Source of the DNA: Alphaproteobacteria bacterium
GTDB taxonomy: Bacteria > Pseudomonadota > Alphaproteobacteria > CAISOG01
Length of the DNA: 64,000 nucleotides
Reading direction: 5' to 3'
Assembly: GCA_044345375.1 (NCBI GenBank)
Contig: JBIJBF010000003.1
Location: 18,089-82,088, forward strand
Part shown: positions 1-64,000 of the stretch, piece after piece
Layout of the letters: the number at the start of each line of letters is the position of its first letter
How positions within the stretch are numbered: position 1 is the stretch's first letter
Translations under genes and position numbers: made by a program
Notes under the pieces: generated by a model
Told to the model about the DNA's origin: nothing
Seen by the model: the letters and a program-made list of their open reading frames with translations, nothing else
Databases searched by the model: none

Positions 1-71
1 GCATATAAAATAAAAATTGTGTTTTGTTTCTTGTGGTTAGGGTCTTTGCCGTGTCTCCATTATCTGCAGAT

Positions 72-773
72 ATGAATCCCCAACATGTGGCCATTATTAT
101 GGATGGCAATGGCCGTTGGGCCAAGGCGCGTGGCCTGCCGCGCACGGCGGGGCATCGTCAGGGGGTTGAGGCGGTGCGGCGCACGGTTAAGGCCGCCATC
201 CACCACGGCATTCCCTTTATCACCCTGTTCGGTTTTTCGTCGGAGAATTGGTCGCGGCCACAGATGGAGGTGACCTTTTTGGTAGCGATGTTGCGCCGCT
301 ATTTGCGGGCTGAGGCGGCTGAGCTGCATCGCCAGGGGGTGCGCCTGCGCATTATTGGTGAGCGTGACCGCTTTCCCAAAGATATTGTCGCCCTGATGAC
401 CAGTGTTGAGCAGCAAACCGCGGGCAACAGCCGCCTGAACCTGACCCTGGCGCTGTCCTATGGCGGTCGCCAAGATGTGGTGCAGGCGGTGAAACAAATG
501 GTCTGTTTGGTGCAACGCGGCGAGCTGCAGTTGGATGCGATTGACACCACCAGTTTTGGCGGCTTCTTAAGCACCCACGATCTGCCCGACCCCGATCTGA
601 TCGTGCGCACCAGCGGCGAAATGCGGGTCAGCAATTTTCTGCTGTGGCAGATGGCCTATGCCGAAATGGTGTTCAGCGACGTGCTGTGGCCCGATTTTGC
701 TGAGCAGGATTTTGCGGCGGCGATCGCCAGCTATGGCAAACGCGAGCGACGTTTCGGCGCGGTGGTGGGATGA
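72..773 (+). CDS. uppS: Undecaprenyl-diphosphate synthase (isoprenyl transferase)
   Basis: The translation shows MNPQHVAIIMDGNGRWA and FGFSSENWSRP, the hallmarks of cis-prenyltransferases. I prefer the ATG at 72 over the upstream ORF start at 24. Position ahead of cdsA matches the conserved uppS-cdsA neighbourhood. Confidence 0.9.
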   Translation: MNPQHVAIIMDGNGRWAKARGLPRTAGHRQGVEAVRRTVKAAIHHGIPFITLFGFSSENWSRPQMEVTFLVAMLRRYLRAEAAELHRQGVRLRIIGERDRFPKDIVALMTSVEQQTAGNSRLNLTLALSYGGRQDVVQAVKQMVCLVQRGELQLDAIDTTSFGGFLSTHDLPDPDLIVRTSGEMRVSNFLLWQMAYAEMVFSDVLWPDFAEQDFAAAIASYGKRERRFGAVVG

Positions 774-1492
774 TCGCTGCGGGGAAATTTCAGGATTTGG
801 GGAAAAGGACGCTGACCGCGGTGCTGCTGCTGGCGGCGTTGGCGGGTTTGTTGGAGCTGGGAGGAAGATGGCTGCTGGCGGCGCATTGGCTGGTGGTATT
901 TCCCCTGATGTTGTGGGAAACCGTGGCGCTGACCCGCCGTTGGTGGCCGGGCCGCCGGGTCGCTCACCGCGTTGCGATGGTGGGGGTGCTAAGCCTGGTG
1001 CTGGGTAGTTATTTTGGCGCGGTGACTTGGTTTTTGTGGGATGCGGGTGATGGCGCGGGGTTGTATCTTGTGTTGGTGTTGTTTATCGCCATCATCGATA
1101 TGCTTGCCTATTTTGGCGGGCGCCTGATCGGTGGTCGCAAATTGGCGCCGTCCATCAGCCCGGGAAAAACCGTTAGCGGCGCTCTTGTCGCGGTGCTTGG
1201 CTTCGGCGGGATGATGGTTGTTTTGGGTGCGTGGGCAAGCTCCTCGACCAATGCACCTGTTTGGGATGGGCTGTTGATCGGTGTGTTCGGGATCCTACTG
1301 GCCGTTTTGGCGCAGGCTGGGGATTTGCTGGAATCCTATTTCAAAAGGCTTTGCGGGGTTAAAGATAGCGGCCGCTTGCTACTGGGGCATGGCGGGGTGC
1401 TGGACAGGCTGGATGGCCATTTGCTGGTGATGCCCGCGGTGTGCGCCTTCATGATTTGGATGAGTTTGCATTGGCAATGGGCCCAAGAATGA
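770..1492 (+). CDS. cdsA: Phosphatidate cytidylyltransferase
   Basis: Multi-pass membrane protein with a CTP-transferase-like C-terminus (GKTVSGA...DSGRLLLGHGGVLDRLD). ATGA overlap with uppS. Expected neighbour of uppS. Confidence 0.8.
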   Translation: MIAAGKFQDLGKRTLTAVLLLAALAGLLELGGRWLLAAHWLVVFPLMLWETVALTRRWWPGRRVAHRVAMVGVLSLVLGSYFGAVTWFLWDAGDGAGLYLVLVLFIAIIDMLAYFGGRLIGGRKLAPSISPGKTVSGALVAVLGFGGMMVVLGAWASSSTNAPVWDGLLIGVFGILLAVLAQAGDLLESYFKRLCGVKDSGRLLLGHGGVLDRLDGHLLVMPAVCAFMIWMSLHWQWAQE

Positions 1493-2679
1493 CCAAAACC
1501 CTTTCCATCTTTGGCGCAACCGGCACGGTGGGGCGCAAGGCGGCGCAGGTGGTGGCGGCTGATCCATCAGCCTTCTGTGTTGAGGTGTTGACGGCGGCGC
1601 AGGATGTGGCGGGGCTGGTGGGGTTGGGCGGCGAGCTGCAGGCGGCGCATCTGGTGCTAAGCGATGCCGGCCGCTATCAGGAGTTGCGCGACGCGGTTCA
1701 TGCGGCTGGGTTGAACTGCAGCGTGGCGGCGGGGGGTGATGCGATGTTGGAGGCGGCGGCGCGCCCGGTGGATTGCGCGGTGTCGGCGGTGGTTGGCTTG
1801 GCCGGCCTGCCCACCACTTTAGCGCTGGCGGCGCATGCCAAGGTGCTGGCGGTGGCCAACAAGGAAAGCGTGGTGTGCGGTTGGCCGCTGCTGCGCGAGC
1901 AGGCGGCGCGATGCCAGACCCAACTGATCCCGCTGGACTCTGAGCACAACAGCCTGTTTCAATTGCTGGAACATCTGCCCAAAACGATGTGGAGCGGGGT
2001 GACGATCACGGCCTCAGGCGGGCCCTTTCGCGGGATGGATCGCCAAGCCCTGGCCAGGGTCACGCCAGCGCAGGCGCTGCGCCACCCGATTTGGCGGATG
2101 GGCAGCAAGATCAGCGTCGATTCCGCCACCCTGGCCAACAAGGGGCTGGAGGTGATGGAGGCGGCGTGCCTGTTTGCTCTCTCCGCCGATCAAATTCAGG
2201 TGCTGGTGCATCCGCAGGCGCAGGTGCACGCGATGGTTCGGCTGCGCAACGGCAGCCGCCTTAGCCTTAGCAGCCCACCCGACATGCTGTACCCCATGCA
2301 GCAGGCGTTGTATTGGCCGCAGCCGTTTCAGGCACCCGCCGCGCAGGGCGATTGGTGCCCTGAGGGTGTGTGGGAATTTTTGCCGGTGGATGATTCTGCC
2401 TTTCCCGCGGTCAGGCTGGCCTATCAGGCCTTGCGGGCGGGTCAGGGGGCGATGGTGGCCTATAACGTGGCGAATGAGGTGGCGGTGGCGGCGTTTTTGC
2501 AGGGGCAGCTGAGCTTTTTGGGGATTAGCCAGATGATTGAGGCGGCGATGGAAATGGCGCTCGCGGATTTTCCCCTTGCAAGCTTGGCCAGCCTGCACGA
2601 TATTCAAGAATATGATCAATGGTTGCGGCAAAGGCTTGGCGGTTCGTTGCAGCCCACGTTAACCGCCTTAACCGGATAG
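1489..2679 (+). CDS. dxr: 1-deoxy-D-xylulose 5-phosphate reductoisomerase
   Basis: N-terminal MTKTLSIFGATGTVG Rossmann motif and Dxr-typical downstream motifs (LANKESVV, PLDSEHNSLFQ, SGGPFR). Start chosen at the ATG at 1489, which overlaps the cdsA stop. Confidence 0.9.
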   Translation: MTKTLSIFGATGTVGRKAAQVVAADPSAFCVEVLTAAQDVAGLVGLGGELQAAHLVLSDAGRYQELRDAVHAAGLNCSVAAGGDAMLEAAARPVDCAVSAVVGLAGLPTTLALAAHAKVLAVANKESVVCGWPLLREQAARCQTQLIPLDSEHNSLFQLLEHLPKTMWSGVTITASGGPFRGMDRQALARVTPAQALRHPIWRMGSKISVDSATLANKGLEVMEAACLFALSADQIQVLVHPQAQVHAMVRLRNGSRLSLSSPPDMLYPMQQALYWPQPFQAPAAQGDWCPEGVWEFLPVDDSAFPAVRLAYQALRAGQGAMVAYNVANEVAVAAFLQGQLSFLGISQMIEAAMEMALADFPLASLASLHDIQEYDQWLRQRLGGSLQPTLTALTG

Positions 2680-2701
2680 TTTTTTTAGAGGCATTTCCAA
2701 T

Positions 2702-3844
2702 ATGTTTGAAGCATTTTTGTCGGTTTGGCAGTTCGTTGAACACTATGTGCTGCCCTTTATCGGCATTATCACGGTGTTGGTGTTTGTGCATGAATTTGGC
2801 CATTTTTGGGTGGCGCGGCTTTGTGGGGTGCGGGTTGAGACCTTTTCGATTGGCTTTGGCCGCGAAATTTTTGGCTGGAACGATCGCCACCAAACCCGCT
2901 GGAAATTCTCCATGCTGCCCTTTGGCGGCTATGTCAAAATGTTTGGCGACAGCTCAGCCAGCAGCAGCCCTGACAGCCAGTTGTTGGCGGGGATGAGCAA
3001 GGAGGATTTGGCGGTTTCCTTTCATGGCAAAAAACTGTGGCAAAAATCGCTGATCGTGTTCGCGGGGCCGGCCTTTAACTTTATCTTTGCCTGGGTGGTG
3101 CTGACCCTGATGCTGATTTTCATCGGTCAGGTGGTCACCAAGCCCTTGGTGAGTGAGGTGGTGGCCGGTTCGGCGGCGGAACAGGCGGGCATTCAGGTGG
3201 GTGATGAGATTCTCAAGCTTAACGGCCGCCGCCTGCTGCGCTTCCAGGATTTGCAGCGTGAGGTGCAGGTGGGGCTGGATGCGCCGGTTGAGCTGGAATA
3301 TCGCCGCGGAAGCGAGATTTTGGTAAAAACCGTGACCCCCCAATTAAGTGAGCTGGAAGACAATTTTGGCAACAAACAAAAGATTGGTTTGCTGGGTTTG
3401 CGCGCCAATGCGGTGGATGTGGTGCCGATTGCGGCGGCGGATGCGCCATCCCAGGCTGCCTATGAGATTTACCGCCTGTCGGCCAACACCCTGACCGCGA
3501 TTGGTCAGATTATTCGCGGCAGCCGATCGGCCAAGGATTTGGGCGGGCCGCTGCGCATCGCCCAGATGTCGGGGGATTACGCGACCGTCAGCCTAGATCA
3601 GCTGCTGTATTTCCTGGTGCTGCTGTCGTGCAATTTGGGGCTGATCAACCTGTTCCCGCTGCCAGGCTTAGACGGCGGTCATTTGCTGTTTTATATCGTT
3701 GAGGCGGTTCGGGGCAGGGCGATGGCGCTAAAGGTTCAGGAGTACAGCATGATGGTGGGGATGGGGCTGATTATCTGCCTGATGCTTTTTGTGACCTATA
3801 ACGATCTGCGGATGTTTAAAATTCTTGATTTCGTTGGTCTTTAG
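2702..3844 (+). CDS. rseP: RIP zinc metalloprotease RseP (site-2 protease, PDZ domain)
   Basis: HEFGHFWVARLCGV zincin motif near the N-terminus, a central PDZ-like region and a C-terminal LDGGHLLF motif. Conserved position ahead of bamA. Confidence 0.85.
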   Translation: MFEAFLSVWQFVEHYVLPFIGIITVLVFVHEFGHFWVARLCGVRVETFSIGFGREIFGWNDRHQTRWKFSMLPFGGYVKMFGDSSASSSPDSQLLAGMSKEDLAVSFHGKKLWQKSLIVFAGPAFNFIFAWVVLTLMLIFIGQVVTKPLVSEVVAGSAAEQAGIQVGDEILKLNGRRLLRFQDLQREVQVGLDAPVELEYRRGSEILVKTVTPQLSELEDNFGNKQKIGLLGLRANAVDVVPIAAADAPSQAAYEIYRLSANTLTAIGQIIRGSRSAKDLGGPLRIAQMSGDYATVSLDQLLYFLVLLSCNLGLINLFPLPGLDGGHLLFYIVEAVRGRAMALKVQEYSMMVGMGLIICLMLFVTYNDLRMFKILDFVGL

Positions 3845-3860
3845 GCGTTAGGTTGGCTCC

Positions 3861-6155
3861 ATGAAAGCTTTTTCTCTCTTCCGCGTCCTGCTGCCTGTGG
3901 CGCTGTATTTTTCTCTGCTTGCGCCGCTTTATGCCGCGGATGGCGATGCGCCGCAGGCTTTGCGCACGGTGCAGGTCAGCGGCAATGAGCGGGTGGAATC
4001 GGCCACCATCACCACCTATGTCGCGATCAAGCCTGGTGATATCTATGATCCCGTGAAAGCCGACGAAAGCGTGAAAAATCTTTACGCGACCGGCCTGTTC
4101 AGCGATGTGTCGATCCGTCAGAACGCGGATGCGTTGTTCATTGTGGTGCGTGAAAATCCCTTGGTCAATCAGGTGGTGTTTGAGGGCAACAAGAGCCTGA
4201 GCACCGAAAGCCTGCAAAAGGAAATCTCCCTGAAACCCCGTGGGGTGTTTACCCCCGCGCAGGCGCAGGCGGATGCACAGCGGCTGGGTCAATTGTATAT
4301 TCGTGATGGCCGTTACGCCGCCAAAATTGTGCCCAAAACCATCGCCAAAGATCAAAACCGGGTGGATGTGGTGTTTGAGGTGGATGAGGGCAAGCCAACC
4401 TATATCCAAACCATTCAGTTCTCAGGCAACAAGGTTTTCAGCAACAGCACCTTGAAGGAGGTGGTGATGAGCCGGGAAACGGCCTGGTACCGCTTTTTGT
4501 CCACCAGCGACAGCTATGACCCCAACCGCTTGAGCTATGATCAGGAGTTGCTGACCAAATTTTATCAGCAGAATGGCTATGCGGCGGTTACCGTTGGCGC
4601 GCCGATTGCTGAGCTGACGCCAGCGCAGGATGGCTTTTTGGTAACCTTTCCGTTGGTTGAGGGGCCGCGCTATCAATTCGGCAAGATTGATTTGCAGCTG
4701 GCGATCCCTGAGGTGTCGGCGGATCAGCTGCGCCCCCTGATCAAGCTGAACAGCGGCGATTGGTACAACGCGAAGGATGTGGATGCGGTGGTGGTGGCGA
4801 TTGGCGACAAATTGGGCAGCCTTGGTTACGCGCTGGCCGATGTGGAGCCGCAGACTGAGCTGGATCCGGTGAAGCTGACGGTGGCGTTGAATTTCGTGGT
4901 AAAGCCATCGCCCAAGGTTTTTGTGGAATCGATCACCGTGCGGGGCAATACCCGCACCTCGGATGAGGTGGTGCGCCGCGAATTTCGTCTGGCGGAGGGC
5001 GACGCCTTTAACACCGCCAAATTGAAACGGTCGCGCGAACGGGTGAAAAACCTGAACTTCTTTGAAAAGGTGGATGTCAACACCCTGCCCGGCAGCGCGC
5101 CAGATCGCGCCAAAATTGAGGTGGATGTTGCCGAAAAATCCACCGGTTCGATCAATTTGGGGGCAGGCTACTCCACCTCTGAACAGCTATTGGCCAATTT
5201 TAGCGTGGGCGAGAAAAATCTGTTGGGGGAGGGCAAGGATTTGCGTTTGGCCACCCAGCTGTCGACCAAACGCCAGGAATACAATCTTAGCTACACCGAG
5301 CCGTATTTCTTGGATCGCAACATGACCGGCGGCTTTGACCTGTTCCGCACCACCAGCGATTACCGTCAGGAAAGCTCGTACAAGGAAACCCAGACGGGCT
5401 TGGGCCTGCGCACCAGTTATGAAATCGACGAACGCTGGTCGCAGCAGTTGCGCTACCGTGTTTCGCAAAGCGAAGTGCGTGACGTTACCGATACCGCGTC
5501 GCTGTATATCCAAGATTTAAAGGGCACCTATATCACCTCAGAGGTCGGTCAATCGCTGTTGTATGACCGTCGGGATAACCGTATTCAGCCAACCAGCGGC
5601 TATTTTGCCAAGCTAAGCAACGACTTGGCGGGGGTTGGCGGCAATGTCAACTACCTGCGCAACAAGCTTGAGGCGACCGACTATCAGCAAATCACCGATG
5701 GGGTGGTGCTGGCGATCGGGGCTGAGGGGGGGGCAATTTTTGGCTTGGATGGTGATGTGCGCATTCCTGACCGCTTTTTCCTAGGTGGCCAAAGCTTTCC
5801 TGGCTTTCGTTCCGCCGGTTTGGGCCCAAGAGATACGGGCAGTGATAACGGCTTGAACGAGGCACTTGGCGGCAACTACTACTATTTGGGGCGCAGCGAT
5901 CTGGGCTTTCCGTTGGGCTTGCCCAGCGATTTTGATCTGCGCGGGCATTTGTTTGGGGTGGCAGGAACCCTGACCAGCGTGGATGAAAAAAGCGCGACCA
6001 TTCGCGATGATGGCTCTTTACGAGCATCGGTTGGGATTGGTATAGCTTGGGAATCGCCCTTTGGTCCGATCCGTGTGGATTATGCCAAGGCGTTGGTCAA
6101 AGAAAATTTTGACCGCACCGAAAATTTCTTATTTAACTTTGGAACGCAATTTTAA
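3861..6155 (+). CDS. bamA: Outer membrane protein assembly factor BamA
   Basis: 764 aa with a signal peptide and POTRA-like repeats, ending in the FNFGTQF aromatic C-terminus typical of Omp85. Conserved rseP-bamA-skp order. Confidence 0.9.
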   Translation: MKAFSLFRVLLPVALYFSLLAPLYAADGDAPQALRTVQVSGNERVESATITTYVAIKPGDIYDPVKADESVKNLYATGLFSDVSIRQNADALFIVVRENPLVNQVVFEGNKSLSTESLQKEISLKPRGVFTPAQAQADAQRLGQLYIRDGRYAAKIVPKTIAKDQNRVDVVFEVDEGKPTYIQTIQFSGNKVFSNSTLKEVVMSRETAWYRFLSTSDSYDPNRLSYDQELLTKFYQQNGYAAVTVGAPIAELTPAQDGFLVTFPLVEGPRYQFGKIDLQLAIPEVSADQLRPLIKLNSGDWYNAKDVDAVVVAIGDKLGSLGYALADVEPQTELDPVKLTVALNFVVKPSPKVFVESITVRGNTRTSDEVVRREFRLAEGDAFNTAKLKRSRERVKNLNFFEKVDVNTLPGSAPDRAKIEVDVAEKSTGSINLGAGYSTSEQLLANFSVGEKNLLGEGKDLRLATQLSTKRQEYNLSYTEPYFLDRNMTGGFDLFRTTSDYRQESSYKETQTGLGLRTSYEIDERWSQQLRYRVSQSEVRDVTDTASLYIQDLKGTYITSEVGQSLLYDRRDNRIQPTSGYFAKLSNDLAGVGGNVNYLRNKLEATDYQQITDGVVLAIGAEGGAIFGLDGDVRIPDRFFLGGQSFPGFRSAGLGPRDTGSDNGLNEALGGNYYYLGRSDLGFPLGLPSDFDLRGHLFGVAGTLTSVDEKSATIRDDGSLRASVGIGIAWESPFGPIRVDYAKALVKENFDRTENFLFNFGTQF

Positions 6156-6769
6156 TGAAAAAACTTTTCTTCTTTCTGGCCGCCATTCTGGCGCTGCAGG
6201 CTGCAACTCTATCGGCGTGGGCTGAGGACACTTCATCTTCTGCCAGCGCCGCTGCGTCTGGTCAACATGCCCTAAAATTGGCGGTGGTGGATGTGCAGGA
6301 GGTGTTGCGAGCCTCTAAGGCTGCGACCAAGTGGCGTGAGCAGTTGGAGGCGCAAAAAACGGCTCTGCAGAAAGACCTGTCGAAGGAGGAGTCTGGCTTA
6401 AGGGATCAGGAGCAGGAACTGGCCGGCAAGCGCAGCGTGCTAAAGGCTGAGGCTTTTGAGCAAAAGCGCAAGGAATTTCAGGAGAAAGTTGCCGCTTTCC
6501 AGAAAAAGGTTCAGGACAAAAGCCGCGATTTGGATCAAAAATTTGCCAATGGCAACAACCAGGTGCGCAAAGCCATGCTGGAATCCGTGGCCGAAATCTC
6601 TGAGAAAAACGGATTTTCGATGGTGTTTTCCAGGGCTGACCTGCTGATTTTTGACAAAACCTTGGATGTCACCGATCAGGTGGTTAAGGCGATCGATCAA
6701 AAGCTGCCTGAAATTAAGCCAGAAAGCACGACGACAGCGGCTCCTGCATCCGCGCCTGCTAAGAAATAG
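6155..6769 (+). CDS. skp: OmpH/Skp family periplasmic chaperone
   Basis: Signal peptide followed by a long coiled-coil rich in K/E/Q. Located directly after bamA. Confidence 0.75.
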   Translation: MKKLFFFLAAILALQAATLSAWAEDTSSSASAAASGQHALKLAVVDVQEVLRASKAATKWREQLEAQKTALQKDLSKEESGLRDQEQELAGKRSVLKAEAFEQKRKEFQEKVAAFQKKVQDKSRDLDQKFANGNNQVRKAMLESVAEISEKNGFSMVFSRADLLIFDKTLDVTDQVVKAIDQKLPEIKPESTTTAAPASAPAKK

Positions 6770-6775
6770 GGTTGA

Positions 6776-7834
6776 TTGATGGCAGATCCGCGCTTTTTTG
6801 AACGCCGCGGGGGTCCAAGCGGGGGGCAAAGGCTGGCGCAGCTTTGTGCCGACTTGCCGGTGGATTTGCCAGCCGATCAGGGCGACCTGCTGATTGAGGA
6901 TGTCGCGCCCTTGGATCAGGCCAGATCAGGAACACTGACGTTTTTCGACAACATTGCCTATCGCCCCCAATTGGCCAGCACGCAGGCCTCAGCCTGTTTG
7001 CTGACCGCAGAATATGCATCAGAGCTGGCGGCCGGTGTGGTGCCGTTGATCACGCCACAGCCCTATTGGGTGTACGCGATGATCGCCGCGCGCCTGTATC
7101 CTGAGCCTGTAGCTGGTATGAGCGCTGTTCATCCAACCGCGCTGATCGATCCCACCGCCGAACTTGGACAAAATTGCGTGATCGGCGCCTATACGGTGGT
7201 GGCGGCAGGGGTCAAGTTGGGGGATGGGGTGCGCCTGGGCAACCATGTGGTGATCGGGCAGGGCGTTGTGATCGGCGATGATTGCTGGCTTGAGGATGGG
7301 GTGGTGGTTAGCCACAGCGTGATCGGCCACTCCGTCAAGATCTACCGCGGCGCCAAGCTGGGGCAGCCTGGCTTTGGCTACGCCTTTCATCAGGGGAATT
7401 TTACGCCGGTGCCGCAATTGGGGCGGGTGTGGGTGGGGGATCGGGTAGAAATCGGCGCCAACACCACCATCGATCGCGGCAGTGGCCCCGACACGGTGAT
7501 TGGGGAGGGTTGCATCATTGATAATCTTGTGCAAATCGGTCATAACGTAGTGGTTGGCCGTGGATGTGTGCTGGTTGCTCAGGTTGGTATTGCCGGCAGC
7601 ACCAAATTGGGGGATTTTGTGCAGATCGGCGGGCAAGCTGGTTTGGTTGGGCATTTGTCGATCGGGGCAGGCGCAAAAATTGCCGCACAAAGTGGTGTGA
7701 CACGCGATGTCCCTGCTGGTATGGTGATGGGCGGCAGTCCAGCGGTTGAGATGCGGTTGTTTGGTCGCCAGGCGATTGCATTGGCCAAGCTAGCTGGCCG
7801 TAAGGCTGCAGAAAAAGGCAAGAACGAAGGGTAA
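6776..7834 (+). CDS. lpxD: UDP-3-O-acylglucosamine N-acyltransferase
   Basis: 352 aa with left-handed beta-helix hexapeptide repeats (GxxVxIG series) and the expected position between skp and fabZ. Confidence 0.85.
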
Positions 7835-7844
7835 GGAAGAGATC

Positions 7845-8387
7845 ATGACAACAGCACAAGTCGTTGCAACAGCGCAATCATTGGCCGTAGCGGCACCAGA
7901 GCAGGAAGCAAGTGTAACGCAAGCCGCACTGGCACCAACAATGGAAGGTGACCGTTGCGACATCATCAAAATTATGGAGATGATTCCCCACCGCTACCCG
8001 TTGTTGATGATCGATCGGGTGCAGGCGATCAAGCCGCATGAGAGCGCGTTGGGGATCAAAAACGTTACGATTAACGAGCCGTATTTCAGTGGCCATTTTC
8101 CCAAAATGCCGGTGATGCCTGGCGTGCTGATCATCGAATCGATGGCGCAAACCGCCGCCGTTTTGGTGGTCTACAGCTTGGGCAAGGAGTTTGAAGGGAA
8201 ATTGGTGTATTTCATGTCGGTTGAGGATGCCAAATTCCGCCGGCCGGTGATGCCTGGCGCGCAGTTGGAGCTGCAGGTGCAAAAACTGCGCAGCCGCGGC
8301 AATGTCTGGAAATTCACCGGCGTTGCGCGGGTTGATGGGGTGGTGGTGGCTGAGGCCACCTATTCCGCCATGATTGTGGATTCGTAA
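7845..8387 (+). CDS. fabZ: 3-hydroxyacyl-ACP dehydratase FabZ (start uncertain; ATG at 7941 is an alternative)
   Basis: Hot-dog fold motifs: IMEMIPHRYPLLMIDRV, HFPKMPVMPGVLIIESMAQ. The first 32 codons of the ORF may be a spurious N-terminal extension. Confidence 0.85.
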   Translation: MTTAQVVATAQSLAVAAPEQEASVTQAALAPTMEGDRCDIIKIMEMIPHRYPLLMIDRVQAIKPHESALGIKNVTINEPYFSGHFPKMPVMPGVLIIESMAQTAAVLVVYSLGKEFEGKLVYFMSVEDAKFRRPVMPGAQLELQVQKLRSRGNVWKFTGVARVDGVVVAEATYSAMIVDS

Positions 8388-8407
8388 AACTTAAAGCTTA
8401 AGGCGTA

Positions 8408-9247
8408 TTGATTTTGCTGCAAAATATTCATCCCACCGCTATCGTCGATCCTGCCGCCAAGCTGGGCGCCAATGTAAAAATCGGCCCCTATTGTATGGTG
8501 GGGGCGGATGTGGTGTTGGGCGATGATTGCGAGCTGAAAAGCCATGTTTCGGTGGATGGCGCGACCACCCTGGGGGCTGGCTGCACGGTGTTTCCCTTTG
8601 CTTCCCTAGGCCAACCGCCGCAGGATTTGAAATACCGCGGCGAAAAATCACGGCTGGAAATTGGCGCGCGGGTGAATATCCGTGAATATGTTACGATTAA
8701 CACCGGCACCGCAGGCGGCGGCCTGCTGACCCAGGTGGGCGATGATTGCCTGCTGATGGTGGGGGTGCATATCGCCCATGACTGCATCGTGGGCAACCGC
8801 GTGGTGATGGCCAACAACGCGACCCTGGCCGGCCATGTCACCGTGGGCGATGATGCGATTATTGGCGGCTTATCCGCGGTGCATCAACATGTGCGGGTTG
8901 GCGCCAACGCGATGATCGGCGGCCTTACCGGTGTTGAACATGACGTGATTCCCTATGGCCTGGTGATGGGGGAGCGGGGGCATCTGCAGGGGCTGAATTT
9001 TGTGGGCCTAAAACGCCACAATTACTCGCGGGAGGAGATGGCGGCCTTGCGCAGCGTTTACGACAAGTTGTTTGACGGCAACGGCACCGTGCAGCAAAAG
9101 CTGGAACATCTGCAAACCGGCGTTGAGCAAAGCCCGGCGGTGCTCAAGCTGTTGGATTTTATCAGCGCGGAATCCACCCGATCCCTTTGCATGCCCAAAT
9201 CGGTCAATGGGCGCAACGCGGCGGCATCATCCAGTGTGGCTGCCTGA
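8408..9247 (+). CDS. lpxA: Acyl-ACP--UDP-GlcNAc O-acyltransferase
   Basis: TTG start with IHPTAIVDPAAKLG, hexapeptide repeats and an LpxA-type C-terminal helical domain. Follows fabZ; no lpxB follows it. Confidence 0.85.
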   Translation: MILLQNIHPTAIVDPAAKLGANVKIGPYCMVGADVVLGDDCELKSHVSVDGATTLGAGCTVFPFASLGQPPQDLKYRGEKSRLEIGARVNIREYVTINTGTAGGGLLTQVGDDCLLMVGVHIAHDCIVGNRVVMANNATLAGHVTVGDDAIIGGLSAVHQHVRVGANAMIGGLTGVEHDVIPYGLVMGERGHLQGLNFVGLKRHNYSREEMAALRSVYDKLFDGNGTVQQKLEHLQTGVEQSPAVLKLLDFISAESTRSLCMPKSVNGRNAAASSSVAA

Positions 9248-9300
9248 TAGCGGAGTAGAATTGTCATCCTTCTAATTCCCCTGCTATATCTGCCGCTAAG

Positions 9301-9350
9301 AACCACCCCGTCAGGCTTCGCCTGCCACCCCTCTGCAAGAGGGGAATTTT
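9301..9350 (+). repeat. REP-like palindromic intergenic element, copy 1
   Basis: accaccccgtcaggcttcgcctgccacccctctgcaagaggggaatttt contains two short hairpins (caggc-ttc-gcctg and cccctc...gagggg). Near-identical copies occur at 13087, 29357, 29536 and 47632. Confidence 0.8.
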
Positions 9351-9360
9351 ACGGCGTTCG

Positions 9361-10938
9361 CTAAGGAACCAAGTGCACAACCAAAGATTGCCCACTCATT
9401 TCCGCAGGTTTGGCCAGCCCCATGATCGCCAAAATGCTGGGCGCAATATCGGCCAGCCCCGCCGCGCCATCGACAGCCCGTGCAGCCAAGCCAAGGCGAT
9501 GCTGGCCATCCACCAACACCAGCGGTACGGGATTGGTGGTATGCGCGGTGTGGACAACCCCGGTCTCCTCATCCACCATCATTTCCACATTGCCATGATC
9601 AGCGGTGATCAGCAGCACGCCGTTTTGCGCGGCAAGGGCAGATTCCAACTGTCCCACACAACGGTCCACCGCCTCAACCGCTGCCACCGCCGCGGCCAAA
9701 TTGCCGGTATGGCCCACCATGTCGCCATTGGCGTAATTCACCACAATCAGGCTGTAGGTGCCTTGCGCAATCGCGGCCACCAATTTTTCGGTGAGTTCTG
9801 GCGCCGACATTTCGGGCTGCAGATCATAGGTCGCCACCTTTGGCGATGGCACCAGCAACCGATCCTCGCCCTCGCTAGGCTCATCCCGCCCGCCGTTCAT
9901 GAAAAAGGTGACGTGCGGGTATTTTTCGGTCTCGGCGGCGCGCAGTTGCTTTAGCCCTGCGGCGGCGACCACTTCGCCCAAGCCGTTCACAATCGTTTCT
10001 TTCTGGAAAATCACGCTGTACAGCGCGTTCAGCGCGGGATCGCTGTAATATTCCACCAGCCCCGTCACGTCGCTGAATCGCACAGGATTCGGCCGCGCAA
10101 AATCGGTAAAGTTCGGGTCGATCAGGGCGCGCAGGATTTGCCGCACGCGGTCAGAACGGAAATTGCCGATCAGCAGGCCATCGCCAGCTTGGATGCCGGT
10201 ATAGCCATCCAGCACGGTGGGCAGCACAAATTCGTCGGTCAAGCCAGCCTGATAGGCGGCCTCAATCGCAGCCTGAGCATTGCTGGCCACCGCGCCCTGT
10301 GCCGCCACGATCGCCTGATAGGCTTTTTCCACGCGGTCCCAGCGGTTGTCGCGATCCATGCCGTAGTAACGCCCGCCCAGCGTTGCGATCCGCCAGCCCG
10401 TTACACCTTTTAGCTGCTGCTGAAATTGGCCCAGATAGCCAAGGGCGCTTTGCGGCGCGGTGTCGCGGCCATCCAGCTGGGCGTGGACATTCACGAAAAC
10501 GCCAGTGGCGGTGATGATCTTGATCAGGGCGACCAAGTGGTTTTGGTGGCTGTGCACCCCCCCGTCCGACAGCAAGCCGAACAGATGGATGGTGGGATTG
10601 TCGGGATTGGCGGCCTTAACCGCCGCAAGCTGCGCCAGCAGGATGGGGTTGCTGGCCAGGCTGCCGCCGCTAATCGCCTGATCGATGCGGGGCAAATCCT
10701 GATAGATCACCCGCCCGGCGCCAATCGTCATGTGCCCCACCTCAGAATTGCCCATTTGCCCGGCGGGCAGCCCCACATGCAGCTCAGAGGCCTGAATCAG
10801 CCCATGGGGATGGTTGGCGATGATGCGATCCCAATTGGGGGTGTTGGCCTGGGCGATTGCGTTGTTGGCCCCCTCCCTGCGATAGCCCCACCCATCCAGA
10901 ATACACAGCACCACAGGCGTCACGGGGGGCTTAGACAT
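9361..10938 (-). CDS. gpmI: 2,3-bisphosphoglycerate-independent phosphoglycerate mutase
   Basis: 525 aa with N-terminal VLCILDGWG, metal-binding DGRD and ADHGN motifs characteristic of iPGM. Confidence 0.85.
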   Translation of the reverse strand: MSKPPVTPVVLCILDGWGYRREGANNAIAQANTPNWDRIIANHPHGLIQASELHVGLPAGQMGNSEVGHMTIGAGRVIYQDLPRIDQAISGGSLASNPILLAQLAAVKAANPDNPTIHLFGLLSDGGVHSHQNHLVALIKIITATGVFVNVHAQLDGRDTAPQSALGYLGQFQQQLKGVTGWRIATLGGRYYGMDRDNRWDRVEKAYQAIVAAQGAVASNAQAAIEAAYQAGLTDEFVLPTVLDGYTGIQAGDGLLIGNFRSDRVRQILRALIDPNFTDFARPNPVRFSDVTGLVEYYSDPALNALYSVIFQKETIVNGLGEVVAAAGLKQLRAAETEKYPHVTFFMNGGRDEPSEGEDRLLVPSPKVATYDLQPEMSAPELTEKLVAAIAQGTYSLIVVNYANGDMVGHTGNLAAAVAAVEAVDRCVGQLESALAAQNGVLLITADHGNVEMMVDEETGVVHTAHTTNPVPLVLVDGQHRLGLAARAVDGAAGLADIAPSILAIMGLAKPAEMSGQSLVVHLVP

Positions 10939-11177
10939 CGCATCGCATCCATCAATCAGGGTTTTAACTTGCGCCGACGCTAACGCAAAACCGGGCGCTG
11001 TTCAACTGGGTCAACACGCGGTGGCAGCGGTTTGGCGGCCGGTTTTGGCGATGGCTCGGGGTGACGAGCGGTGAAATCTTTAATTTAAAGTCAAAAATTT
11101 GAAACACTATTGACATAAAAACAAAAATTAACAACAATTAAACGTTTATTGTTAACTTTTATTTGTTTAAGGTAATT

Positions 11178-13001
11178 ATGATGAGTTTTAAAGTTCCGAA
11201 TTGGGTTACAAGGGCGGCCTTAAGTTTCGCAACGGTAGCGACGGTTTTCGTTAGTGGTGGTTCAGCGCTTGGGCAGGTGGCGGAGGCACAGCTGAATCCA
11301 GGGGATCTGCCACAGGGTACGACACCAACGTCAGAAATGGTTGAGGTTTCGACGGCGACGGCAGGGAATGCGGCGACGCCAGAGAAGCCTGAGGATGTGA
11401 TCACCGAACAAGCAATCGCAACTTTTGCAACAGATCAAAGGCTGCCAAGTTATGATGTTCAGGTGGTGGATCTGGCGATGACAGAAGTTGCGGCCAAATC
11501 AGTTGTGCAAGAACCCGTGCCGCAAGGGGGGGATATTGGTCAAGAATCAACAGTAATAGAAGAGAGTGGTGCATCCGGTGCAGCCTTATTGGGGGGTGAT
11601 ATTGCGCTTGGTTTGAACACTGGTGCTTCAAACTACAGCCTGCCACCACCAGCATTATCGGCAAAACCGGTTGTTTTGGCGAATAATTCCCAAACAAACA
11701 GTGCGCCCACAGATGTTGTTGAGGGTGTAACTTTTCGTCAACAAGCATTCATAACCCAACCAGAAAATGTTTCCGTAACAAGGTCTCCCGTGGTTACGGG
11801 TTTGGAAACAAAGATAGAGAAGCAGGTTGTTCCAGTATCATACACTGTTACACAACCAGGCGTAATAAGCGAGGTAATAGTCGGTCGGCCGGGTAATTTT
11901 AATGATTTTCCAAAAGCAATACAAGATCTTGCGGGAAAAATTCAGCAAAATGTTAAAAATCCTGATTTAAATACTATAAAAAGATATTTTGAAAACAACA
12001 TTTCGCCGCAAATTCAGATAGATGTTAGTAAGGTTATTGCTGAAGATCCAAGTATAATTAATAAATTAACGCAAGAACTACAATCTAAGCAAACAAAAAT
12101 TATTGTATCAACAGCATCTAAAACAAATTCTATAACAAAATACGAGGAAGTAGATATAATTAATACGATACCTGTGATTGGAGAACTAAAAATAACAAAT
12201 TTAACTACGGAAAAAGATCGAGTTAATTTATCTTGGCAAAACTCAAATATGGTACGATTGGGAGCAGTCGGTTTTGGTCCATATGGGAGTGCTGGGGAAC
12301 GAAATTTTGCTTTTCGCAGTGTGGCCGCAATAGATAATGTTATCTATGACCAAAGGTTTACTGGAATTAATCTTCCAACTGGTGAGCTGGGTGTTGCCGG
12401 ACAGTTGCCCTTAGGCAAGGAAACCACCGCTTTTTGGAGGGTTGGTGCAGATATAGTGGCGCCATTTTCACAAAAAAAGGTAACATCCACGATTCCTTTT
12501 AGCACAGCGCTCTCGATCGAGAATGTCAGCGGGTCTAAGGTTTTTATTGGAATCGAACCTGGATATGCAATTAACCCTAAGCTTACAAGCGGCGCCCAAA
12601 ACTTGACGCAGGCTAAAACGGCCGTTAATGCTGGGTTTGTGTGGAAATTAGGAACCGTTGGTTCTCTTAACGATCTCACCCTCGGAGGATCATTGGGCGA
12701 AATAGGAGAAAGTTTAGGTGCAGGCGGTGGGCGATACATTGAAGTTAATATGAGTGCCGTTTTTGGTGCCGCTGCTTCTGGTTCCTCGGGAAGAACGCCA
12801 TGGGCTAAACGGCAGCAGCAGCAGGCAATACAATTTATACAAGTTAAAATGTTTCCTGAAAACACTTTTGCATATGTTGGGTTTGAGCCTAAACCATTAA
12901 CTGACAAACTAAATACGCCAGAAAAAAAAGATGATATCACAGATATGGAGATGTACCGTATTTACAGCAGTCTGTCTCCTGTGGGCACTGCGAGCAGATA
13001 A
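11178..13001 (+). CDS. Secreted low-complexity surface or outer-membrane protein of unknown function (composition differs from its surroundings)
   Basis: ATG at 11178 preceded by an AAGG ribosome-binding site. Signal-peptide-like N-terminus (SFKVPNWVTRAALSFATVATVFVSGGSALGQVAEA). N-terminal third is rich in A/G/T/V/P. The middle of the gene (about 11880-12350) is strongly AT-rich with an N/K/I-rich translation. C-terminal half is Gly-rich and predicted beta-rich. AT-rich promoter region with TTGACA lies upstream, and a strong terminator follows. Confidence 0.5.
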   Translation: MMSFKVPNWVTRAALSFATVATVFVSGGSALGQVAEAQLNPGDLPQGTTPTSEMVEVSTATAGNAATPEKPEDVITEQAIATFATDQRLPSYDVQVVDLAMTEVAAKSVVQEPVPQGGDIGQESTVIEESGASGAALLGGDIALGLNTGASNYSLPPPALSAKPVVLANNSQTNSAPTDVVEGVTFRQQAFITQPENVSVTRSPVVTGLETKIEKQVVPVSYTVTQPGVISEVIVGRPGNFNDFPKAIQDLAGKIQQNVKNPDLNTIKRYFENNISPQIQIDVSKVIAEDPSIINKLTQELQSKQTKIIVSTASKTNSITKYEEVDIINTIPVIGELKITNLTTEKDRVNLSWQNSNMVRLGAVGFGPYGSAGERNFAFRSVAAIDNVIYDQRFTGINLPTGELGVAGQLPLGKETTAFWRVGADIVAPFSQKKVTSTIPFSTALSIENVSGSKVFIGIEPGYAINPKLTSGAQNLTQAKTAVNAGFVWKLGTVGSLNDLTLGGSLGEIGESLGAGGGRYIEVNMSAVFGAAASGSSGRTPWAKRQQQQAIQFIQVKMFPENTFAYVGFEPKPLTDKLNTPEKKDDITDMEMYRIYSSLSPVGTASR

Positions 13002-13013
13002 CCCCACACCCAA

Positions 13014-13063
13014 CTCCCCCCCCCTGTTCTGCCGTTAAAAGCAGGGCAGGGGGGTTTTTTTAA
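13014..13063 (+). terminator. Rho-independent terminator of the 612-aa gene
   Basis: cccccccctgttctgc-cgttaaaa-gcagggcagggggg GC-rich hairpin followed by a run of seven T. Confidence 0.75.
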
Positions 13064-13086
13064 AAGGGTCTATATTTGTGATGGAC

Positions 13087-13136
13087 AACCACCCCGTCAG
13101 GCTGCGCCTGCCACCCCTCCGCGGGAGGGGAATAGG
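13087..13136 (+). repeat. REP-like element, copy 2
   Basis: accaccccgtcaggctgcgcctgccacccctccgcgggaggggaataggg, sitting between convergent genes. Confidence 0.8.
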
Positions 13137-13168
13137 GTTGAACCCGCCCAAGGAGGAGAATTAAAAAC

Positions 13169-15592
<2,424 letters not shown>

Positions 15593-15600
15593 GGGGGGCG

Positions 15601-16488
15601 GTGATGAACATAAAACGGCTTACGACAGCAGATGTTGGGATATTGGAACAGTATTTGGCGCCCTATCAGGCGGAATGCATGTATATTTGCAGCAATATCA
15701 AAGCTGGCGGCATGGAATATGCGGGCCAGGATTTTCAAGGCGAGTATTTCGGCTGTTTTCGCGGCAGTTCAGAAGATTTGGATGGCGTTTTGGTGCATTA
15801 TTGGAACGGCAACATCATGATGTATGCGTCTGACACCCAAGTGTTAGAGCAACTGGTTGTGTTCTTCAAAACTTACGCAACCCGTCCCGTGGTCGGGGTT
15901 CTTGGCCCTGATAGGCAAGCAGAATATGTGGTGAATAGCCTTGGTCTGCAACATGCGGCCTTCGCGAGTAATCGGAATGAAGGCTTATACGAACTGGATC
16001 TAAAGAATTTGGGGGCGATCAAGCTGCCGAATGATGTTGCTGTTGTCAGCATGCAAGATGTTTCAATGGATTTGTTGCTGCAGTGGCGTCGTGCCTATGC
16101 CATTGAGGCATTGGGGGCAGATAATGACAGCGCTCTTGAAAAACGGGTTGCCGAAGAGGTTGATCGACAGATTCGTGGGCAGGATTGTTGGGTTTTGCTG
16201 GCGGGGGGAGTTCCCGTATCCCTAAGCGGTTTTAATGCGCGCCTAGCAGAGGTGGTGCAGGTGGGACCTGTGTGGACACCGCCAGAGCACCGCAACCAAG
16301 GCTTTGCCCGGCTGTTGTTGGCTTGGGTGTTGGCTCAAGCAAAAACCAAGGGCACCAAAAAGGCGATATTGTTCACCGATACGCCAGCGGGCATCAAAGC
16401 CTATCGCGCGATAGGCTTTGAAAAGATTGGTGAGTACCGTTTGGCTCTGTTGAAAAAGCCTGTTCATTTGGCTGCCCCCGCCGCCTAA
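15601..16488 (+). CDS. GNAT-family N-acetyltransferase
   Basis: The C-terminal half carries a GNAT core (QGFARLLLAWVLAQAKTKGTKKAILFTD...AYRAIGF). The N-terminal domain is of unknown function. Confidence 0.5.
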   Translation: MMNIKRLTTADVGILEQYLAPYQAECMYICSNIKAGGMEYAGQDFQGEYFGCFRGSSEDLDGVLVHYWNGNIMMYASDTQVLEQLVVFFKTYATRPVVGVLGPDRQAEYVVNSLGLQHAAFASNRNEGLYELDLKNLGAIKLPNDVAVVSMQDVSMDLLLQWRRAYAIEALGADNDSALEKRVAEEVDRQIRGQDCWVLLAGGVPVSLSGFNARLAEVVQVGPVWTPPEHRNQGFARLLLAWVLAQAKTKGTKKAILFTDTPAGIKAYRAIGFEKIGEYRLALLKKPVHLAAPAA

Positions 16489-16536
16489 GCTTTAAGGTAG
16501 GCTTAGGCGGCGGGGGATCTCAGCTAAGAAAGGGCG

Positions 16537-18411
16537 TTAACTCCCCTGGCGACGCAGAAAGGCTGGGATTTCCAGATCCTTTGATGGATTGCCAGACGAA
16601 GGGTTGGGGGCAGCGCCCTGTGGAGAGGCGGCTGCGCCACCGTCATTGGCTCCGCCAAAACTGGGCTCAACCCCTGCTGGTTGCCCTGAACCCGCTGGAT
16701 TACGGCCTAAACGTGGGAAAGCCGCGTTGGTAACCCGCTCAAATAGACTGGGAGAGCGCCCGTGCAGATCATCGTTATAGGCTTGTTCGTCATGGTTGCC
16801 TTGGGCTGGCGCTGCCTGCTGATGGGCAGCCGATGGACGTGCACTGCTGGGCATGATGCGCGGTTCGGTTGCGGCGGGTGGGATAAAGGGATCATCCACC
16901 TGCGGCAAGCCGCGCTTAATCGGCGCAACATTGGCCGCGGCTGGTTGGGGCGCAGGGGATGGCCGTTCAGCGGCTTGTCTGCCCTCAGCATAGCCTTGGT
17001 TTTGTGAGCCTTGATTCTGCTGGCCACCAACGATCTCATCCCACCCCTCATCAGCGGCATGCGTGTAGCCAGATTGTGCGGATTCTCCACGGTTTGCCCC
17101 TTCACGATTGGTCTGGGCCACCCGTTCTGCAAAGCCGCTGACCGCACCAGTGTTGGCGGGTTGACGGGCGCCAAAGTCGGGCTGACGCGGTTCATTGGCT
17201 GGACTAGGCGCTGGCGCAGCAGTCTGCCCATGTGCTTGCTCGGGCGGAAAATCGCCGTAAGCACTGGGGCGATAGCCACGGGAAGAGGCGCCGCTGCTGG
17301 GTTGCTGAGACGCCTGCTGTTGCATTTGCGGTTGAAAATTGGGTTGAATGGGGGCGGCGGCTGCAGCTGGCCTGCGGAATGCTGGCGCAACATTGCCCGA
17401 AAAGTCGGTGTCGCCAATCGCACCTGGGCCACGATGGGTGGCCTCAATACCGGTTGCCACCACCGAAATGCGGATTTTGCCCGCCAGTTTTTCATCAAAG
17501 GTGGCCCCAAAGATGATGTTGGCGTTTGGATCCACCTCCTCCCGAATGCGGTTGGCGGCTTGGTCGGCCTCAAACAGGGTCATATCCAACGCGCCGGAAA
17601 CATGAATCAGGATGCCTTTGGCACCGCGCATCGACACATCATCCAACAGGGGGTTGGAAATCGCCGCCTCGGCCGCGCGAATGGCGCGATCAGCCCCATC
17701 GGCCTCACCCGTGCCCATCATCGCCTTGCCCATCTCGCTCATCACCGTGCGGATGTCGGCAAAGTCAAGATTGATCATGCCAGGCATCATAATCAGATCG
17801 GTAATGCCGCGCACCCCCTGGTACAGCACGTTATCGGCGGTGCGGAACGCATCCATAAAGGTGGTTTGTTCGTCGGCAATGCGAAACAGATTTTGGTTGG
17901 GAACGATGATCAGCGTGTCAACAAACTGCTGCATCTCCTCAATCCCAGCCTCAGCCAGGCGCATCCGGTGGGCGCCCTCAAAATGAAACGGCTTGGTGAC
18001 CACCCCAACGGTTAGAATGCCCTGTTCCCGTGCCGCGCGCGCAATTACGGGGGCAGCGCCGGTGCCGGTTCCGCCGCCCATCCCCGCGGTGATAAAGACC
18101 ATGTCGTAGCCCTGAATCGCCTCCAACACATCCACAATCGCCTCCTCAGCCGCCTCACGCCCAACATCAGGGCGGGCACCAGCGCCAAGACCCTTGGTGC
18201 GTTTGGTTCCCAGCTGCATCCGCAAGGGAGCCTTGGATTGCGACAGGGTTTGCGCGTCGGTGTTGGCCACCACAAAGTCCACCCCCTCAAGATTCAGGCG
18301 GATCATGTTGTCAACGGCGTTGGTACCACCGCCACCCACACCAACCACGGCGAGACGAGGTTTCAGCTCACCTTGAGCGTCAGGAATATTCAGATTCAAT
18401 GACATGGACAC
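16537..18411 (-). CDS. ftsZ: Cell division GTPase FtsZ with a long disordered C-terminal linker
   Basis: GGGTGTG tubulin signature, [13 protein letters not shown] and NTDAQ motifs. About 300 aa of P/Q/A-rich linker before the conserved C-terminal peptide ([11 protein letters not shown]), as is usual in alphaproteobacteria. No ftsA or ftsQ adjacent. Confidence 0.9.
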
Positions 18412-18586
18412 GGGCGAAACCCCCTAAAATGATATATGGATGGAAACCAAAAACGGCCAAAGCAGTGTCGTTAAGCCTTTTTAGCAACAGCATTAGTTAT
18501 CCAACGAATTTTGCTGATGTTCAATCGCTTTGTAAAGCAAAAGTCGGATGAAATTTTTTTGAGACCTTTGCGCGGAGGTTTTTAGG

Positions 18587-20344
18587 TTAGAGGTTGCGAC
18601 TAGCCAATTGGACAGAAGCTTTTTCCCACAGCTTTTCTAAAGTGCTACACGGGTACACATAGAAAGCTTTATGGATCTGAGAGATAGCGCTTGAGCTAGG
18701 CAGATTGCGGCCGTATGGCGCGTCGTTATCAGAATCGTCTAAAACTTTGGTCAGCAAACCTAAGCAGACCATAGCTGGGTTTGCTTTCATGTGTTCGTTT
18801 GTATCGCGGTCTTGGGATACAACAATTTCCCATAAATTTTTATAGTCGATCTGAGAAGATGTGGCATTCACTGGCCATGCATCAGCGAAATTACACCCAA
18901 CTGGAGGAACAAAAGCATCATCCCTAAGTTCCTCGTAAGCCTGCGCAAGCAGCTCACGCAAGGCGGTAAAAACCTCTGGTTCCTTTACCCATGGTATAAG
19001 CGTTTCAAGCGCTGTACAGCGAATGATAAAACATTCTGGCTTATCATTGGGATCATCATTTTGGATGACCTCAATCATTGCGCTGCGAACCTCAGGGTGC
19101 TCTCCGTAAGGTATAAGGGATTTTGCTGCTGCTTCGCGAACCCATAAATCATCGTCAGTTTTTAGGGCTTCAATCAGTGCGCTCCTGGCTTCAGGATACT
19201 CTCCGTAAAATTTAAGGGATTCTGCCGCTGCGTGGCGAACACAGAAATCCGGATCGGTTTGCAGTGTCTCAATCAGTGCGCGGGCAGCCCAACGACTAGG
19301 CGTTTTGGGGCGCGAAAAAGCGTGAGCCGCTTGCGTGCGAAGCCAAAGATTCTTACTGTTCTGCATGATGTCAACAAGTACGCATTCAACCCCCGGATAG
19401 GTGTTGTAACGCGTAAGAGCTTTAATCGCTGCTTCGCGCACCGACCAATCCCGATCCTTCTGCGCCGTGTGCAACAGTTGATCGATAGCTTGGTCATCCT
19501 TATCTCCGTAATAAGCAAGGAATTCAACCGCTTCCTTGCGTTCCCACGTATGATACTCTTCTGCGCCTATCCACGGAGCATAATAAGAACCATTCACTAT
19601 GTTGATCAGTTCCTTGATAGCCTGATCGGTATAATCTTCGAACCGCCTAAGGGATTCAGCCACCTTTTCGCGAATCCATGTTTTCTCCTCCCTATTCCCC
19701 AGTATCTTAAGCAATTCTTGGGCAACCAACTTATCTTGAGGTGGGTAAGGCGCAAGAGCGTCAATTACTGCGTCAACCAACAGCGTCTCCTCACGCTCAT
19801 ATTTCAGTATCTCAAGCAGTGCGGGGGTAACCTCAGGATAATTTCTAAGATTTTCAAGCGATCTAGCCACTTCTAAGCGAATCCAGATTTCCTTATCTTT
19901 GTTTTTTAGTATTTCAAGCCGTTCGCTGAGAGACAGATCATCCAGCTTCAAAGGTTCAGTCGTTGTTAGGTTAATTGGGGGGTAAAGCTTTGTGTATGTA
20001 TAATTCATTGTTTTAAGTAGTTCAGGGATGCTTTGAAGATCATTTTGAAAGTTTGCGAAAAATTTGGCCGCTTCCGTGACAGCCGATGACGGTAACGTAG
20101 GGCCAGACTGTTGGATTAAATCCTCAAGATGCTGTTGGTGTTGATTTCTCGGTTTAGCGGGTTCATTCCTTTGATTGTAAAGTTTTGTATATGTATCATT
20201 GAGTGCTTGAAGCAGTTCAGGGATAATCTGAGGATCATTTTGAATTTTTGCGAAAAATTTGGCTGCTTCCGTGATGGCCCATGGCCGCAACTTAGGATCC
20301 GACTGCTGGATTAAAGCCTCAACCTGTTGGTGTTGATTTTTCAT
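18587..20344 (-). CDS. HEAT/PBS-lyase repeat protein (eukaryote-like repeat protein) with an N-terminal tandem duplication
   Basis: Low-GC gene. Repeated E/PEVRxAAxxALxxYG HEAT-like units, and two N-terminal copies of about 65 aa (NQHQQ..TEAAKFFA..IPELL..YTKLY). I prefer the start at 20344, which has an AGGAAAA ribosome-binding site, over the ATG at 20365. Confidence 0.6.
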   Translation of the reverse strand: MKNQHQQVEALIQQSDPKLRPWAITEAAKFFAKIQNDPQIIPELLQALNDTYTKLYNQRNEPAKPRNQHQQHLEDLIQQSGPTLPSSAVTEAAKFFANFQNDLQSIPELLKTMNYTYTKLYPPINLTTTEPLKLDDLSLSERLEILKNKDKEIWIRLEVARSLENLRNYPEVTPALLEILKYEREETLLVDAVIDALAPYPPQDKLVAQELLKILGNREEKTWIREKVAESLRRFEDYTDQAIKELINIVNGSYYAPWIGAEEYHTWERKEAVEFLAYYGDKDDQAIDQLLHTAQKDRDWSVREAAIKALTRYNTYPGVECVLVDIMQNSKNLWLRTQAAHAFSRPKTPSRWAARALIETLQTDPDFCVRHAAAESLKFYGEYPEARSALIEALKTDDDLWVREAAAKSLIPYGEHPEVRSAMIEVIQNDDPNDKPECFIIRCTALETLIPWVKEPEVFTALRELLAQAYEELRDDAFVPPVGCNFADAWPVNATSSQIDYKNLWEIVVSQDRDTNEHMKANPAMVCLGLLTKVLDDSDNDAPYGRNLPSSSAISQIHKAFYVYPCSTLEKLWEKASVQLASRNL

Positions 20345-20648
20345 ATTTTTTCCTGATTTGTTCATAATGCGTAAACAAACTTATTGATAGATTCAATATA
20401 TTACAATACATAATATTTACATATTTAAGGGGCTTATTTGTTTGGCTTGCTGCCCTATAGAAAACCAACCCTGTGGCTGTTGCGGCGGCGTTGGGCTCGT
20501 GGATAGTCGCTAAAGCGTACGAGCAAAGCGCCTTAGCCGCAGTGTTGCAGACGGGGCGGTAAGAATCTTGCGTAATGTCTTGCCAAAGCAGGTCAAGATG
20601 GGGTAACTGTTAAAAAGTTTCCCTAGTTATTGCATTGGATTTTTTTCT

Positions 20649-21458
20649 ATGCCTTTGATTTTTCGTAATTTTCGCGTCTGTGTTTCCGTTATTTCGTTGA
20701 CCGCTGGTCTGTTGGCCTCAGCCTCCTTGGTGGCGCATGCTGATATTCAGCAGGGTTTGACCGCCTATCAGGCGGGGGACTATGCCGCGGCCATTCAGCA
20801 GTTTGAGCCTTTGGCATCTAAGGGCAATCCATCCGCGCAATACGCGCTGGCGGTGATTTATGTTAAGGGGCAGGGGGTTGCGGCCAATCCTGAACGGGCG
20901 GCGATTTTGTTTGAACAGGCGGCCAGCCAAGGGCACACCCCATCCGCCTTGGCGATTGGGGTGATGTATGCGCGTGGGGTTGGGGTGGCGCCTGACTACG
21001 CCAAGGCTCTGGTGTTTTTGGACAAGGCCGCGGCAACGGGCAGCGCGCAGGCCAAAAGCAATTTGGCCGATCTGTACCGTGAGGGGTTGGGCACAACCCG
21101 TGATTTGCGCAGGGCGGCGACCTTGTACCGTGAGGCGGCTGAGGCGGGGGATGCCAACGCGCAGTACAACTATGGAGTGCTAAGCGCCATTGGGATCGGC
21201 ACCACGCAAAATTGGCCTGAGGCTTACGCGTATTTGAGCCTTGCGGCCTATCAGAATTCGGCTGAGGCCAAGGATGTGTTAACCAGCATCACCGGTTTGA
21301 TCAGCCCTGAGGATTTGGCGGCGGGCAAACAGATGGTTGCCACCAAGAATCCTAAAGCGGCTGAGGCTTTTGCTGAGAAGGCTCCGGTTGCGGCTGAGGA
21401 TTTGGCGGCGGGTGAAAAATCGGCCGATGAAAAACCCGCCAAGAAAAAACGCCATTAG
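20649..21458 (+). CDS. Sel1-repeat (TPR-like) secreted protein
   Basis: Signal peptide, then at least five Sel1-like 36-aa repeats (AQYALAVIYVKGQGV..., ALAIGVMYARGVGV..., KSNLADLYREGLG..., QYNYGVLSAIGIG...), followed by a charged C-terminal tail. Confidence 0.7.
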   Translation: MPLIFRNFRVCVSVISLTAGLLASASLVAHADIQQGLTAYQAGDYAAAIQQFEPLASKGNPSAQYALAVIYVKGQGVAANPERAAILFEQAASQGHTPSALAIGVMYARGVGVAPDYAKALVFLDKAAATGSAQAKSNLADLYREGLGTTRDLRRAATLYREAAEAGDANAQYNYGVLSAIGIGTTQNWPEAYAYLSLAAYQNSAEAKDVLTSITGLISPEDLAAGKQMVATKNPKAAEAFAEKAPVAAEDLAAGEKSADEKPAKKKRH

Positions 21459-21496
21459 TTTCCTGCAGAGAGGACGGCAGAATTGGGGATTGGCTA

Positions 21497-22033
21497 TTGA
21501 TGGCGCCGTTGATTCTGCCCTTTGCGGGCAAACAACCCGTGATCGATCCGAACAGCTTTGTGGCGGCAAACGCCAGCGTGATTGGTGACGTGCAAATTGG
21601 CGCGGAAAGCAGCCTGTGGTTTGGGGTGGTGCTGCGCGGCGATGTCAACCGCATTCAAATTGGCCGGCAGACCAACATTCAGGATGGCACCGTGGTGCAT
21701 GTCTCCTCAGGCTCTTTAGGCGTGGTGGCGCGCCCAACCACGATTGGTGATCGGGTTACGGTGGGGCATGCCGCGATTTTGCATGCCTGCGAGCTCCAGG
21801 ATGAGGCCTATGTGGGCATGGGTGCGGTGGTGTTGGATGGCGCGGTGGTGGAAGGCGGCGGCTTTTTGGCGGCTGGCGCTCTGTTAACCTCTGGCAAGGT
21901 GGTGCGGCGCGGCGAGCTGTGGGCCGGCAACCCCGCCAAACTGCTCCGCCCCCTGCGGCCTGAGGAGTCGGCCTTTATCCCCCAATCCGCCGCCCATTAC
22001 TGGCAATTGGCGCTGGCGCATAAAAACGGTTAG
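21497..22033 (+). CDS. Gamma-class carbonic anhydrase / hexapeptide-repeat family protein (YrdA/PaaY-like)
   Basis: The pattern IDPNSFVAANASVIGDVQIGAESSLWFGVVLRGDVNRIQIGRQTNIQDGTVVHV is typical of gamma-CA-like left-handed beta-helix proteins. Confidence 0.8.
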   Translation: MMAPLILPFAGKQPVIDPNSFVAANASVIGDVQIGAESSLWFGVVLRGDVNRIQIGRQTNIQDGTVVHVSSGSLGVVARPTTIGDRVTVGHAAILHACELQDEAYVGMGAVVLDGAVVEGGGFLAAGALLTSGKVVRRGELWAGNPAKLLRPLRPEESAFIPQSAAHYWQLALAHKNG

Positions 22034-22059
22034 GCCGTTAAAGATATCCTACAAGTTGA

Positions 22060-22755
22060 ATGCTTTTTGGTTTACAGGAAAGAATATTTTCGGTTAAAAA
22101 TAATTTACAGGCGGCGCAGGGATGCCGCCAAAGGGTTAACGATGTTGATAAAGGGGGTGGAATGTCGGGTGTGAATGGTGTGGTTGGTTTTAGGGTAGCG
22201 ACTCCAGATAGCAGGACTCTGTCAGATAGTCAGATTCCGTCAGTTCTGAACCTGGTCTTGACTATTGATTATTTGCGCGCGCGACAAGCACAACAAGCTC
22301 AGCGATCCAGCTCTCAATCGAACACCAGCGCTGCAAAGCTGCAACCAGAGCTGCCGTCGTTTTGTGAGGAAGAACTGGCTGTTTATAATCCGCCCATTAA
22401 GGTCACAGATATTCAAGGGCTTTTTACATTCACGCTGAAAAGAGATCCAACCCCCTTTTTTACCATTGCCAATAACGGATATGCGCCAACGGTAGGGAAA
22501 GCGAAAACGCTGGAATTTTTTGATCAAACGAAAACTCTTCATATGACGATAGTGGAGCAAGTATATCAAGAGCCAGTGGTTCATGGTAACACTATACAAC
22601 TTATTGAGTGCCCAAATGGCACTTTGGTGCCGGAGGAGAGGCTAGCAATTTATACTCTGTCGAGTGGCGACAGAGTAGTTGTTATGAATGCTGATGAATT
22701 GACGGTTCAATTTGTGTCTAGCAAAGATTCAGCACTCGCACCACATCAACGATAA
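22060..22755 (+). CDS. Hypothetical protein, low-GC orphan (true start may be the ATG at 22162)
   Basis: Open frame with AT-rich composition and no recognisable motif. Its 3' end overlaps glyS convergently. Confidence 0.35.
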
Positions 22756-24107
22756 AACTCCTGAAAATACCCCGTCAGTTCGCTTAGTGGCAGGCGGGTT
22801 TGGGTCATGCTGTCGCGGTCGCGCAGGGTGACGCTGGCGGGCGATTTTTCTAGGCTTTCAAAGTCGATGGTGATGCACAGCGGCGTGCCGATTTCGTCGT
22901 GACGGCGATAGGCCTTGCCGATATTGCCGGTGTTTTCCAGCAGGATGCGGCCGATGCCCAGTTTTTGCAGGCTGTTCTTCACCTGCTGCGCCAGTTCCAC
23001 CAGTTCAGGCTTGTTGCGCGCCAGCGGGATGACGGCGGCCTTGATCGGCGCCAGATGGCGTTTGAGCTTCAGCACGATACGGGTGCCATCGCCCACCGCC
23101 TCCTCCGTATACGCCTCGCACAACAGGGCCAGCACGCCGCGGTCAACGCCGGCTGACGGTTCGATGACAAAGGGCACCATTTCCGCATTCGCCTCAGGAT
23201 CGCGGTAGGTCAGCTTGGTCACCGAATCGCCGTTGGGCAGCACGCGGGCGGTTAATGCCAACTCCTCAGGCTTTTTGGAGTGCGAGCCAAGGTCAAAATC
23301 GGTGCGGTTGGCGATCCCCTCCAACTCCTCCATCCCATGGGGAAAGCGGTAGAGGATGTCGGTGGTGGCCTTGGAATAGTGCGACAAATCCTCAAGTGCT
23401 GCCACAAACACCTCAAGATTTTCAAGGGTGAGCCCCTGTTCCTGCCACCAGGCCAGGCGGCGTTCCACCCATTCGGCATGCGCCGCCTCATCCACCCCTG
23501 GCATCACGAAATATTCCAGCTCCATCTGCTCAAATTCCCGCACGCGGAAGATAAAGTTGCGCGGGGTGATTTCGTTGCGAAAGGCCTTGCCGATTTGGGC
23601 GATGCCAAAGGGCAATTTGCGGCTGGTGGCATCCAACACATTTTTAAAGTTGGTGAAAATGCCCTGCGCGGTTTCGGGGCGCAGATAGGCAAAGGAATCC
23701 TCGTCGCTCAGGGGGCCAACCGTGGTTTTGAACATCAGGTTAAACGGGCGCGGCTCGGTTAAGTCTTTCGAGCCGCATTTGTCGCATTTGCCCTCTTTAA
23801 TATGGTCGGCGCGCCAACGGCTTTGGCAGTTTTTGCAATCGACCATCGGGTCAACAAAGGTGGATTCGTGGCCAGAATGGCGCAGCACCAGCCGGTTGGT
23901 CAGGATCGAGGCATCCAACCCCTCAACATCATCACGCTCATACACCATCGCCCGCCACCAGGCAGCCTTGAGGTTGTTTTTCAGCTCAACCCCAATCGGG
24001 CCGTAGTCATACACCCCCTGCAGCCCGCCATAAATTTCAGAACCTTGGAAGATGAAACCACGGCGTTTGCACAGGGCAACCAAATCTTGCATGGAGGTGG
24101 CGGGCAT
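22746..24107 (-). CDS. glyQS: Glycine--tRNA ligase, homodimeric alpha2 (GlyQS, class II) type
   Basis: N-terminus [40 protein letters not shown] plus a zinc-knuckle insertion ([12 protein letters not shown]...CDKCGS) and a C-terminal anticodon-binding domain. This is the single-chain 450-aa form rather than the bacterial glyQ+glyS pair. Confidence 0.85.
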
Positions 24108-24218
24108 TTGTAAAGAACCTTTGGGCTGTCGATCAGAATAAGAACAGCCTAGGGTAACAGATAGACTTTGCAGAACAAGCCGTTTTTTGTTAGAAAGAAG
24201 GGCAATTTAGGAAAAATA

Positions 24219-25397
24219 ATGATGGCAGATTTATACCCAGCCAAGCTGGCGTTGGCGGATGGCACCGTGTTGCGCGGTACTGGCTTTGGCGCGCAGGGCC
24301 TGGCGGTGGGGGAGCTGTGTTTTCACACCGGCATGACCGGGTATCAGGAAACCCTTAGCGATCCATCCTTTGCCGGGCAGATCATCACTTTTACCAGCCC
24401 GCATATCGGCAATGTTGGTTGCAATACGGACGACAATGAGTCTGGCCGGCCGCGCGCGCTGGCGATGATTGCGCGGCAGCTGCCGACACAGCCCGCCAAT
24501 TATCGGGCGGAGGAAAGCCTGACCGGCTGGCTGCAACGCCATGGCCTGATCGGCCTGGCGGGGGTGGATACCCGTGCGCTGACCCTGATGATCCGTGATG
24601 CGGGGGCGGCGCCCCATGCGGCGATTTGGCATGGGGAGGTGGAGTCTGAGCCGGCGGATACGCTGTTGGTGCAACGTGCCGCCAGCTGGAATGGCCTGAA
24701 CGGGCTGGATCTGGCGATCACCGTGACCACCAATCAGGCCTATGATTGGCCGAGAACTGGGGGGGATGCTGCGGGCGTTTGGGGTGAGGCGGTGGCACCA
24801 GCCAACGGGCTGACCGTGGTGGTGATCGATTTTGGGGTGAAGGCCAACATGCTGCGCCATCTGGCTGGCCTTGGCTGCCGCGTGCGGGTGCTGCCGGCCA
24901 ATGCAACGGTTGAGCAGGTGATGGCTGAGGCGCCCTCTGGGGTGTTGCTGTCCAACGGCCCGGGCGATCCGGCGGCCACTGCGGCCTATGCGGCGCCGAT
25001 GATTCGCGGGTTGATCGAACGGCGGGTGCCGATTCTGGGCATTTGTTTGGGGCACCAGCTGCTGGCGCTGGCTTTTGGCGCGCGCACCTATAAATTGCCG
25101 CTGGGGCATCGCGGTGCCAACCACCCGGTGCGGCTAAGCGGCCATCAGGTGGGCATTACCAGCCAGAACCACGGCTTTGCGGTTGAGGCGGCCAGCTTAA
25201 CGGAGCGCGGGCTGAGGGTAACGCAGACGTCGTTGTTCGATGGCACGGTTGAGGCGTTTGACCACCCAACCCTGCCGATTTTGTCGGTGCAGTACCATCC
25301 TGAGGCTGCCCCTGGCCCGTTGGAAGGCGGGCGGTTGTTTGCCGATTTTGTCACCCTGATGCAACGCCATCGGGCGGGAGCTGCCCATGCCGCTTAG
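24219..25397 (+). CDS. carA: Carbamoyl-phosphate synthase small (glutaminase) subunit
   Basis: MMADLYPAKLALADGTVLRG start with an AGGAAAAA ribosome-binding site, and a class-I glutamine amidotransferase triad (GICLGHQLL ... H..E). No carB follows. Confidence 0.9.
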   Translation: MMADLYPAKLALADGTVLRGTGFGAQGLAVGELCFHTGMTGYQETLSDPSFAGQIITFTSPHIGNVGCNTDDNESGRPRALAMIARQLPTQPANYRAEESLTGWLQRHGLIGLAGVDTRALTLMIRDAGAAPHAAIWHGEVESEPADTLLVQRAASWNGLNGLDLAITVTTNQAYDWPRTGGDAAGVWGEAVAPANGLTVVVIDFGVKANMLRHLAGLGCRVRVLPANATVEQVMAEAPSGVLLSNGPGDPAATAAYAAPMIRGLIERRVPILGICLGHQLLALAFGARTYKLPLGHRGANHPVRLSGHQVGITSQNHGFAVEAASLTERGLRVTQTSLFDGTVEAFDHPTLPILSVQYHPEAAPGPLEGGRLFADFVTLMQRHRAGAAHAA

Positions 25398-26280
25398 GCT
25401 GTTCGCGATGCTGTTGTTGGCGGTCTTGACCGGCTGTGGTTCGGATGGCAAGTCCGTGTTGGCACCGGTGGTGGATGGGCTGGCGGGCAGTGGCAAGCGG
25501 GTGGCGACGACCAGTCATCCGGCGGCCAGCAAGTCTGTATCTGGGAGCGTTGGACAAGATAGCAGGGCGGTCGCTGTGGAGCCCATCAGCACGACGGCAA
25601 CCACCGATAGCGCGAGGCCAACCATCGAAAAAGTGGAAAGCAAGCCGTTAGCCAAGCCGGTGGTGTTGGCGCCGCTGCCCCCCACCAAAACCCAGCCGAC
25701 CAAAATCAAGGGCACGCCCGCCCCACCGTTGGAGGAGCATTCGGGTGCAGAAAAAGCGGTGGATGCCGAGCAAAAGGCGGTCAGCTTAGCCCCCAATGTG
25801 CCGACTGAGAATGAGCCGCAGACGGTGGCGGCTCAACCCCTCCCCAAAAAAATGGCAGAGGTGAAACCCGCCTCCACCACCGCGCCCCAGCTGTATTGGC
25901 CGCTTAAGGGGCGGCTGTTGTCAGGCTATGGCCGCCAGGATGAGGGGCGGTTTAACGATGGGTTGAACATTGCGGCGGCGGCTGGCACCCCGATTCAGGC
26001 GGCTGCGGATGGCAAGGTGGTGTATGTGGGCAACGACGTGCCGGCCTATGGCAATTTGGTGCTGCTGGAGCATGCCAACGGCTGGGTAACCGCCTATGGC
26101 CATATGGAGGCGGTGTATGTCAAGCGCGGCGAATCGGTGCGGCACGGTGTGATGATCGGGCGGGTGGGCGCCACCGGCAAGGTTGCTGAGGCGCAGCTGC
26201 ATTTTCAACTGCGCCAAGGCAAACAACCAGTCGACCCCGCGCCCTTCCTGCCTAAGATGACGGTGTCGGCGGCGGGGTAG
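25387..26280 (+). CDS. M23-family peptidoglycan endopeptidase lipoprotein (NlpD/LytM-like)
   Basis: LTGC lipobox, a P/A/T-rich linker and a C-terminal M23 domain (GLNIAAAAGTPIQAAADGKVVYVG...GHMEAVYVKRGESV...HFQLR). Confidence 0.8.
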   Translation: MPLRLFAMLLLAVLTGCGSDGKSVLAPVVDGLAGSGKRVATTSHPAASKSVSGSVGQDSRAVAVEPISTTATTDSARPTIEKVESKPLAKPVVLAPLPPTKTQPTKIKGTPAPPLEEHSGAEKAVDAEQKAVSLAPNVPTENEPQTVAAQPLPKKMAEVKPASTTAPQLYWPLKGRLLSGYGRQDEGRFNDGLNIAAAAGTPIQAAADGKVVYVGNDVPAYGNLVLLEHANGWVTAYGHMEAVYVKRGESVRHGVMIGRVGATGKVAEAQLHFQLRQGKQPVDPAPFLPKMTVSAAG

Positions 26281-26293
26281 GGGGGGTGCGCCG

Positions 26294-26797
26294 CTACCCG
26301 TTATAGGGGTTCGGGATGCTCATCTTGGCCAGCAGCTGGATTTCGATCGCCTCCATCACCGCGGCCTCAGCCTCAGTCTCATGGTCATGGCCCAGCAGGT
26401 GCAACAGGCCGTGCAGGATTAGGTGGGCAAAATGATGCGCTAGGGGTTTGGCGGCCGCCGTTGCCTCAGCCACCATCACGCCGGATGCCACATACAGCTC
26501 CCCCGTTGGGTATTCGGCCAACAGCTCCACCGGCACGCCGATCAGCTGTTCGGGGGGATAGGGGAAGGACAGGATGTTGGTGGGCGCGTCTTTGCCGCGG
26601 TGTGCCTGATTCAGCTGCTGGACGAGATCGTTGTCGGTTAGGATGATCTCCACCCGCTGCGCATCCAGCCGTGGCTCAACCAGGCGCAGCTGCTGCCAGA
26701 TTTGCTGCACGGTGGCGGCGGGCTGATCCAACAGATCGTCCCAAACCGGGTCGTCGATGGTTAGGTTGAATGGGGCAGTTTGAGGATCGGGTGGCAT
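26294..26797 (-). CDS. ybeY: rRNA maturation endoribonuclease YbeY
   Basis: HxxxH zinc motif (HLILHGLLHLLGHDHETE). Sits immediately downstream of phoH, the conserved pair. Start set at MPPDPQ. Confidence 0.85.
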   Translation of the reverse strand: MPPDPQTAPFNLTIDDPVWDDLLDQPAATVQQIWQQLRLVEPRLDAQRVEIILTDNDLVQQLNQAHRGKDAPTNILSFPYPPEQLIGVPVELLAEYPTGELYVASGVMVAEATAAAKPLAHHFAHLILHGLLHLLGHDHETEAEAAVMEAIEIQLLAKMSIPNPYNG

Positions 26798-26801
26798 GCT
26801 G

Positions 26802-27776
26802 CTAAGTTTTGGCCTCATAGGCGCGGATGATGCGGCCGACCAGCGGGTGGCGCACGACATCCTGATCGGTAAAGCGGGTTACCGCCACCCCCTCAACCCC
26901 TGCCAGCACATCAATGGCTTCGGCCAAGCCCGAACGCTGGCCGGCGGGCAGATCGATTTGGGTTAGATCGCCGGTGATCACCATTTTGCTGCGCTCACCC
27001 AGGCGGGTCAGGAACATTTTCATTTGCGCTGGGGTGGTGTTTTGCGCCTCATCCAAAATCACATAGGCGTGGTGCAGGGTGCGGCCGCGCATGAAGGCCA
27101 GCGGCGCAATCTCAATCTCCCCCGATTCCATCCGCCGCACCACCTGATCGGATGGCATCATGTCGTAAAGCGCGTCGTAGAGGGGGCGCAGGTAGGGATC
27201 AACCTTGTCCTTTAGGTCGCCGGGCAGAAAGCCCAGCCGTTCCCCCGCCTCAACCGCTGGGCGTGACAGGATGATGCGATCCACCTGATTGGCCGCCAGC
27301 ATCGCAACCCCCATCGCCACCGCCAGATAGGTTTTGCCGGTTCCAGCGGGCCCAACCCCAAAGGTCATGTCGTGCTTTTGCAGGGCATCCACATAGGTTT
27401 TTTGGCCAGCGGTGCGCGGCTCGACATAGCGTTTGCGGGTTTTGATGCCGCCGCCCTCGGTAAACAGCTCAGCCCCTGGTAAGGCAGCAGAGGCGCGAAT
27501 GGCCGAATCAATCTCCCCATCATCCAGCAGCACGCCGCGCTTGGTGCGCTCATAAAGGGTGATCAGCACCTGCCTGGCCAGTTCGCAGCTGGAGTTGGCG
27601 CCAACAACGGCCACGCGGTTGCCGCGGGTGGAAAGCTGCACCCCCAATGCCTTTTCGATATGGCGCAAATGCTCGCCATGCTGGCCAAACAGATTGGGCA
27701 ACAGCGCGTTGTTGTCAAATTGGATATAGACCGGTTCGGCAGGGTTGGCAGGCGGGTGGTGGGGCGGGTGTGGCAT
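26802..27776 (-). CDS. phoH: PhoH-family ATPase
   Basis: Walker A GPAGTGKTYLAVA, then DEAQN and the ITGDLTQIDLP PhoH signature. Confidence 0.9.
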   Translation of the reverse strand: MPHPPHHPPANPAEPVYIQFDNNALLPNLFGQHGEHLRHIEKALGVQLSTRGNRVAVVGANSSCELARQVLITLYERTKRGVLLDDGEIDSAIRASAALPGAELFTEGGGIKTRKRYVEPRTAGQKTYVDALQKHDMTFGVGPAGTGKTYLAVAMGVAMLAANQVDRIILSRPAVEAGERLGFLPGDLKDKVDPYLRPLYDALYDMMPSDQVVRRMESGEIEIAPLAFMRGRTLHHAYVILDEAQNTTPAQMKMFLTRLGERSKMVITGDLTQIDLPAGQRSGLAEAIDVLAGVEGVAVTRFTDQDVVRHPLVGRIIRAYEAKT

Positions 27777-27848
27777 GAAACAGGATTGCCTTGATCAAGG
27801 GGTTGATTGGCAGAATCCTAGCAACGCCGCCAAGCGTTGGCTAGGGGA

Positions 27849-29264
27849 TTAGGTCAGCCATTTGAGCGCGAAGGTGGCAAAGCCCAAAAAGGCCATAAAG
27901 CCGACCACATCGGTAACGGTGGTCACGAAAACGCCGCTGGAGATGGCCGGATCGATTTTAAAACGATCAAGGGTCAGGGGGATCAGGGTGCCCGCCAGCG
28001 AGGCCGCCAGCAGGTTGACGACCAGCGCCGATCCCATCACCACGCCAATCACCCAATTTTGGTACCATAGGCCGCTGAACAGGCCGATTAACAGGCCAAG
28101 GCTAAGGCCATTCAGCAGGGCGATCAGCAATTCCTTGACCACAAAGCGCCCCCGTGCGCCCTCACCCAACATCCGGGTCGCCATCCCCCGCACCGCCACC
28201 GCCAGGGTTTGGGTGCCGGCATTGCCGCCCATGCTGGCGACAATCGGCATCAGCACGGCCAGCGCGATCACCTGTTGCAGGGTGTCTTGGAAAAAGGAGA
28301 TTACCCAGCTGGCCAACATCGCGGTGGCCAGATTGATGCTGAGCCAGACAAAGCGGGGGCGGGTGGTGGCCAGCAGGCCGGCGGAAAGATCGCTGTCCCC
28401 CGCATGCGCCAAGCGCAACACATCCTCGGTCGCCTCAGCCTGCAAGACATACAGCACATCATCCACGGTGATCACCCCGATCAGGCGGCCATCGCTGTCA
28501 ATCACTGAGGCGCTGACCAGGCTGTAGCGGCGAAAGATTTGCGCCACCTCCTCCTGATCTGTGTTGACCCCGATCGAATGAAATTCTGGCCGCATCACAT
28601 CGCGCAGCAGGTTGCTGGGCTTGGCGCGCATCAGCTGGGCCAGGGGCAGAACGCCGACCGGCTGATGCGCGGGGTTGACCACGCTGATTTCATAAAACTG
28701 TTCGGGCATTTCCGCCCAGTCTTGCAGCGCCAACCGTGCCTGGCCTATCGTCCAATGTTCCGGCATCGCCATCACCTCGCGCCGCATCAGCCGCCCCGCG
28801 CTGTCCTCAGGGAAGGTCAGGCCTTCTCGCAGGGTTAGCTGCTCCCAGGCGGGCAGGGCGTCCAACACCGCCTGCTGCTCCTCCTCATCCAGATTTTCTA
28901 GCAGGTTAAGCGCATCATCCGATGCCATCTGCTTCAGCGCATCGGCGATCTCGGTGGGGGTCAGATCCTCCAACACATCATCGCGCACGCTGTCGTCCAG
29001 CTCAGCCAGCACATCGGGGTCCAGATCCTCGCCCAACAATTCGATCAGGGCATGCCGGTTTCTGTGCCGCAGCTGGGTTAGCACCAGGGCGATGTCGGGC
29101 GCTGACAGGTCATGCAGCAGCGCCAACACCACCTCAGCCTCCTCATCCTCCAGCGCGATTTCCACCTGTTTCCAAAGCGGGGGTAGGGGGTCGGCGTGCG
29201 GATGCTCCTCAACCACTGGGGTGGGGTTTTCGGGCTCTAAAAGGTGGGGATCGGTGATGGTCAT
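27849..29264 (-). CDS. mgtE: Magnesium transporter MgtE
   Basis: N-terminal MgtE-N domain, tandem CBS domains and five C-terminal transmembrane helices (MgtE channel architecture). Confidence 0.85.
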   Translation of the reverse strand: MTITDPHLLEPENPTPVVEEHPHADPLPPLWKQVEIALEDEEAEVVLALLHDLSAPDIALVLTQLRHRNRHALIELLGEDLDPDVLAELDDSVRDDVLEDLTPTEIADALKQMASDDALNLLENLDEEEQQAVLDALPAWEQLTLREGLTFPEDSAGRLMRREVMAMPEHWTIGQARLALQDWAEMPEQFYEISVVNPAHQPVGVLPLAQLMRAKPSNLLRDVMRPEFHSIGVNTDQEEVAQIFRRYSLVSASVIDSDGRLIGVITVDDVLYVLQAEATEDVLRLAHAGDSDLSAGLLATTRPRFVWLSINLATAMLASWVISFFQDTLQQVIALAVLMPIVASMGGNAGTQTLAVAVRGMATRMLGEGARGRFVVKELLIALLNGLSLGLLIGLFSGLWYQNWVIGVVMGSALVVNLLAASLAGTLIPLTLDRFKIDPAISSGVFVTTVTDVVGFMAFLGFATFALKWLT

Positions 29265-29356
29265 GGCATCAACCCTTGCTGCAGAAGACTAGGTGGTTTC
29301 TTTGTCGGTTACTTCTGCGGAATGGTCAAGCGATAGGGTGGGGGTGTGTCTGTTAC

Positions 29357-29590
29357 TTAATTCCCCTCCCGCGGAGGGGTGGCAGGCGAAGCCTGACGGG
29401 GTGGTTGTTTTAAAAGTTTGTCAGGCGCAGCCTGCCTCCTTTAGATATTTGTCAGGCACAGCCTGACGGGGTGGTTCTTATCTTGGTGGTGTGATGCGCT
29501 GCAGGCAGCACCATGTTTGAATTGTTTGTTACAAGGACCACCCCGCCCTTCGGGCACCCCTCCGCAGGAGGGGAATTTAAGGGGAATTAA
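29357..29590. repeat. Cluster of REP-like elements: one inverted full copy, two partial inverted copies and a variant direct copy
   Basis: 29357-29406 is the reverse complement of the REP consensus. 29418-29440 and 29449-29477 are partial copies. 29536-29577 is a variant in which gcccttcgggc replaces the central hairpin. The cluster lies between the mgtE start and the rnpB 3' end. Confidence 0.75.
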
Positions 29591-29597
29591 GAATTTA

Positions 29598-30028
29598 AGA
29601 TGTCGGTTGGCCTGTAAGCTGGGTTTTGTCTGGGCGGTGAACCGCCCTGGATGGCCATTCATCTTGGGGTGGAATTGCTTCCACACCTCTAGCAACCGAC
29701 CCGCAGAGCCATCGTGGAAACCCGATTGAGTCCCCGAAAAACGGGGGCTCGCGCCCTGCCTATTTGGTTTTGCTCCGGATGGGGTTTACCGCGGCCACGA
29801 TCGGTTGCCCAATCGGCGGTGCGCTCTTACCGCACCTTTTCACCCTTACCGCCCAAGGGTCGAAACCCAAGGACGGCGGTATCGTTTCTGTGGCACTTTC
29901 CCTTGAATTGGCGTTTTCAGCCAACCCCGCTGGGCGTTACCCAGCATCCTGCTTCCATGGAGCCCAGACTTTCCTCTCACCAGCCGAAGCTGAGCAAGCG
30001 GCCATCCAGCCAACCGACGCCGCCATCG
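29598..30028 (-). ncRNA. rnpB: RNase P RNA, bacterial type A
   Basis: The minus strand carries GAGGAAAGUCUGGGCUCC (P4 5' strand), GGUAAGGGUGAAAAGGUGCGGUAAGAGCGCACC (the P10/11-12 consensus), GGUAAACCCCAUCCGGAGCAA and ACAAAACCCAGCUUA (P4 3' strand). P1 is formed by GUCGGUUGGC near 30019 pairing with GCCAACCGAC near 29605. Ends are estimated to within about 5 nt. Confidence 0.9.
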
Positions 30029-30066
30029 TGGCCGATCGGCCTGTTTTGTCAAGAGTGGGGGGACGG

Positions 30067-30831
30067 TTATTCGGCAAAAACCGCGTTGGTGTAGACATCC
30101 TGCACGTCGTCATGCTCATCGAGAGCATCCAGCAGTTTCAGGGCGCTGGCGGTGGCATCTGCGGTCACATCGTTGGAGGTAAGGGGGGTTGGGGTCAGGG
30201 GCAGCCAGACCAATTTGGCGCTGGCCGGCGTGCCAAACTTTGCCTCAAGCCCATCGCGCAGGGTGGCCAGATCATCGGGGGCGCAAAAGGCCGACAGCAT
30301 CGCCATCCCTTCCTCATCCTCCTCCTCAGCCTGCACATCATCCGCGCCCAATTCCAACGCCAGCTCGAACAATTGATCGAATGAGATGCGGGCGGGATAG
30401 GTGATTTGGCCAGCGCGTTTGAACATAAAGGCCACGCTGTTTCCCTCACCCAAGCTGCCGCCGTTTTTGTTGAAAATGGTGCGGACGTCGCTGGCGGTGC
30501 GGTTGCGGTTGTCGGTTGAGCCCTCAACAATAATCGCGATGCCGCCGGGGCCGTAGCCCTCATACCGCACCTCATCATACACCACGCCGCCCTCCTCCCC
30601 ACTGCCCTTACGGATGGCGCGTTCCAGGTTGTCTTTGGGCATGTTGGCCTCACGCGCTGCGGTGATCGCCGCTCTTAGCCGTGGGTTGGTGGCGGGATCG
30701 GCGTTGGATCGCGCCGCCACCATCACCTCGCGCACCAGTTTGGAGAACAGGCGGCTGCGCTTGGCATCCTGCGCGCCCTTGCGGTACATGATGTTTTTAA
30801 ACTGGGAATGGCCAGCCATGATTGCCTCCAA
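30067..30831 (-). CDS. yebC: YebC/PmpR-family transcriptional regulator (DUF28)
   Basis: MAGHSQFKNIMYRKGAQDAKRSRLFSKL is the conserved N-terminus of the family; 254 aa. Confidence 0.9.
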   Translation of the reverse strand: MEAIMAGHSQFKNIMYRKGAQDAKRSRLFSKLVREVMVAARSNADPATNPRLRAAITAAREANMPKDNLERAIRKGSGEEGGVVYDEVRYEGYGPGGIAIIVEGSTDNRNRTASDVRTIFNKNGGSLGEGNSVAFMFKRAGQITYPARISFDQLFELALELGADDVQAEEEDEEGMAMLSAFCAPDDLATLRDGLEAKFGTPASAKLVWLPLTPTPLTSNDVTADATASALKLLDALDEHDDVQDVYTNAVFAE

Positions 30832-30849
30832 CCTTTTTTGTCGAAAAGC

Positions 30850-31452
30850 CTAAAAGCTGATGTTGTCGTGGGTATCGCTGCCGCTGGCCGCATCGGGCAG
30901 GGGGTTTTTGCTGGGGTAGCGTTGCAGCACGGCATCCAGATCGCTTTGCTTGCAAATTTCCAGCCCAACTGGATGGCGCGGGCGGATATTGGCATGGTTC
31001 CAGTGGGTGCGGTCGCGAATGGTTTGGATGGTGTGCTTGGTGGTGCCCAGCAGTTTGACAATCGCGTGATCCGGCACCTCAGGATGCGTGCGCAAGACCC
31101 AGGCCACGGCATCGGGCTTGTCCTGACGCTTGGAAAGGGGGGTGTAGCGGGTGCCACCGCTGCGGCTGGGCAACTCAATCCGGCTTTCGCTGGCCCGCAG
31201 CTGCGCCGACCCATCGGCCTCGCACCGAGCAATCTCCTCAGCCGACAAAACACCGCTCATCAACGGGTTGGAGCCCTGCAGGCCGGTGGCGATATCCCCA
31301 TCCGCCAATGCCTGCACCTCAAGCTGATGCAGGCCGCAAAAGGCGGCAATCTGATCAAAGGTTAGGCCGGTGTTGTCGATCAACCAAATGGCCGTGGCCT
31401 TTGGCATCAAGGGCAGGGCGGAGGATGCGGTTTTTTTAGGGGCGGTGGCCAT
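30850..31452 (-). CDS. Conserved alphaproteobacterial DUF1013-family protein (TrcR-like regulator)
   Basis: PLMPKATAIWLIDNTGLTFDQIAAFCGLHQLEVQALADGD and the internal GTTKHTIQTIRDRTHWN match my memory of DUF1013 proteins. Confidence 0.5.
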   Translation of the reverse strand: MATAPKKTASSALPLMPKATAIWLIDNTGLTFDQIAAFCGLHQLEVQALADGDIATGLQGSNPLMSGVLSAEEIARCEADGSAQLRASESRIELPSRSGGTRYTPLSKRQDKPDAVAWVLRTHPEVPDHAIVKLLGTTKHTIQTIRDRTHWNHANIRPRHPVGLEICKQSDLDAVLQRYPSKNPLPDAASGSDTHDNISF

Positions 31453-31705
31453 CGAGGGATCCTGTTGTTTTTTGTGTGGTTAGCCTTAGAGCCATGCAAC
31501 AGAGCCCAGCCGCGCAAAACACCGCCAAACCCCGCCCAAGCCGTATCAAAAGCTGTCATGGATGGCTAATGGTTACTGCATTGCTGGGTTTGATGCAATT
31601 GAAAAATTGGTGGGGTTGGGGGCGGTGTTCAAAACGGATACATCGCTTTACGAGCTTTACAGAAAATGGCATGGTTTTTCTATAAACTGAGAAAAAATAT
31701 AGAAA

Positions 31706-32179
31706 ATGACCAAAGATAGCAAAATTAAAAAAAATCAAACAAAAACGACTGAAGTTAAGCCAAAGCAAAAAACGCCAAAACCATTGCAGGTTGCAAAAGA
31801 AAATACTGTACCACCTGATCCTGATGTTGACCATGGTGGCAGCCAGCTTAGCCAAGAACTGAACGAATTGTTGGTTGCGGTGGCCAAGGGGCAGCCGTTA
31901 TTGGCGGGTGATAAGATGGGCGAGGTGGCGACGGTGTATCCAACCCTGGACCAACGATTAAAGGTGATGACGATGCTGTTAAAACAACAGGAGCAGGAAA
32001 TGGGCGACATGGTAGAAAAGGATGGCGGTGATGGACGAAAAAAAGCCAAAGCCGCGAAAATCCGCGCGGGCTATAGCGCCGATGAACTTCGCGAACTGCT
32101 CAGCCGCCATTTGGCTGAGCTGTCAACCAAAAAGCCGGCGGGCAAAACTGCTGGCCAGCCTGAGCGATCAGGAGGTTGA
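31706..32179 (+). CDS. Lys-rich small protein, possible small terminase or DNA-binding subunit; first gene of the phage-derived cluster
   Basis: 157 aa. K-rich N-terminus (MTKDSKIKKNQTKTTEVKPKQKTPKP) and a central coiled-coil. The 3' 158 nt overlap the terminase ORF out of frame, and an A7 run sits at the junction. Confidence 0.4.
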   Translation: MTKDSKIKKNQTKTTEVKPKQKTPKPLQVAKENTVPPDPDVDHGGSQLSQELNELLVAVAKGQPLLAGDKMGEVATVYPTLDQRLKVMTMLLKQQEQEMGDMVEKDGGDGRKKAKAAKIRAGYSADELRELLSRHLAELSTKKPAGKTAGQPERSGG

Positions 32180-33395
32180 ACGGCTGTATTACAGCTGGGC
32201 CTTTTGGGCGCGCCCTGAACAGCTGCCGCCGGCCGGTTTGTGGCGGGTGTGGCTGATTCTGGCGGGACGGGGCTGGGGCAAAACCCGAACCGGCGCCGAA
32301 TGGGTTAGCTGGCAGGTGCAAACCGGGCAGGCCAGCCGTATCGCCCTGGTCGCCGCAACGCTGCATGAGGCGCGCAGCGTGATGGTTGAGGGGGCCAGCG
32401 GCTTGTTAAGCTGCAGCCCGCCGTGGAACCGCCCGCGCTATGAGCCATCGAAACGGCTGCTGACCTGGCCCAACGGCGCGGTGGCGCAGTGTTTTGGCGC
32501 TGAGGAGCCGGACAGCCTGCGCGGACCGCAGTTTGATGCGGCCTGGTGCGACGAATTGGCCAAATGGCCCCGTCAGGGTGCCTGGGATCAGCTGATGTTC
32601 GGGCTGCGTTTGGGGCAAAACCCGCAGGTGGTGGCAACGACCACGCCCCAGCCCGTACCGCTGATCGAAAGCCTGGCAAAAAAGGCTGAGGTGGTGGTGA
32701 CAAGGGGCAGAACGCTGGACAACCGTGCCAATCTGGCGGCGGGATTTTTGAGCGAATTGGAGCAAACCTATGCCGGCACTTGGCTGGCTGCGCAGGAGTT
32801 GGAGGGCGAGCTGCTTAGCGATGCGCCAGACACCCTGTGGCCCGCTAAGATTTTGGCGGAGTCGGTGATCGAGCCGGCGTCTGCGCCGCCGATGGTGAAA
32901 ACGCTGCTGGCGATCGACCCTGCCGTAACCAGCCATAGCAGCAGCGACGAAACCGGGCTGGTGGTGGTGGGATTGGGGGAGGATGGGGTGTTTTATGTGC
33001 TGCAAGATGCCAGCGACCGGCTGCGGCCAGAGGTGCTGGTGGAACGGGTGGCGGCGCTGGTTGCCCTGCACAGCATTGGTCAGGTGGTGGTTGAGGTCAA
33101 TCAGGGCGGCGACTGGCTGCTGGAGGCCTTGAATAGTGCAACCTTGGATGCCGTGGTCCAGCCGGTGCGCGCGGTTCAGGACAAATGGACGCGGGCGGAA
33201 CCGGTGGCCATGCTGTATGCGCAGGGTCGGGTGAAGCATGTGGGCCGTCTGCCAACGCTGGAGGCGCAGCTGCGGGCCTGTCGTCGTGGGACTAGGAGCG
33301 GAGGAATGGATCGGGTGGATGCGCTGGTTTGGGCGATTCGCAGTTTGAAACAGGCCAGCGTTAAGCAGCGCGGGTTTGCGGTTCGGGTGGTTTAG
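32022..33395 (+). CDS. Phage terminase large subunit (GTA g2-like TerL)
   Basis: LLASLSDQEVERLYYSWAFWARPEQLPP...WRVWLILAGRGWGKTRTGAEW is the N-terminal signature shared by alphaproteobacterial GTA-type large terminases. An ATPase Walker region and a C-terminal nuclease-like DxD pattern are present. The exact start is uncertain (32022 or 32082). Confidence 0.8.
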   Translation: MAVMDEKKPKPRKSARAIAPMNFANCSAAIWLSCQPKSRRAKLLASLSDQEVERLYYSWAFWARPEQLPPAGLWRVWLILAGRGWGKTRTGAEWVSWQVQTGQASRIALVAATLHEARSVMVEGASGLLSCSPPWNRPRYEPSKRLLTWPNGAVAQCFGAEEPDSLRGPQFDAAWCDELAKWPRQGAWDQLMFGLRLGQNPQVVATTTPQPVPLIESLAKKAEVVVTRGRTLDNRANLAAGFLSELEQTYAGTWLAAQELEGELLSDAPDTLWPAKILAESVIEPASAPPMVKTLLAIDPAVTSHSSSDETGLVVVGLGEDGVFYVLQDASDRLRPEVLVERVAALVALHSIGQVVVEVNQGGDWLLEALNSATLDAVVQPVRAVQDKWTRAEPVAMLYAQGRVKHVGRLPTLEAQLRACRRGTRSGGMDRVDALVWAIRSLKQASVKQRGFAVRVV

Positions 33396-33703
33396 TTGGT
33401 GGATTCATCCAACTCTTGCAACAGCTTGTCTGCATCCTGCCTGCCAAGGATGGTCATGATTTCTGCGGTATCGTCAATCATGCGATAATAGATGCTATGA
33501 GATCCGCAAATTCTGCGCCGATATCCTTGGCGGATATAATCCACAGATGGATAAGAAAGAGGGTGTTTTGCAATTTTTTCAAAAGCATCAAACATTTTTT
33601 GAAGATAATAATCAGCTTTTTGTAATCCGTACTGCACAAAACCCCATTGATAAATTGTTACAAGATCTTCTTCGGCCTGTTTTTTAAGTTTATACGTTCC
33701 CAT
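33392..33703 (-). CDS. parE: Type II toxin ParE/RelE family
   Basis: 103 aa with RelE/ParE-fold features (YRRRICGSHSIYYRMIDD..IMTILGRQD). Low GC. Overlaps the upstream antitoxin gene. Confidence 0.75.
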   Translation of the reverse strand: MGTYKLKKQAEEDLVTIYQWGFVQYGLQKADYYLQKMFDAFEKIAKHPLSYPSVDYIRQGYRRRICGSHSIYYRMIDDTAEIMTILGRQDADKLLQELDESTN

Positions 33704-33944
33704 GAAAACCTAATTTCTTCAACGCCTCGGCCTTAATGTCTTCGGCTGTCATGGTACTAAATTCTCTGTTTTCCGCACTGATCAGTTTTGAACGAATATA
33801 ATCGATCTCGGTCGTTTCCTTTAACCTTGCGTGACGAATCAGAGCGTTAACGACTTCACTTTTGTTGAAATATTCTTGTTTTTCAACCTGCTGTTTAAGC
33901 CAATCATCATTGGGGGTGGTGAGAGAAATGCTTTGTCTTGTCAT
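33690..33944 (-). CDS. parD: Type II antitoxin ParD (RHH/CopG fold)
   Basis: The 84-aa protein starting MTRQSISLTTPNDDWLKQQVEKQEYFNKSEVVNALIRHARLKE is a typical ParD ribbon-helix-helix. AGGAG ribosome-binding site 9 nt upstream. Overlaps the parE start by 14 nt. Confidence 0.75.
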   Translation of the reverse strand: MTRQSISLTTPNDDWLKQQVEKQEYFNKSEVVNALIRHARLKETTEIDYIRSKLISAENREFSTMTAEDIKAEALKKLGFHGNV

Positions 33945-34036
33945 GATCCTGCTCCTGTAAACAACGATATCTGGTTCTATTATGCACCATATACGCACCA
34001 CACACAATATTTATCAACCTTATCAAGGAAAATTCC

Positions 34037-35236
34037 ATGAAAGACTGGATTCAACGACGTTTTTTAAGCCGTTCTGCGGATGCTGTGCCAGCGGCCAAGG
34101 CTAGCAGGGCGGGGCATTTGATGGTTTATGGCCAGCTGAATCAGCCGCGCTGGACACCGCGGCGCTACGACATGCTGGCTGAGGAGGGGTATCGGCGCAA
34201 CGTGGTGGCCTTTCGCTGCATTAAGGAGATTGCGCAGGGGGCGGCGGGGGTTCCCTGGATTTTGTATCAGGGCGATCAGGAGCTGGTTGAGCACCCGTTG
34301 CTGCGGCTGCTGACCAACCCCAACCCCACGCAGGGGCAGGCCAGTTGGGCTGAGATGCTGTACAGCAACCTGCTGATTGCCGGCAATGCCTATATCGAGG
34401 CGGTGGGGGATGGTGACCAGCTGCCGCGCGAGCTTTGGGTGCTGCGCCCCGATCGGATGACGGTGGTGGCGGGGATGTACGGCGTGCCAAAGGCTTATGA
34501 ATACCAGATCAACGGCCAAGTCTACCGCTGGTCGGCGGATGTGGCCAATGGCGCATCCCCCATCCTGCATCTGAAAAGCTTTCATCCGTTGGATGATTGG
34601 TACGGCCTGAGCCCGATGGAGGCGGCGGCCTATGCGATTGATCAGCACAACGAGGCATCCAAATGGAACCAATCGCTGTTGCAAAACGGCGCACGCCCCA
34701 GCGGCGCGCTGGTGGTTCAGATGAGCAAGGATGGGGATGCCAGCCTGAGCAGCGAACAGTTTGATCGGCTGAAAGCGCAGCTGGATGAGCAGTACAGCGG
34801 CCCTGTCAACGCGGGCAGACCGATGCTGTTGGAGGGCGGGTTGCAGTGGGTGGACATGATGATGAACCCCAGGGATTTGGATTACCTGAACGCCCGCTAT
34901 GCCGCTGCGCGTGAGATCGCCCTGGCCTTTGGCTATCCCCCCATGCTGTTGGGGATTCCGGGCGACAACACCTATAACAACCAGCGCGAGGCAAGGGTGG
35001 CGTTGTGGGAGCAAACCATCCTGCCGTTGGTGCACCAGCTGCGCGACGGGCTGAACAACTGGCTGCTGCGGCAGGCTTACGGGGTGGGGGAGGCGCCGTT
35101 GCGGATTGATTACGATCCAGATGCCATCAGCGCCCTGTCGCTGCGCCGTGAACAGCTGTGGGACAAACTGAACAAGGCGGAGTTTCTTAGCACCGATGAG
35201 AAGCGTCAGGCTGCTGGGTATGGGGTGATGGGCTAG
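34037..35236 (+). CDS. Phage portal protein, HK97 family
   Basis: 399 aa with portal-family motif spacing (WILYQGDQELVEHPLLRLL..., LHLKSFHPLDDWYGLSPMEAA..., PMLLGIPGDNTYNN) and the expected position after the terminase. Confidence 0.8.
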   Translation: MKDWIQRRFLSRSADAVPAAKASRAGHLMVYGQLNQPRWTPRRYDMLAEEGYRRNVVAFRCIKEIAQGAAGVPWILYQGDQELVEHPLLRLLTNPNPTQGQASWAEMLYSNLLIAGNAYIEAVGDGDQLPRELWVLRPDRMTVVAGMYGVPKAYEYQINGQVYRWSADVANGASPILHLKSFHPLDDWYGLSPMEAAAYAIDQHNEASKWNQSLLQNGARPSGALVVQMSKDGDASLSSEQFDRLKAQLDEQYSGPVNAGRPMLLEGGLQWVDMMMNPRDLDYLNARYAAAREIALAFGYPPMLLGIPGDNTYNNQREARVALWEQTILPLVHQLRDGLNNWLLRQAYGVGEAPLRIDYDPDAISALSLRREQLWDKLNKAEFLSTDEKRQAAGYGVMG

Positions 35237-35317
35237 CTGGGCTTGGAGTTGTTTGGGTTTTTTGGGGCTTGGTGGAGACAATCTGCCAAGTCTTTTTTTG
35301 TTTCTTAAGGGGATGTT

Positions 35318-35953
35318 GTGATGAGACAAGGATTGGTTTTGCTAACCGCGCCAGCGGTTGAGCCGGCCACGTTGGTTGAGGCGAAAAGCTATTTGGGTGT
35401 GCTGGATCCGGCCGAAGATGCGCTGATCGGCAATTTGATTACCGCTGCCAGACAGGCGGTGGAGAGCTATACGGGGCGGGTGTTGATCACCCAAAGTTGG
35501 CGTCTGACGCTGGACAACTGGCCAGAACCTAAGGTTGGGGTGGGATCGGACTGGTTAAGCCTGCAACAGGATTGGCCAGCGCAGTTTTCTGGGAACGGTG
35601 GACTGGTGGTGGTTGAGTTGCCCAAGGCGCCGCTGCAAAGCGTTAGCGGGGTTCGGGTGTACGACAGCAGCGGGGTGGCCAGCACGGTTGCGCCGTCCGC
35701 CTATGTCGTGGACACCACCACCACGCCAAGCCGGTTGGTGTTTGGCAGCAATATCAGCCTGCCCGCGGTGGGGCAGGTGGCACGCGGCATTGAGATCGAT
35801 TTTGTTGCCGGTTATGGCGCCTCAGCCACCAGCCTGCCAGCCATGCTGCGTCAGGCGGTGTTGGCGGGGGTTAAGGTTTTGTACGAGCGGTCGGGTGGCG
35901 CCATGTCGAGCGCGTTGCGGTTGGCCGAGCTGTTCAAGCTGAAAAGGATATAG
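35318..35953 (+). CDS. gp6-like head-tail connector protein
   Basis: The N-terminal pattern LVEAKSYLGVLDPAEDALIGNLITAARQAVESYTGRVLITQSWRLTLD is diagnostic of the phage gp6-like connector (Phage_connect_1) family. Confidence 0.75.
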   Translation: MMRQGLVLLTAPAVEPATLVEAKSYLGVLDPAEDALIGNLITAARQAVESYTGRVLITQSWRLTLDNWPEPKVGVGSDWLSLQQDWPAQFSGNGGLVVVELPKAPLQSVSGVRVYDSSGVASTVAPSAYVVDTTTTPSRLVFGSNISLPAVGQVARGIEIDFVAGYGASATSLPAMLRQAVLAGVKVLYERSGGAMSSALRLAELFKLKRI

Positions 35954-35956
35954 AGG

Positions 35957-36475
35957 ATGAGCGACACGGTTTTAACCCTTAGCCTTGCGGGCTTTCCCCC
36001 CCTTGGTTTGCCGCGGGTGGAGCAGGAGCTGCGCCCGATTGCCCAACATGCAACCCGCCGCACGGTGAATGGGGCGTTGCAGGACAGCGGTTGGAGCGGC
36101 TGGCAGAAATTTGAGACGGTCATTACCTGCGAGTTGCCCCTGCCGCCTGCTTTGGGCGGGATTTGGCCGGGGATGGCGGTCACGGTTGGTTGCGTGTTGC
36201 CGCTTTGTGAGCAATTAAGCGGCGCAACCAGCAAAACCTTGGCGAAAACGCCGGTGGCGGGCAGCGTTTATGCGGTGGATGGGCTTGGCAACCCGATTGC
36301 GGTGGTCAGCCTTAGCGGCAAGCTGCTGACGCTGGCCAGTTTTAGCGGCACCGCCAGCATCACCTATCGCCCCAGCCTTAGCATGCGGGTGGTGGATTTG
36401 CGTCTGACCACCAAGGAGGCGCCGCGTGGCAGCCGTAATGCCGGCGGTTGGCGGCTGGAATTAAGCGAGATTTAG
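35957..36475 (+). CDS. Hypothetical phage structural protein
   Basis: 172-aa intact ORF tightly packed between the connector and the next structural gene. Host-like GC. No recognisable motif. Confidence 0.4.
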   Translation: MSDTVLTLSLAGFPPLGLPRVEQELRPIAQHATRRTVNGALQDSGWSGWQKFETVITCELPLPPALGGIWPGMAVTVGCVLPLCEQLSGATSKTLAKTPVAGSVYAVDGLGNPIAVVSLSGKLLTLASFSGTASITYRPSLSMRVVDLRLTTKEAPRGSRNAGGWRLELSEI

Positions 36476-36486
36476 GGGGTCAAAAC

Positions 36487-38409
36487 ATGTTGTATTTTGC
36501 TTGGGTGGATGCCAACGAGGCTTGGAATGCCAGCCTGCATGCTCTTGAGGATGAGGCGTTGTTGCAGGTGGATCTGCAGCAGCTGGAGGGCAAGCCGGCG
36601 CAATTGCAGATTTTGGTGCGGAACCCAGGTCAGGGCTTGCTGAACCCCGCGCGCAAGACCCGCGCCTTTCTGAGCCATCAGGGGGCTGGGCAAAGCGTGC
36701 CGGTGTTGATGTTTGCGGGTCGGGTGATTGCGGTGGCGCAGGTGGACGGCAGCGAGCTGGTCCGCATCACCCTGACCGCCCTGCCTAATGACGCGGCGGC
36801 GTTGCTGCAGAGCTTTAGCGCTGGGTTAAAGGTGGCGCCCTATTGGGATGATTTGTTTGTCAGCCCCAGCCGTCGTGATGATCCGGATGAGGTGTTAAAG
36901 GCGAGAGATGCGGTGTATTGTTGGGACAAGCTGACCAACACGGTGTCGTTAAGCGGCCTGTTTGTCGGCAATCAAAGCCTGAATCTTGGCCAAAATTTTT
37001 TCTACGACAGTTTGCAGCAGGAATTGGCTGAAACGCCGCTTAGCGCGGTTGAGATGACGGTGGTGGCCGAATGGGCGCAGCAGGCGCGCGGTATAACCGA
37101 CGTAACCCGCCGGATTGAGCGGGCCTTTGGCGGGCAAAAAATCAACAGCCTGACCGGCCGGGATTTGGCGGCGCGGTGGCCATCGGCGGCCAAGCTGATT
37201 AATCGGCAATCGGGCTATCAGGTGGATCAGGCGCAGTTGCAGGAATATGTGCCGCCAGCTGGTGCCGCCAGTGTGTATCCCACCGCCAGCGTGTCGGTGG
37301 AGATGGGGGTTGAGGAGTACCCCTATCCAGCTGGTGTCACCAAGCCTGCGGGCAATAGCCGGCCGTTGTTTGTGAAGCGTTGGTGGTTTAACGCCAAGCT
37401 GGTGCTGAGCTGGCATTATCGGCAAAAACGGCGGGAGGAGCTGCTATTCCGGCTGAACCATGCGGTGCAGGCGGTGGCGCCAAGCGGTGGAGCGGTGCAA
37501 AAAATTGCGGTGACCATGCAGGAACTGCTGCTGGATACCGCGACGCCGACTTGGGGGGCTGGATACAGTTATCAGCTGGGGGATCAGGTGCGGTTTGGCG
37601 CCTTTGTCTACCAATGTTTGTTGGTGCATAGCGCATCCAACAGTTTTGCCAGCGATCTGGCGGCGCTGAAATGGAAGCAATTGGCCGCAGATGCCAGCGC
37701 GCTGGGCGCAGGGTGGCGCAGCAGCTTTTTTGTGACCAGCCGTGGCCAGCAGGCGGTACAGCACGCGATTGAACGGGCGCGGGCAGCGCTGGCCAGATCC
37801 CTGCGCGCCGTGCAGATTACCGTGCAGGCGCGTTGGGAGGATTTGCAGGGCGTGGGTTTGGATCACAGCCTGACGATCAGCGACCAACGCCTGCCGGGCG
37901 GCACGGCGACGGGCAAGGTGGTTGGTCTGCGTTTTTATGCGGATGGCGACAAGGGGCAGGCGTGGGCTGAGGTAACGATGGCTTGTGCGGTGGGGACTGG
38001 GGCGGCGCAACCAACGCCGGCGGCGGGCAGTGGCAGCTATACCGCTGATGGCTATGACAGCCTTGGCTGGCAGCCGCGTCAAAATGGCCAGTTGGCCAGT
38101 GTTAGCGGTATTGTCTACAACGATGATGTTGCGGGACAGCTTAGCCCGCAGGGATTGCTGTATCCCACCCAGCTGGATGCCCTGGATCTGGTGCGCAAAG
38201 TAACGGTGGTGAATGATGCGGAGCAGCAGAACGCCTATCTGTTGGCCAATCAGTATCCGCAGCGGCGCAACCTGCAGGCGGTGGTCAATGAGAAAAAGAC
38301 CAGCATCAAGCTGGAACTGCTGGACCTGACCGCCGATGACCAACTGCGCCAGCAGATCACCCTGACCATTCCCAATGCTTGGAGTGGTCCTAAGCAAATT
38401 GAGTTGTAA
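36487..38409 (+). CDS. Large phage structural protein, possible tail or receptor-binding protein with a carbohydrate-binding-like module
   Basis: 641 aa from the ATG at 36487 (AGGGGG ribosome-binding site). Contains YQLGDQVRFGAFVYQCLLVHSASNSFASDLAALKWKQL, which resembles the CBM5/12-like Y..N....P...W.. motif seen in phage tail proteins. Confidence 0.4.
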   Translation: MLYFAWVDANEAWNASLHALEDEALLQVDLQQLEGKPAQLQILVRNPGQGLLNPARKTRAFLSHQGAGQSVPVLMFAGRVIAVAQVDGSELVRITLTALPNDAAALLQSFSAGLKVAPYWDDLFVSPSRRDDPDEVLKARDAVYCWDKLTNTVSLSGLFVGNQSLNLGQNFFYDSLQQELAETPLSAVEMTVVAEWAQQARGITDVTRRIERAFGGQKINSLTGRDLAARWPSAAKLINRQSGYQVDQAQLQEYVPPAGAASVYPTASVSVEMGVEEYPYPAGVTKPAGNSRPLFVKRWWFNAKLVLSWHYRQKRREELLFRLNHAVQAVAPSGGAVQKIAVTMQELLLDTATPTWGAGYSYQLGDQVRFGAFVYQCLLVHSASNSFASDLAALKWKQLAADASALGAGWRSSFFVTSRGQQAVQHAIERARAALARSLRAVQITVQARWEDLQGVGLDHSLTISDQRLPGGTATGKVVGLRFYADGDKGQAWAEVTMACAVGTGAAQPTPAAGSGSYTADGYDSLGWQPRQNGQLASVSGIVYNDDVAGQLSPQGLLYPTQLDALDLVRKVTVVNDAEQQNAYLLANQYPQRRNLQAVVNEKKTSIKLELLDLTADDQLRQQITLTIPNAWSGPKQIEL

Positions 38410-38432
38410 CCATCATCCAGAAAAGAAAGCGT

Positions 38433-39131
38433 GTGAGCATGTCAGAGCTGTTGTATATACAGGTTCCCCTGCAAGGGAAAACCCTGTCAGAAATTGGAAT
38501 TTTTGAGGGCTACGCCAGTGTGTTTGGCGTGATTGATCGCCAACAAGATCAGGTGATGCCGGGGGCTTTTCGCAAAAGCCTGCTGAACGCTGAGGCCAAT
38601 CGGGCGATGCCAAAATTGTTGTGGCAGCATGATCCCGCGCAGCCGATTGGGGTTTGGCAGATGCTGAAGGAGGACAGCACCGGTTTGTATGTGCGCGGGC
38701 AGCTGCTGTTGGATTTGCCGCGCGCGCAGGAGGCCTATGTGCTGCTAAAGGCTGGCGCGATGGACGGGCTTAGCATCGGTTATGAGGTGGTGCAGGCCAG
38801 CAAGGATCGCCGCAGCGGTATCCGCCAGCTGTTGGAGGTGAAGTTGTGGGAAATATCGCTGGTCACCTTTGCCGCCAACACTTCCGCAAGGGTTACCGTG
38901 GTGAAGCACGGGCAGGGGGATGGGTTGCCCGAAGCGCAATCGCCCCGTTTGTTTGAAAAATTTCTGCGTGATGCAGGATTCAGCCGCCGCCAAGCGGTCG
39001 CGCTGACCAATCACGGCTGGCCAGGCCTGAAAAGCTTAGCCAGCCAGCCGCGGGATGCGGCGCTACAGGACACAGAATACCGCCAGCTGGTCGCCAAATT
39101 GCGGCAGACGGTTAGCATTCTGCAATCCTAA
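38433..39131 (+). CDS. HK97-family prohead protease
   Basis: The N-terminal LSEIGIFEGYASVFGVIDRQQDQVMPGAFRKSL and the later MDGLSIGY pattern are typical of the HK97 prohead protease (S78). Confidence 0.8.
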   Translation: MSMSELLYIQVPLQGKTLSEIGIFEGYASVFGVIDRQQDQVMPGAFRKSLLNAEANRAMPKLLWQHDPAQPIGVWQMLKEDSTGLYVRGQLLLDLPRAQEAYVLLKAGAMDGLSIGYEVVQASKDRRSGIRQLLEVKLWEISLVTFAANTSARVTVVKHGQGDGLPEAQSPRLFEKFLRDAGFSRRQAVALTNHGWPGLKSLASQPRDAALQDTEYRQLVAKLRQTVSILQS

Positions 39132-39163
39132 CACTTTTATCAAAACAACAAAGGAATGATGAG

Positions 39164-40387
39164 ATGACGACAGTGTACAACAACGATGCCCCCACCGACG
39201 TGTTGCAGGTGGTGGATCAAATGAACCAAGTGTTTGCCGAGTTTAAAGCGCAGAACAACCAGCTGATTGCGCAGGTTGAGCGCAAAAATGCCGCCGATGC
39301 GGTAACCGTGGACACCGTAAACCGCCTGAACCAACTGCTGCAAAAACAACAGGACAGAATTGACAGCCTGAGCATCAGCGCCAAACGCAGCCCGCTGAGC
39401 CTAAACCAAGGTGGCTATGTTGGCTTGGCCGAGCAGGAGCATAAGGAGGCCTTTATGAGCTATCTGCGCAAGGGGGATGAGCTGGGGCTGCAAGGCTTTG
39501 AACGCAAGGCGTTGAGCAGCACCACCGATGCCGATGGTGGCTTTAGTTTGCCCAAGATTTTGGCCGATTTTATGATTCAGACCATTTTTGATACCAGCCC
39601 GATCCGGCAGATTGCCAATGTGGTGACGGTTGGCAATGATGCCTTTGAGGTGTTGGCGGATGCGACCGAGGCCGCGGCGGCCTGGGTGACGGAGGCGCAG
39701 GCACGGGCTGAAACCGCAACGCCCACCTTTAACAAAATCCGCATTCCGGTTCAGGAATTGGCGGCATCCCCTAGGGCATCGCAGCGTTTGTTGGACGACA
39801 GCAGTTTTGACATGGAGGCCTTTTTGGCGGCGGAGGTGGCCGGCAAATTTGCCAGACTGGAAAACACGGCCTTTGTTTCGGGGACGGGCACTGGCCAACC
39901 ACGCGGTTTCTTAACCTATGCCGCTGGTACCGCCTGGGGGCAGATTGAGCAGGTCAAAACCGGTGTGGCGGGCGCATGGCCGGCCAGCAACCCCGCCGAT
40001 ATCTTGCTGGATTTGATGACCAAGCTGAAAAGCAGCTATCTGAACGGCGCGGCATGGGTGTTGAACCGCAACACGCTGGCCGATATTCGCAAGTTTAAGG
40101 ATACCACCGGGCAGTATATTTGGCAGCCAGGTTTGGGAACCGCATCCAGCACCCTGTTGGGCTACCCCGTTTATCTGGCTGAGGATATGCCAAGCAAGGC
40201 CGCCAGCAGCCTTTCGGTTGGGTTTGGCAATTTTAAACAGGGCTACACCATTGTGGACCGCGTGGGGATCCGCCTGCTGCGCGACCCCTATACCGCCAAG
40301 CCGTTTGTGGTGTTTTACTTTACCAAACGCACCGGCGGCGATGTGGTGAATTTTGAGGCAATCAAACTGCTGCAATTCGCGGTGTAG
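39164..40387 (+). CDS. HK97-fold major capsid protein with an N-terminal scaffolding (delta) domain
   Basis: 407 aa. Coiled-coil N-terminus, then GFSLPKILADF, DEAFLAAEVAGKFARLENTAFVSGTG and a WQPGLGT region characteristic of HK97-family major capsid proteins. Follows the protease. Confidence 0.8.
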   Translation: MTTVYNNDAPTDVLQVVDQMNQVFAEFKAQNNQLIAQVERKNAADAVTVDTVNRLNQLLQKQQDRIDSLSISAKRSPLSLNQGGYVGLAEQEHKEAFMSYLRKGDELGLQGFERKALSSTTDADGGFSLPKILADFMIQTIFDTSPIRQIANVVTVGNDAFEVLADATEAAAAWVTEAQARAETATPTFNKIRIPVQELAASPRASQRLLDDSSFDMEAFLAAEVAGKFARLENTAFVSGTGTGQPRGFLTYAAGTAWGQIEQVKTGVAGAWPASNPADILLDLMTKLKSSYLNGAAWVLNRNTLADIRKFKDTTGQYIWQPGLGTASSTLLGYPVYLAEDMPSKAASSLSVGFGNFKQGYTIVDRVGIRLLRDPYTAKPFVVFYFTKRTGGDVVNFEAIKLLQFAV

Positions 40388-40402
40388 TTGTTAAGTGCAT
40401 AG

Positions 40403-40446
40403 GGGGGGGCTGAGCAGCGTTTTGCTTGGCCCCCTTTTTGTTTTTT
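40403..40446 (+). terminator. Hairpin plus T-tract immediately downstream of the capsid gene
   Basis: GGGGGC-(16-nt loop)-GCCCCC followed by tttttgtttttt. It sits between the capsid stop (40387) and the next gene start (40462). Confidence 0.6.
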
Positions 40447-40461
40447 GGAGGGAGCAAGGCG

Positions 40462-41625
40462 ATGCCTATACGCACGTCTATCATTACGACGCAAAATTTT
40501 TCAGGCTACAGCGAGGCCGCTAGTCGGGATGAAAACCCCGATGCTGGCGTGCTGGACTTGGCCAATGAGCAGGGCAGTGATGAGGTGGTGTTGATCGATC
40601 CCTATGCCGCGCTGGATTTGCCCGCCGAAATCACGTTGCGTGCCGGTTTGGTTCCGGTCTATGTGGCCAGCACCAACAACGCGCAGGCGCAGCTGTTGGC
40701 CAATGGCGCGCCCAGCAACCCGGTGGCGGTCAATTTGTACCAAAACACCGGCCGCTTTGCCGGCAGCAATTTGGTGAATGATGAGGCCTTTTACGCGCAG
40801 GAACGCCAGCGCACCATTCAGGAGTTGCGGTTGATCTACAACAATCAGTTTAGCTGGCGCCCCTTTGGCAGCAATGTGGTGTTTAGCGGTTCGGGGGCTA
40901 GCGTTAACGGTTATCCGCTGGTGTTGGGCAGCGGCAACAGTGTGTACAGCAAGCCCTTTGCGGTGCAGCCAAGCGGTGGGTTGGCGACGCTGACCCTGTA
41001 CTACAGCTACAACAGCGGCACCGCGCAATACGGCGCGCAGACCGACAGCGGTTTTGTTAGTAACCCTGCCCATAAGTTGGTTAGCCCAGTGGACAGCAGT
41101 TATAGCGGCGCGCCCAGCAGTTGGCAGGCGATTAAGCTTAGCAGCGGGGTTGAAACACTGTACAGCGCGACCCTGCTGAACCGGCAATTCTATCGCGCCT
41201 ATGGCGGCGACTATGTGGTGGGGATGACCGCCGATCAGGTGCGGCAAAAATGCTTTCGCATCAGCGCGGTGGCCTATAGCACCAGCGGCAACGCCAACAC
41301 CGAGTTTGACACGATGATGGGGGTGGTGAACGCCAGCTTGTGGGGCAGCGGATCCTGCCGCACCCGTATTGGCCAGCCAAGCGATTTGACGAAATATGAG
41401 GATGTGTTGGCGGCGGGCAGCCATCTGGCCAGCGGCGATTTTGCTAGCCCCGAACAGGTGATCAGCCTGGCCAGCGCGTTGCAGCAGGGGATGGCCAAAA
41501 TCCAGCTGAATCTTGGGTTGGACAGCAACGGCCAGCCGATTTTTGGCCAGTATCAATCGGTGGCCTGGAGCCACCCCGGGGGGGATGCGAGCCTGATTGA
41601 TGTGACTTTTGTACCAATCGGTTAG
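40462..41625 (+). CDS. Hypothetical phage structural protein, possible tail or baseplate component
   Basis: 387 aa from the ATG at 40462 (GGAGGG ribosome-binding site). Ser/Gly/Asn-rich and beta-predicted. No recognisable motif. Confidence 0.4.
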   Translation: MPIRTSIITTQNFSGYSEAASRDENPDAGVLDLANEQGSDEVVLIDPYAALDLPAEITLRAGLVPVYVASTNNAQAQLLANGAPSNPVAVNLYQNTGRFAGSNLVNDEAFYAQERQRTIQELRLIYNNQFSWRPFGSNVVFSGSGASVNGYPLVLGSGNSVYSKPFAVQPSGGLATLTLYYSYNSGTAQYGAQTDSGFVSNPAHKLVSPVDSSYSGAPSSWQAIKLSSGVETLYSATLLNRQFYRAYGGDYVVGMTADQVRQKCFRISAVAYSTSGNANTEFDTMMGVVNASLWGSGSCRTRIGQPSDLTKYEDVLAAGSHLASGDFASPEQVISLASALQQGMAKIQLNLGLDSNGQPIFGQYQSVAWSHPGGDASLIDVTFVPIG

Positions 41626-41657
41626 CGATTGATTTCATTTTTTTAAGGAGAAAGCCT

Positions 41658-43238
41658 ATGACGATTGTGTTGCGAACGGTTAAGGGCGCGCCCCTGACCA
41701 TCACGGAAATTGACGGCAATTTTAGCCAGTTGACGGACAGGCTGACGGCGCTGGAGCAGAATCCGCCGCTGGCGGAAAGCATTGGTGCGATCAGCGTGCA
41801 GGGCGATCAGCTGAGCATTCTGGGCAATCGGGGCAGCAATTTTGGCCAATTTGCCCTGCCGGTTGCGCAATTGGTGGCGCGTGGGGTTTGGGCAACCGCC
41901 ACCGCCTATGCCAAGCTGGAGATGGTCAACGCGCCCGATGGCAATGGCTATATTTGCCTAACCGCGCATACCAGCGGGGTGTTTGCCACCGATTTGGCCG
42001 CCAACCGTTGGGCTAAGCTGGTCAATGCTGGCACGGCTGGTGTAACCGGTAAGGTGTTAACCGGCGCAGGCCTAACCGGTGGCGGTGATTTGTCGGTGGA
42101 TCGAACCCTAAGCTTAGCATCGATGCCTGCCAACAGCCTAAAGGGCAACAACAGTGCCAGCACGGCGGTGCCGGTCGATTTAACCGCCGCGCAGGCCGCC
42201 GCCATGCTGCCAGCGATGCTTGGCGACAGCGGCAGTGGTGGGGCTAAGGGGTTGGTGCCAGCCCCGGCGGCTGGGGATGCGGCGGCGGGCAAATTCCTGA
42301 AAGCCAATGGCACTTGGGCGGTGCCTGCAGGCGGCGGTGGGGGCGGTAGCGTTGGTGGAAGCTCAGGGCAGCTGCAGTACAACAGCGCTGGCGTTTTTGC
42401 TGGCGCCACCAATCTTAAGGTGATCGGCAGTGGCGCGGGGTTGAATTTTGGCGGGGTGGCGCTGCAGCCTGCGGCCAGTGCGGGCAGCCTGAATCTGTAT
42501 GCCAACAACGAGCTTGGCCAGGCTTTCTTAAGCCTGCGCAGCGATACCGCCCCCGAAGCGTTTGTGCAGGAATGTTTGGGGCATCGCAGTGTGGCGATCA
42601 TTTTGCCCAGCAGCGGCGGGTTGGTGGCCTCATTTGGGGTTAACACCAGCAACGCCGGCAGCATTACCCACAGCAGCAGCGCGGCGATAGGCTATTGGAT
42701 CGCCAATGCCACAACAGCGACGGCCAATAATGATGTCTATTTTGCCACGGCGGCCAATTATTTTTACCGCAACCTTGGGTTTTACCACGCCGCGACCCTG
42801 AACTATCCCGATGCCAGCTATGGCGCTGGCGCGACTGGAACCCGCATCGGCGTTGGGTTGGTGGCCAATGCCGCCAGCAATCTGTTGGCCGGTGATACCC
42901 TATTGACCGCTGGCTGTGGTTTTCAGTATTCGACCAACCGTGGGGATAGCAATTGGCAGCTGGTTAGCTTTGACGGCACCACCCAAACCACGGTGAACAC
43001 CGGCATGGTTTTTGCCCCCGCCAAGCTTTATCAGTTTGAGCTGTTTGCCGCGCCCAATGGCGGCAGCCTGAATTGGCGGATCAAAAACCTGACCGACAAC
43101 AGCATGCAGAGCGGGGTGGTCACCACCAACCTGCCGCCAGCCAGCACCGGACTGATGATGATGGCGGGTGTGCGCAACCTAGGCGCCAGTATCCGCAACA
43201 TGCAAATGAAACGCATGTATGGAACTAGCTCTATTTGA
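41658..43238 (+). CDS. Phage tail fibre protein
   Basis: Motifs LTGGGDLSVDRTLSL, KGNNSASTAVPVDLT and GLVPAPAAGDAAAGKFLKANGTWAVP, a poly-Gly hinge (AGGGGGGSVGGSSG), and QLQYNSAGVFAGATNL are all typical tail-fibre repeats. Confidence 0.75.
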   Translation: MTIVLRTVKGAPLTITEIDGNFSQLTDRLTALEQNPPLAESIGAISVQGDQLSILGNRGSNFGQFALPVAQLVARGVWATATAYAKLEMVNAPDGNGYICLTAHTSGVFATDLAANRWAKLVNAGTAGVTGKVLTGAGLTGGGDLSVDRTLSLASMPANSLKGNNSASTAVPVDLTAAQAAAMLPAMLGDSGSGGAKGLVPAPAAGDAAAGKFLKANGTWAVPAGGGGGGSVGGSSGQLQYNSAGVFAGATNLKVIGSGAGLNFGGVALQPAASAGSLNLYANNELGQAFLSLRSDTAPEAFVQECLGHRSVAIILPSSGGLVASFGVNTSNAGSITHSSSAAIGYWIANATTATANNDVYFATAANYFYRNLGFYHAATLNYPDASYGAGATGTRIGVGLVANAASNLLAGDTLLTAGCGFQYSTNRGDSNWQLVSFDGTTQTTVNTGMVFAPAKLYQFELFAAPNGGSLNWRIKNLTDNSMQSGVVTTNLPPASTGLMMMAGVRNLGASIRNMQMKRMYGTSSI

Positions 43239-43282
43239 TGGGGAAAATTGTTTTTAATATTAACATTTAATTAGTAAATCTC

Positions 43283-43546
43283 ATGGATAAAATAACCATC
43301 AATAATGCACTAAATCGTCTTCTTGAGCAGGCCGCAAAACGCGGCGCGCAACAAGCCCTGGCTGAGCTGGGGTTGCATGACCGCAATGCTGGAGAAGATA
43401 TGCGTGATTTGCGGGGGTTGTTGGATGCTTGGCGCACCGCAAAGCGTACCATCGGACAAACCCTGCTGAGAACGTTAACGGTTATGTTGCTGATCGGCAT
43501 GCTGACGGGCGTTTTGATCAAGTTAAAGATGGTTGCTTCGAACTAA
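43283..43546 (+). CDS. Putative holin or small membrane protein of the lysis cassette
   Basis: 87 aa. Charged N-terminus, a single C-terminal transmembrane helix (LLRTLTVMLLIGMLTGVLI) and a basic tail. Immediately upstream of the endolysin and overlapping it. AT-rich start context. Confidence 0.45.
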   Translation: MDKITINNALNRLLEQAAKRGAQQALAELGLHDRNAGEDMRDLRGLLDAWRTAKRTIGQTLLRTLTVMLLIGMLTGVLIKLKMVASN

Positions 43547-43580
43547 TTCATTTGGGAGCAGGAATTTCGGGAGGATGGAG

Positions 43581-44069
43581 ATGACGGATGGATTCGACTG
43601 GGCCATTGAAGTTGTTTTGCGGCACGAGGGTGGGTATGTGGACGATCCAGATGATCATGGCGGTGCCACCAATTTTGGCATTTCGCAACGCCAATACCCC
43701 GATTTGGATATCAAAAAACTGACGCGTGAGGATGCGATTGCTATCTATCGCCGCGATTGGTGGCAGGCCTATGGCTATGGTCAGATTACAGACATGATGG
43801 TGGCCACCAAAGTGTTGGATTTATCGGTGAATATGGGGCCAGGCACCGCCCATCGCTTGACGCAGCGGGCACTGCGCGCGGTGGGGTTGATGGTTTCTGA
43901 GGATGGGGTGTTGGGGCCGGTGACGCTGGGAGCGTTGAATCAGGTGATGCCGTCAAACCTGTTAAGCGCGCTGCGGGCTGAGGCGGCGGGGTATTACCGC
44001 TGTTTGGCGCTTAAGCAAAAATCTTTTGAAAAATTTCTAACAGGCTGGTTAAATCGTGCCTATGCGTGA
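43581..44069 (+). CDS. GH108-family endolysin (N-acetylmuramidase) with a C-terminal PG_binding_3 domain
   Basis: FDWAIEVVLRHEGGYVDDPDDHGGATNFGIS is the GH108 catalytic signature. The C-terminal part (LGALNQV...AEAAGYYRCLA) resembles the peptidoglycan-binding module. GGGAGG ribosome-binding site before the ATG at 43581. Confidence 0.8.
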   Translation: MTDGFDWAIEVVLRHEGGYVDDPDDHGGATNFGISQRQYPDLDIKKLTREDAIAIYRRDWWQAYGYGQITDMMVATKVLDLSVNMGPGTAHRLTQRALRAVGLMVSEDGVLGPVTLGALNQVMPSNLLSALRAEAAGYYRCLALKQKSFEKFLTGWLNRAYA

Positions 44070-44109
44070 ATTCATGTTCCTTTCATGAAAGTTTTGTTAG
44101 AATAGCCGA

Positions 44110-45864
44110 ATGGTTGATCAATCTGACAATATAGATCCAACGGCTGCACCCCCTGAGGAGGCGGCCGCGCCTATCGATGCGGGCGCGGTTGGCTTTAATC
44201 CACGCCGCCGTTCGGCGCTGAGGTTTCAGGCACCGCTTGTAACGGTTAAAGAGGAGGGGGTGGAGACAAGGGAATCCCCATCCGCACAGGACGCGTCGCC
44301 GGCTAAAGATCCGCAGCAGGCGGCCGCTTCCGTTGCTGGTGATTCGGTGGAAAAAACGGCCGTGGAATCGGTAACGGTTGTTGAAGATCCTGTTAATCCT
44401 GATTTGACCCGTCCGGCCGATTTTCCTAAGGCGACCTCGCCCAAAGAAATGGTGCCTGAGCCCAAAAGGGGCGGGGATGCCCCCCTGGCTCCACCGCCGT
44501 CCAGTGTTGTGACCAGGCCATTTGCCGGCAAATCTTTTGTTGGCCCGACGGAAGGGTCAGTGGCGGGTGATCAAAAGGCCGATAGGGCAAGTTCAACCAG
44601 CGTGCAAGAGCCAGTGGTTGAGGCAAGCAAGGGTGGCGGGGCTGCCCCAACCGTTGCTGAAACCGCCGAATCGGTGCCCGATTTTCAAGACTGGCTGCGA
44701 CAGCGGCAGGAGGCGTTGCGAAAAGCGCGCGAACGTGCCCTGAGACGTGAAGAGGCTTTGGGGGATGCGGCCAAAACGGTTCAAGACTCTGCATCCGATT
44801 CCCCCAAAGAGGTTGCGGAGCGGCAGGAACCTGTTTTGCAGACGATCGGGAGTCAATCCACCGCCAATGCTGCCGAAAATCAGGGCAATGAAAGCAAAAC
44901 GGCGGCGGCACCGATCGGCTTTAACCCCAATCGGGGCAAGCGTTCAACCGCGTTTAACATTCCCCCGCCTGCAGATGCGGTGGTATCCACCACGCCTAAG
45001 GCTAAGGCCGAATCAACCGCGGCTGAGGAGCCGTTGGCGGCCAGCCGTGCGGCGCCACAAGATGACGGGCCAAATCAGGCTTTTGATCTCAACGAAGCCG
45101 CCCTAGGCACGCATGGCACGGTGGAAAAGGTTCTCAGCTCAACCGAACTGATCGAAACGCCCGCGCTGAAAGCGTTGAAAAATTTTATGGATGGCAAAGC
45201 GCCGGATAAGGAAAACGCGGCTGCGGTTGCGGTCAAATCCAAGAAAAGTTTTTTTAGCATCAAAAAAATCCGGCAAAGGCTTTATGACTTTGTTTTTTGG
45301 GCTGTAAGTTTTCTGGTGCTGGCTGGTGGATGGACGTTGTTTGTCTATGGAATCATGGTGTTGTTTATTGCGATCAACCCCATTCCTTTTGTGGATGCTG
45401 GTGGCAATGTGTTGTGGAGTTTTGATGCGCGCTACACAAGCCACTGGATCGGGCTGCGGCAGTATTTTAACGCTGGTGCGGTGATTCCATGGTCGTTGGT
45501 GTGGGCGGTGGTGTTGGCTTTTTGTGTGTGGTTGTTGCCTGGAATTGCGCTTTTAAAGCAAGGGATTCAGCCGACCAGCTCGGTTTTCAAGCGTCAGCTT
45601 GATCGGCGTTGGTATCAGATAAAGCGCTTGTGGAGAAAGCCCGATGAGGCCGAAAAGGTGTTGTTAAAAACATCGATGGCCGATATTGAGGGGATGTTGA
45701 CGCAAGCCCGTAAGGAGGCTGAGGCGGATCTGAAAAAACGTAAGGTGGCCGCGGCGGGCGGCACCCCAGGTGGCAGTCAGGCCAATTCTATGGCGCCGGC
45801 GGGCCCAAGCCCCGCCGCGATGGCCAGTGCCGCGGCCAGCAGAGGGTCTGGCGGCAATGGATAG
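44110..45864 (+). CDS. Membrane protein of unknown function with a long disordered N-terminal region
   Basis: 584 aa. About 400 aa of P/A/E/S/T-rich low complexity that includes two GFNP.R..S.AF motifs and a coiled-coil, then about four transmembrane helices (FVFWAVSFLVLAGGWTLFVYGIMVLFIAI...WSLVWAVVLAFCVWLLPGIALL) and a basic, Gly-rich tail. Confidence 0.35.
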   Translation: MVDQSDNIDPTAAPPEEAAAPIDAGAVGFNPRRRSALRFQAPLVTVKEEGVETRESPSAQDASPAKDPQQAAASVAGDSVEKTAVESVTVVEDPVNPDLTRPADFPKATSPKEMVPEPKRGGDAPLAPPPSSVVTRPFAGKSFVGPTEGSVAGDQKADRASSTSVQEPVVEASKGGGAAPTVAETAESVPDFQDWLRQRQEALRKARERALRREEALGDAAKTVQDSASDSPKEVAERQEPVLQTIGSQSTANAAENQGNESKTAAAPIGFNPNRGKRSTAFNIPPPADAVVSTTPKAKAESTAAEEPLAASRAAPQDDGPNQAFDLNEAALGTHGTVEKVLSSTELIETPALKALKNFMDGKAPDKENAAAVAVKSKKSFFSIKKIRQRLYDFVFWAVSFLVLAGGWTLFVYGIMVLFIAINPIPFVDAGGNVLWSFDARYTSHWIGLRQYFNAGAVIPWSLVWAVVLAFCVWLLPGIALLKQGIQPTSSVFKRQLDRRWYQIKRLWRKPDEAEKVLLKTSMADIEGMLTQARKEAEADLKKRKVAAAGGTPGGSQANSMAPAGPSPAAMASAAASRGSGGNG

Positions 45865-45878
45865 GGGGGACGCCTAAA

Positions 45879-46430
45879 ATGCAGGGGGTGTTTGCGCATG
45901 GCCAGACGTTGGCGGCCTTTTTGGCGGGATCTTTGGCGGGCGTGCAGGTGCTGGCCCTGGTGATCTTGGTCGGTTGTTTGCTGGCGCATTTGGTGTGGGA
46001 CTACCGCGAATTGATTTTGCCCGATGTGCTGAATCTTTTGATTTTGGCTACCGGCCTGGCTGTTGCCGCTTTTGCGCCGCTGCCTGATTGCAGCTGGAGC
46101 CAATCATGGCAGGGGTTTTTGATCGCCCTGGCCAGCGCATGGGGGTTTTACGAGTTGGTTTGGTGGGTGCGGGGGGAGGAAGGTTTTGGGTTTGGCGACG
46201 TCAAGTTGTTTGCCGCTGCAGGCAGTTGGTTGGGGCCAGCCAAGCTGATTGGGATGGTGCTGATTGGATCGCTGGCATCGCTGTTCATCATCGGGTTGCT
46301 GGGGCTGTGTTTGCGCCGTTGGCATATACGGGTGGAATTGCCCTTTGGCCCTGGGCTTATCCTAGGCTTTTTGATGATGCTTGCCTTTCCAGAGTTGATT
46401 GACCACAGCTTGCAGTGGTTGCTGTTTTAG
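45879..46430 (+). CDS. cpaA: A24-family prepilin peptidase (CpaA/TadV-like)
   Basis: 183 aa, polytopic, with the GFGDVKLFAAAGSWLG aspartyl-protease motif. Confidence 0.65.
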   Translation: MQGVFAHGQTLAAFLAGSLAGVQVLALVILVGCLLAHLVWDYRELILPDVLNLLILATGLAVAAFAPLPDCSWSQSWQGFLIALASAWGFYELVWWVRGEEGFGFGDVKLFAAAGSWLGPAKLIGMVLIGSLASLFIIGLLGLCLRRWHIRVELPFGPGLILGFLMMLAFPELIDHSLQWLLF

Positions 46431-46523
46431 GTAGCCGCAACGCCTATGTGCCGCGGTTTTTATCAAAAAGGTTGCTTCAATCATCGGTCAGGATCATAAT
46501 AAAAGATTATAGGATAAAAGCAG

Positions 46524-47606
46524 ATGAAATTTTTGGATCAGGCGAAGGTTTATATTGCGAGTGGGGCAGGGGGGGCAGGCTGCCTGAGCTTTCGCCGGGA
46601 AAAATGCGTGGAGTTTGGCGGCCCTGATGGGGGCGATGGTGGACGTGGCGGCGATGTGATTGCGCGCGCGGTTAGCAACAGCAACACCCTGATCGATTAC
46701 CGCTATCAGCAGCACTACAAAGCCAAAACCGGTGGGCATGGGATGGGAAAAGATCGGCATGGTGCCAAGGGCGCTAGCGTGATCATGAATGTGCCGATTG
46801 GGACGCAAATTTATGAGGAGGATCAGGAAACCCTGCTGGCCGATTTGACCGTTGAGGGGCAAGAGGTGGTGTTGGCCAAAGGCGGCAAGGGTGGCATGGG
46901 CAACGCGCATTTCAAATCCTCAACCAACCAGGCGCCGCGTCATACCACGCCAGGCAAGCCCTGCGAGGAAAAAACCATTTTTCTGCGGCTGAAACTGATT
47001 GCCGATGTCGGCTTGGTAGGGCTGCCCAACGCTGGCAAATCCAGTTTGTTGCGGGCGGTAAGCCAGGCCAAGCCGAAAGTTGCCGACTACCCCTTTACCA
47101 CGTTGAACCCGCATTTGGGGGTGGTGACGGTGCATGACGATCTTTTTGTGATGGCGGATGTGCCAGGATTGATTGAGGGCGCGCATGAGGGGGTGGGGCT
47201 CGGCGTGCGGTTTTTGGGGCATGTGGAGCGTTGCCGCGTGCTGATTCATCTGGTAGACGCGTTGCAAACATCGGTGGTCAAATCCTATCGCACCGTGCGC
47301 AAGGAGATTGCGGCCTATAGCGAAGAACTGGCGGAAAAGCCGGAACTGGTGGTGTTAAGCCGGGTGGACATGTTGAGTGATGCTGAGCTTAAGAAGCAGC
47401 AAGAAAAGTTAAAGCGGGCGCTCAAAAAACCCGTGTATCTGATGTCCAGCATGACCGGCCGGGGGGTTGATCCCCTGATGCAGGGGGTGCTTGAGGCGGT
47501 AAAAGCGGCCAATCGTTTGTCAGATGACGAGGATCGGGAGGCGGCTGACGGCGCTGATACGGGGTGGAGCCCTGTTCCGTGCCCTGTGGTTGCCGCGCGC
47601 AGATAA
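46524..47606 (+). CDS. obg: GTPase Obg/CgtA
   Basis: N-terminal [26 protein letters not shown] Obg fold with Gly-rich repeats, plus G-domain motifs GLPNAGKSS and DVPGLIEGA. Confidence 0.9.
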
Positions 47607-47631
47607 ACCGATGTTTCGGCTTGTCCGAAAG

Positions 47632-47730
47632 GACCACCCCGTCAGGCTTCGCCTGCCACCCCTCCGCAAGAGGAGGGGAATTAAGAGGGCCGTGCAGGGG
47701 TGCCCGAAGCGGGACCACCCCTGCAGTTAA
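47632..47730 (+). repeat. REP-like element, copy 6, plus an adjacent partial variant
   Basis: gaccaccccgtcaggcttcgcctgccacccctccgcaagaggaggggaattaag, followed by gggaccacccctgcag. Lies between the convergent obg and glnA. Confidence 0.8.
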
Positions 47731-47734
47731 GCAA

Positions 47735-49159
47735 TTAGGCCGTGAAGTACTGCTCAAACTCCACCGGATGGGTGGTGTGTTCAAGCCGATAAACCTCCTG
47801 CATTTTCAGCTCAATAAAGGCATCGATCACGTCATCGCTAAACACATCGCCAACGGTTAGGAAGGCGCGGTCCTTGTCCAATTCGGCCAGGGCTTCGCGC
47901 AGGCTGCCGCACACGGTTGGTACCTTTTTCAGCTCATCCGCTGGCAATTCATACAGGTTTTTGTCCATTGGATCGCCCGGATGGATTTTGTTTTTGATGC
48001 CATCCAAGCCAGCCATCAGCTGGGCCGAAAAGGCCAGATAGGCGTTGGCGGTTGGATCGGGGAACCGCACCTCAACCCGCTTGCCACTGGCCGAATTGCT
48101 GAACGGAATGCGGCAGCTGGCGGAACGGTTGCGGCTGCTGTAGGCCAACAACACGGGTGCCTCAAAGCCTGGAATCAGGCGTTTGTAGCTGTTGGTGGTG
48201 GGGTTGGTAAAGGCGTTGAGGGCTTTGGCGTGCTTGATAATGCCGCCGATGTAGTGCAGGGCGGTTTCCGACAGGCCGGCGTATTGATCGCCCGCAAACA
48301 GAGGCTTGCCGTCTTTCCAAATCGATTGGTGGCAGTGCATGCCACTGCCGTTATCGCCCACGACGGGTTTGGGCATAAAGGTGGCGGACAGGCCGTATTG
48401 GTGCGCCACCATGTGCACCACGTATTTGTATTTTTGCATCGCATCGGCCATGTTCAACAAGGTGCCAAATTTAACGCCCAGTTCGTGTTGGGCAATGGCG
48501 ACCTCATGGTGGTGCTTTTCAACCTCAACATCCATATTGGCCAAGGTTTCCAGCATTTCTGCCCGCAGCTCGCTGCCCTGATCCATCGGCGCGACGGGGA
48601 AATAGCCGCCCTTGTTCGGGATGCGAAAACCGCTGACGCCCTCAGGGAACAATTTGTCGCCCTCAAATTCTACATCATACAAGCCCTCGTCACTGCGAAC
48701 GCTGTAAAAGCTGGTGGTTGGGCTGTTTTTGTAACGCACATCACGGAAGACGAAAAATTCAGCCTCAGGGCCAAAATACACCGTGTCGCCAAAGCCGGCT
48801 GTTTTCACATACGCCTCAGCGCGGCGGGCGATGCTGCGCGGATCGCGGCTGTAGGGCTTGCCGGTGGAAGGCTCCAACACGTCACAAAACAGAATCAAAT
48901 TGGTGCGATCTTCGCTGAAGGTATCCAACACGGCGCTGGTCAAATCGGGCATCAACAGCATATCGGATTCGTTGATCGCCTTCCAGCCCGCGATGGATGA
49001 GCCGTCAAACATAATCCCCTCCCGCAGCAGTTTCTCATCAACGGTGTTGACCGATTGCGCGGTGTGTTGCCATTTGCCACGTAAGTCCGTAAAACGGAAG
49101 TCGACGAAACGAACCCCATGTTCCTCAATTAATCTGAGAACTTTTTTCGCGTCGGACAT
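47735..49159 (-). CDS. glnA: Glutamine synthetase type I
   Basis: [32 protein letters not shown] start with an AGGAG ribosome-binding site. Also GS catalytic motifs and a candidate adenylylation-site Tyr region. No glnB upstream. Confidence 0.9.
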
Positions 49160-49329
49160 GGTGGGGCTCCTGTTGGATGGGGGGGTTTGTGCATTTGCAC
49201 AAACTGTAACAAAGTTTATGCCATGGGTCGGGAGACATCGCAAGAGTATTTTTGTTACGTTTTTAAATAAAAATATGTTTAAAAATTACAAGATATTTTA
49301 TATAATTCTAAATCTCTTCAGAAAATTTG

Positions 49330-50388
49330 ATGGAAAATTTTAAAAAACTTTTGTTGTCGTGGGGCTATAGGGCGGGGTTGCCCTTTTTAAGATGCCTGCC
49401 AGCTGAGCAGGCGCATGATGCCACCGTGCAGTTGATGCGGTTGGTTCCTTGGGGGTTTTTGCCTGTTCAGAATGCCGAATCCGTATCTGTTCATCCATCG
49501 GCAATCGATTGTTTGGGGCTGCGTTTTCCTAACCGCGTGGGGTTGGCCGCAGGGTTTAGCAAAAATGCTGAGGGGCTAACCGGCCTGTTTGCCCTGGGTT
49601 TTGGCTTTGTGGAGATTGGTTCGGTTACGCCCAAACCACAGCCTGGCAATCCGCGCCCCCGGGTGTTTCGCTTGGCGCAAGATCACGCGATCATTAACCG
49701 CTACGGCTTTAACAGCCAGGGGCATGAGGCGGTGTACCAGCGGCTGAGCCGTTGGCGTACGGACGCTGCCAAACATGGGTTTAGCGGCATTGTTGGGGTC
49801 AATCTTGGCAAGAATAAAGACAGCGAGGGGGCGCAGGCGATTCAGGACTACCGCGATGGGGTTCAGCGTTTTGCCGATGTGGCCGATTATTTGGTGATCA
49901 ACATCTCATCGCCCAACACGCCTGGGTTGCGGTCTTGGCAGGCCGCTGAGGCGTTGAAGCCGTTGTTGGAGGGGGTGGGGGAGGCTAGGGCGAAAAGTCT
50001 TGTTACTAGGTCGCTGCTGTTAAAGCTGGCGCCTGATCTTGGGCAGGATGAGTTGGAGGCGATTGTTGGGTTGGTGCAAGAATGTGGGCTGGATGGCCTG
50101 ATCGCTACCAACACCACCATCAGTCGGCCGGCTAGCCTTAGGGGGGGTGCGCGGGCGCAAGCGGGCGGCCTGAGCGGCGAGCCGTTGTTTGAAACTTCAA
50201 CAGCCGTGCTAAAAACCCTGAGACAATTGGCGGGCGATTCCCTGCCGATTATTGGGGTGGGCGGTATCACCAGCGTGGCCACGGCTGAGGCCAAAATTGC
50301 GGCGGGTGCCAATTTGGTTCAGCTGTATACGGGGCTTATGTACAGCGCAAAACTTCTGCCCGATCTTTTGGGCAGCACAAAGCCCTAG
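49330..50388 (+). CDS. pyrD: Dihydroorotate dehydrogenase (quinone), class 2
   Basis: AAGFSKNAEG, GFGFVEIGSVTP, NISSPNTPGLR and GVGGI motifs. Confidence 0.85.
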   Translation: MENFKKLLLSWGYRAGLPFLRCLPAEQAHDATVQLMRLVPWGFLPVQNAESVSVHPSAIDCLGLRFPNRVGLAAGFSKNAEGLTGLFALGFGFVEIGSVTPKPQPGNPRPRVFRLAQDHAIINRYGFNSQGHEAVYQRLSRWRTDAAKHGFSGIVGVNLGKNKDSEGAQAIQDYRDGVQRFADVADYLVINISSPNTPGLRSWQAAEALKPLLEGVGEARAKSLVTRSLLLKLAPDLGQDELEAIVGLVQECGLDGLIATNTTISRPASLRGGARAQAGGLSGEPLFETSTAVLKTLRQLAGDSLPIIGVGGITSVATAEAKIAAGANLVQLYTGLMYSAKLLPDLLGSTKP

Positions 50389-50403
50389 CCATCGGCTGAT
50401 AGA

Positions 50404-51096
50404 TTGGCTAATAGATTAGACACGCCCAATGAACAGGGGATTTTTGCCTTGCTGTCACCCACCGACTTTTTGTTTTATCTCTTCGCGGGCTTTGCCTTGG
50501 CGGCTGCGGTTGGGGTGGTGTTGGCGAAAAATCCAGTCTATGGCGTGTTGTTCCTGATCCTAGCTTTTTTGAACGCTTCGGGCTTGTTTTTGCTGGCAGG
50601 TGCTGAGTTTTTGGCCTTTATTTTGGTCATCGTCTATTTGGGCGCGGTGGCGGTGCTGTTCCTGTTTGTGGTGATGATGCTGGATGTGAATTTGACCACG
50701 CTGCGGGCGGGTTTTGTGCGCCATGTGCCGGTGGCGGTGGCGGTTGGTGGAATTTTTGCGGCGCAATTGGTGGTGGCGCTGTTGGTGTGGGGTCAACAGC
50801 AGGTGCCGGTGAAACTGGCTGAGGCTGGCGGTGATTTGGGCAACGCGTTGGCGCAACCAACCAACACCCATTCCATGGGGCGGGTGTTGTACACCGATTA
50901 TTTTGTTGCCTTTCAGACGGCGGGATTGGTGTTGCTGGTGGCGATGATTGGGGCGATTGTGCTGACGCTGCGCCCACCCCGTGCAGGTTTAAAAACCCAA
51001 AAAATTGCCGATCAGGTGGCGCGCTCGCCCCGTCAAAGCGTGCGTTTGGTCAAGGGGCGCGTACCCGCCAAATCTTTGCCGGAATCAGCACCATGA
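50404..51096 (+). CDS. nuoJ: NADH-quinone oxidoreductase subunit J
   Basis: Hydrophobic 230-aa protein with [30 protein letters not shown]. First gene of a nuoJKLMN run. Confidence 0.8.
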
Positions 51097-51416
51097 TGAT
51101 CGCACCACCAGCGGTTGGCCCCACCCATTACGCGGTATTAAGCGCGGTGCTGTTTGCGATTTCCGTCAGCGGCCTGTTCCTGAACCGCAAAAACCTGATT
51201 GTGATGCTGATGTGTGTTGAGCTGATGCTGTTGGCGGTCAACCTGATGTTTGTTGGCTTTTCGGTGCAATGGCACAACCTGACGGGGCAAGTTTTTTCGT
51301 TGTTCGTGTTGACCGTTGCGGCGGCTGAGGCGGCGATCGGCCTGGCTATTCTGGCGGTGTATTTCCGCAACCGTCACACCATTGCGGTGGACGATTTAAA
51401 CAGCCTGCAGGGGTAA
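51093..51416 (+). CDS. nuoK: NADH-quinone oxidoreductase subunit K
   Basis: 107-aa, three-helix protein ([36 protein letters not shown]). Confidence 0.85.
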
Positions 51417-51428
51417 GGGGGCGGGATC

Positions 51429-53399
51429 ATGGATTTTCTGGGCATGCTTCTTCCCATGGCGAAATGTCTGGCCATGGTTGCGGTGTTTCTGCCGTTGATT
51501 GCGGGGTGCGGAGCGCGGCTTTTGGTTCCGTCCAAAAACGATCGCTTGGCGCAATTGCTGACCTGCGGCGCGTTGGTTGTATCCGCGGTGTTGGCGAATC
51601 TCCTGTTGTTGGCGGTGGTTCAGGGTGGCCATGCGGTGGAGGTGCCTTTAGCCAACTGGATCACGGTGGGCAGCTTTACGGTTAACTGGGCACTGCATTT
51701 CGATGTGTTGGCGGCGGTGATGGTGGCGATGGTGACCACGGTTTCGGCCTGCGTGCATATCTACGCGGTGGGCTATATGGCGCATGACCCTGAGGTGCCT
51801 CGCTTTATGGGCTATTTGAGCCTGTTTACCTTTTTTATGTTGATGTTGGTAACCGCCAACAATTTGGTGCAAATGTTTTTGGGGTGGGAGGGGGTCGGGC
51901 TGGCCTCCTACCTGCTGATCGGGTTTTGGAACAGCAAGGCCAGCGCCAACAAGGCCTCGATCAAGGCCTTCGTGGTCAACCGTGTGGGCGATTTGGGTTT
52001 TCTGCTGGGAATTTTTATGGTTTGGGGGGTGTTTGGCACCCTAGAGTTTGAGGGCATCTTTGCGGCGTTATCATCGGGAATCGCATCGCAGCCAGCGATC
52101 GAGTTGATCGGTTTGCTGCTGTTGATCGGCGCCATGGGCAAGTCGGCGCAATTTGGCCTGCATGTGTGGTTGCCAGATGCGATGGAGGGGCCAACCCCGG
52201 TGTCGGCGTTGATTCATGCCGCGACCATGGTCACCGCTGGCGTCTTTATGATTTGCCGCCTTTCGCCCCTGTACGCGGCCGCGCCCATGGTGGGGGATGT
52301 GATCACGGTGCTGGGCGTGGTGACGGCGCTGTTTGCCGCATTTGTTGGGCTGACCCAACATGATATCAAGCGCGTGATTGCCTATTCAACCTGCAGCCAG
52401 TTGGGCTATATGTTTTTTGCGGCCGGCGTTGGCGCCTATAACGCCAGCATGTTTCACCTGGTCACCCACGCGTTTTTTAAGGCGCTGTTGTTTTTAGGGG
52501 CGGGCAGCGTGATTCATGCGGTGGGGGGTGAGCAGGATATTCGGCGCATGGGTGGGTTGCGGCGCTATTTGCCCTATACCTATCCCTTGTTTCTGATCGG
52601 CAGTTTGGCTCTGTGCGGGATTTACCCTTTTGCCGGCTATTTCTCAAAAGATGCGATTCTTGAGGCTGCCTATCACAGCGCATCGCCGGTTGCCGCTTTT
52701 GCCTATGTCGGTGGCTTGCTGGCCGCCTTTATGACCGCCTTTTACAGTTTTCGCCTTATTATTATGGTGTTTTTCGGGGCGGAACATGGGGGGGATGCGC
52801 ATGGCTCCGATCATTCCCATGGCCATCCCCATGAATCGCCGCTTTCCATGCTAATCCCGCTGGCGGTGTTGGCGGTTGGTGCGATTTTAGGCGGGATGTT
52901 GTTGCAGCCGTTGCTGCTGCATAACGACCATGGTTTTTGGCAGAGCAGCCTGCTGCTGCCGCACCATGAGGGTGAGGCGCATCCATCCTTGTTGATTAAA
53001 TTTACGCCTTTGTTGGTGGGTTTATCAGGAATCGGCCTGGCTTGGTTGTTGTATGTGGTGTATCCAACCCTGCCAGCGCGGATTGCGGCGGCGATCAGGC
53101 CGCTGTACCAGCTGTCGTTCCACAAGGCTTATATTGATGAGCTGTATGTTTGCCTGATTGTGCGCCCACTGGAAAAACTGGGACGCTTGTTTTGGCGGGA
53201 TGATGCCACCATCGATCGCTTTGGCCCGAATGGCGCGGCGAATCTAACGGTTTTGTTCGGCAAAATCAGCCTGCGTTGGCAAAGCGGGCTGGTGTATGAA
53301 TATGTGATAGCGATGGTGATTGGGTTGATGCTGGCGTTGAGCCTGCAAGCCTATAGCGGCGGCGATATCCGCCCGTTGTTGTCGTTGGTTTTAAGATAG
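51429..53399 (+). CDS. nuoL: NADH-quinone oxidoreductase subunit L
   Basis: 656-aa antiporter-like subunit (WLPDAMEGPTPVSALIHAATMVTAG). Confidence 0.9.
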   Translation: MDFLGMLLPMAKCLAMVAVFLPLIAGCGARLLVPSKNDRLAQLLTCGALVVSAVLANLLLLAVVQGGHAVEVPLANWITVGSFTVNWALHFDVLAAVMVAMVTTVSACVHIYAVGYMAHDPEVPRFMGYLSLFTFFMLMLVTANNLVQMFLGWEGVGLASYLLIGFWNSKASANKASIKAFVVNRVGDLGFLLGIFMVWGVFGTLEFEGIFAALSSGIASQPAIELIGLLLLIGAMGKSAQFGLHVWLPDAMEGPTPVSALIHAATMVTAGVFMICRLSPLYAAAPMVGDVITVLGVVTALFAAFVGLTQHDIKRVIAYSTCSQLGYMFFAAGVGAYNASMFHLVTHAFFKALLFLGAGSVIHAVGGEQDIRRMGGLRRYLPYTYPLFLIGSLALCGIYPFAGYFSKDAILEAAYHSASPVAAFAYVGGLLAAFMTAFYSFRLIIMVFFGAEHGGDAHGSDHSHGHPHESPLSMLIPLAVLAVGAILGGMLLQPLLLHNDHGFWQSSLLLPHHEGEAHPSLLIKFTPLLVGLSGIGLAWLLYVVYPTLPARIAAAIRPLYQLSFHKAYIDELYVCLIVRPLEKLGRLFWRDDATIDRFGPNGAANLTVLFGKISLRWQSGLVYEYVIAMVIGLMLALSLQAYSGGDIRPLLSLVLR

Positions 53400-53418
53400 G
53401 GCGTTTTAAGGTAGGCGG

Positions 53419-54975
53419 ATGTTGACGGCATTAACTGCGGAAATATTGTTGAAGCTGCTGGTGTTTGGCCCAGCCGCGGTTGCGTTGGTTTTGGCCCTGC
53501 TGGCGCCCTGCGTTCGGCAGCTTGAGTGCCGCGATTGGGTGGTGCAGAAAATTGGTCTGCTGGCGGTTGTTGCCAGCTTAGTGGTGTCCGCCAGTTTAAG
53601 CGTGATGTTTGTTGTGGATAGGTCGGGTTTTCAGTTTGTCAGCCGGATCGGCTTTAACCTGCCGTTTGAGCTCAGCTTTGGCTTGGATGGGTTGTCACTG
53701 ACCCTGGTGCTGCTGACCAATTTTCTGATTCTGTTGACGCTGATTTCGGGTGAAAACTCTATCAAGCAACGGCGCAGCGCCTTTGTGATCAGCGTGCTTT
53801 TCTTGCAAAGCTTTTTGCTGGCGGTGTTTTGCACGCTGGACATCTTTTTGCTGTATGTGTTTTTTGAGGCGATGTTGATCCCGATGTTTGTGATTATCGG
53901 GATTTGGGGGGGGGAGAACCGCACTTATGCGGCTTTTAAATTCTTCCTCTACACCCTGGCGGGATCGGTGTTGATGCTGCTGGCCTTGATTTATCTGTAC
54001 CAATTGGCGGGCACCTCGTTTTTGCCTGAGTTGTTTGCGTCTGATCGTATTGCGGCCATTCCGGCGCATGTGCAGCGGCTGTTGTGGTTCGCCTTTTTTG
54101 CCAGTTTTGCGGTGAAAATTCCCCTCTGGCCATTCCATACTTGGTTGCCTGACGCGCATGTGCAGGCGCCAACCGGTGGATCGGTGTTGTTGGCTGGTAT
54201 CCAGCTGAAATTGGGTGCCTATGGATTTTTGCGGTTGGCGATGCCGCTTTTGCCGCAAGCCACCCAGCAATTGGCCTGGGTGCTGGCGCTGTTGGCGATC
54301 ATCTCCATCATCTATGCCTCCCTCGTTGCGTTGGCGCAGCAGGATATGAAAAAACTGATCGCCTATTCCAGCGTGGCGCATATGGGGATCGTGGTGTTGG
54401 GGTTGGTGGCCAACAATCTTTATGGCCTGCAAGGGGCGATGGTGCAGATGATCAGCCATGGCTTAAGCTCCGCCGCGCTATTCCTGTGTGTAGGCGTGGT
54501 GTATGATCGGCTGCACAGCCGTGATATTGCCAGTCTAGGCGGCTTAATCCCGCGGATGCCGATCTTTGGCTTTTTCTTTTTGTTGTTCGTGATGACCGGA
54601 ATCGGCCTGCCCGGCACCTCAGGCTTTGTTGGCGAATTTTTGGTGTTGTTGGGGGCGTTTAAGGCGCAGCCGGTATTGGCGGTGTTGGCGGGAACGGGCA
54701 CCATTTTGGGGGCGTGGTACAGCCTGCGCCTTTATCGCGGTGTGATGCTGGGGGATGCCCACCATCCGGAAACCGATCAGGTTCAAGATCTAAATGGGCG
54801 TGAGATCACGATGTTCAGCCTGTTGGCGGTTGGTGTTTTGTATTTGGGCATTCAACCACAGGGGGTGCTGGACTTGCTGCAAGTGCCCAGCAACTTCTTG
54901 GTAGGCAAGGCTGCAGGGCTGCCGCCGCCAAGTCTGGTGCCAGACTTTTTTAGAGAGATGTTGCAATGGCGATGA
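53419..54975 (+). CDS. nuoM: NADH-quinone oxidoreductase subunit M
   Basis: 518-aa antiporter-like subunit (WLPDAHVQAPTGGSVLLAGI). Confidence 0.9.
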   Translation: MLTALTAEILLKLLVFGPAAVALVLALLAPCVRQLECRDWVVQKIGLLAVVASLVVSASLSVMFVVDRSGFQFVSRIGFNLPFELSFGLDGLSLTLVLLTNFLILLTLISGENSIKQRRSAFVISVLFLQSFLLAVFCTLDIFLLYVFFEAMLIPMFVIIGIWGGENRTYAAFKFFLYTLAGSVLMLLALIYLYQLAGTSFLPELFASDRIAAIPAHVQRLLWFAFFASFAVKIPLWPFHTWLPDAHVQAPTGGSVLLAGIQLKLGAYGFLRLAMPLLPQATQQLAWVLALLAIISIIYASLVALAQQDMKKLIAYSSVAHMGIVVLGLVANNLYGLQGAMVQMISHGLSSAALFLCVGVVYDRLHSRDIASLGGLIPRMPIFGFFFLLFVMTGIGLPGTSGFVGEFLVLLGAFKAQPVLAVLAGTGTILGAWYSLRLYRGVMLGDAHHPETDQVQDLNGREITMFSLLAVGVLYLGIQPQGVLDLLQVPSNFLVGKAAGLPPPSLVPDFFREMLQWR

Positions 54976-56489
54976 CGCTTAGCCTTCAAGACATGATGCG
55001 CACCCTGTGCCAGCTGCCCGACCTCGCGTTTAACAGCGGGTTGATGCCGCAGCTGACCTTGTTGGTGGCTGGCTTGCTGTTGGTGCTGCTGGTAGCGATC
55101 GACACGCGGGGGCGCTACCGGGCGATTTGCAAGTTGGGGGAGCTGGCGTTGCTGACCAGCGCGGTAACGGCGGCGGCCGGCCTGTACGCGGTGCTTGATC
55201 AGGGTTTTGCCATCTCTAAGAGCACGTCGCTGTTGGTGGTGACCCCGCTTAGCCTGCTTTTTTGCACGGTCATTCCCCTGCTAAGTTTGGCCTGTTTGGC
55301 CACCTCAGTCCGCTGGCTAAAGCATCAGGATTTGGCGAAGGGCGAGCTGGTGTTGTTGGTGCTGTTTGCCAATTTGGGCATGCAGCTGATGGTGTCGGCC
55401 AATCATTTCCTGATGCTGTATTTGGGGTTGGAGCTGCAGGCGTTAAGTTTTTACGTGTTGGCCGCTTTTGCGCGCGATAACCGCCAGTCGGCCGAGGCGG
55501 GGTTAAAATATTTCCTTCTTGGCTCCCTGGCTTCCGGCTTTTTGCTGTTTGGCATTGCGATGCTGTATGGTGCCAGCGGCACCCTGGATTTTGCAGCGGT
55601 GGCTCAGTATTTGAACAGCGGCGGCCTAACCCTGTTGGATCAGGCGGCGCTGTTGTTTGTTTTGGCGGGAATGGCGTTTAAACTGGCCGCGGTGCCCTTT
55701 CACCTGTGGACGCCGGATGTGTATGACGGCGCGCCAACCCCGGTGACCATGCTGTTTGCAACGGCAGGGAAGGCGGCCAGCGTTGCCCTGTTGATCGTGG
55801 TTTTGCATGGCCCCCTGCGGCCGCTGATGGGGCAATGGCAACCGTTGCTGGCGGTGTTGGCGCTGGCTTCGTTGGTGATCGGTGCCCTGGGTGCCTTGCG
55901 GCAGGAGCGGTTAAAGCGGCTGCTGGGCTTTAGCGCGATTGCGCAGGCTGGCTATATGTTGCTGGGCTTGGTGGTTGGGGTGGATGCCTTGCCGGCCTTG
56001 CTGTTGTTTGTGTTTATTTATGCGGTGGCCAGTGTGGGTGCCTTTACGGTGTTGTTGGCCTTTGTGAAACAGGGCACGGATGGCGCAACCACGCCGATTA
56101 ACACCATCGCTGATTTGCGTGGGCTGGCGGCCAACCATCCAGCTTGGGCCGCGGGATTTGCGCTTTTCATGTTGTCGCTTGCTGGTATCCCCCCCCTGGC
56201 AGGATTCTGGAGCAAGCTGTATCTGCTGTTGGCAGCCTTTGCTCACGGCCATCTGCTGCTAACCCTGACCGCGTTGTTGGCCACGGTGATCGGCTCATTC
56301 TACTATCTCAAAGTGGCCAAGGCGGTTTATATCGATCCGATTGCTGAGCATCAACTGCCGCTAAGGCGGGATGCCAGTGCCGCGGCGGTGATCGTGGCGT
56401 TGTTGAGCGTCCTGTTAACCGTGGGGTTGATGTTGGGTTTGACGCCGACCATGAAGTTTTTGACCAATGTTGTGCACGCCAGTTTCTGA
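54966..56489 (+). CDS. nuoN: NADH-quinone oxidoreductase subunit N
   Basis: 507-aa antiporter-like subunit (LWTPDVYDGAPTPVT). Terminal gene of the nuo run. Confidence 0.9.
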   Translation: MAMTLSLQDMMRTLCQLPDLAFNSGLMPQLTLLVAGLLLVLLVAIDTRGRYRAICKLGELALLTSAVTAAAGLYAVLDQGFAISKSTSLLVVTPLSLLFCTVIPLLSLACLATSVRWLKHQDLAKGELVLLVLFANLGMQLMVSANHFLMLYLGLELQALSFYVLAAFARDNRQSAEAGLKYFLLGSLASGFLLFGIAMLYGASGTLDFAAVAQYLNSGGLTLLDQAALLFVLAGMAFKLAAVPFHLWTPDVYDGAPTPVTMLFATAGKAASVALLIVVLHGPLRPLMGQWQPLLAVLALASLVIGALGALRQERLKRLLGFSAIAQAGYMLLGLVVGVDALPALLLFVFIYAVASVGAFTVLLAFVKQGTDGATTPINTIADLRGLAANHPAWAAGFALFMLSLAGIPPLAGFWSKLYLLLAAFAHGHLLLTLTALLATVIGSFYYLKVAKAVYIDPIAEHQLPLRRDASAAAVIVALLSVLLTVGLMLGLTPTMKFLTNVVHASF

Positions 56490-57297
56490 TCAGTCCATTG
56501 CTATCCCTAGTGTTGAACAAGTCGGTGGCTGGCAGTTTTGGCGGTTCGAGCGCTTAGAGAGCACCAGCAAAACCGCGAAGGAATTGTTGGCTGCGGGCAA
56601 ATTGGCATTGCCTGCGATTGTGTATGCAAAAAGCCAAACCGCTGGCTATGGCCGTAGGGGGCGGGCTTGGCAACATCGCCCTGGGAATTTGGCCATTACC
56701 TATGTGCTAAAAGATAGGCCGTCACCCATCGCCTCTGGTGCCATATCCATGATGATGGGTTTGGCGGTGCTGGATGGTTTAAAAAATCTGGGAATCGATG
56801 AGAATCGCCTCGCCCTGAAATGGCCGAACGACGTGCTGCTGGACGACAAAAAATGTGCCGGCATTTTGGTGGAGTCCGTTAGCTTTTTGGCACCGCCGGA
56901 CGTTCAGCAAATGGCTTTGGTGATTGGCATTGGGGTGAATATTGTCGGCGATGGTTTGCAGCAGCAGGAGGGGGGCTTGCCGATAGGAGCGTTGGCGGAC
57001 GCAACCTCGCGTTCTTTGAGTCCGGCGATTGTTTCCGCGCACCTTACCGATGCGTTGACCGATTGGTGGGCTCAATGGAACAGCGGCGGGTTATCGGCGG
57101 ATCAGCTGCAACAACTCTGGCTAAGCCGTGCGTGGAAATTGGGTCACCCCGTGATGGTTTTGGCTTCGCAGGCATCGATTTATCGCGGGGTTTTTACAGG
57201 GGTAAGCGCTGACGGCTGTTTGCGGTTGCAGCTTGACGATGGCACCGTGCAGACGTTCAGCAGTGGGGAAGTTTCGGTTCGTGCTGAAGAGGGTTAG
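56467..57297 (+). CDS. birA: Biotin--[acetyl-CoA-carboxylase] ligase (no N-terminal DNA-binding domain)
   Basis: SQTAGYGRRGRAW and KWPNDV motifs. Follows nuoN, as is common in alphaproteobacteria. Confidence 0.8.
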   Translation: MLCTPVSDQSIAIPSVEQVGGWQFWRFERLESTSKTAKELLAAGKLALPAIVYAKSQTAGYGRRGRAWQHRPGNLAITYVLKDRPSPIASGAISMMMGLAVLDGLKNLGIDENRLALKWPNDVLLDDKKCAGILVESVSFLAPPDVQQMALVIGIGVNIVGDGLQQQEGGLPIGALADATSRSLSPAIVSAHLTDALTDWWAQWNSGGLSADQLQQLWLSRAWKLGHPVMVLASQASIYRGVFTGVSADGCLRLQLDDGTVQTFSSGEVSVRAEEG

Positions 57298-57504
57298 AGC
57301 ATTTTCCATTTAGCCCTACACGTCGCCTTTGCTACGGACTCACCGTGCTCACGTATTAAGTATACGCTCCGCGCGCTTCGCCTTGCCTTCCTAGTGTAGA
57401 ACTAAAGCGAAAACGCTCTAGAAGCGATTTGTTCGGCTTGCACTTGCGCCTATAGCGGTGCATTTTAAAACACCCCTTCCTTGATGTATGTTTGAGTTGT
57501 TTGC

Positions 57505-58440
57505 ATGTCCCCGATCGTGTCCCCTAAAAAAATTGCCATGTTGTATGGCGGTTTTTCTGCGGAGCGTGAGGTTTCGTTGGTCAGTGGTGATGGTTGTGCC
57601 GCAGCCTTGGAACGGTTGGGGCATCAGGTCGCGCGGATTGATGTAACGCCGGATATTGGCGCGTTGGTTCAACGGTTGATCGACCTGAAGCCCGATGTGG
57701 TGTTCAACGCCCTGCATGGCCGGTTTGGGGAGGATGGCTGTGTGCAGGGATTGTTGAATCTGTTGAAGATTCCCTATACCCATTCTGGCGTCATGGCCTC
57801 AGCGTTGGCGATGGACAAGCCGATGGCGATTCGGTTGTTTCGTCAGGCGGGTTTGCCCTGCGCAGACAGCGTGGTGGTCAGGTTGGCTGATTTGGTGGAT
57901 GGGGTGGATCCCCTGCCGCGCCCCTTTGTGCTGAAACCCACCAATGAGGGGTCGAGCGTGGGTGTGCATATTCTGCAAATTGGCGACAACCGTTCGCTTG
58001 GCGAAGTTCTGGGTGCCGATTGGCCGCCGGATGCGCTGATCATGGTTGAGGCCTATATCCCAGGGCGGGAGGTGCAGGTGGCGGTGATGGGTGAACAAGC
58101 TTTGGGGATTATAGAACTGCGGCCGAAGCGGCTTTTTTATGACTACACCGCCAAATACACCGCGGGAGTAACCGAGCATTTGATGCCAGCCCCAGTGCCC
58201 GCCGCCATTGCCGAGCAAGCGATGGAGATCGCCCTGGCCGCGCATCGGGTGTTGGGATGTCGTGGGGTAAGCCGCAGCGATTTTCGTTATAACCCTGAGA
58301 CGGAGCAAGTGATTCTGTTGGAGCTTAATAACCAGCCGGGGATGACCCCCCTGTCGTTAACCCCTGAAATCGCCGCCTATCGCGGCATTACCTATGAGGC
58401 TTTGGTGCAATGGCTGGTCGATCACGCGCAAACAGATTAA
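57505..58440 (+). CDS. ddl: D-alanine--D-alanine ligase
   Basis: KIAMLYGGFSAEREVSLVSG start, and ATP-grasp motifs (EGSSVGV, the ELN..PGMT C-terminal loop). Confidence 0.9.
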   Translation: MSPIVSPKKIAMLYGGFSAEREVSLVSGDGCAAALERLGHQVARIDVTPDIGALVQRLIDLKPDVVFNALHGRFGEDGCVQGLLNLLKIPYTHSGVMASALAMDKPMAIRLFRQAGLPCADSVVVRLADLVDGVDPLPRPFVLKPTNEGSSVGVHILQIGDNRSLGEVLGADWPPDALIMVEAYIPGREVQVAVMGEQALGIIELRPKRLFYDYTAKYTAGVTEHLMPAPVPAAIAEQAMEIALAAHRVLGCRGVSRSDFRYNPETEQVILLELNNQPGMTPLSLTPEIAAYRGITYEALVQWLVDHAQTD

Positions 58441-59663
58441 GGCCGCCCCCCGCAAGGAGTCGTTCGGGTAGCCGTTCAACTGCTCGGCGCGTGAACCCAT
58501 CGGTTGCGCGGGCGCCGGCTTACAGAAGACGGTCAAAATCCAGCCGGTCATGGCGGGTTTGGTTGCGTGACCTGGGGTTCGGTCTTTTGATTTTTTTGTT
58601 GATTGTGGGTTGGTGGGTGTGGGCGCAGCCGCAACACGCACCGCAACAATCGGGCACTAAGACGACCGCTGGCCGAAAAGGCACGGGCGGCGAGTTGACC
58701 CATTTGCAGGACACCCTGCCGCCGCAATTGCGTGCACCGTTACCCGGCAGCCCGCCGCCGATGTTCGATCAGGCCAATGCCTTTAAAACAGCGCCGCCAG
58801 CTTTGCCCGATCCCCCTTTGTCATCGCCACTTGCCGCAATTGCGCATCCAAGCTGGCCTTTACAAACCATCCAGATTACCGGCACCCAGAATTTGGACAG
58901 GGCAGAGGTGGCAGCGGTGTTGCCCTTTGCGGTTGGCGATGCGATGCGTGATATCAATTTAGCGGCAGCGGCCACCAAGGTGCAAAGCTTGCCGTGGGTA
59001 AAGCGCGTCAGCGTAAGACGCGATTGGACACATCAACAAATACAGATTGTGGTGGAAGAACGTAAGCCGGTGGCGTTGTTGCAGGTGCAGGATCTCAGTT
59101 CAAATAGTCAGGGCGTTAACAAGGCGGTGGCAAAGTTGATGGATGAGGACGGGTTTGTCTTGAATGTACCGTTAACGGCCAAATTTCGTGATGCGATTTT
59201 GTTGGTGGGTCAGGGCACGCCTGAGCAATGGGTGCAAAGATGGCGACAGCTGGATGGCCTGTTGGCGGCACAGCCGCAGCTGCGCCAACAGGTGCGCTCA
59301 GCGGTATCGGTGGGCGGTCGGCGGTGGGATTTGCAGCTTGGCGATCCCCAATCTGCGAATCGGTTGCTGATTAAGTTGCCTGAGCAGGGGGCGGCTGAGG
59401 CCTTGGCCAGATATGCGGCGCTGCAAAGCGGGCAGGGTGGTGAGAGTTTGCGCTTGGCCAGCCCGCCGGTAACGATGGTGGATCTGCGTTTGCCGGATCG
59501 GGTGGTTTTGCGCGGACTGCCTTTAGGAACGCCCAAATTGCCTGCGCCCAAGCAATTTGACCCTAAAACGGGCAAGCCATCCGTTCCCCCCAACAAAATT
59601 GGTCAACCCGCGCTTTACAAAACGCCTGAACCGCATGGGAAAGCCAAAGGACGAGAAATCTAA
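58410..59663 (+). CDS. ftsQ: Cell division protein FtsQ (start uncertain)
   Basis: Arg-rich cytoplasmic N-terminus, a single transmembrane helix (FGLLIFLLIVGWWVWA), then POTRA/FtsQ-like periplasmic domains (NLDRAEVAAVLPFAVGD...WVKRVSVRR). Immediately after ddl. No ftsA or ftsZ follows. Confidence 0.7.
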   Translation: MAGRSRANRLRPPPARSRSGSRSTARRVNPSVARAPAYRRRSKSSRSWRVWLRDLGFGLLIFLLIVGWWVWAQPQHAPQQSGTKTTAGRKGTGGELTHLQDTLPPQLRAPLPGSPPPMFDQANAFKTAPPALPDPPLSSPLAAIAHPSWPLQTIQITGTQNLDRAEVAAVLPFAVGDAMRDINLAAAATKVQSLPWVKRVSVRRDWTHQQIQIVVEERKPVALLQVQDLSSNSQGVNKAVAKLMDEDGFVLNVPLTAKFRDAILLVGQGTPEQWVQRWRQLDGLLAAQPQLRQQVRSAVSVGGRRWDLQLGDPQSANRLLIKLPEQGAAEALARYAALQSGQGGESLRLASPPVTMVDLRLPDRVVLRGLPLGTPKLPAPKQFDPKTGKPSVPPNKIGQPALYKTPEPHGKAKGREI

Positions 59664-59735
59664 CCGATTCGTGTCCGTTTTAGGGGAAAGCAGGAAATGT
59701 TTCCCAAACCCTAAAGCTTTAGGTTATGGTGCGAC

Positions 59736-61211
59736 ATGATGAAAAAAGATGCTCCCGATTCCGTTCCCAATTTGCCCCAAAAAGATTCGCCGCAGGCTGA
59801 TGTATCAGCAGTCATTTTGCCAAAAGTTGCCTTGATCGGCCGGCCGAATGTTGGCAAATCCACCCTGTTTAACCGCTTGGTCGGTCAACGTCGCGCCATT
59901 GTTCACGCCCGCCCTGGGGTAACGCGTGATCGGTTGGAGGCGGTGTCAAGGGTGCTGGGCGGTGATGTGGTGATTACCGATACGGCAGGGCTGGGGGAGG
60001 AGGTGGATCCCCTGTCGCCGTTGGGGCGGGCGCAGACTCTGGCGGCAATGGCTGAGGCGGCAATGGTTTTGCTGGTGATCGATGGCCGGCTGGGGGTTAC
60101 GCCGGCGGATGAGGGGGTGGCGCGTTTGGTGCGCAAACAAAACAAGCCGATGGCGTTGTTGGTCAATAAGGCGGAAGGGCAGCTGAACCCCAATCTGGAT
60201 GCGGGGCTTGCCAAGCTTGGCTTTGCGGAGCCTTTGTTGGTATCGGCCGAACATGGCCAAGGATTTCACCAACTGACCCAGCTGGTGCGGGAAATGTTGA
60301 AGCTGCCAAATTTGCAAACAGCAGCCGCCGCAGCGTTGCAGGCTGAGGCATTTGAGCAGGATGAGGAGGCCGTCGCCCCGCCAGAAATGGTGCGCCCACT
60401 GAAGCTGGCGATTGTTGGCCGCCCGAATGTCGGAAAATCCACTCTGGTGAACACCCTGTTGGGCAAGGAACGGCTTAGCGTTAGCCCGATTGCCGGCACT
60501 ACCCGTGATGCCGTTACCCTTAGCTGGGCATGGTTTGATAAAAAGGCTGATATCTATCGACCGATTGATTTGGTGGATACGGCCGGCCTGCGTCGCAAAA
60601 CCAAGGTTGAGGATGTGGTTGAGTATATGTCGGTTGGCGCCACCCTGAACGCCATCGCGATGGCCGAGGTGGTGATTTTGTTGATCGATGCCACGCAAGG
60701 ACTGGATCGTCAGGATTTGCAAATCGCCCGCCATGTGGCTGAGGAGGGGCGGGTGCTGGTGATCGCGGCCAACAAATGGGATTTGGTTGAGGATCCCAAA
60801 GCGGTGCGGGAGGAGCTGGAATATCGGTTGGACAGCTCATTTGCCCAACTTCGCCTGCCCCTGATCACCATTTCGGCAGCAACCAGCAAAAATTTTGATC
60901 CTTTGCTGCGGTTGGTCTTTCAGCTGTACGACAGTTGGAACCAACGCCTGCCCACCCCCGCCCTGAACCGATGGTTGCGCGCCGCGGTTGCGCGGCAATC
61001 GCCCCCCTATGTGGATGGCAAACCGCTAAAGCTGCGCTACATGACCCAACAATCCACCCGCCCGCCGCAGTTTTTGCTGTTCAGCAACCGCAACGTCGAA
61101 ATTCCTGCTACCTATCAGCGCTATCTGACCAACAGTTTGCGCACCTATTTCAAGCTGGCACCGGTGGTGGTGCGTTGGCAGGTACGCACCGGCGATAACC
61201 CCTATACTTAA
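59736..61211 (+). CDS. der: Ribosome-biogenesis GTPase Der (EngA), tandem G-domains
   Basis: Two GRPNVGKST P-loops (IGRPNVGKSTLFN and VGRPNVGKSTLVN) and a C-terminal KH-like domain. Confidence 0.9.
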   Translation: MMKKDAPDSVPNLPQKDSPQADVSAVILPKVALIGRPNVGKSTLFNRLVGQRRAIVHARPGVTRDRLEAVSRVLGGDVVITDTAGLGEEVDPLSPLGRAQTLAAMAEAAMVLLVIDGRLGVTPADEGVARLVRKQNKPMALLVNKAEGQLNPNLDAGLAKLGFAEPLLVSAEHGQGFHQLTQLVREMLKLPNLQTAAAAALQAEAFEQDEEAVAPPEMVRPLKLAIVGRPNVGKSTLVNTLLGKERLSVSPIAGTTRDAVTLSWAWFDKKADIYRPIDLVDTAGLRRKTKVEDVVEYMSVGATLNAIAMAEVVILLIDATQGLDRQDLQIARHVAEEGRVLVIAANKWDLVEDPKAVREELEYRLDSSFAQLRLPLITISAATSKNFDPLLRLVFQLYDSWNQRLPTPALNRWLRAAVARQSPPYVDGKPLKLRYMTQQSTRPPQFLLFSNRNVEIPATYQRYLTNSLRTYFKLAPVVVRWQVRTGDNPYT

Positions 61212-62335
61212 AAATGTTTCTCTGCTTGTGCCATGCGCTGCACCACTTTGCGCATTAAGCTGGATAAGGCCAGGTCGTGTACTGTATCCAGCGACAACCA
61301 TTGATGCGGTTGGGTTGTGACCATAAAGGCGGGCAGGGCGGTATCGTCCACCTGCTGTTGATACAAATGCAGCTGCAGATGAAAGTGGGTAAAGCTGTGG
61401 CGAATCATCGCGATTGGCTGGTAAGGGCGCGTGGGGAAGGGAACGGCTTCAGTGGGAAGATGGATCGGCTGGGCTGCGTTTGGTGGGTTGGGGAGTTCTT
61501 GCAGCGGCAGCGACCAAAGGCCTGCCAGCAATCCATGATCGGGTCTACGCTGCCAAAAACTCTGGCCATCAGGATTTTTTAACCACCAGCCAAGCATATG
61601 GCGGGTGGGTTTGGCGATCCGTGCTGCGATTCTGGGGTAGGCCGCCACCAGATTTTGCTGATAGGCTTGGCAGTGCAACTGTAATGGACAATTTGGACAA
61701 TCAGGCTGGCGTGCGCGACAAACCAAACTGCCCAGCTCCATCATGGCCTGCACCAGATCGCCGCAGCGGTCATTGGCCAGCAGGAACGATCCGGCTTGGG
61801 CAGCCTGTTGGTGCAGCGCTGGCGGGGATTTGTCTAAACAAAGCAGTCTGGCCAGCACGCGCGCCACGTTGGTATCCACCGCCAACACCGGTTGTTCAAA
61901 GGCGATGGCGGCAATCGCCGCGGCGGTATAGGGGCCAAGGCCGGCCAGTTTTTGCAGCTCAACCACCGATTGCGGCCAAACGCCCTGATGCTCCCTCCAC
62001 AATTGCTGAGCCGCCGCGTGCAATTGGTGGGCGCGGCGGTAATAGCCAAGCCCTGACCAAGCCTGCAACACCTGATCAAGGCTGGCGTTGGCCAAATCCT
62101 GCAGGGTGGGAAAGCGATCCAAAAAAGCCGGAAACCGATGGCGAACGGTTGCCACGGTGGTTTGTTGCAGCATCACCTCGCTTAGCCAAACGCGATAAGG
62201 ATCTGGGGTTGTTTGCGCGGAACTTTCGGGGGTTAAGCGCCATGGCAACACACGGCGGTGCTGATCATACCAATCCAACAGCTGGCGACGGATGGCAGCA
62301 GCATCTGTATCGATTGGGGCAGGGGGCGCAAGCAA
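61208..62335 (-). CDS. mutY: A/G-specific adenine DNA glycosylase
   Basis: LLDWYDQHRRVLPWR with a helix-hairpin-helix and the 4Fe-4S cysteine cluster (CRARQPDCPNCPL), plus a C-terminal NUDIX-like domain. Confidence 0.85.
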   Translation of the reverse strand: MLAPPAPIDTDAAAIRRQLLDWYDQHRRVLPWRLTPESSAQTTPDPYRVWLSEVMLQQTTVATVRHRFPAFLDRFPTLQDLANASLDQVLQAWSGLGYYRRAHQLHAAAQQLWREHQGVWPQSVVELQKLAGLGPYTAAAIAAIAFEQPVLAVDTNVARVLARLLCLDKSPPALHQQAAQAGSFLLANDRCGDLVQAMMELGSLVCRARQPDCPNCPLQLHCQAYQQNLVAAYPRIAARIAKPTRHMLGWWLKNPDGQSFWQRRPDHGLLAGLWSLPLQELPNPPNAAQPIHLPTEAVPFPTRPYQPIAMIRHSFTHFHLQLHLYQQQVDDTALPAFMVTTQPHQWLSLDTVHDLALSSLMRKVVQRMAQAEKHF

Positions 62336-62343
62336 GGCTGGGC

Positions 62344-63249
62344 TTAACTGGAGATCGGGGGGCTTGGCTCCTGCGGGGCTGTTTTCGGAAACAGGCCGTG
62401 CCGTGGTTTTTTAGGCCGCCGTGGGATGCCATCGACCACCGACCAAGCCCTGCTGTTGTTCTCATAAGCCTCATTCATTTGCTGAAAACACTGCTGGGCG
62501 ATGGTTTTGCGGTTGTCCCGACTGGTAACCGCTAGGGGAGGCAGAAAATCAACCAACACATGAATCCGTCCAAGCCCCAACATTTTCCAGCCATGCCCCG
62601 CGATGCTCATATCGCCGTACCAAGCCAGGTTGGGCAAATCGTTGCGGCTGACCGGCAGGCCGTTGCAGGCCACATAGTTGATCACCACCGGTTGGATGAT
62701 CAGCGGTTGTTCCGTGAATTGGTTGATAATGCCAAACAGCGATGATTTAAAGGGCAGCAGCCGGCTGCCATCCCCCGAAGTTCCCTCAGGAAACAAAATC
62801 ATCGTATCGCCCTGGCTTAGCCGATTGGTTAGATCCTGCAGTTGGTTGCCGGTTTGGGTGGCGGTGCGCCGCACAAACAGCGTGTTTTGCAATTTGGCCA
62901 GCAGTCCAAACAACGGCCAGCCGGCAATTTCTGATTTGGCGATAAAGCTGGCTGGCAATACAGATCCCAGCACGGTGATGTCCAGGTAAGACATGTGGTT
63001 GCAAACAATCAGGCGGGGTTGCGGTGTTTCTGGGTGGGCAACGGTTTTGCCATGTAGCCGCCCCCTGCGCCGGCCACGCACCACCAGCTTAATCCCGAAC
63101 AGACGACAACAGCTTCGATGATAAAGATTGGGAATCCAATAGACGGCGTTTTTGTATCGGCCTTTGGCAAAATGTTGAACGCCTATTTGTGCAGGAAGCA
63201 GAATCAGGGTTAGTGCCAGAAAAAGCAGCAAACGTGTAAAGGCCAACAT
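62344..63249 (-). CDS. plsC: 1-acyl-sn-glycerol-3-phosphate (lysophospholipid) acyltransferase
   Basis: N-terminal transmembrane helix, H(X)4D-type motif context (CNHMSYLD) and the FPEGT motif. Confidence 0.75.
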   Translation of the reverse strand: MLAFTRLLLFLALTLILLPAQIGVQHFAKGRYKNAVYWIPNLYHRSCCRLFGIKLVVRGRRRGRLHGKTVAHPETPQPRLIVCNHMSYLDITVLGSVLPASFIAKSEIAGWPLFGLLAKLQNTLFVRRTATQTGNQLQDLTNRLSQGDTMILFPEGTSGDGSRLLPFKSSLFGIINQFTEQPLIIQPVVINYVACNGLPVSRNDLPNLAWYGDMSIAGHGWKMLGLGRIHVLVDFLPPLAVTSRDNRKTIAQQCFQQMNEAYENNSRAWSVVDGIPRRPKKPRHGLFPKTAPQEPSPPISS

Positions 63250-63328
63250 ACAATTTATCCCGTTAATGCCGATTGTTTATCCGCATGGCTCCAATTTTAT
63301 CGCGAATTCTTGCGCCATGCAAACCGTC

Positions 63329-64000
63329 TTAAGCCACGGCTTGCAGGCCAGCGTTTTTCAGGGTTAGCACACGATGCGAAAGGGCGGCGACCACGGCGGG
63401 GTCATGGCTGATCAACAGATAGCTAAGCCCATGCTCGCTCTGCAGTTTTTTTAGCAGCGCAATCACCTGCGCCTGGGTTAGGGCATCCAAAGCTGAGGTG
63501 GGCTCATCCAGAATCAACAGGCGGGGGCGCAGGATCAGGGCCCGCGCGATCGCCACCCGTTGCCGCTGGCCGCCGGACAGCTCATGGGGATAGCGGTTGG
63601 CCAGTTCTGGCGCCAGTTCCACCGCCTGCAACGCCTCAGCCACCATCGCATTTTGGGTCGAGGGATCCAGCCGTGGGCGGATCAGCCCCAACCCCTCAGC
63701 CACCAAATCGCCAACCATCATCCGTGGGTTCAGGCTGGAAAAGGGGTCTTGCCAGACCATTTGGATATGCCGCCGCAGGGTGCGCAGGGCATGCCCGCGA
63801 AGTTTCAGCAACCCCTGACCATCAAACTCCACCACGCCACCAGCGGTCGGGATCAGCCGCAACAGGGCCAGCGCGATGCTGGTTTTGCCAGTACCGCTGG
63901 CGCCAATCAGCCCCAGGGTGCGCCCCTGTTCAATCGTGAAATCCGCATCTTTCAGCACGGTGAGCCATCGTCTGCGCCAAAAGGCTAGGGGGCTAGGGTT
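63329..64000 (-). CDS. ABC transporter ATP-binding protein, truncated at the window edge
   Basis: Walker [13 protein letters not shown] signature LSGGQRQR and Walker [13 protein letters not shown]. The N-terminus probably continues beyond position 64000. Confidence 0.8.

Follow-up and report, generated by a model that had tools for sequence, protein, structure and literature searches.

A two-hairpin repeat in an alphaproteobacterial genome and its association with DUF559 nuclease genes across bacterial phyla

We have characterized a two-hairpin palindromic repeat that is dispersed through a 64 kb stretch of alphaproteobacterial DNA (the window). The copies found there are probably, at roughly 60% by our own estimate, non-autonomous solo ends or end pairs of a horizontally spreading selfish DUF559-nuclease cassette with inverted two-hairpin modules. 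In other genomes, inverted copies of the same repeat bracket a gene for a DUF559 protein (a Vsr-like endonuclease of the PD-(D/E)XK fold) in 14 of the 116 loci listed. We infer that the module is mobilised by this nuclease, and a DUF559 partner in the window organism's own genome is putative. For the window itself the message is modest: its repeats would be decaying selfish inserts, and they are not evidence of rearrangement.

Repeat copies in the window

The window carries four loci with five full copies of the repeat, together with several fragments. The consensus is (A)ACCACCCC–hairpin1–ACCCCTCC-NNN-GGAGGGG–AAT(T), and folding with DNA parameters predicts both hairpins (-11 to -12.5 kcal/mol, z -2.1 to -3.3), in agreement with the consensus and the two hairpins given in a preliminary description of this DNA. 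When up to three mismatches are allowed, the 35-mer consensus matches four times in the window against 0.00 expected, and ACCACCCCGTCAGGC has five exact matches against 0.18 expected; a chance origin of the copies is not expected. Every copy that had been reported earlier exists, and three further pieces had been missed (9273-9283, 13142-13162 and 29579-29587). A module-by-module fuzzy scan of the 64 kb found no copies beyond those catalogued here.

The first locus has a full A-type copy on the plus strand (9301..9348), between lpxA (plus strand, ending at 9247) and gpmI (minus strand, ending at 9361), with the modules AACCACCCC / GTCAGGC-TTC-GCCTGCC / ACCCCTC-TGCAA-GAGGGG / AATT. Eighteen nucleotides upstream of it lies the relic AATTCCCCTG, an inverted hairpin 2 end (9273..9283, minus strand); about ten such 9-mer matches occur in the 128 kb of both strands together, so that its adjacency is unlikely to be due to chance. 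At the second locus, a full A-type copy with the hairpin 1 loop TGC (13087..13134, plus strand) is situated before the 3' end of the ATP synthase beta gene, which is on the minus strand. This copy is preceded by a canonical intrinsic terminator (13019-13060) that belongs to the upstream gene, and it is in tandem with ACCCGCCCAAGGAGGAGAATT, a B-like relic with an internal deletion (13142..13162, plus strand). In two other strains the same copy has the loop TTT and a different hairpin 2 loop.

The third locus is the most complex in its layout. An inverted full A-type copy (29358..29406, minus strand), which matches the 35-mer consensus exactly, is followed by the hairpin-1-only fragment GTCAGGC-GCA-GCCTGCC (29420..29436, unstranded) and by a half copy (29451..29476, minus strand) that consists of ACCACCCC and a hairpin 1 with a perfect 7-bp stem. 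A B-type copy with the hairpin 1 GCCC-TTC-GGGC (29536..29578, plus strand) then lies about 12 nt past the 3' end of rnpB (29599-30017, minus strand), the sole Rfam match in the window, and a short duplication of its GGGGAATT tail adjoins it (29579..29587, plus strand). The segments 29358-29406 and 29536-29587 together make up an inverted pair whose ACCACCCC ends point towards each other, with only 129 nt of element debris between them, and the geometry of this pair is that of the copies flanking DUF559 genes in other genomes. At the fourth locus, an A-type copy after obg (47632..47682, plus strand, as is obg) has a 3-nt GAG insertion, which lengthens hairpin 2 to CCCCTCC/GGAGGGG with a 6-nt loop and keeps the pairing; it is identical in five other contigs of the same species. 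Directly after the glnA stop codon is an element-derived long hairpin, GTGCAGGGGTG-CCCGAAGCGGG-ACCACCCCTGCAG (47692..47726, unstranded), made up of a B-like hairpin 1 flanked by GGGGTG/CACCCC. Together, 47632-47682 and 47692-47726 are a degenerate A(+)/B(-) doublet, and the region 47625-47735 folds at -27 kcal/mol (z -3.5).

All copies in the window are intergenic. At three of the four loci the neighbouring genes converge (lpxA and gpmI, an ORF of unknown function and the ATP synthase beta gene, obg and glnA), as had been said of most of them, while the fourth has the 3' end of rnpB on one side and the 5' end of mgtE on the other. Since only about 10 of the 59 junctions in the window are convergent, this is a modest enrichment (p ~0.02, n = 4). 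The same copies are present in all the same-species strains sampled and are therefore fixed among them. Neither the window nor 13.6 kb of added same-species flanks contains a DUF559 gene, and these flanks, which extend the contig by about 9.2 kb on its right side and 4.4 kb on its left, gave no more copies. A tRNA scan of the window found no tRNA genes. When mgtE was looked up, the matching contig was found to break inside the repeat.

Distribution and conservation of the module

An exact 30-base pattern of the element occurs at more than 116 genomic places, in contigs assigned to 12 or more phyla; the repeats of the window are not a local REP family. The matches come from Alpha-, Beta- and Gammaproteobacteria, Desulfobacterota, Chlorobiota, Cyanobacteria, Deinococcota, Chloroflexota, Firmicutes, Fibrobacterota, Planctomycetota and others, and they include complete chromosomes, isolates and contigs of over 100 kb. 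Dispersed repeats in bacteria, among them REP, BIME, ERIC and RPE, are as a rule confined to one lineage. A 48-bp module with almost the same letters in Cyanobacteria, Firmicutes and Proteobacteria implies horizontal movement that is both very recent and very broad, as well as a partner that is sequence-specific. As the 116 loci were picked by the A-type pattern, conservation of that part is circular, and the unbiased parts of the set are only the 3' half of hairpin 2, the B copies and the flanks.

The borders of the module are sharp and the flanks are unrelated, with only a weak preference for A at -1 and for T after GGGGAAT. No target-site duplication of 2-5 nt was found above chance among 199 copies with distinct flanks. 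Hairpin 1 covaries, with 16 different stems, and 43 of its 54 distinct variants have a perfect stem of at least 4 bp, against 6.8% of shuffles. The stem of hairpin 2 does not vary from phylum to phylum, and neither does the single-stranded ACCACCCC. A and B copies could not be aligned in register by MAFFT over the lengths of hairpin 1, and they were therefore compared by module-wise fuzzy matching without a joint covariance model. Of 128 A copies, 125 have a hairpin 1 loop of the form T-N-C, although the search pattern left both N positions free, and on the opposite strand (ATTCCCC...GGGGTGGT) this loop reads GCGNAGC, a published motif of stable DNA mini-hairpins (PMC13037366). We also considered the T·C mismatch of hairpin 1 as a mimic of a Dcm/Vsr site and rejected this on inspection, because the arms lack CCWGG.

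The orientation of the copies relative to local GC skew is unbiased (61 versus 42, p = 0.08; 36 versus 34 by locus) and so lends no support to a single-strand mechanism at the replication fork. Only two small viral contigs carry the element, and phages are thus not an obvious vector. Plasmid and E. coli collections gave no DNA match to it, to which a low-complexity filter may have contributed, and the DUF559 homologues on plasmids all have less than 42% identity. A search of the window and eight copy-rich loci against Rfam 15 gave no match to the element, either at the gathering score or at permissive E values (up to 10). We found no description of the repeat in the published literature, and its 15-mers match no paper.

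DUF559 genes flanked by inverted copies

All-against-all clustering of the 2,241 ORFs from the 116 loci listed identified DUF559 as the only protein family that recurs across taxa near the copies. The geometry of the cassette is consistent: X(-), then the gene, then B(+), in about 0.5 kb overall, with bracketing modules of 42-48 bp. The proteins are 37-70% identical to the query from locus L041 (53-70% in 13 of the 14), and all 14 keep the catalytic-looking motif E-x-D-G-x-x-H. The DUF559 protein of these related loci matches PF04480 (E = 5e-29), and the nearest solved structure is the endonuclease-like PDB 3hrl (E = 2e-14). To our knowledge, neither nuclease activity nor a target is known for any DUF559 protein.

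The upstream copy lies 3-30 nt before the DUF559 ATG and often provides either an SD-like GGAGGGG or a stop codon for the gene that has been invaded, while the downstream copy encodes the C-terminal tail of the nuclease, HPALTGTPPxEGN, after which comes the stop codon. Of 1,423 DUF559 homologues, nearly all of the top-ranking 120 terminate in HPAL-x-GTPP-x-EGN, a count that is biased because the query contained the tail. When three homologues were looked up by protein alone, copies flanked the gene in each case, and four of the five places reached in such protein-only look-ups were between hsdS and hsdR. Most DUF559 cassettes are located in type I restriction-modification (R-M) operons, some of them in frame inside hsdS or hsdR, and cargo-less doublets as well as cassettes concentrate in R-M genes, often in frame. 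Of 216 copies, 28 are embedded in an ORF that extends for 60 codons or more in either direction; the encoded proteins include HsdS, HsdR and a Mod-like methylase. Furthermore, the core of DUF559 shows 64.6% DNA identity (42% at third codon positions), whereas the fixed modules of the copies adjoining it are 97-99% identical, a figure somewhat inflated by the detection threshold; the nucleotide sequence of the module is conserved far better than the coding sequence that it touches. One HsdR sequence used as a query itself contained a DUF559 insert.

Proposed mode of spread and rival explanations

How might such a cassette give rise to the copies in the window? We propose that the DUF559 nuclease would recognise or cut the module, either as a duplex or as extruded hairpins, and that homing-like repair may then place copies of the cassette, or of the module alone, at new sites. 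The gene would be lost when flanking direct doublets recombine, which could leave solos and doublets of the kind seen in the window. The window copies would then be inserts fixed in the population, placed in intergenic 3' regions where insertion is harmless, and decaying into fragments, with any terminator or insulator effect being incidental. Vsr-like folds include proven homing endonucleases, some of them free-standing (PMC3384342), and in T4 a homing endonuclease and a 50-nt hairpin insert form one mobile cassette. No pair of empty and filled sites was recovered among the sampled same-species contigs, the one closer relative found and the 116 loci, and so mobility is deduced from distribution only; the best homologous pair among those loci had a 5'-truncated copy and not an empty site, and in JGI metagenomes the closest Obg was 73% identical.

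The element shares several traits with the Vsr-like/EDxHD homing endonucleases (I-Bth0305I, Hef) and the T4 mobA-gene 60 cassette: a small Vsr-fold nuclease gene in a selfish insert within or between host genes, short in-frame tails added to the invaded ORF, and a nuclease that forms a single travelling cassette with a hairpin-bearing stretch of about 50 nt (PMC3384342; PMC3239194; bioRxiv 10.1101/2022.08.31.505936). Those systems, however, belong to phages, have a single specific target gene and lack dispersed copies without cargo, whereas the element described here has inverted-repeat ends, occurs in bacterial chromosomes of many phyla, prefers R-M genes as targets and has ends that multiply alone. 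The fold and catalytic residues are kept in the related loci and not in the window, and homing in this case is putative. Copies acting as ribosome-bypass inserts like T4 gene 60 were considered and rejected, as they have no matched take-off and landing codons; that likeness is one of analogy only. Similarly, Rickettsia palindromic elements (RPE) have in-frame copies that are translated in host proteins, as the element has in other genomes. Yet RPE are 100-150 bp long, Rickettsia-specific and without a known partner gene, while the element is 42-48 bp, pan-bacterial and linked to DUF559, and has no in-gene copy in the window. It also differs from a classical DDE-derived MITE in lacking a target-site duplication and in having inverted ends in the window only at 29358-29578.

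The copies could instead be host-serving cis elements, with RNA-level hairpins that act as terminators, 3' mRNA stabilisers or operon insulators, as has been proposed for REPs, and that are kept in the window for this reason. The convergent 3' ends at three of the four loci, the stability of the hairpins, the fixation of the copies across all sampled strains, the B copy that follows rnpB and the weakly terminator-like GAGGGGAATTTTA in which the 9301 copy terminates would all fit such a role, which had also been suggested in the preliminary description. We nevertheless consider it unlikely. No copy has a U-run that passes a terminator scan (the copies are absent from the scan of 9000-14000, and their tails are AAT(T) followed by unrelated sequence), a canonical terminator already stands ahead of the 13087 copy, the copies occur in both orientations and elsewhere they are read through within ORFs. 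Moreover, a terminator needs structure only, yet the hairpin 2 stem and ACCACCCC do not vary across phyla, and there is no Rfam family match. Transcription of every copy into a structured non-coding RNA or riboregulator, for which the two hairpins and the covariation of hairpin 1 might speak, seems highly improbable given that Rfam returned nothing even at E up to 10, that the copies have no preferred orientation relative to genes and are translated within ORFs, and that the loop motif favours a reading as DNA.

A different possibility is an element of the REP/REPIN-RAYT or IS200/IS605 type, mobilised in single-stranded form by an HUH (Y1) transposase whose gene is elsewhere in the genome, with DUF559 as no more than a frequent passenger or neighbour. 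The repeat was at first described as a dispersed REP/MITE-like palindromic element, and as a description this stands. Like REPs and REPINs, its copies are short imperfect palindromes, numerous and mostly intergenic; they often form inverted doublets, are enriched at the 3' ends of genes, show no target-site duplication and flank the gene of an enzyme thought to move them; with IS200/IS605 elements and hairpin MITEs (PATEs) it shares hairpin ends, the lack of target-site duplication and small non-autonomous derivatives. One strand also carries the DNA mini-hairpin loop motif, and TnpB-like ORFs, judged from translation, are present in three loci. The assignment to that family does not stand, however, and we regard an HUH-driven origin as quite unlikely. 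The GTAG head is absent, the 5' end being (A)ACCACCCC, and the flanked gene encodes a Vsr-like DUF559 nuclease, whereas RAYT is an HUH tyrosine transposase. No RAYT or HUH family flanked by copies recurred in the clustering of the 116 loci listed, each of the three TnpB-like ORFs is over 1.5 kb away from the copies, and there is no adjacent TnpA/TnpB, no strand bias with respect to GC skew and no conserved tetranucleotide target. REPs are species-specific, while the element is nearly unchanged across phyla and also occurs in frame inside genes. We give very little credence to the view that the copies mark or cause genome rearrangements. The flanking genes do lie outside their usual operon context (no lpxB follows lpxD-fabZ-lpxA, and the ATP synthase beta gene is solitary, as had been correctly observed), and the only closer relative found, L210, has another gene beside glnA, an isocitrate dehydrogenase-like ORF by eye from its translation, with no element there. 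In principle, dispersed 48-bp identities could support ectopic recombination. The lower length limit for RecA-dependent exchange, however, is near 48 bp. L210 is also distant (GlnA 85%, PyrD 62%), such that rearrangement is expected with or without a repeat; pyrD-glnA is conserved on the other side in L210, and the same-species strains have no rearrangement at any copy. The oddities of gene context around the window repeats are not evidence that the repeats caused rearrangements.

The selfish-cassette reading, which we prefer, can be extended to a broader and more tentative proposal, which we would not yet favour over its negation: that the module and DUF559 constitute an undescribed class of mobile element, a hairpin-bounded Vsr-like nuclease cassette that crosses phyla, settles preferentially in R-M genes, often in frame, and releases 48-bp ends that look autonomous and that multiply in certain genomes. 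If so, the large DUF559 family would gain its first biological role, and the 48-bp module could serve as the recognition or homing site of the nuclease or, alternatively, as an insert that confers immunity by destroying this site. The evidence leads to DUF559, whose members are widespread nucleases without known function, and to R-M operons as the home of this family. Confirmation would establish a new type of selfish element, provide a defined DNA substrate for tests of DUF559 activity, and account for the unusual proline/glycine-rich tails and insertions that annotation shows in many HsdS, HsdR and DUF559 proteins, as well as for the scoring of DUF559 genes as 'inversion targets' in surveys (PMC9881135). 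In sponge-symbiont genomes (Porisulfidus, Oxydemutatoraceae), the module lies within a longer repeated unit with no DUF559 in those loci, and thus other routes of amplification exist.

The element and its gene context

In the window, the element has the layout (A)ACCACCCC, hairpin 1, ACCCCTCC-loop-GGAGGGG (hairpin 2) and AAT(T). Full A-type copies, in which hairpin 1 is GTCAGGC-TNC-GCCTGCC, were read at 9301-9348 (+), 13087-13134 (+), 29358-29406 (-) and 47632-47682 (+), the last with a 3-nt insertion that lengthens hairpin 2 and retains its pairing; a B-type copy, whose hairpin 1 is GCCC-TTC-GGGC, occupies 29536-29578 (+). Every copy named in the preliminary description was present where it had been placed. 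There are element fragments at 29420-29436, 29451-29476 and 47692-47726, to which we add those at 9273-9283, 13142-13162 and 29579-29587. The 35-mer consensus matched four times in the window (0.00 expected) and the first 15-mer five times (0.18 expected). Both of the hairpins originally proposed for each unit are also predicted by DNA folding (-11 to -12.5 kcal/mol, z about -2 to -3). No further copies were found in the 13.6 kb past the window ends.

The four element loci are the lpxA/gpmI, mgtE/rnpB and obg/glnA junctions and that between a 612-aa ORF of unknown kind and an ATP synthase beta gene. Three of the four are convergent, as had been claimed for most copies, against about 10 of 59 junctions across the window. 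The suggestion that the copies act as terminators is weak: a U-tract is missing, both orientations are found, one locus has a separate terminator upstream of the element, that of the 612-aa ORF (13019-13060), and in other genomes ORFs read through the copies.

No Pfam family matched the 612-aa ORF itself (11163-13001, +). In two other strains, 96-99% identical on either side, window positions 11206-12996 fail to align and the ORF has 587 aa; it is therefore a hypervariable gene. The ATP synthase beta-like gene (13169-14839, -) has an N-terminal extension of approximately 80 aa and stands alone, without gamma or epsilon neighbours and with radC adjoining. FtsZ is encoded at 16537-18411 (-), away from ddl/ftsQ (near 57.5-59.7 kb), and such scattered cell-division genes are consistent with general rearrangement of gene order in the lineage. 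A 592-aa ORF (18587-20365, -) contains internal 99-nt and 195-nt tandem repeats (76-80% identity), suggesting a repeat protein. From 32022 to about 44000 (+) runs a phage- or gene-transfer-agent-like block, in which a large terminase (32022-33395) is followed by co-oriented ORFs, the last being DUF6127 and a GH108 lysozyme.

Spread across phyla and constraint on the hairpins

The element is not confined to one lineage. One genome per species was searched for exact matches to ACCACCCCGTCAGGCNNCGCCTGCCACCCCTC, and at least 116 stretches matched; those listed include Gamma-, Beta- and Alphaproteobacteria, Desulfobacterota, Chlorobiota, Cyanobacteria, Deinococcales, Roseiflexaceae, Oscillospiraceae and other Clostridia, Fibrobacteres, Planctomycetia, Nitrospinota, Calditrichota and Endomicrobia. 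Misbinning does not explain this spread, because complete chromosomes, isolates (Vibrio fujianensis, Nitrosomonas mobilis) and contigs of more than 100 kb are among the matches. None of these loci showed similarity to the window outside the element. When aligned with their flanks, the copies start and end sharply, and C-loop-GGAGGGGAAT, which lay outside the search pattern, is nearly always there. Among the matches listed, 199 copies with distinct flanks showed a weak preference for A before and T after the element, and no target-site duplication. Copy orientation had no bias relative to GC skew, and phages and plasmids in the collections searched did not carry the element (only two small contigs on the viral side).

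The two hairpins vary differently. In hairpin 2 the stem is invariant and the 2-3-nt loop is free. Hairpin 1 varies as a unit, with 54 distinct versions among the matches listed; 43 of the 54 pair without mismatch into a stem of 4 bp or more, compared with 6.8% of shuffles, and these 43 use 16 different stem sequences. Its loop is T-N-C in 125 of the 128 A copies among the matches listed (both N positions were free in the search), equivalent to GC-GNA-GC on the other strand. GCGNAGC is an extraordinarily stable DNA mini-hairpin motif (PMC13037366). In B copies whose loops have 4 nt, the reading is G-N-N-A. The compensated stems and the GCGNAGC loop thus argue that hairpin formation matters, and hint at DNA in single-stranded or cruciform form. 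Furthermore, as the single-stranded ACCACCCC and the hairpin 2 stem are both invariant, the element is probably under sequence-specific recognition.

Two larger arrangements were also seen. A gammaproteobacterial chromosome (OZ255827.1) has nine copies within 8 kb, in tandem units of approximately 73-75 nt, each made up of the element and a semi-conserved spacer of 25 nt, and so the element also builds satellite-like arrays. In Porisulfidus and Oxydemutatoraceae (e.g. loci L008, L010, L036 and L084) the module lies inside a conserved repeat of greater length, ...gtgcagaaccaccaca[element]gtactaatgcagacactttttcaacag..., so that a different repeat family may have captured the module or fused with it; no DUF559 gene was close by in these sponge-symbiont genomes.

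A DUF559 partner in restriction-modification loci

When 2,241 ORFs from the 116 loci listed were clustered all against all, one family recurred across phyla beside copies: DUF559 (PF04480, E = 5e-29), with a relation to E. coli YcjD under the curated cut-off and 3hrl as the nearest solved structure. It occurs in 14 of the loci listed, with 37-70% amino acid identity to the query from locus L041 (53-70% in thirteen), and E-x-D-G-x-x-H is retained in 14/14 genes. Proven homing endonucleases, including free-standing ones, are found among proteins with Vsr-like folds (PMC3384342). The layout around the gene is constant. The upstream copy is inverted (ATTCCCC...GGGGTGGT), sometimes direct, and ends 3-30 nt ahead of the DUF559 ATG; the protein begins 'MRxTxxYKSLP(Y/F)NP...'. 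An upstream A copy gives the preceding gene an in-frame TGA through CCTGAC. At L218 the hsdS stop and DUF559 start overlap (ATGA), and at L215 GGAGGGGAATTATG forms an SD-like run ahead of the start. The downstream direct B copy encodes the C-terminal tail (N/D)HPAL(T/S/A)GTPPxEGN, the stop codon coming after its GGGGAAT. In a Fimbriimonadaceae gene (L219, 5401-5665) the 3' end consists of six tandem in-frame 45-nt B copies (NHPGLTATP..EGNG repeats), whose hairpin 1 stem, GGCC/GGCC, is another compensated variant.

A protein search returned 1,423 homologues, and of the best 120 almost every one ends in the HPAL...GTPPxEGN tail, many with tandem tail repeats, a count biased by the tail in the query; named sources include Chlorobaculum, Thiomicrospira, Caldilineaceae, Fimbriimonadaceae, Competibacteraceae and Endonucleobacter. 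All three homologues retrieved by protein alone had copies on their flanks. The coding core shows 64.6% DNA identity (42% at third codon positions), whereas the fixed parts of the adjoining copies, one of them coding, are 97-99% identical, a figure that the detection threshold raises somewhat; the constraint is therefore on nucleotide sequence, not peptide.

At least 10 of the 14 cassettes (DUF559 genes bracketed by copies) lie beside type I restriction-modification genes, and four of five places retrieved independently via protein are between hsdS and hsdR. The entire cassette is in frame within hsdS at L041 and L042, at the linker preceding the second target-recognition domain, and within hsdR at L079. 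In-frame doublets without DUF559 occur in HsdS (L033, L061), HsdR (L061, L066) and a Mod-like methylase (L044), and 28 of 216 copies among the matches listed are internal to an ORF that continues for 60 codons or more in both directions. In a published survey, the annotation 'DUF559 domain-containing protein' was over-represented at loci predicted to be invertible (odds ratio 14; PMC9881135), as fits genes bracketed by inverted repeats.

Origin of the window copies

No DUF559 gene was found in the window or its 13.6-kb extensions. The pair 29358-29406 (-)/29536-29578 (+) has cassette-end geometry, but nothing except pieces of the element lies between its members. An A(+)/B(-) doublet, now degenerate, occupies 47632-47726, and at 9301 and 13087 there are solo copies with small relics alongside. 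We therefore take the window copies to derive from the cassette family, as non-autonomous and partially decayed forms that are fixed in the species at sites where insertion is harmless. In the mechanism that we envisage, the DUF559 nuclease would recognise or cut the module, repair would copy it, and recombination between direct doublets would delete the DUF559 gene. Counting against this picture are the failure to find an empty site, the lack of orientation bias with GC skew, the sponge-symbiont repeats that have no DUF559 close by, and the absence of the element from the phage and plasmid collections searched.

Rfam has no family for the element (window and copy-rich loci), and our literature search found no paper printing its 15-mers and no description of repeats around DUF559. 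Selfish hairpin repeats accompanied by a nuclease are already known as a kind; the DUF559 partner, the cross-phylum identity and the restriction-modification habitat are not known from earlier systems. We give about one chance in three that the element deserves the name of a new class of mobile element.

The window organism is a deep-branching alphaproteobacterium known solely from metagenomes, as placed by TrcR, found in this organism, and by GlnA, which is 68-73% identical to its next-best homologues (the named ones Rhodospirillaceae-like or unclassified Alphaproteobacteria). Same-species contigs (98-99.9% identity) share these copies site for site, the sole differences being a few loop substitutions in the 13087 copy. 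No empty site was found among these contigs, the glnA relative, obg/mgtE homologues or the best homologous locus pair. The glnA relative, a metagenomic sequence with the closest GlnA (85% identical), was the only one close enough for comparison; it has no element beside glnA and a different neighbour there, with pyrD-glnA conserved, and is too distant for this to bear specifically on the suggestion that the repeats mark rearrangement breakpoints. After its glnA (L210, 3393-3514) is a classical bidirectional terminator, GGCCGCTTGG...CCAAGCGGCC plus a T-run, occupying the spacer position of the element pair in the window species.

Follow-up and report, generated by a model that had tools for sequence, protein, structure and literature searches.

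The window analyzed here is a stretch of 64,000 nucleotides (64 kb) from an uncultured lake alphaproteobacterium. Between its gpmI and atpD genes lies a gene of unusual base composition, which we call gene X (gene order gpmI, X, atpD). An ORF scan of the window detected an intact open reading frame at positions 11163 to 13001 of the plus strand. On the opposite strand, atpD stands alone between X and radC, in agreement with the original prediction, which had described it as an orphan. The locus comprises the following features (types A and B are two allele types of X; the window carries type A):

10880 to 10999, no strand: upstream boundary substitution peak, covering the gpmI 5' end and the start of the intergenic region (6.8% versus 0-0.8% further out)
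11076 to 11177, plus strand: AT-rich promoter and 5'UTR region (-35 TTGACA at 11110-11115, -10 AACAAT at 11133-11138, AAGG at 11169-11172)
11178 to 13001, plus strand: coding sequence of protein X, 607 aa from the ATG at 11178 (mature protein about 61 kDa, pI 4.9, no Cys, no His)
11178 to 11273, plus strand: predicted Sec-type signal peptide, aa 1-32 (K5, R12, hydrophobic stretch 13-26, cleavage between ALG and Q)
11183 to 11290, plus strand: first mosaic patch of type A, where an alternative signal peptide is encoded (pS 0.49)
11207 to 12995, plus strand: hypervariable cassette, no blastn alignment between type A and type B (three independent type B contigs have the breakpoints 11206 and 12996)
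11274 to 11777, plus strand: N-terminal low-complexity segment, aa 33-200, rich in V/A/T/P/E/Q (AlphaFold2 pLDDT 22-28)
11491 to 11610, plus strand: second mosaic patch of type A, covering aa 105-144 (pS 0.26), which assorts independently of the first
11778 to 12242, plus strand: central segment, aa 201-355, containing the AT-richest DNA
12243 to 12887, plus strand: Gly-rich, beta-rich C-terminal domain, aa 356-570, based on alignment and on the profile of hydrophobic/polar alternation
12888 to 12998, plus strand: polar C-terminal tail, aa 571-607, ending in SPVGTASR without a terminal aromatic residue
13002 to 13245, no strand: downstream boundary substitution peak, covering the terminator, the REP-like element and the atpD 3' end (10% versus about 1% further out)
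13019 to 13061, plus strand: intrinsic terminator with a 14-bp stem, an 8-nt loop and a T7 run (-29.3 kcal/mol, z = -4.2)
13087 to 13133, plus strand: REP-like dispersed palindromic element, with other copies at 9301-9347 and 29360-29387 (minus strand)

Gene X is a real gene. At its composition, 607 stop-free codons would arise by chance with a probability of about 7e-18. Translation most likely starts at the ATG at 11178 (607 aa) and not at the TTG at 11163 (612 aa); the AAGG Shine-Dalgarno motif (11169-11172) lies five bases 5' of this ATG, and in public collections the exact 607-aa product is the deposited gene call while the 612-aa version is absent. The reading frame of the original prediction was thus correct, and its length of 612 aa is the less likely one. 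Two antisense open reading frames, 12344 to 12940 and 11401 to 11748, were rejected as genes: the type B allele has no comparable antisense ORF (77 aa at most).

The GC content of gene X is 43.9% and its GC3 34.2%, compared with a GC3 of 69-74% for gpmI, atpD, lpxA and radC. This GC3 is the lowest of the 46 ORFs in the window (z = -4.3), the other 45 lying at about 67%. The AT-richest DNA inside X, 11838-12257, has a GC content of 30.5% and a GC3 of 17.9%, and its minimum over 200 nt is 27.5%; with a window mean of 56.6%, the earlier figure of 33% GC against a 60% background was roughly right. Type A and type B alleles are equally AT-rich (GC3 34-37%). The coding sequence also contains two homopolymer runs, G7 at about 11526-11532 and A8 at about 12925-12932.

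A consensus scan detected a promoter-like site of X, TTGACA-17-AACAAT, which matches the consensus at 10 of 12 positions. Since the number of promoter-like sites near X (six versus a shuffle expectation of 3.4 ± 1.7) is not above chance, the support for this promoter comes from position and conservation and not from statistics. In the promoter/5'UTR region, strains with type A, mosaic type A or type B differ by a single mismatch, although both sides of it diverge, and all alleles have almost the same promoter, 5'UTR and terminator. The AT-rich promoter proposed for X was seen again as a promoter-like region. The proposed strong terminator was confirmed as a hairpin spanning 13019-13054, followed by the T7 run. 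Likewise, the REP copy beside X was found again, with three copies in the window versus 0 expected. An Rfam scan of the window detected RNase P only and no RNA element at X, and the CtrA box TTAA-N7-TTAA does not occur anywhere in the window and thus not in the X promoter. Genes encoding HEAT-repeat and Sel1-repeat proteins, also low in GC, are located 5-8 kb from X. AT-rich genes besides X lie at 18587-20365 and 22060-22755.

The order of protein segments described from the sequence (signal peptide, low-complexity segment, AT-rich N/K/I region, Gly-rich C-terminal half) was confirmed. Three N-terminal variants, which share only about 50% identity, can each be read as an n-h-c signal-peptide architecture, and in type B the cleavage site aligned to that of type A lies between VNA and Q; it is in this architecture only that the description of X as secreted was borne out. 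Residues 41-220 are rich in V/A/T/P/G/S/E, residues 221-360 in I/N/T/V/K, and residues 361-607 contain 13% Gly. The segment of aa 33-200 is probably extended or disordered. Apart from the signal peptide X has no hydrophobic helix, and internal repeats were not found in it. Both alleles have a pI of 4.9-5.0, no Cys and a mature mass of 59-61 kDa, a composition typical of S-layer proteins but non-specific as a feature. The Gly-rich, beta-patterned C-terminal domain is also present in both; the Gly/Pro motifs GAVGF, IEPG, G.V.KL and SLG are common to the two types, and an alternation heuristic gave about 10-12 stretches in which hydrophobic and polar residues alternate, a number that would be compatible with about 10-12 strands.

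Relatives of X were detected in one uncultured lake alphaproteobacterium and nowhere else. Searches of both alleles against Pfam, NCBIfam, PHROGs and PADLOC gave no match, nor did Pfam searches with four domain fragments, and whole proteins or fragments found nothing in Pfam/NCBIfam at E <= 10, SLH domains and the RTX/type I signal included; only sub-threshold noise was seen (IL1, Organ_specific, one PHROG at E 0.18). PDB sequence profiles built for the full length and the C-terminal domain likewise returned only noise, namely cortexillin (E = 1) and a 45-residue match to an NADPH dehydrogenase (E = 0.003). The earlier statement that no homology could be named therefore holds, and similarity to a core housekeeping outer-membrane protein was looked for and not found. 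An exhaustive phmmer search of 1.84 billion representative proteins yielded two clusters only, type A and type B, and word-indexed searches of 5.8 billion clusters added no further relatives. Nothing was found by tblastn against phages and plasmids or by peptide-pattern scans of viral, genome (185,579 species genomes included) and metagenome contig collections. An exact 35-mer of the conserved 5'UTR was absent from the metagenome contig collection, which evidently lacks these samples. The closest GpmI among the 185,579 species genomes is 58% identical to that of the window, and none of the best 80 gpmI loci (<=58% identical) encodes an X relative.

Structure prediction with AlphaFold2 yielded no usable fold (pLDDT 29.9 for the single sequence, 31.1 with a three-sequence alignment). 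In the model, aa 201-355 form two long beta-hairpins with four short helices (aa 246-302) between them, and only aa 240-305 attain a pLDDT of 62-75. No barrel was seen in this unreliable model, in which the C-terminal domain lies below pLDDT 50; Foldseek against the PDB gave no match at E <= 0.001 with it, and the matches listed were judged meaningless. At a pLDDT of 30-31, the model supports neither a barrel nor an S-layer-like fold.

Comparison of strains showed that the site between gpmI and atpD is occupied in all of them, by allele types that are 27% identical between flanks that are 97-99% identical. The sample comprises two allele classes on about ten contigs. The type A cluster includes the version of the window and is 94-100% identical; type B shares 26-29% protein identity with type A, and is collinear with it over the full length (607 versus 587 aa); their alignment has columns of conserved Gly, Pro and aromatic residues. 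Three type B contigs are 98.9-99.2% identical to the window DNA upstream of X and 96.5-97% downstream, and their BamA, LpxA and AtpD proteins are 99.9%, 100% and 99.7% identical to those of the window. DNA identity between the types is lost near codon 10 of X and returns at the last codon; the first nine or so codons and the last one are common to the sampled strains. X lies between gpmI and atpD in the window, in L083 and in every contig reaching both neighbors (L001, L082, L086, L090), and beside the single neighbor reached in the shorter contigs L084, L085, L087, L088 and L089. All dated contigs come from Lake Mendota metagenomes of 2003-2018, type A from 2003, 2006 and 2012 and type B from 2011 and 2018, so both alleles were present in one lake within this period. 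Sequences of one type hardly vary between years; type B has only two variable sites over the contigs of 2011 and 2018 and one undated contig.

Between the types, pS is 0.60 and pN 0.49 in X, compared with a pS of 0.02-0.08 and a pN of 0.004 in gpmI and atpD. Because pS is saturated, the pN/pS of X is uninformative, and the pattern denotes old or imported alleles and not a measured dN/dS above 1. The suggestion of a gene under diversifying selection is thus supported by an extreme within-species allelic divergence confined to the coding sequence, but not by a dN/dS above 1.

The two type A patches are rich in synonymous changes and indels, which is typical of imports from diverged alleles; outside them, type A variants differ by five nonsynonymous and no synonymous changes. 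Upstream flank haplotypes are decoupled from the X allele type: the window (type A) and L090 (type B) differ at 5 sites, L001 and L088 (type A) differ from L086 and L087 (type B) at 4-6 sites, and the window differs from L001, also type A, at 27. The upstream border patch is common to L001, L088, L086 and L087.

With moderate confidence, we regard X as a single-gene "replacement" hypervariable locus that encodes an exported, probably surface-exposed envelope protein and whose diversity is kept by recombination and frequency-dependent selection. The population would hold very old, hyperdivergent alleles at the fixed gpmI-atpD site under a conserved promoter, 5'UTR and terminator, and at least one further, unsampled allele would have donated the type A mosaic patches. 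Whole alleles or segments would move between the 97-99% identical genomes by homologous recombination, both within X and in its conserved flanks. Negative frequency-dependent selection, exerted by phages, grazers or other surface-recognizing enemies, would keep several alleles in the lake for years. Versions of 27% identity in such closely related genomes would be expected where phages or grazers target a protein at the cell surface, the location and function of X being predictions from the sequence. At saturated pS, the sequences would fit ancient balanced alleles and imports from unsampled sister lineages alike.

The envelope reading is based on the signal peptide in three versions, the pI of 4.9-5.0, the lack of Cys and of any other hydrophobic helix, and the beta-patterned C-terminus. 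We infer from these features that X is exported past the inner membrane and is most likely surface-exposed. It may be a major surface protein or one of an S-layer-like type, or it may be held in the outer membrane by its Gly-rich beta C-terminal domain. A terminal aromatic residue is typical of outer-membrane barrels; the C-termini of types A and B (SPVGTASR and NQNPLGR) lack one, which counts against the present reading, and an internal FAYVGF motif about 40 aa before the end occurs in type A only. A GC3 of 34-37%, far from the preferred codons of the genome, argues against a very highly expressed native gene.

If this reading is correct, X is the surface molecule through which this uncultured and deep-branching lake alphaproteobacterium mainly meets its enemies, and its locus is an unusually clean case of allele-level balancing selection: one gene, breakpoints bounded by the coding sequence, a conserved promoter and 27%-identical alleles. 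A public time series covers the same population over two decades, so that the frequencies of the alleles, their recombination and any oscillations could be measured without cultivation. As X is a complete orphan, a structure that is solved, or predicted with confidence, would define an envelope-protein family not seen before. If X were not surface-exposed, it would be an ordinary strain-variable hypothetical protein.

Unlikely, in our view, is that X is a secreted effector or adhesin aimed at a partner, eukaryotic or cyanobacterial, and evolves in an arms race of host and symbiont instead of being a structural surface protein that phages target. The signal peptide with the disordered N-terminal half would suit such a role, as would the same pattern of variability and the neighboring low-GC HEAT-repeat and Sel1-repeat genes, which are common in host-associated bacteria. 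The window, however, contains no secretion-system genes or effector motifs, X has no adhesin, Ig-like or repeat domain, and the Gly-rich beta C-terminal domain suggests association with a membrane or lattice more than a soluble effector.

A further-reaching version of the surface-protein reading appears doubtful: X would found a new family of major surface proteins (S-layer-like or outer membrane-anchored), its alleles would be an ancient balanced polymorphism within one freshwater species, and the AT-richness itself would be maintained. The last point is suggested by the GC3 of 34-37% in both alleles, retained despite saturated divergence in a genome with a GC3 near 67-70%. The AT-richness would then reflect selection for binding of an AT-seeking silencer (e.g., MucR) or a locus-specific mutational bias and not a foreign leftover. 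The 471 dated Lake Mendota metagenomes of the TYMEFLIES series, BioProject PRJNA1056043, would then make X a natural test of negative frequency-dependent dynamics ("kill-the-winner" at the allele level).

A recent horizontal acquisition, in which a foreign low-GC gene was newly inserted between gpmI and atpD, is improbable and as a recent event largely refuted. X is indeed the most deviant gene of the window in composition, and relatives lack a homologue. Against an insertion stand the homologous gene at exactly this site in all sampled strains, the shared promoter, 5'UTR, first and last codons and terminator, and the two divergent alleles, which are collinear and equally AT-rich. No integrase, transposase, tRNA, direct or inverted repeats were found at the edges of X, and none of the phage, plasmid, viral contig, species genome and representative protein searches revealed a donor-like homologue. 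Of the features of a horizontally acquired islet, X shows atypical composition only, with no presence/absence polymorphism, scars, mobility genes or outside homologues. The original prediction, which called X compositionally foreign and possibly acquired horizontally, was right about the composition but not about a recent foreign origin.

Programmed variation by a diversity-generating retroelement, silent-cassette gene conversion or phase variation is very improbable. Changes sharply limited to the coding sequence, the discrete type A patches and the G7 and A8 runs would fit; but the near-invariance over years within each type and the many synonymous changes and indels in the patches speak against it. 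A retroelement target was rejected: all 12 substitution types are seen in X without adenine bias, and the variable stretches have no template-like repeat in the window. Silent cassettes or an invertible segment were rejected as well, with no partial X copies in the 64-kb window or related loci and no inverted repeats of an invertible segment in the window.

It is hardly credible that X is a decaying or non-functional ORF drifting under relaxed constraint: a pN/pS of about 0.8 between the types, the 5:0 ratio outside the type A patches and the lack of a known domain would agree with decay, but pN/pS is unreliable at saturated pS and the 5:0 ratio is not significant (p = 0.25, an approximate estimate), while both AT-rich alleles keep the full-length ORF against the chance given above, the collinear alleles share Gly, Pro and aromatic positions, the signal-peptide design is retained in three variants, promoter and terminator are conserved, and type B is invariant save for two sites.

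Among known systems, autotransporters (type Va) and other outer-membrane proteins with a C-terminal barrel have the same order of parts as X: signal peptide, extended variable N-terminal part, short helices and a beta-rich C-terminal domain, which in X is about 220 aa long, rich in Gly and alternating in hydrophobicity. Unlike in these proteins, the C-terminal domains of both alleles match no 12-stranded autotransporter beta-domain or outer-membrane family at E <= 10, and X ends in a polar 37-aa tail with Arg and no aromatic residue. Hypervariable outer-membrane antigens of the Rickettsiales, Wolbachia WSP and Anaplasma Msp2/OMP-1 (Surface_Ag_2), are mosaic via recombination between close strains. 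X is likewise alphaproteobacterial and shows recombination-driven mosaic hypervariability in closely related strains, at a putative surface location, but it has no sequence similarity to these antigens in the Pfam scan, no pseudogene cassettes were seen, and the whole mature protein varies instead of loops.

S-layer proteins assemble by themselves into a 2-D lattice and rank among the most abundant proteins of a cell. Like S-layer proteins, X is acidic, free of Cys, within the 40-200 kDa class and equipped with a signal peptide, is very poorly conserved between strains, and has its own promoter and a strong terminator. The Aeromonas S-layer proteins VapA and AhsA are exported by Sec and the type II system. 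X differs from S-layer proteins in that Pfam and NCBIfam (E <= 10) revealed neither SLH nor any other known module for anchoring or secretion, and in its low GC3, which is atypical of a very highly expressed native gene. A variable S-layer cassette is described for slpA of Clostridioides difficile (Dingle et al., 2013, as cited in PMC4033161).

In aquatic prokaryotes, replacement flexible genomic islands include O-chain, flagellum-glycosylation, S-layer and giant-protein islands; they typically encode exposed structures, SNP peaks have been described at their borders, and phage recognition of the exposed structures is the proposed driver (Lopez-Perez, Martin-Cuadrado and Rodriguez-Valera, 2014, PMC4033161). 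X differs from these multi-gene islands in being a single gene with breakpoints at the ends of the coding sequence, and in that its alleles are still recognizable homologues (27%) with intragenic mosaicism; its surface exposure is a prediction. In the other respects X behaves as they do. It occupies one chromosomal position in all sampled strains, and, as in islands compared between strains of >96% ANI, it cannot be aligned at the DNA level across 11207-12995 while the flanks are 96.5-99.2% identical, its alleles having one and the same presumed role. Border peaks of 6.8% and 10% are seen in the adjacent 250 bp versus about 0-1% beyond, the flank haplotypes are decoupled from the allele, exchange would occur by homologous recombination in the conserved borders, and mobile-element hallmarks are lacking. 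Taken together, the phenomenon at the X locus is of an already known kind, and the protein family is new.

The ORF of the original prediction is present, at 11163..13001 (+), but the 612-aa product given for it is probably five residues too long. Judged from the sequence, the start is probably ATG 11178 rather than TTG 11163, which yields a protein of 607 aa, here called X. AAGG stands at 11169-11172, just upstream of this ATG, and public collections (NCBI, JGI, ENA, Logan) contain exactly the 607-aa product but not the 612-aa version. At the base composition of X, 607 stop-free codons are expected by chance with a probability of about 7e-18.

No relatives of X were found in Pfam, NCBIfam, PHROG, PADLOC and PDB, even with permissive thresholds and separate domains. 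When 1.84 billion representative proteins were searched exhaustively with HMMER, exactly two clusters matched X: the window's own (type A, 5 members, 94-100% identity) and a second one of 587-aa proteins (type B, 4 members, 27-29% identity to X, E = 1e-16). Word-indexed searches from type B and from the joint profile added no further relatives, scans of phages, plasmids, viral contigs, species genomes and metagenome contigs were all negative, and neither a paralogue nor a partial copy of X occurs in the window. The X protein family is an orphan.

Both types occupy the same locus. The type B contigs L082, L086 and L090 have the gene order of the window, cdsA-dxr-rseP-bamA-skp-lpxD-fabZ-lpxA, gpmI(-), X(+), atpD(-), followed in L086 and L090 by radC and then ftsZ(-). 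At the DNA level, the type B contigs match the window with 98.9-99.2% identity upstream of X and 96.5-97% downstream, and BamA (99.9%), LpxA (100%), RseP (100%) and AtpD (99.7%) are shared at the protein level; X itself is 26-29% identical. DNA identity ends at window position 11206 (about codon 10) and resumes at 12996 (the last codon), and the two proteins are collinear over their whole length, with Gly, Pro and aromatic columns in common. Between the types, X shows a pS of 0.60 (saturated) and a pN of 0.49, compared to 0.023 and 0.004 for gpmI and 0.080 and 0.004 for atpD. It follows that the X alleles predate by far the genomes carrying them, and we are highly confident that this is a hypervariable locus.

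The gene had been described as compositionally foreign, and its atypical composition is confirmed: X has a GC content of 43.9% and a GC3 of 34.2%, the lowest GC3 among the 46 ORFs of the window (z = -4.3), while gpmI, atpD, lpxA and radC have a GC3 of 69-74%. The central stretch 11838-12257 drops to 30.5% GC and 17.9% GC3. Type B is equally AT-rich (GC 45%, GC3 37%; GC3 of its locus 60-77%). The low GC is common to both old alleles. A recent horizontal acquisition is unsupported, and the diversifying selection/surface antigen alternative is the better of the two readings originally offered. The low GC might reflect a low-GC pool of alleles common to unsampled relatives, selection favouring AT-rich DNA, e.g., for silencer binding, or a local mutational bias.

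The 250 bp adjoining the hypervariable stretch (11207..12995) diverge by 6.8% upstream and 10% downstream, compared to roughly 0-1% further out. Flank haplotypes are unlinked to the allele type: over the 758 bp compared upstream, the number of differing sites is 5 between the window (A) and L090 (B), 4-6 between L001/L088 (A) and L086/L087 (B), and 27 between the two type A sequences of the window and L001. Within type A, mosaic patches were found at 11183-11290 (alternative signal-peptide segment, pS 0.49) and 11491-11610 (alternative segment for aa 105-144, pS 0.26). They are variously combined in the window and the protein variants P0001, P0004 and P0006, and outside them the type A gene is 99-100% identical. 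The patches must stem from one or more additional alleles that are unsampled. Alleles would be swapped at the fixed gpmI-atpD site by homologous recombination. Variation through a retroelement or cassette mechanism is argued against by the type A substitution spectrum, which has no adenine bias, and by the lack of boundary repeats, tandem repeats and silent X copies within the 64-kb window, to which that search was confined. Fast protein evolution since the strain split was rejected as sole account of X, given its saturated pS next to the low values of the neighbours.

The flanking signals proposed for X are present as well:

Signals flanking X and copies of the REP-like intergenic palindrome
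11110-11138, best promoter-like site of X, TTGACA-17-AACAAT
13019-13061, strong X terminator, T7 run behind a 14-bp stem (-29.3 kcal/mol, z = -4.2)
9301-9347, REP-like copy
13087-13133, REP-like copy
29360-29387 (-), REP-like copy

Promoter-like sites in the X region are no more numerous than expected from shuffling; the support for TTGACA-17-AACAAT therefore lies in its position and conservation. Between the window and type B strains there is essentially no variation in promoter, 5'UTR, ribosome-binding site and terminator. In the type A contigs L001/L088, the roughly 180 bp of promoter and 5'UTR at 11000-11182 (within a comparison of 10939-11182) are 99-100% identical to the window and directly bordered by 25-50% divergence at 10900-10999 and 11183-11290, which suggests either that the regulatory region shared by gpmI and X is under unusually strong constraint or that recombination occurred twice, in separate events. 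A REP-like element (...GCCTGCCACCCCTCC-GCG-GGAGGGGAAT) adjoins the terminator; three copies are present in the window where none is expected. In the copy at 9320 both stem arms are changed (CCCCTCTGCAAGAGGGG), which would be consistent with selection for the hairpin.

The neighbouring atpD (F1 ATPase beta subunit, 13169-14680 (-)) stands alone, with neither atpG nor atpC beside it and with X downstream and radC upstream on the opposite strand. AtpD has an N-terminal Lys/Pro/Ala/Thr-rich extension of about 25 aa, and its length differs among gene callers (503 vs 556 aa). A GNAT acetyltransferase gene at 15601-16488 (region 15600-16532, GC3 54%), 2.6 kb from X, is a strain-specific insertion or deletion: it is found in the window and L083 and is missing from L086 and L090, where ftsZ directly follows radC. 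In the 3' part of ftsZ (16533-17532 (-)), the C-terminal linker region carries indels and diverges by 8-18% between the window and L086, compared to 0-0.4% in the adjoining sequence; FtsZ is 624, 634 or 637 aa long, depending on the strain. HEAT- and Sel1-type repeat proteins are common in host-associated bacteria, and both occur in a cluster of atypical genes:

18587-20365 (-), HEAT-repeat protein, GC3 43%, internal 169-bp repeat (81% identity), 13.5% divergence patch at 19533-20032
20649-21458 (+), Sel1-repeat protein, signal-peptide-like N-terminus
22060-22755 (+), 231-aa ORF without Pfam match, GC3 40%, second most deviant in the window

All eight dated JGI and Logan contigs come from Lake Mendota TYMEFLIES metagenomes (sample table, PMC10871203); to these add an undated type B sample, 3300042924, and the ENA assembly ERZ27272083 (L083), likewise undated, whose X allele is identical to that of the window. 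Type A was sampled on 2003-07-11, on 2003-07-23 (alternative signal peptide), in 2006 (two samples that match the window exactly, one of them from 2006-08-01), and on 2012-06-29 (double mosaic), type B on 2011-11-30 and 2018-10-05. A single lake population has therefore carried both allele classes for about 15 years. The organism, an alphaproteobacterium without close representative (best GpmI match 58% identical in 185,579 species genomes), has TrcR, a bamA-lpx cluster and an RcGTA-like head-tail cluster (32022-45864):

32022-33395, large terminase
34037-35236, portal
36448-38409, 653-aa ORF between portal and capsid, no Pfam match
39164-40387, capsid
40426-41625, 41658-43238 and 44110-45864, further large ORFs without Pfam match

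A class A bacterial RNase P RNA at 29599-30017 (-) (268 bits) is the sole Rfam family reaching gathering score in the window.

X is likely to be exported. Its N-terminus is basic (K5, R12), followed by a hydrophobic core (aa 13-26) and by ALG|Q, a cleavage motif of small residues; a second hydrophobic helix is absent from X (maximum 19-residue Kyte-Doolittle mean 1.59, within the signal peptide). The protein has a pI of 4.9, contains neither cysteine nor histidine, and its mature form of about 61 kDa is composed of distinct segments:

aa 33-200, V/A/T/P/E/Q-rich
aa 221-360, I/N/K/T-rich
aa 356-570, Gly-rich, about 10-12 alternating hydrophobic/polar stretches
last 37 residues, polar, Arg at the end

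AlphaFold2 gave no usable model (pLDDT 29.9 with the single sequence, 31.1 with the one alignment that could be built); values of 62-75 are reached solely by aa 240-305, a small segment of four helices, and Foldseek with this low-confidence model was meaningless, as expected. Profiles of S-layer, autotransporter and outer-membrane barrel families did not match X, and the C-terminal aromatic signal of classical outer-membrane barrels was tested for and is absent; membership in these families is not established.

Because of the island-like pattern of variation, the signal peptide, the acidic Cys-free composition and the beta-rich C-terminal domain, we lean slightly towards X being an envelope protein that is exposed at the surface and subject to negative frequency-dependent selection; we infer both the exposure and the selective agent. 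In aquatic microbes, replacement flexible genomic islands typically code for exposed structures, and phage recognition is seen as the cause of their diversity (PMC4033161). The X locus resembles them in its fixed site with non-alignable, presumably functionally equivalent content, in carriers of >96% ANI with substitution peaks at the borders, and in the lack of mobile-element hallmarks, with exchange by homologous recombination (PMC4033161). It is no surprise in principle, but a clean and time-series-tractable example, and it differs from those islands in comprising a single gene and in having borders that match its CDS exactly.

Follow-up and report, generated by a model that had tools for sequence, protein, structure and literature searches.

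That bacterial populations carry AT-rich lineage-specific ORFans and strain-variable genes is a general concept. HEAT repeats occur in the PBS-lyase-type proteins, the natural family behind the designed alphaRep proteins and the home of CpcE/F and NblB; named members of the Sel1-like repeat family are Helicobacter Hcp, E. coli EsiB, alphaproteobacterial ExoR, AlgK and MotX. Bacterial conflict systems, too, are described as using HEAT repeats as one of their repeat modules (PMC7159879). Sel1-like repeat proteins include the Legionella effectors LpnE, EnhC and LceB (PMC10868440).

We analysed 64,000 nucleotides of an alphaproteobacterial genome (GCA_044345375.1 JBIJBF010000003.1:18089-82088; hereafter the window), in which the gene order ftsZ, HEAT, Sel1, gamma-carbonic-anhydrase-like (gamma-CA-like), orphan, glyRS places two accessory genes amid conserved core genes. 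The two, HEAT and orphan, are independent, compositionally foreign and species-restricted. Like AT-rich ORFans they are low in GC, lack homologues and lie between core genes with alternative alleles at a fixed slot; unlike such ORFans they vary by a replaceable internal segment with conserved ends, and not by presence or absence of the whole gene.

Locus organization

Open reading frames for all four genes were recovered where the initial annotation had placed them, with a correction to the start of the orphan (see below). The window is densely coding and has 56.6% GC; as reference for GC3 z-scores we took its 50 other ORFs (mean GC3 0.683, s.d. 0.054). Both the HEAT gene (GC 0.456, GC3 0.433, z = -4.7) and the orphan (GC 0.451, GC3 0.404, z = -5.2) are low, with the GC1 > GC2 periodicity of a coding-type pattern. 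The Sel1 gene (GC 0.575, GC3 0.637, z = -0.9) follows the window norm, and the gamma-CA-like gene has the normal GC previously ascribed to it (0.62; GC3 z = +0.7). The earlier description of HEAT, Sel1 and orphan as all low in GC thus holds for HEAT and orphan and fails for Sel1, and the figure of about 42% for HEAT becomes 45.6% on measurement. Since the Sel1 gene is of normal GC, the locus contains two separate low-GC insertions and not the single islet once proposed: the two low-GC genes are kept apart by two normal-GC core genes, Sel1 and gamma-CA-like. At least two more low-GC spots of similar kind occur in the window (11163-13001 and 33392-34007). The intergenic region between the divergent HEAT and Sel1 genes (20366..20648, unstranded), taken before for AT-rich divergent promoter DNA, has 42% GC overall and is AT-rich at both ends only, with GC of 0.24 at 20366-20445 and 0.37 at 20581-20648; the middle 135 bp (20446-20580) reach 0.56. 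Promoter-like matches in this region are weak and no more numerous than in shuffled sequence.

HEAT-repeat protein

The low-GC HEAT gene (18587..20365, minus strand) encodes 592 residues, or 585 from the alternative start M8 chosen by some gene callers. Its product exceeds the Pfam gathering thresholds for HEAT_2 (117.7 bits, cut-off 27.7, E = 2.7e-34), HEAT_PBS (55.7 bits, cut-off 20.9, E = 2.3e-15) and HEAT (47.2 bits, cut-off 23.5). The layout is modular, formed by an N-terminal tandem duplication, a PBS-type HEAT solenoid (approximately residues 140-480) and a C-terminal stretch of 110 residues to which no domain could be assigned (pLDDT < 50 at residues 483-592). The duplication (19982..20342, minus strand) comprises two three-helix units of about 65 residues (8-72 and 73-137), with helices predicted at H4-22, 28-41 and 47-64 and at H73-87, 93-104 and 112-127; the copies at 19982-20150 and 20177-20342 share 81% nucleotide identity. 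An AlphaFold2 model is all helical, with an overall pLDDT of 70 and values above 85 at residues 280-430 (range 80-96). Foldseek matched the model to generic HEAT/ARM solenoids as the only fold, CpcE/F among them, and no signal peptide is visible by eye.

The repeats have the 31-33 residue length and D-x-x-VR-x-x-AA-x-x-L signature of prokaryotic PBS-lyase-type proteins. Their best sequence matches of solved structure are alphaRep proteins (E = 1e-19), which were designed from prokaryotic PBS-HEAT consensus repeats. Judged by sequence, the repeats are of the prokaryotic PBS-HEAT type; this, together with the bacterial architectures of the nearest relatives, speaks against a HEAT domain of eukaryotic type or origin. 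A role as phycobilin lyase is rejected: the CpcE model gives 41.4 bits (cut-off 330), CpcF 22.6 (220) and NblB 21.5 (300). The protein differs from PBS-lyase-type HEAT proteins in its duplicated three-helix N terminus, its C-terminal 110 residues, its low GC and a hypervariable cassette. For the repeat region, the closest natural relatives include NACHT-HEAT, TIR-HEAT and kinase-HEAT proteins, a likeness to bacterial STAND (NACHT/NB-ARC) and TIR conflict proteins, and PADLOC returned a HEAT-ARM_XIII match (2.2e-11). That model is a generic HEAT-ARM one, and no other defence-system family matched. We rejected a STAND/NLR-like or TIR defence protein, NTPase, TIR, nuclease and effector domains all being absent from the protein and its neighbours (Pfam, PADLOC); the repeat module alone is held in common.

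Codons 220-302 (19461..19709, minus strand), covering about 2.5 repeats and a 17-residue aromatic loop, form the hypervariable cassette, of which two discrete alleles were observed. Between the window and contigs L084 and L001, 83 of about 250 nucleotides differ within it (dS 0.74, dN 0.41); elsewhere in the gene the same comparison gives dS 0.003 and dN 0.006. The alleles differ by one in-frame codon indel and contain no stop codons. Hydrophobic core positions are kept and other positions replaced, with identity between alleles at 20/29 of the former versus 18/53 of the latter (p = 0.003). The cassette has an omega of 0.56, which is not above 1. Whole-gene omega is 0.73-1.32, versus 0.05-0.36 for ftsZ, gamma-CA, glyRS, carA and M23, and outside the cassette it is near 1, with seven nonsynonymous changes to one synonymous (14 to 3 for L087). 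Relaxed constraint plus recombinational import of a divergent allele could produce the same HEAT numbers without positive selection. The chance probability of the HEAT frame staying open is 6e-15. A diversity-generating retroelement target was considered and discarded: the window genes scanned include no reverse transcriptase, and the 64-kb window has no second copy of the cassette block that could act as a template repeat.

Orphan gene

The orphan was first called at 231 residues, a frame that is not conserved, as a length change in the T-run at 22064-22068 breaks it in contigs L084 and L088. A ribosome-binding site (GGGGGTGG) ahead of the ATG at 22162 and the gene callers, which also picked the shorter frame, favour 197 residues, so the orphan most likely starts at 22162. 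Its leader/promoter region (22034..22161, plus strand) carries a GC hairpin at 22110-22129 as well as the length-variable T-run, and is identical in five aligned contigs except for that run; it is also conserved in contig L090, which has a different allele (C, below). The leader has no Rfam match, and its predicted fold is on a par with that of shuffled sequence (z = 0.11).

The constant N-terminal part (residues 1-64; 22162..22354, plus strand) includes a predicted helix at residues 22-48. It shows 100% nucleotide identity between alleles A and B, and in allele C is replaced from about 22181 on. The variable C-terminal part (22355..22755, plus strand) is predicted, at low confidence, to be beta-rich. 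It falls into three allele classes that share one stop codon, overlapping the glyRS 3' end by 10 nt. In allele B (contigs L086-L089) the breakpoints fall at 22354/22355 and 22745/22746 (pS 0.71, pN 0.54); allele C is found in L090 and GCA_041443065.1. The chance of an open frame is 4e-4 to 1e-3 per allele. Structure prediction reached a pLDDT of 38, no Pfam or NCBIfam family matched, and by eye no signal peptide is visible. The C terminus bears a weak, multi-stretch resemblance to the DUF7507 repeats of protein P0073 (phmmer, BLASTP; E 1.8e-5), and a search of Pfam gave no match to a DUF11/DUF7507 Ig-like domain even at E <= 10.

Allelic variation and distribution

The allele comparison covers about 11 short metagenome contigs, possibly strain consensus, with two HEAT and three orphan alleles. 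In both accessory genes the cassette has sharp limits and comes as discrete, highly divergent alleles, all of them with an open frame; DNA flanking the cassettes is 97-100% identical to the window. All four pairings of HEAT alleles 1 and 2 with orphan alleles A and B were seen (1A in the window, 2A in L084, 1B in L087 and 2B in L086), indicating that homologous recombination shuffles them. Identical alleles came from independent samples and different assemblers (ENA, Logan, JGI, NCBI). Such hypervariability suggests some antagonistic, recognition or biotic-interaction role.

Both HEAT and the orphan are restricted to a single lineage of species rank that metagenomes alone have revealed, and neither turned out to be widespread at matching GC among free-living relatives. 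Among 5.8e9 proteins the relatives of HEAT are five clusters at >= 91% identity, followed by generic HEAT proteins at 23-34%. An exhaustive HMMER search with the orphan over 1.84e9 representative proteins returned itself, allele B and three weak matches only. Phage genomes and viral contigs yielded no relatives of either gene, and plasmid collections only cyanobacterial and Streptomyces HEAT arrays.

Low GC, the want of homologues, an omega near 1 outside the cassette and the failure to obtain a fold for the orphan would also suit functionless or decaying ORFans, near-neutral remnants of AT-rich phage or mobile DNA whose cassettes are neutral recombinational imports. We regard this as unlikely, although it deserves some weight. 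Long frames remain open in all alleles despite saturated synonymous divergence and AT-rich sequence, the HEAT cassette indel is in frame, and hydrophobic core positions are preferentially conserved; moreover, the HEAT solenoid is confidently predicted, the orphan has a conserved leader and is preceded by a good ribosome-binding site, and phage genomes and viral contigs held no relatives.

Sel1 and gamma-CA-like genes

The Sel1-repeat gene (20649..21458, plus strand; 269 residues) scores 94 bits against Pfam Sel1 (PF08238; cut-off 30.7, E = 4.3e-27, four repeats), so that both repeat families named in the initial annotation, HEAT and Sel1, were recovered above Pfam thresholds. Sel1 proteins of solved structure also match it strongly in sequence. 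A Sec-type leader (…LVAHA|DIQQ, by eye) gives it an N-terminal export signal, as in Hcp and ExoR, and the protein is probably periplasmic. Assignment as ExoR, AlgK, MotX or MerG was rejected, the scores being 40.5, 54.9, 42 and 49 bits against NCBIfam cut-offs of 450, 700, 330 and 350. With the named Sel1-like proteins it shares the repeats; unlike them it has no close orthologue (best relative 43% identical over partial length; soil and freshwater metagenome Sel1 proteins match at 30-43%), and it is normal in GC and invariant, with 100% amino-acid identity across eight metagenome contigs (dN = 0). Its normal GC and invariance place it outside the variable component and, with the leader, would fit an ordinary periplasmic housekeeping adaptor.

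The gamma-CA-like gene (21497..22033, plus strand) lies 38 nt downstream, and the two are probably co-transcribed. Its product, a predicted left-handed beta-helix protein, scores 153 bits (6.1e-45) against NF050158, under the equivalog cut-off of 250, and 48 bits against Hexapep; PaaY (104 bits) and CaiE (94 bits) both fall below the NF050158 score. By these matches it belongs to the LbH gamma-carbonic-anhydrase/PaaY/CaiE group, with putative activity, and its gene has an omega of 0.05-0.16. Both the exported adaptor and the LbH enzyme would then be ordinary conserved genes and bystanders.

Put in full, the original effector reading would make HEAT, Sel1 and orphan secreted eukaryote-like effectors (type IV or type I) with which a host-associated or intracellular bacterium manipulates a protist or animal host. 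The presence of Legionella effectors among Sel1-like proteins agrees with this, and HEAT and orphan are lineage-specific, low in GC and fast evolving, like many effectors. The gene order is scrambled (a split dcw cluster, a lone ATPase gene), as is common in host-associated Alphaproteobacteria, and some Holosporales and Rickettsia FtsZ sequences (67-71%) stand close behind the best FtsZ matches (72-78%). We nevertheless hold it to be improbable. The HEAT repeats are of prokaryotic PBS type with nearest relatives of bacterial architecture, and the Sel1 protein is Sec-led, normal in GC and without amino-acid variation. No T4SS, T3SS, T6SS or T1SS gene was seen in the 64-kb window (0 of about 55 genes, a type IV prepilin peptidase being the sole exception among secretion-type genes), nor any ankyrin, LRR, F-box or U-box gene. 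The window carries full envelope, respiration and biosynthesis functions, including LPS and Bam genes, complex I, glnA and the DXP pathway, besides a normal-GC phage-like head/tail cluster, and its surrounding genes look like those of a free-living alphaproteobacterium. What survives of the original interpretation is the species restriction and foreign composition of HEAT and orphan; the further step to eukaryote-like effectors and a host-associated lifestyle finds no support in these data.

Position next to ftsZ

The HEAT gene and ftsZ share a strand, HEAT being the next gene upstream across a gap of 175 nt, and ftsA adjoins neither ftsQ nor ftsZ in the window, so the HEAT protein might serve cell division as an accessory peculiar to this lineage, its gene transcribed together with ftsZ from the usual place of ftsA. 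This is very unlikely: a division gene should match the GC of its genome, be strongly constrained and have orthologues in neighbouring genera, and none of this holds for HEAT, a promoter-like site falls inside the gap, and relatives have no HEAT gene near ftsZ. In 57 of 80 alphaproteobacterial loci ddl is within 10 kb of ftsZ; here it is 40 kb away, and the HEAT gene may mark the rearrangement breakpoint that parted ftsZ from ddl-ftsQ. Scarcely credible is the notion that the variable cassettes are metagenome assembly artefacts, contigs chimeric between species: the comparison sequences are indeed all short metagenome contigs, but for each allele two to four independent samples and three assembly pipelines yield the same breakpoints, both flanks are 97-100% identical to the window and reading frames are preserved.

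Discussion

Taken as a whole, the locus is best explained, by a modest preponderance of the evidence, as strain-variable low-GC recognition or binding genes that sit between core genes and are diversified by a variable biotic partner. The HEAT protein would be a cytoplasmic alpha-solenoid binding scaffold, with its central repeats and loop (residues 220-302) as the recognition surface. The orphan would have two parts, a constant N-terminal helix that anchors or oligomerizes and a C-terminal binding domain, rich in beta structure, that can be exchanged. Selection exerted by the variable partner, either diversifying or frequency-dependent, may keep the polymorphism of both; equal candidates for this partner are phages or mobile elements, grazers and hosts.

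More specifically, HEAT and orphan could supply the recognition function in a mechanism of conflict or partner recognition not yet described, whose specificity would change as discrete internal cassettes are swapped by homologous recombination within the population, under frequency-dependent selection; we put this proposal forward as improbable. What is new is the sharply bounded hypervariable cassettes in both genes among otherwise near-identical strains. If the proposal is true, they would act in the manner of an allelic 'specificity locus' that has a PBS-HEAT solenoid as its basis and lacks an NTPase or enzymatic effector.

Gene content and base composition between ftsZ and glyRS

Four genes lie between ftsZ (16537–18411, − strand) and glyRS (22746–24107, −), the latter of the dimeric (glyQS/eukaryote–archaeal-like) type rather than the tetrameric GlyQ/GlyS type. 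Pfam and NCBIfam searches identify a 592-residue HEAT-repeat protein (18587–20365, −; HEAT_2 2.7e-34, HEAT_PBS 2.3e-15), a 269-residue Sel1 protein with four repeats (20649–21458, +; 4.3e-27) and a 178-residue left-handed β-helix protein of the gamma-CA/PaaY/CaiE group (21497–22033, +; NF050158, at 153 bits under the 250-bit equivalog cut-off). The fourth gene is an orphan (22060 or 22162 to 22755, +) with zero matches in either library, whose stop codon is overlapped for 10 nt by the 3′ end of glyRS. PADLOC and PHROGs family scans gave nothing specific. With the open reading frames in place and these matches in hand, the domain calls and coordinates of the initial annotation are correct.

That annotation had also described the HEAT, Sel1 and orphan genes as an islet, all of low GC, which holds for the HEAT and orphan genes only. 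Against fifty ordinary window ORFs (mean GC3 0.683, s.d. 0.054; window GC 56.6%), the HEAT gene (GC 0.456, GC3 0.433, z = −4.7) and the orphan (0.451, 0.404, z = −5.2) look foreign, and they are separated by two native-looking genes, Sel1 (0.575, 0.637, z = −0.9) and gamma-CA-like (0.620, 0.721, z = +0.7). Of the HEAT–Sel1 intergenic region, described as AT-rich promoter DNA, the two ends alone are AT-rich, and the middle 135 bp have 56% GC. Since further low-GC spots occur at 11163–13001 and 33392–34007, lineage-specific low-GC genes are scattered along the chromosome and not gathered in one islet. The first spot is a 612-residue, secreted-looking orphan with a signal-like hydrophobic leader at its N terminus and the lowest GC of the window (GC3 0.34, z = −6.4), without a Pfam, PADLOC or PHROG match; the second is a small pair (GC 0.39–0.41) of a ParE-family toxin and its upstream partner. 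A GNAT acetyltransferase gene adjoining ftsZ (15601–16488) has intermediate composition (GC 0.51, GC3 0.54, z = −2.7) and may be an older acquisition.

Genomic setting

The window carries uppS–cdsA–dxr–rseP–bamA–ompH–lpxD–fabZ–lpxA, gpmI, carA, ybeY–phoH, mgtE, TrcR, glnA, pyrD, nuoJ–N, birA, ddl–ftsQ, der, mutY and a type IV prepilin peptidase gene, the gene set expected of a free-living alphaproteobacterium; the 64 kb encode no specialised secretion system. Sample identifiers resemble those of a Lake Mendota series, the IMG ones being close in number to the id of a Lake Mendota bin, and the source habitat is probably a freshwater lake. Amid the core genes lies an HK97-type head/tail cluster of normal GC (32022–45864), with a large terminase (32022–33395), head–tail connector (35318–35953), S78 prohead protease (38433–39131), major capsid protein (39164–40387), GH108 lysozyme (43533–44069) and several members that Pfam does not match; it resembles a gene transfer agent or a domesticated prophage. 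The ParE pair is inserted directly after its terminase gene.

The division cluster is split: ddl–ftsQ (57505–61211) is followed by der (engA) and not by ftsA–ftsZ, the window shows no ftsA, and ftsZ lies alone at a distance of 40 kb, the HEAT gene being its immediate upstream neighbour. Of 80 other alphaproteobacterial ftsZ loci, 57 have ddl within 10 kb, and the HEAT gene here would thus mark a rearrangement breakpoint. Among the matches listed, the best Rhodospirillales-type GTDB genomes reach 72–78% identity in FtsZ, from which the lineage appears poorly represented; none of these relatives shares the window gene order. The window holds no tRNA gene, no direct repeats flank the HEAT or orphan gene, and no integrase was found among the genes scanned. 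A dispersed intergenic repeat of ~50–64 nt, REP- or MITE-like with two GC-rich hairpins (…CCGTCAGGCTGCGCCTGCCACCCCTCCGCGGGAGGGGAAT), occurs in both orientations (9284–9347, 13070–13133, 29359–29409, 29435–29480, 29555–29583 and 47633–47681), and a gene for an F1-type ATPase alpha/beta-family subunit stands alone between the 612-residue orphan and radC (13169–14839), with no other atp or fli gene nearby.

Relatives and predicted structures

A word-indexed search of 5.8e9 proteins places the HEAT protein in five clusters at 91–100% identity, beyond which only generic HEAT arrays appear (23–34%), several carrying a fused NACHT, TIR or kinase domain. Exhaustive HMMER searching of 1.84e9 representatives with the orphan recovers itself, one divergent allele and three weak matches. 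One of these, P0073, is a DUF7507/DUF11 Ig-like repeat protein, each repeat of which weakly matches orphan residues 112–178; because Pfam gives no match to the orphan even at E ≤ 10, we treat this resemblance as a lead and not as an assignment. Searches of phage genomes and IMG/VR found no relative of either protein, and plasmid matches to the HEAT protein are limited to generic cyanobacterial and Streptomyces arrays. Restriction to one species, together with GC3, bears out the view of both genes as lineage-specific and foreign. The Sel1 protein finds at best a 42% match among metagenome contigs, with no additional strains; a word-based search gave no orthologue, a weak negative, because repeat words overwhelmed the search to the point that the query itself was not recovered. 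PBS-HEAT repeat proteins, Sel1 proteins and AT-rich ORFans are kinds already known, of which the three proteins are fresh members.

The best solved-structure sequence matches to the HEAT protein are alphaRep proteins, which we take to be designed from a consensus of prokaryotic PBS-HEAT repeats, and the label ‘eukaryote-like’ therefore does not fit it. AlphaFold2 models the protein as a helical solenoid (mean pLDDT 70; above 85 for residues 280–430) with two duplicated three-helix units at the N terminus (DNA copies 81% identical), a disordered loop at residues 262–273, within the variable cassette described below, and a poor model of the last 110 residues. A Foldseek search of the PDB finds nothing more specific than generic HEAT/ARM proteins (among them karyopherins, AP complexes and CpcE/F; TM 0.2–0.4). 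The orphan model is unusable (pLDDT 38); it has a helix at residues 22–48 and strands dispersed over its C-terminal half.

The orphan had been read as 231 residues from 22060, a frame that a one-base change in a T-run (22064–22068; 5 or 6 T among strains) disrupts in two strain variants. Three gene callers choose the ATG at 22162, which is preceded by AAAGGGGGTGG, and the product is most likely 197 residues. The 128 nt upstream form a conserved leader whose GC hairpin (22110–22129; GGCGGCGCAGGGATGCCGCC) is perfectly conserved among strains, and the leader is retained even in an allele that replaces nearly the whole coding region. Its fold is not better than that of shuffled sequence, and Rfam has no match in 15000–26000.

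Exchangeable cassettes in natural populations

We compared eleven metagenome contigs (L001, L082–L090 and L118) with the window gene order and flanks 97–100% identical. In L084 and L001 the HEAT gene is all but identical to that of the window except in a 250-nt block, codons 220–302 (19461–19709), which holds 83 nucleotide differences (dS 0.74, dN 0.41; outside the block, dS 0.003, dN 0.006), a single in-frame codon indel and no stop codons. Identity in the block is 20/29 at hydrophobic positions versus 18/53 at others (Fisher p = 0.003), consistent with a cassette whose fold is retained and whose remaining positions are exchanged. A diversity-generating retroelement was rejected as the mechanism, because the window contains no second, template copy of the block and the genes scanned include no reverse transcriptase.

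The orphan varies in its C-terminal part: in L086–L089, 22355–22745 (the C-terminal 130 residues) is swapped for a sequence of ~25% protein identity (pS 0.71, saturated), with exact breakpoints, the right one being the glyRS stop codon. A third, shorter allele, in L090 and one NCBI assembly, is a replacement from ~22181 on. All orphan alleles remain open reading frames; by chance, the AT-rich DNA of each would do so with a probability of ~4e-4 to 1e-3. Every HEAT and orphan allele recurs across independent samples and pipelines, which makes assembly chimeras very unlikely. All four combinations of HEAT cassettes 1 and 2 with orphan alleles A and B are present (1A in the window, 2A in L084, 1B in L087 and 2B in L086); the two loci, ~2.6 kb from each other, are therefore reassorted by recombination.

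Whole-gene omega for HEAT is 0.73–1.32, versus 0.05–0.36 for ftsZ, gamma-CA, glyRS, carA and M23. Less probably, the HEAT and orphan genes may be ORFans that evolve neutrally, a reading that would fit an omega of 0.56 inside the HEAT cassette, not >1, and the few, mostly nonsynonymous, changes outside it. The Sel1 protein is 100% identical in 8/8 contigs that carry it. Compared with L084, L086 and L087, synonymous divergence is a mosaic, with dS of 0–0.016 in Sel1, most of HEAT and the orphan N terminus and 0.05–0.10 in the neighbouring gamma-CA-like gene, glyRS and carA, which suggests recent recombination or a local sweep across the HEAT–Sel1 segment.

Discussion

In each of two separate species-restricted genes of foreign composition, a discrete hypervariable cassette segregates and recombines in natural populations; the reading frame is preserved in both cassettes, and the hydrophobic core in that of HEAT. 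We infer that they encode putative binding proteins, the specificity-determining parts of which would be held polymorphic by a variable biotic partner: in the HEAT protein the central repeats and loop, and in the orphan a C-terminal domain that can be swapped while the N-terminal helix stays constant. A phage or mobile element is one candidate for this partner; repeat modules of bacterial conflict systems include HEAT arrays (PMC7159879), and NACHT-, TIR- and kinase-HEAT proteins are among the nearest relatives of our HEAT protein. A eukaryotic grazer or host would be an equally good candidate. The initial suggestion of host-interaction effectors and a host-associated lifestyle is not favoured: Sel1-like proteins can act as Legionella effectors (PMC10868440), whereas the Sel1 protein here is invariant, native in GC and predicted to be Sec-exported, and is therefore the least effector-like of the group.

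On present evidence the polymorphism of the internal cassettes is of modest population-genetic interest and does not amount to a new kind of system. A HEAT or Sel1 domain name is not by itself a sign of a host-associated lifestyle: here the HEAT protein is of a prokaryotic repeat type, and the Sel1 protein is invariant, native in GC and probably periplasmic. If selection underlies the cassette polymorphism, the HEAT and orphan genes would mark where an uncultured alphaproteobacterium, probably of fresh water, meets its antagonists, and would be handy strain markers for following allele turnover in metagenome time series.

Follow-up and report, generated by a model that had tools for sequence, protein, structure and literature searches.

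Short extragenic hairpin repeats, present in many copies, in two types of alternating orientation and in doublets or clusters, characterize the REP, BIME and REPIN families of Proteobacteria, in whose RAYT (Y1 transposase) system inverted copies flank one enzyme gene and copies without a gene far outnumber those with one. REP/BIME elements stabilize upstream RNA and attenuate transcription. A hallmark of REPs, according to PMC12306157 (which cites Di Nocera 2013), is a conserved GTAG or CGTC tetranucleotide at the palindrome head. In MITEs and PATEs, including those derived from IS200/IS605, gene-less pairs share terminal inverted structures with a gene-carrying version, and two size classes occur. 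In E. coli, repeated hairpin-containing sequence starts from the 3' end of rnpB as 3.5 tandem units of 113 bp, each with a terminator hairpin; these repeats were reportedly first described by Reed and Altman in 1983. Finally, the Vsr-like homing endonucleases of the I-Bth0305I family are small Vsr-like PD-(D/E)xK nucleases residing in selfish insertions, sometimes inside a host gene (PMC3239194, PMC2677866).

We analyzed a 64-kb stretch of DNA from an uncultured alphaproteobacterium (hereafter, the window), in which the RNase P RNA gene rnpB is followed by a cluster of hairpin repeats. Our best explanation, to which we assign a probability of about 0.7, is that these repeats are a passenger doublet of a DUF559-associated, REP/BIME-like double-hairpin family. 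Whereas annotating rnpB is routine, what deserves notice is the repeat behind it. Our searches of an incomplete literature library brought up no description of the element, and its novelty is thus provisional.

By sequence and covariance-model evidence, the interval 29599-30017 on the minus strand is the RNase P RNA gene of this organism, and an ordinary one. An Rfam scan returned RF00010 (RNaseP_bact_a) at 268.4 bits against a gathering score of 100 (E 1.8e-86), covering model positions 1-367 of 367 without truncation, and this was the sole gathering-level match in the 64 kb. No credible ORF spans the interval. The P1 helix pairs 30006-30017 with 29603-29614, and the two strands of P4 are GAGGAAAGUCUGGGCUCC (29959-29976) and ACAAAACCCAGCUUAC (29614-29629). 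Relative to the consensus GUCCGGG/CCCGGCUU, the RF00010 alignment reads a change on both sides of P4, from C-G to U-A. Direct reading of the alignment indicates that GUCUGGG pairs with CCCAGCUU, so that the GAGGAAAGUCCGGG and ACAGAACCCGGCUUA regions can form the P4 pseudoknot, which is retained through a compensatory pair. With its full-length match, its P1-P4 core and the universal motifs, the RNA resembles bacterial class A (E. coli M1 RNA) and differs from it in nothing notable, its 419 nt being due to ordinary helix extensions. These results bear out the RNase P RNA call of the preliminary description, which had read the universal motifs and identifiable P1, P4 and P10-12 segments from the minus strand of a region lacking any plausible ORF.

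In a close relative (locus L119), the ortholog lies in the same synteny and reaches 268.2 bits, the order trcR-yebC-rnpB-doublet-mgtE being common to both. On the minus strand, rnpB is preceded by a gene of the yebC/TACO1 family (30067-30831; Pfam) and followed by mgtE (27849-29264; Pfam MgtE_N, CBS and MgtE domains). Among the metagenome matches listed, rnpB lies beside yebC in none of 80 distant yebC loci (≤61% identity), and the adjacency of the two genes, with rnpB placed between yebC and mgtE, is, on this comparison, lineage-specific. A candidate rnpB promoter can be read directly at 30024-30052 (minus strand), with a perfect -35 box TTGACA (30047-30052), a spacer of 16-17 nt and a -10 box, CACGAT/ACGATG (30024-30030), whose weakness explains why a consensus promoter scan missed it. 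Such a promoter would set the start of transcription at approximately the mature 5' end of rnpB.

Between rnpB and mgtE, positions 29357-29591 hold two full element copies in opposite orientation, one partial copy and one degenerate fragment of the second hairpin. The copies were scored with R1, a covariance model built from element copies of other organisms. The A-type copy lies at 29357-29410 on the plus strand (R1 52.7 bits; inverted repeat I1, 23 nt, 96% complementary) and reads ATTCCCCTCC-CGC-GGAGGGG-TG-GCAGGC-GAA-GCCTGAC-GGGGTGGT. It is inverted with respect to the B-type copy, tails facing inward and heads outward. The B-type copy, at 29532-29579 on the minus strand, is in rnpB sense orientation, begins 20 nt past the rnpB 3' end, scores 64.3 bits with R1 (E 1e-16) and reads ATTCCCCTCC-TGC-GGAGGGG-TG-CCC-GAA-GGGC-GGGGTGGT. 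Both are also found in L119 and L121, and the A copy additionally on two contigs of this organism (L001 and L002). An extra fragment of the element head, AGGGGAATTAAG (29580-29591, plus strand), lies between the B copy and rnpB and is the exact complement of 29356-29367 (inverted repeat I5; 12 nt, 100%).

The interior of the doublet contains a strain-specific block of 70 nt (29407-29476, plus strand; direct repeats D1 and D2), which the window shares with L001 and which the close relatives L119 and L121 lack. This block holds both incomplete copies, namely the degenerate hairpin-2 fragment (29420-29439) and the partial copy (29444-29480, plus strand; R1 13.5 bits). It consists of two units of ~31 nt, each with a hairpin-2-like stem-loop (29420-29439; 29451-29467 followed by a tail at 29468-29476), and its ends are marked by a direct repeat comprising the element tail plus hairpin 2. 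The doublet probably gained it recently by internal duplication. Judged from these alignments, the 235 bp behind rnpB hold a single A/B doublet in inverted arrangement, with a 70-nt internal block, rather than four independent insertions. An earlier reading of this stretch, as four full or partial REP copies in both orientations within 240 bp, was right in coordinates and count; the label REP and the independence of the four copies do not hold. The predicted RNA fold of the cluster is very stable (-120 kcal/mol, z = -8). No known RNA family was recognized in 29230-29640, where scanning against Rfam at E ≤ 10 yielded nothing beyond miRNA matches at noise level, and tblastn detected no DUF559 remnant in the 131-nt doublet interior.

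Beyond the doublet, the window carries three solo full copies, all of A type, on the minus strand and between convergent genes. The first, at 9297-9350 (R1 44.5 bits), is found between an acyltransferase-like gene and iPGM, 11 nt past the iPGM stop codon, and is identical in the relatives L202-L204. The second occupies 13083-13136 (48.4 bits). The third, between obg and glnA at 47628-47684 (43 bits), is also present in L205 and L206 and is followed by a hairpin-2-like fragment at ~47696-47724. Altogether there are five full copies, all intergenic, or about one per 13 kb, and the search pattern matches five times where shuffles predict 0.0-0.1. Close relatives are likewise enriched, with 12 copies in ~46 kb (seven loci) versus none in ~400 kb of unselected loci. 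Among the flanking-protein cluster members and their contigs, we observed no empty site for any solo copy, all three being present in the relatives L202-L206; nor was there a filled/empty pair for any copy of this genome, solo copies and doublet alike being fixed in the relatives compared. Downstream of ybeY, and also upstream of the doublet, L121 and L119 differ, but homology there breaks at element heads without leaving a clean empty site, which could be due to rearrangement or to assembly chimeras.

The element follows the plan ATTCCCCTCC-loop-GGAGGGG-TG-[hairpin 2]-GGGGTGGT, ~47 nt with free loops. Hairpin 1 (CCCCTCC/GGAGGGG) and the tail GGGGTGGT are fixed in sequence, while hairpin 2 is conserved in structure only. 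The head ATTCCCCTCC is present in 123 of 141 copies, and the half of hairpin 1 that lies outside the search pattern in 127 of 141. Boundaries are sharp, with information content falling to ~0-0.5 bit directly outside ATT...GGT. In the copies on viral contigs, a sample unbiased for hairpin 2, this hairpin has 56 distinct sequences among 79 copies; double-sided changes affect three of its four pairs (26 cells), pairing is intact in 94% of cells, the observed score was reached by none of 500 shuffles, and controls with slid partners collapsed. A and B types differ systematically in hairpin 2. The reading frame through the copies varies with loop length and protein (SPPPEGW, FPSFGGV and TPPxEGN frames were all seen), and the conservation of the element is therefore at the nucleotide level.

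Copies pair in characteristic ways. Among 31 tails-inward pairs, 21 are A+B, 10 are B+B and none is A+A, and their interiors fall into two classes, of 11-133 nt (17 pairs, including that of the window) or 360-715 nt (14 pairs), the longer class containing DUF559 in most of the pairs that were mapped. Heads-inward pairs number 32, with a modal linker of ~30 nt.

More than 116 genome stretches, from more than 10 phyla, contain an exact 32-mer of the element, which is found on viral contigs as well. The hosts include Planctomycetia, Chlorobiaceae, Cyanobacteria, Oscillospiraceae, Deinococcales, Fibrobacteres, Gamma-, Beta- and Deltaproteobacteria, Nitrospinota, Calditrichaceae and Roseiflexaceae. 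Most matches are MAGs, with complete chromosomes and a Vibrio isolate among them. The genome sample was drawn with the exact A-type 32-mer, so that the frequency of the A type and the exact identity within it hold by construction. Host loci range from 34 to 67% GC, the flanks of the copies are unrelated and genome-specific, and some genomes embed the element in extended repeat units of their own (e.g., Porisulfidus). Besides the window, our survey comprised 170 element-bearing loci (116 genome and 54 viral), ~1.36 Mb in total.

The gene linked to the element is DUF559, a Vsr-like PD-(D/E)xK endonuclease gene (PF04480, ~130 aa, by Pfam; a match to NF007294 is below cut-off). When the 772 ORFs lying within 200 nt of copies in the 170 loci were clustered, the only recurrent neighbors were DUF559 and hsdS/hsdR, and DUF559 was the only gene recurrently bracketed. 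It adjoins a copy in 15 of the 116 genome loci and one of the 54 viral loci. A canonical A-gene-B unit is present in nine (L011, L017, L035, L044, L060, L068, L081, L114 and L252), in which the ORF begins 3-25 nt past the A copy and ends inside the inverted B copy. The closest DUF559 homologs carry element-encoded ...HPALxGTPPxEGN tails, in one dominant frame (111 of 120). Between Chlorobi, Chloroflexi, Armatimonadota and Proteobacteria, homologs with such tails share 64-80% identity. Type I hsdR genes, too, can contain the module in-frame, with read-through in HsdR: some HsdR homologs have a linker of 44-51 aa where seven others hold 213-297 aa of element-DUF559-element. At the family level, hsdR genes thus exist with and without the module, which points to a discrete insertion.

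To our knowledge, DUF559, a very large family without known function, has no demonstrated biochemical activity, and we know of no case in which a PD-(D/E)xK nuclease alone acts as a transposase. A PDB sequence search at E ≤ 1 returned only 3HRL, an unannotated "endonuclease-like protein", and PADLOC gave no meaningful defense-system annotation. An early guess that the linked gene is an IS200/IS605 TnpA, based on a "YKSL" N-terminus, was abandoned given the Pfam assignment. The 64-kb window itself contains neither the gene nor a remnant of it, since tblastn with 17 DUF559 ORFs matched element-encoded peptides only.

Considering that an A...B pair brackets DUF559 elsewhere, we take the window copies to be gene-less relatives of that module, comparable by analogy to REP/REPIN with respect to RAYT or to MITEs with respect to their parents. 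In our preferred reading, a DUF559 nuclease would recognize or nick the hairpins, and repair or gene conversion would spread and homogenize both the module and the gene-less doublets. At rnpB, the doublet would most likely be a passenger that a permissive spacer tolerates and that has become fixed in the clade. With no canonical terminator between rnpB and mgtE, the doublet would be transcribed; its RNA would fold as one long hairpin and could secondarily block or direct processing at the 3' end of rnpB transcripts. Several observations weigh against the preferred reading, among them the lack of DUF559 from the window and the fixation of the window copies in the relatives compared. Gene-less copies also predominate, and DUF559 could be a frequent guest between pre-existing repeats instead of the driver; and a host function explains the purifying selection on ortholog stems no less well than selfish DNA does.

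A stronger version, which we put forward only tentatively and think doubtful as it stands, is that the element and the DUF559 gene constitute a previously undescribed cross-phylum selfish system, REP/RAYT-like and built on a Vsr-like PD-(D/E)xK nuclease. The nuclease would recognize the fixed hairpin 1 and tail, with hairpin 2 as a structural spacer, and nicking followed by repair or gene conversion would copy the module into gene-less doublets and new sites. Such copying would keep stems identical while loops drift, and stop-free Pro/Gly-rich frames would let the module enter hsdR-like genes in-frame without destroying them. If true, this would assign a first substrate and biological role to the DUF559 family. 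The coupling of element and DUF559 in any case offers a testable candidate substrate for this very large family, and suggests that REP/BIME-like genome architecture can arise by a second route, one that is non-HUH. It explains why annotated proteins carry spurious "...TPPxEGN" or "PPxEGW" peptide tails, and why metagenome contigs break or turn chimeric at these sites. It may also account for the "DUF559 domain-containing protein" listed among predicted programmed-inversion targets (PMC9881135).

Set against the described systems, the window copies are short imperfect palindromes, extragenic and multi-copy as REPs are, and alternate as two inverted variants with characteristic spacers, as in BIMEs and REPINs. 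Unlike REPs, the element has two hairpins and an ATTCCCC head instead of GTAG/CGTC, brackets a DUF559 PD-(D/E)xK nuclease and not an HUH/Y1 transposase, is cross-phylum rather than species-, genus- or lineage-specific, and can lie in-frame inside genes as part of the module. As in MITEs, the window doublet has the terminal structures of a gene-carrying parent, A(+)...B(-) with tails inward being the same arrangement as in the nine DUF559 units. In contrast to MITEs and PATEs, there is no recognized transposase, the parent gene being DUF559, and the ends differ in hairpin 2 (A versus B); the window copies, all fixed in the relatives compared, defined no target-site duplication. DUF559 units resemble the I-Bth0305I family in carrying a small Vsr-like PD-(D/E)xK nuclease, sometimes inside a host gene, and differ from it in having no intron or intein context, being free-standing or read through in-frame, and in being bracketed by hairpin repeats that also occur gene-less in many copies; moreover, we detected no sequence similarity of DUF559 to that family, the PDB search having returned 3HRL alone. 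Whereas the E. coli rnpB repeats are local, tandem, canonical hairpin-plus-T-run terminators, the element is dispersed and has no sequence relation to them. By chance only, CGTC appears on the reverse strand of A-type hairpin 2; it is absent from the B type.

Among the alternatives, the one that survives best is that the copies serve the host as 3'-end elements (attenuators, terminators or exonuclease barriers), with the doublet as terminator or 3' stabilizer of rnpB and the DUF559 link secondary. We consider this unlikely, although several observations speak for it. No canonical intrinsic terminator was found on the minus strand in 29200-30150, between rnpB and mgtE. The sense copy just past rnpB is kept in L119, the four minus-strand full copies of the window each start 11-51 nt past the 3' end of a minus-strand gene, and two of the three convergent spacers (those of the 9297-9350 and 47628-47684 copies) hold no canonical terminator. 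Stems are also constrained in orthologs: at the 13.1-kb site, the window and L203 differ at 0 of 39 stem and tail positions versus 28 of 156 in the flanks (p=0.0017), all three differences within the copy being among the seven loop positions. The stability of the predicted fold, the known effects of REP/BIME on upstream RNA and transcription, and the E. coli rnpB repeats are in line with such a role.

On the other hand, neither hairpin is followed by a U-tract in either orientation: by direct reading, GGGGUGGUCCUUG follows in sense and AAUUAAG in antisense. Across the 170 loci, and with a crude gene caller, copies showed no orientation bias relative to neighboring gene 3' ends (18 sense-only versus 17 antisense-only). 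The 13.1-kb copy already adjoins a canonical intrinsic terminator (13019-13054, plus strand), copies elsewhere also occur at gene 5' ends, inside ORFs and in tandem arrays, and the same 47 nt across phyla would not be expected of a host terminator. The suggestion that the repeats terminate rnpB thus retains its position and the lack of another canonical terminator in its favor, and loses the U-tract and the orientation bias; a terminator role of the doublet is possible but unproven.

Far less credible is the notion that the repeats are cis-regulatory or structural RNA of the DUF559 mRNA, or translated linker modules, with gene-less copies as decayed DUF559 remnants. The position of the ORF between its two copies, the single dominant tail frame and the in-frame read-through in HsdR would suit it. 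Nevertheless, the interiors of gene-less doublets are merely 11-133 nt and hold no DUF559 remnant, solo copies vastly exceed genes, and the frame differs between copies and proteins. As an aside, on this reading the A/B pair would act as a 5'/3' panhandle, and hairpin 1 pairs CCUCC with GGAGG, an anti-SD/SD-like combination.

Slimmer still are the chances that these are classical REPs mobilized by a RAYT, with structured RNA genes such as rnpB as preferred insertion targets. The copies are indeed short, palindromic, extragenic and multi-copy, with REPIN-like inverted doublets. Yet their head is not that of a REP, their sequence is common to many phyla, and no RAYT/Y1 or other transposase recurs next to copies among the 170 loci, while DUF559 and hsdS/hsdR do. 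The preference for structured RNA genes, raised in the preliminary description, finds no support in the same loci: the 170 contain no instance of the conserved P4 motif of rnpB, and of their 20 tRNAs about 5 at most are within 150 nt of a copy, an unremarkable proximity without enrichment. The adjacency of yebC and rnpB is itself confined to one lineage.

A mere artefact, in which MAG contamination, mis-binning or assembly chimeras at repeats create the cross-phylum matches, is next to impossible: most matches are MAGs, L121 loses homology exactly at an element head and may be chimeric, and contigs L001 and L002 end inside the doublet region, but complete chromosomes and an isolate genome are among the matches, flanks and extended units are genome-specific over a wide range of host GC, and DUF559 proteins linked to the element have been annotated in many taxa.

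Two other kinds of repeat were considered for the copies. Integron attC sites were rejected, as no R''/R' core sequences consistently flank the copies. A CRISPR array was likewise discarded, because the copies lack regular unique spacers; where arrays of 73-75 nt do occur, in L047, their linkers are conserved.

The repeats between the 3' end of rnpB and mgtE (window 29357-29591) form a doublet without a gene that belongs to a cross-phylum, DUF559-associated family of double-hairpin elements, and it is this family that makes the locus interesting, the rnpB gene itself being ordinary. The element is about 47 nt long, with hairpin 1 (CCCCTCC/GGAGGGG), hairpin 2 and a fixed tail; its ATTCCCC end is referred to as the head, and A-type and B-type copies differ in hairpin 2.

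The preliminary description was correct in assigning an RNase P RNA to this region. In an Rfam scan of the whole window, RNaseP_bact_a (RF00010) matched the minus strand at 29599-30017 with 268.4 bits against a threshold of 100, untruncated and over the full model (1-367), and was the sole gathering-level match. P1 pairs 30006-30017 with 29603-29614. In the RF00010 alignment, one pair of the P4 strands GAGGAAAGUCUGGGCUCC and ACAAAACCCAGCUUAC is changed on both sides relative to the consensus, from C-G to U-A, and this compensatory change leads us to conclude that the pseudoknot folds. A perfect TTGACA, read directly 30 nt upstream of the mature 5' end and followed by a weak -10, is a candidate rnpB promoter. 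On the same strand, ybeY, phoH and mgtE lie downstream and yebC and trcR upstream. The nearest named relative of MgtE belongs to a 'Holosporaceae bacterium' MAG (72% identity), metagenome relatives reaching 94-99%; in the relative L119 (MgtE 94% identical), trcR, yebC, rnpB and mgtE follow in the same order and rnpB scores 268.2 bits. Beside trcR, a large terminase subunit (Terminase_6N/6C; 32022-33395, plus strand) is the first of a same-strand ORF run resembling the head-packaging cluster of a GTA-like element or a prophage.

With a covariance model trained solely on copies from other organisms, we located five full copies in the window and no others. Two of them, a B-type (29532-29579, minus, 64 bits) and an A-type (29357-29410, plus, 53 bits), lie in opposite orientation in the rnpB-mgtE spacer, together with one partial copy (29444-29480, plus, 13.5 bits) and one degenerate fragment. 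The spacer of L119 is about 97% identical to this one, but window 29407-29476, exactly 70 nt, has no counterpart there. This block holds both partial copies, has an element-tail direct repeat at its bounds, is also absent from L121 (MgtE 99% identical) and is present in L001, whose MgtE sequence is that of the window. Therefore, the four full or partial REP copies previously described here are a real nest under the wrong label: one tails-inward inverted doublet of a non-REP family, with a recent strain-level internal duplication. The doublet interior measures 131-133 nt in the window, depending on boundaries, and 51-61 nt in L119.

Several differences were observed around the doublet. Compared with L119 and L121, a 7-nt indel (ACACACC, window ~29340-29346) is present immediately beyond the A-copy head, within the mgtE 5' region. 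In L121 (1-160, compared with window 29570-29640) something other than rnpB lies to the left of the B copy and homology stops exactly at the element head, which reflects either rearrangement at the repeat or chimeric assembly of the metagenome. The same-organism contigs L001 and L002 end in or near the nest. Downstream of ybeY (window 26281-26293; L119:5524-6200; L121:3321-3484), a convergent M23 peptidase lies in the window, an IS630-like HTH gene in L119 and an A-type copy in L121, homology among the three stopping at the element head. No empty site for the element was found in the window's lineage.

The three remaining full copies are solo, all on the minus strand (9297-9350, 45 bits; 13083-13136, 48 bits; 47628-47684, 43 bits), each in the spacer of convergent genes. 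Element-head fragments (AATTCCCCT, 9274-9282; GGAGGAGAATT, ~13150-13165) adjoin the first two, and a hairpin-2-like palindrome, CAGGGGTG-CCCGAAGCGGG-ACCACCCCTG (47696-47724), adjoins the third, which suggests that each solo copy once belonged to a doublet whose other copy has decayed. The 13.15-kb head fragment is missing from the relatives L202 and L203.

An exact 32-mer of the element (A-type pattern), scanned against one genome per species, matched more than 116 genome stretches, in hosts including Planctomycetia, Chlorobiaceae, Cyanobacteria, Oscillospiraceae, Deinococcales, Fibrobacteres and several proteobacterial classes. The matched genomes include a Vibrio isolate as well as complete chromosomes, and since the host loci span 34-67% GC, contamination is argued against. 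The ATT-CCCCTCC segment with its 2-3-nt loop, outside the search pattern, is present in 127 of 141 copies, and conservation ends abruptly at both edges. A second scan, of viral contigs and with hairpin 2 left free, returned 79 copies on 54 stretches, with 56 distinct hairpin-2 sequences. Among 36 aligned representatives, hairpin 2 shows double-sided changes in three of its four pairs (26 cells), and pairing is kept in 94% of cells; the observed covariation was reached by none of 500 shuffles, and slid-partner controls collapse. Nothing can be concluded from the invariance of hairpin 1 in these samples, because the search patterns dictated it. Independent evidence of constraint comes from orthologous copies at the 13.1-kb site, where the window and L203 differ at 28 of 156 flank, none of 39 stem and tail, and three of seven loop positions (Fisher p=0.0017). 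This lineage is enriched in the element, with 12 copies in ~46 kb of close relatives (seven loci) versus none in ~400 kb of unselected loci.

Tails-inward pairs have an interior of either 11-133 nt, gene-less, or 360-715 nt, most mapped ones of the latter holding DUF559; they are A+B or B+B, and no A+A pair occurs. Copies joined head to head across linkers of ~30 nt are as common, and together these classes indicate a BIME/REPIN-like organisation. On a gammaproteobacterial chromosome (L047:3509-4144 and 6378-6705), copies form tandem arrays of 73-75-nt period with conserved linkers (TTCTTCTTTCTAAGGGAATGAAAG...) and are not CRISPR-like. In sponge-symbiont 'Porisulfidus' chromosomes from the same genome sample, the element is embedded in a longer genome-specific repeat.

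The element is physically coupled to DUF559 (PF04480), a Vsr-like PD-(D/E)xK fold whose nearest solved structure, 3HRL, is an 'endonuclease-like protein' without assigned function. DUF559 lies beside a copy in 15 of 116 genome loci and one of 54 viral loci, in several cases starting 3-25 nt past the element. Nine loci share a unit of ~440-600 bp, in which a same-strand A-type copy is followed by the DUF559 ORF and an inverted B-type copy, the ORF running into the B copy and mostly stopping at its head. The subfamily comprises more than 1,400 clusters at 90% identity; the best 120 of these are 64-80% identical despite different phyla, and 111 of the 120 have a C-terminal ...HPALxGTPPxEGN, frequently in tandem repeats, whose variable residues fall where the element has its two loops. 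Since loop length shifts the element reading frame between loci, what is conserved is the nucleotide sequence.

When 772 ORFs close to copies were clustered without bias, the neighbours that recurred were limited to DUF559 (15 loci) and hsdS/hsdR of type I R-M systems (~8), with no transposase among them. In L081 (1581-2173), hsdR contains the whole module in frame, between its HSDR_N and SWI2/SNF2 domains. The HsdR linker is 44-51 aa when uninterrupted versus 213-297 aa with element-DUF559-element in seven homologs, the element copies being read in differing frames; the module is therefore a discrete insertion. It occupies this linker in several lineages (L081, P0276, P0309, P0323, P0327, P0330 and P0348). 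Copies and DUF559 units often directly adjoin hsdS (L035, L063, L078, L022, L096), the upstream ORFs ending in '...KKGLMQQLFP' and Methylase_S being confirmed in L035; this adjacency could reflect target preference or accumulation in defence islands. A programmed-inversion survey found 'DUF559 domain-containing protein' enriched among predicted targets (odds ratio 14.3; PMC9881135). This may be because inverted element copies bracket and overlap the genes, an arrangement that would yield such a signal.

By organisation, the closest known system is REP/BIME/REPIN with RAYT (PMC3116915). Membership fails on head motif, enzyme and lineage specificity, and we found no description of the element in the literature, our coverage of which was incomplete. 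PD-(D/E)xK nucleases are not known to act as transposases on their own. DUF559 may act on the element hairpins, and nick-initiated repair or gene conversion would then spread and homogenise the copies. Vsr-like nucleases do function as homing endonucleases (PMC3239194, PMC2677866).

The observations point both ways on the suggestion that the repeats terminate rnpB transcription. No canonical terminator was found between rnpB and mgtE on the minus strand, the B copy lies in sense direction 20 nt past the rnpB end, and the nest, if transcribed, is predicted to form a single long hairpin (-120 kcal/mol, z = -8). Each minus-strand full copy in the window lies 11-51 nt past a minus-strand gene end, and two of the three convergent spacers with solo copies have no other terminator. 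However, no U-run follows the element hairpins, a strong canonical terminator (13019-13054, plus; 14-bp stem, T7 run) already adjoins the copy at 13083-13136, and orientation relative to gene ends, assessed with a crude gene caller, is random across 170 loci (18 vs 17). A secondary 3'-barrier for rnpB transcripts is a possible role. The proposal that structured RNA genes are preferred insertion targets is not supported: the rnpB P4 motif occurs in none of 170 other element loci, and tRNA proximity (~5 of 20 within 150 nt of a copy) is unremarkable for intergenic elements. E. coli K-12 offers a precedent for repeats at the rnpB 3' end, although of a different kind: a 113-bp unit carrying a terminator hairpin is repeated 3.5 times in tandem, with 96% matching between units, starting within the rnpB 3' end (L261:647-1039, equivalent to NC_000913.3 3269846-3270238).
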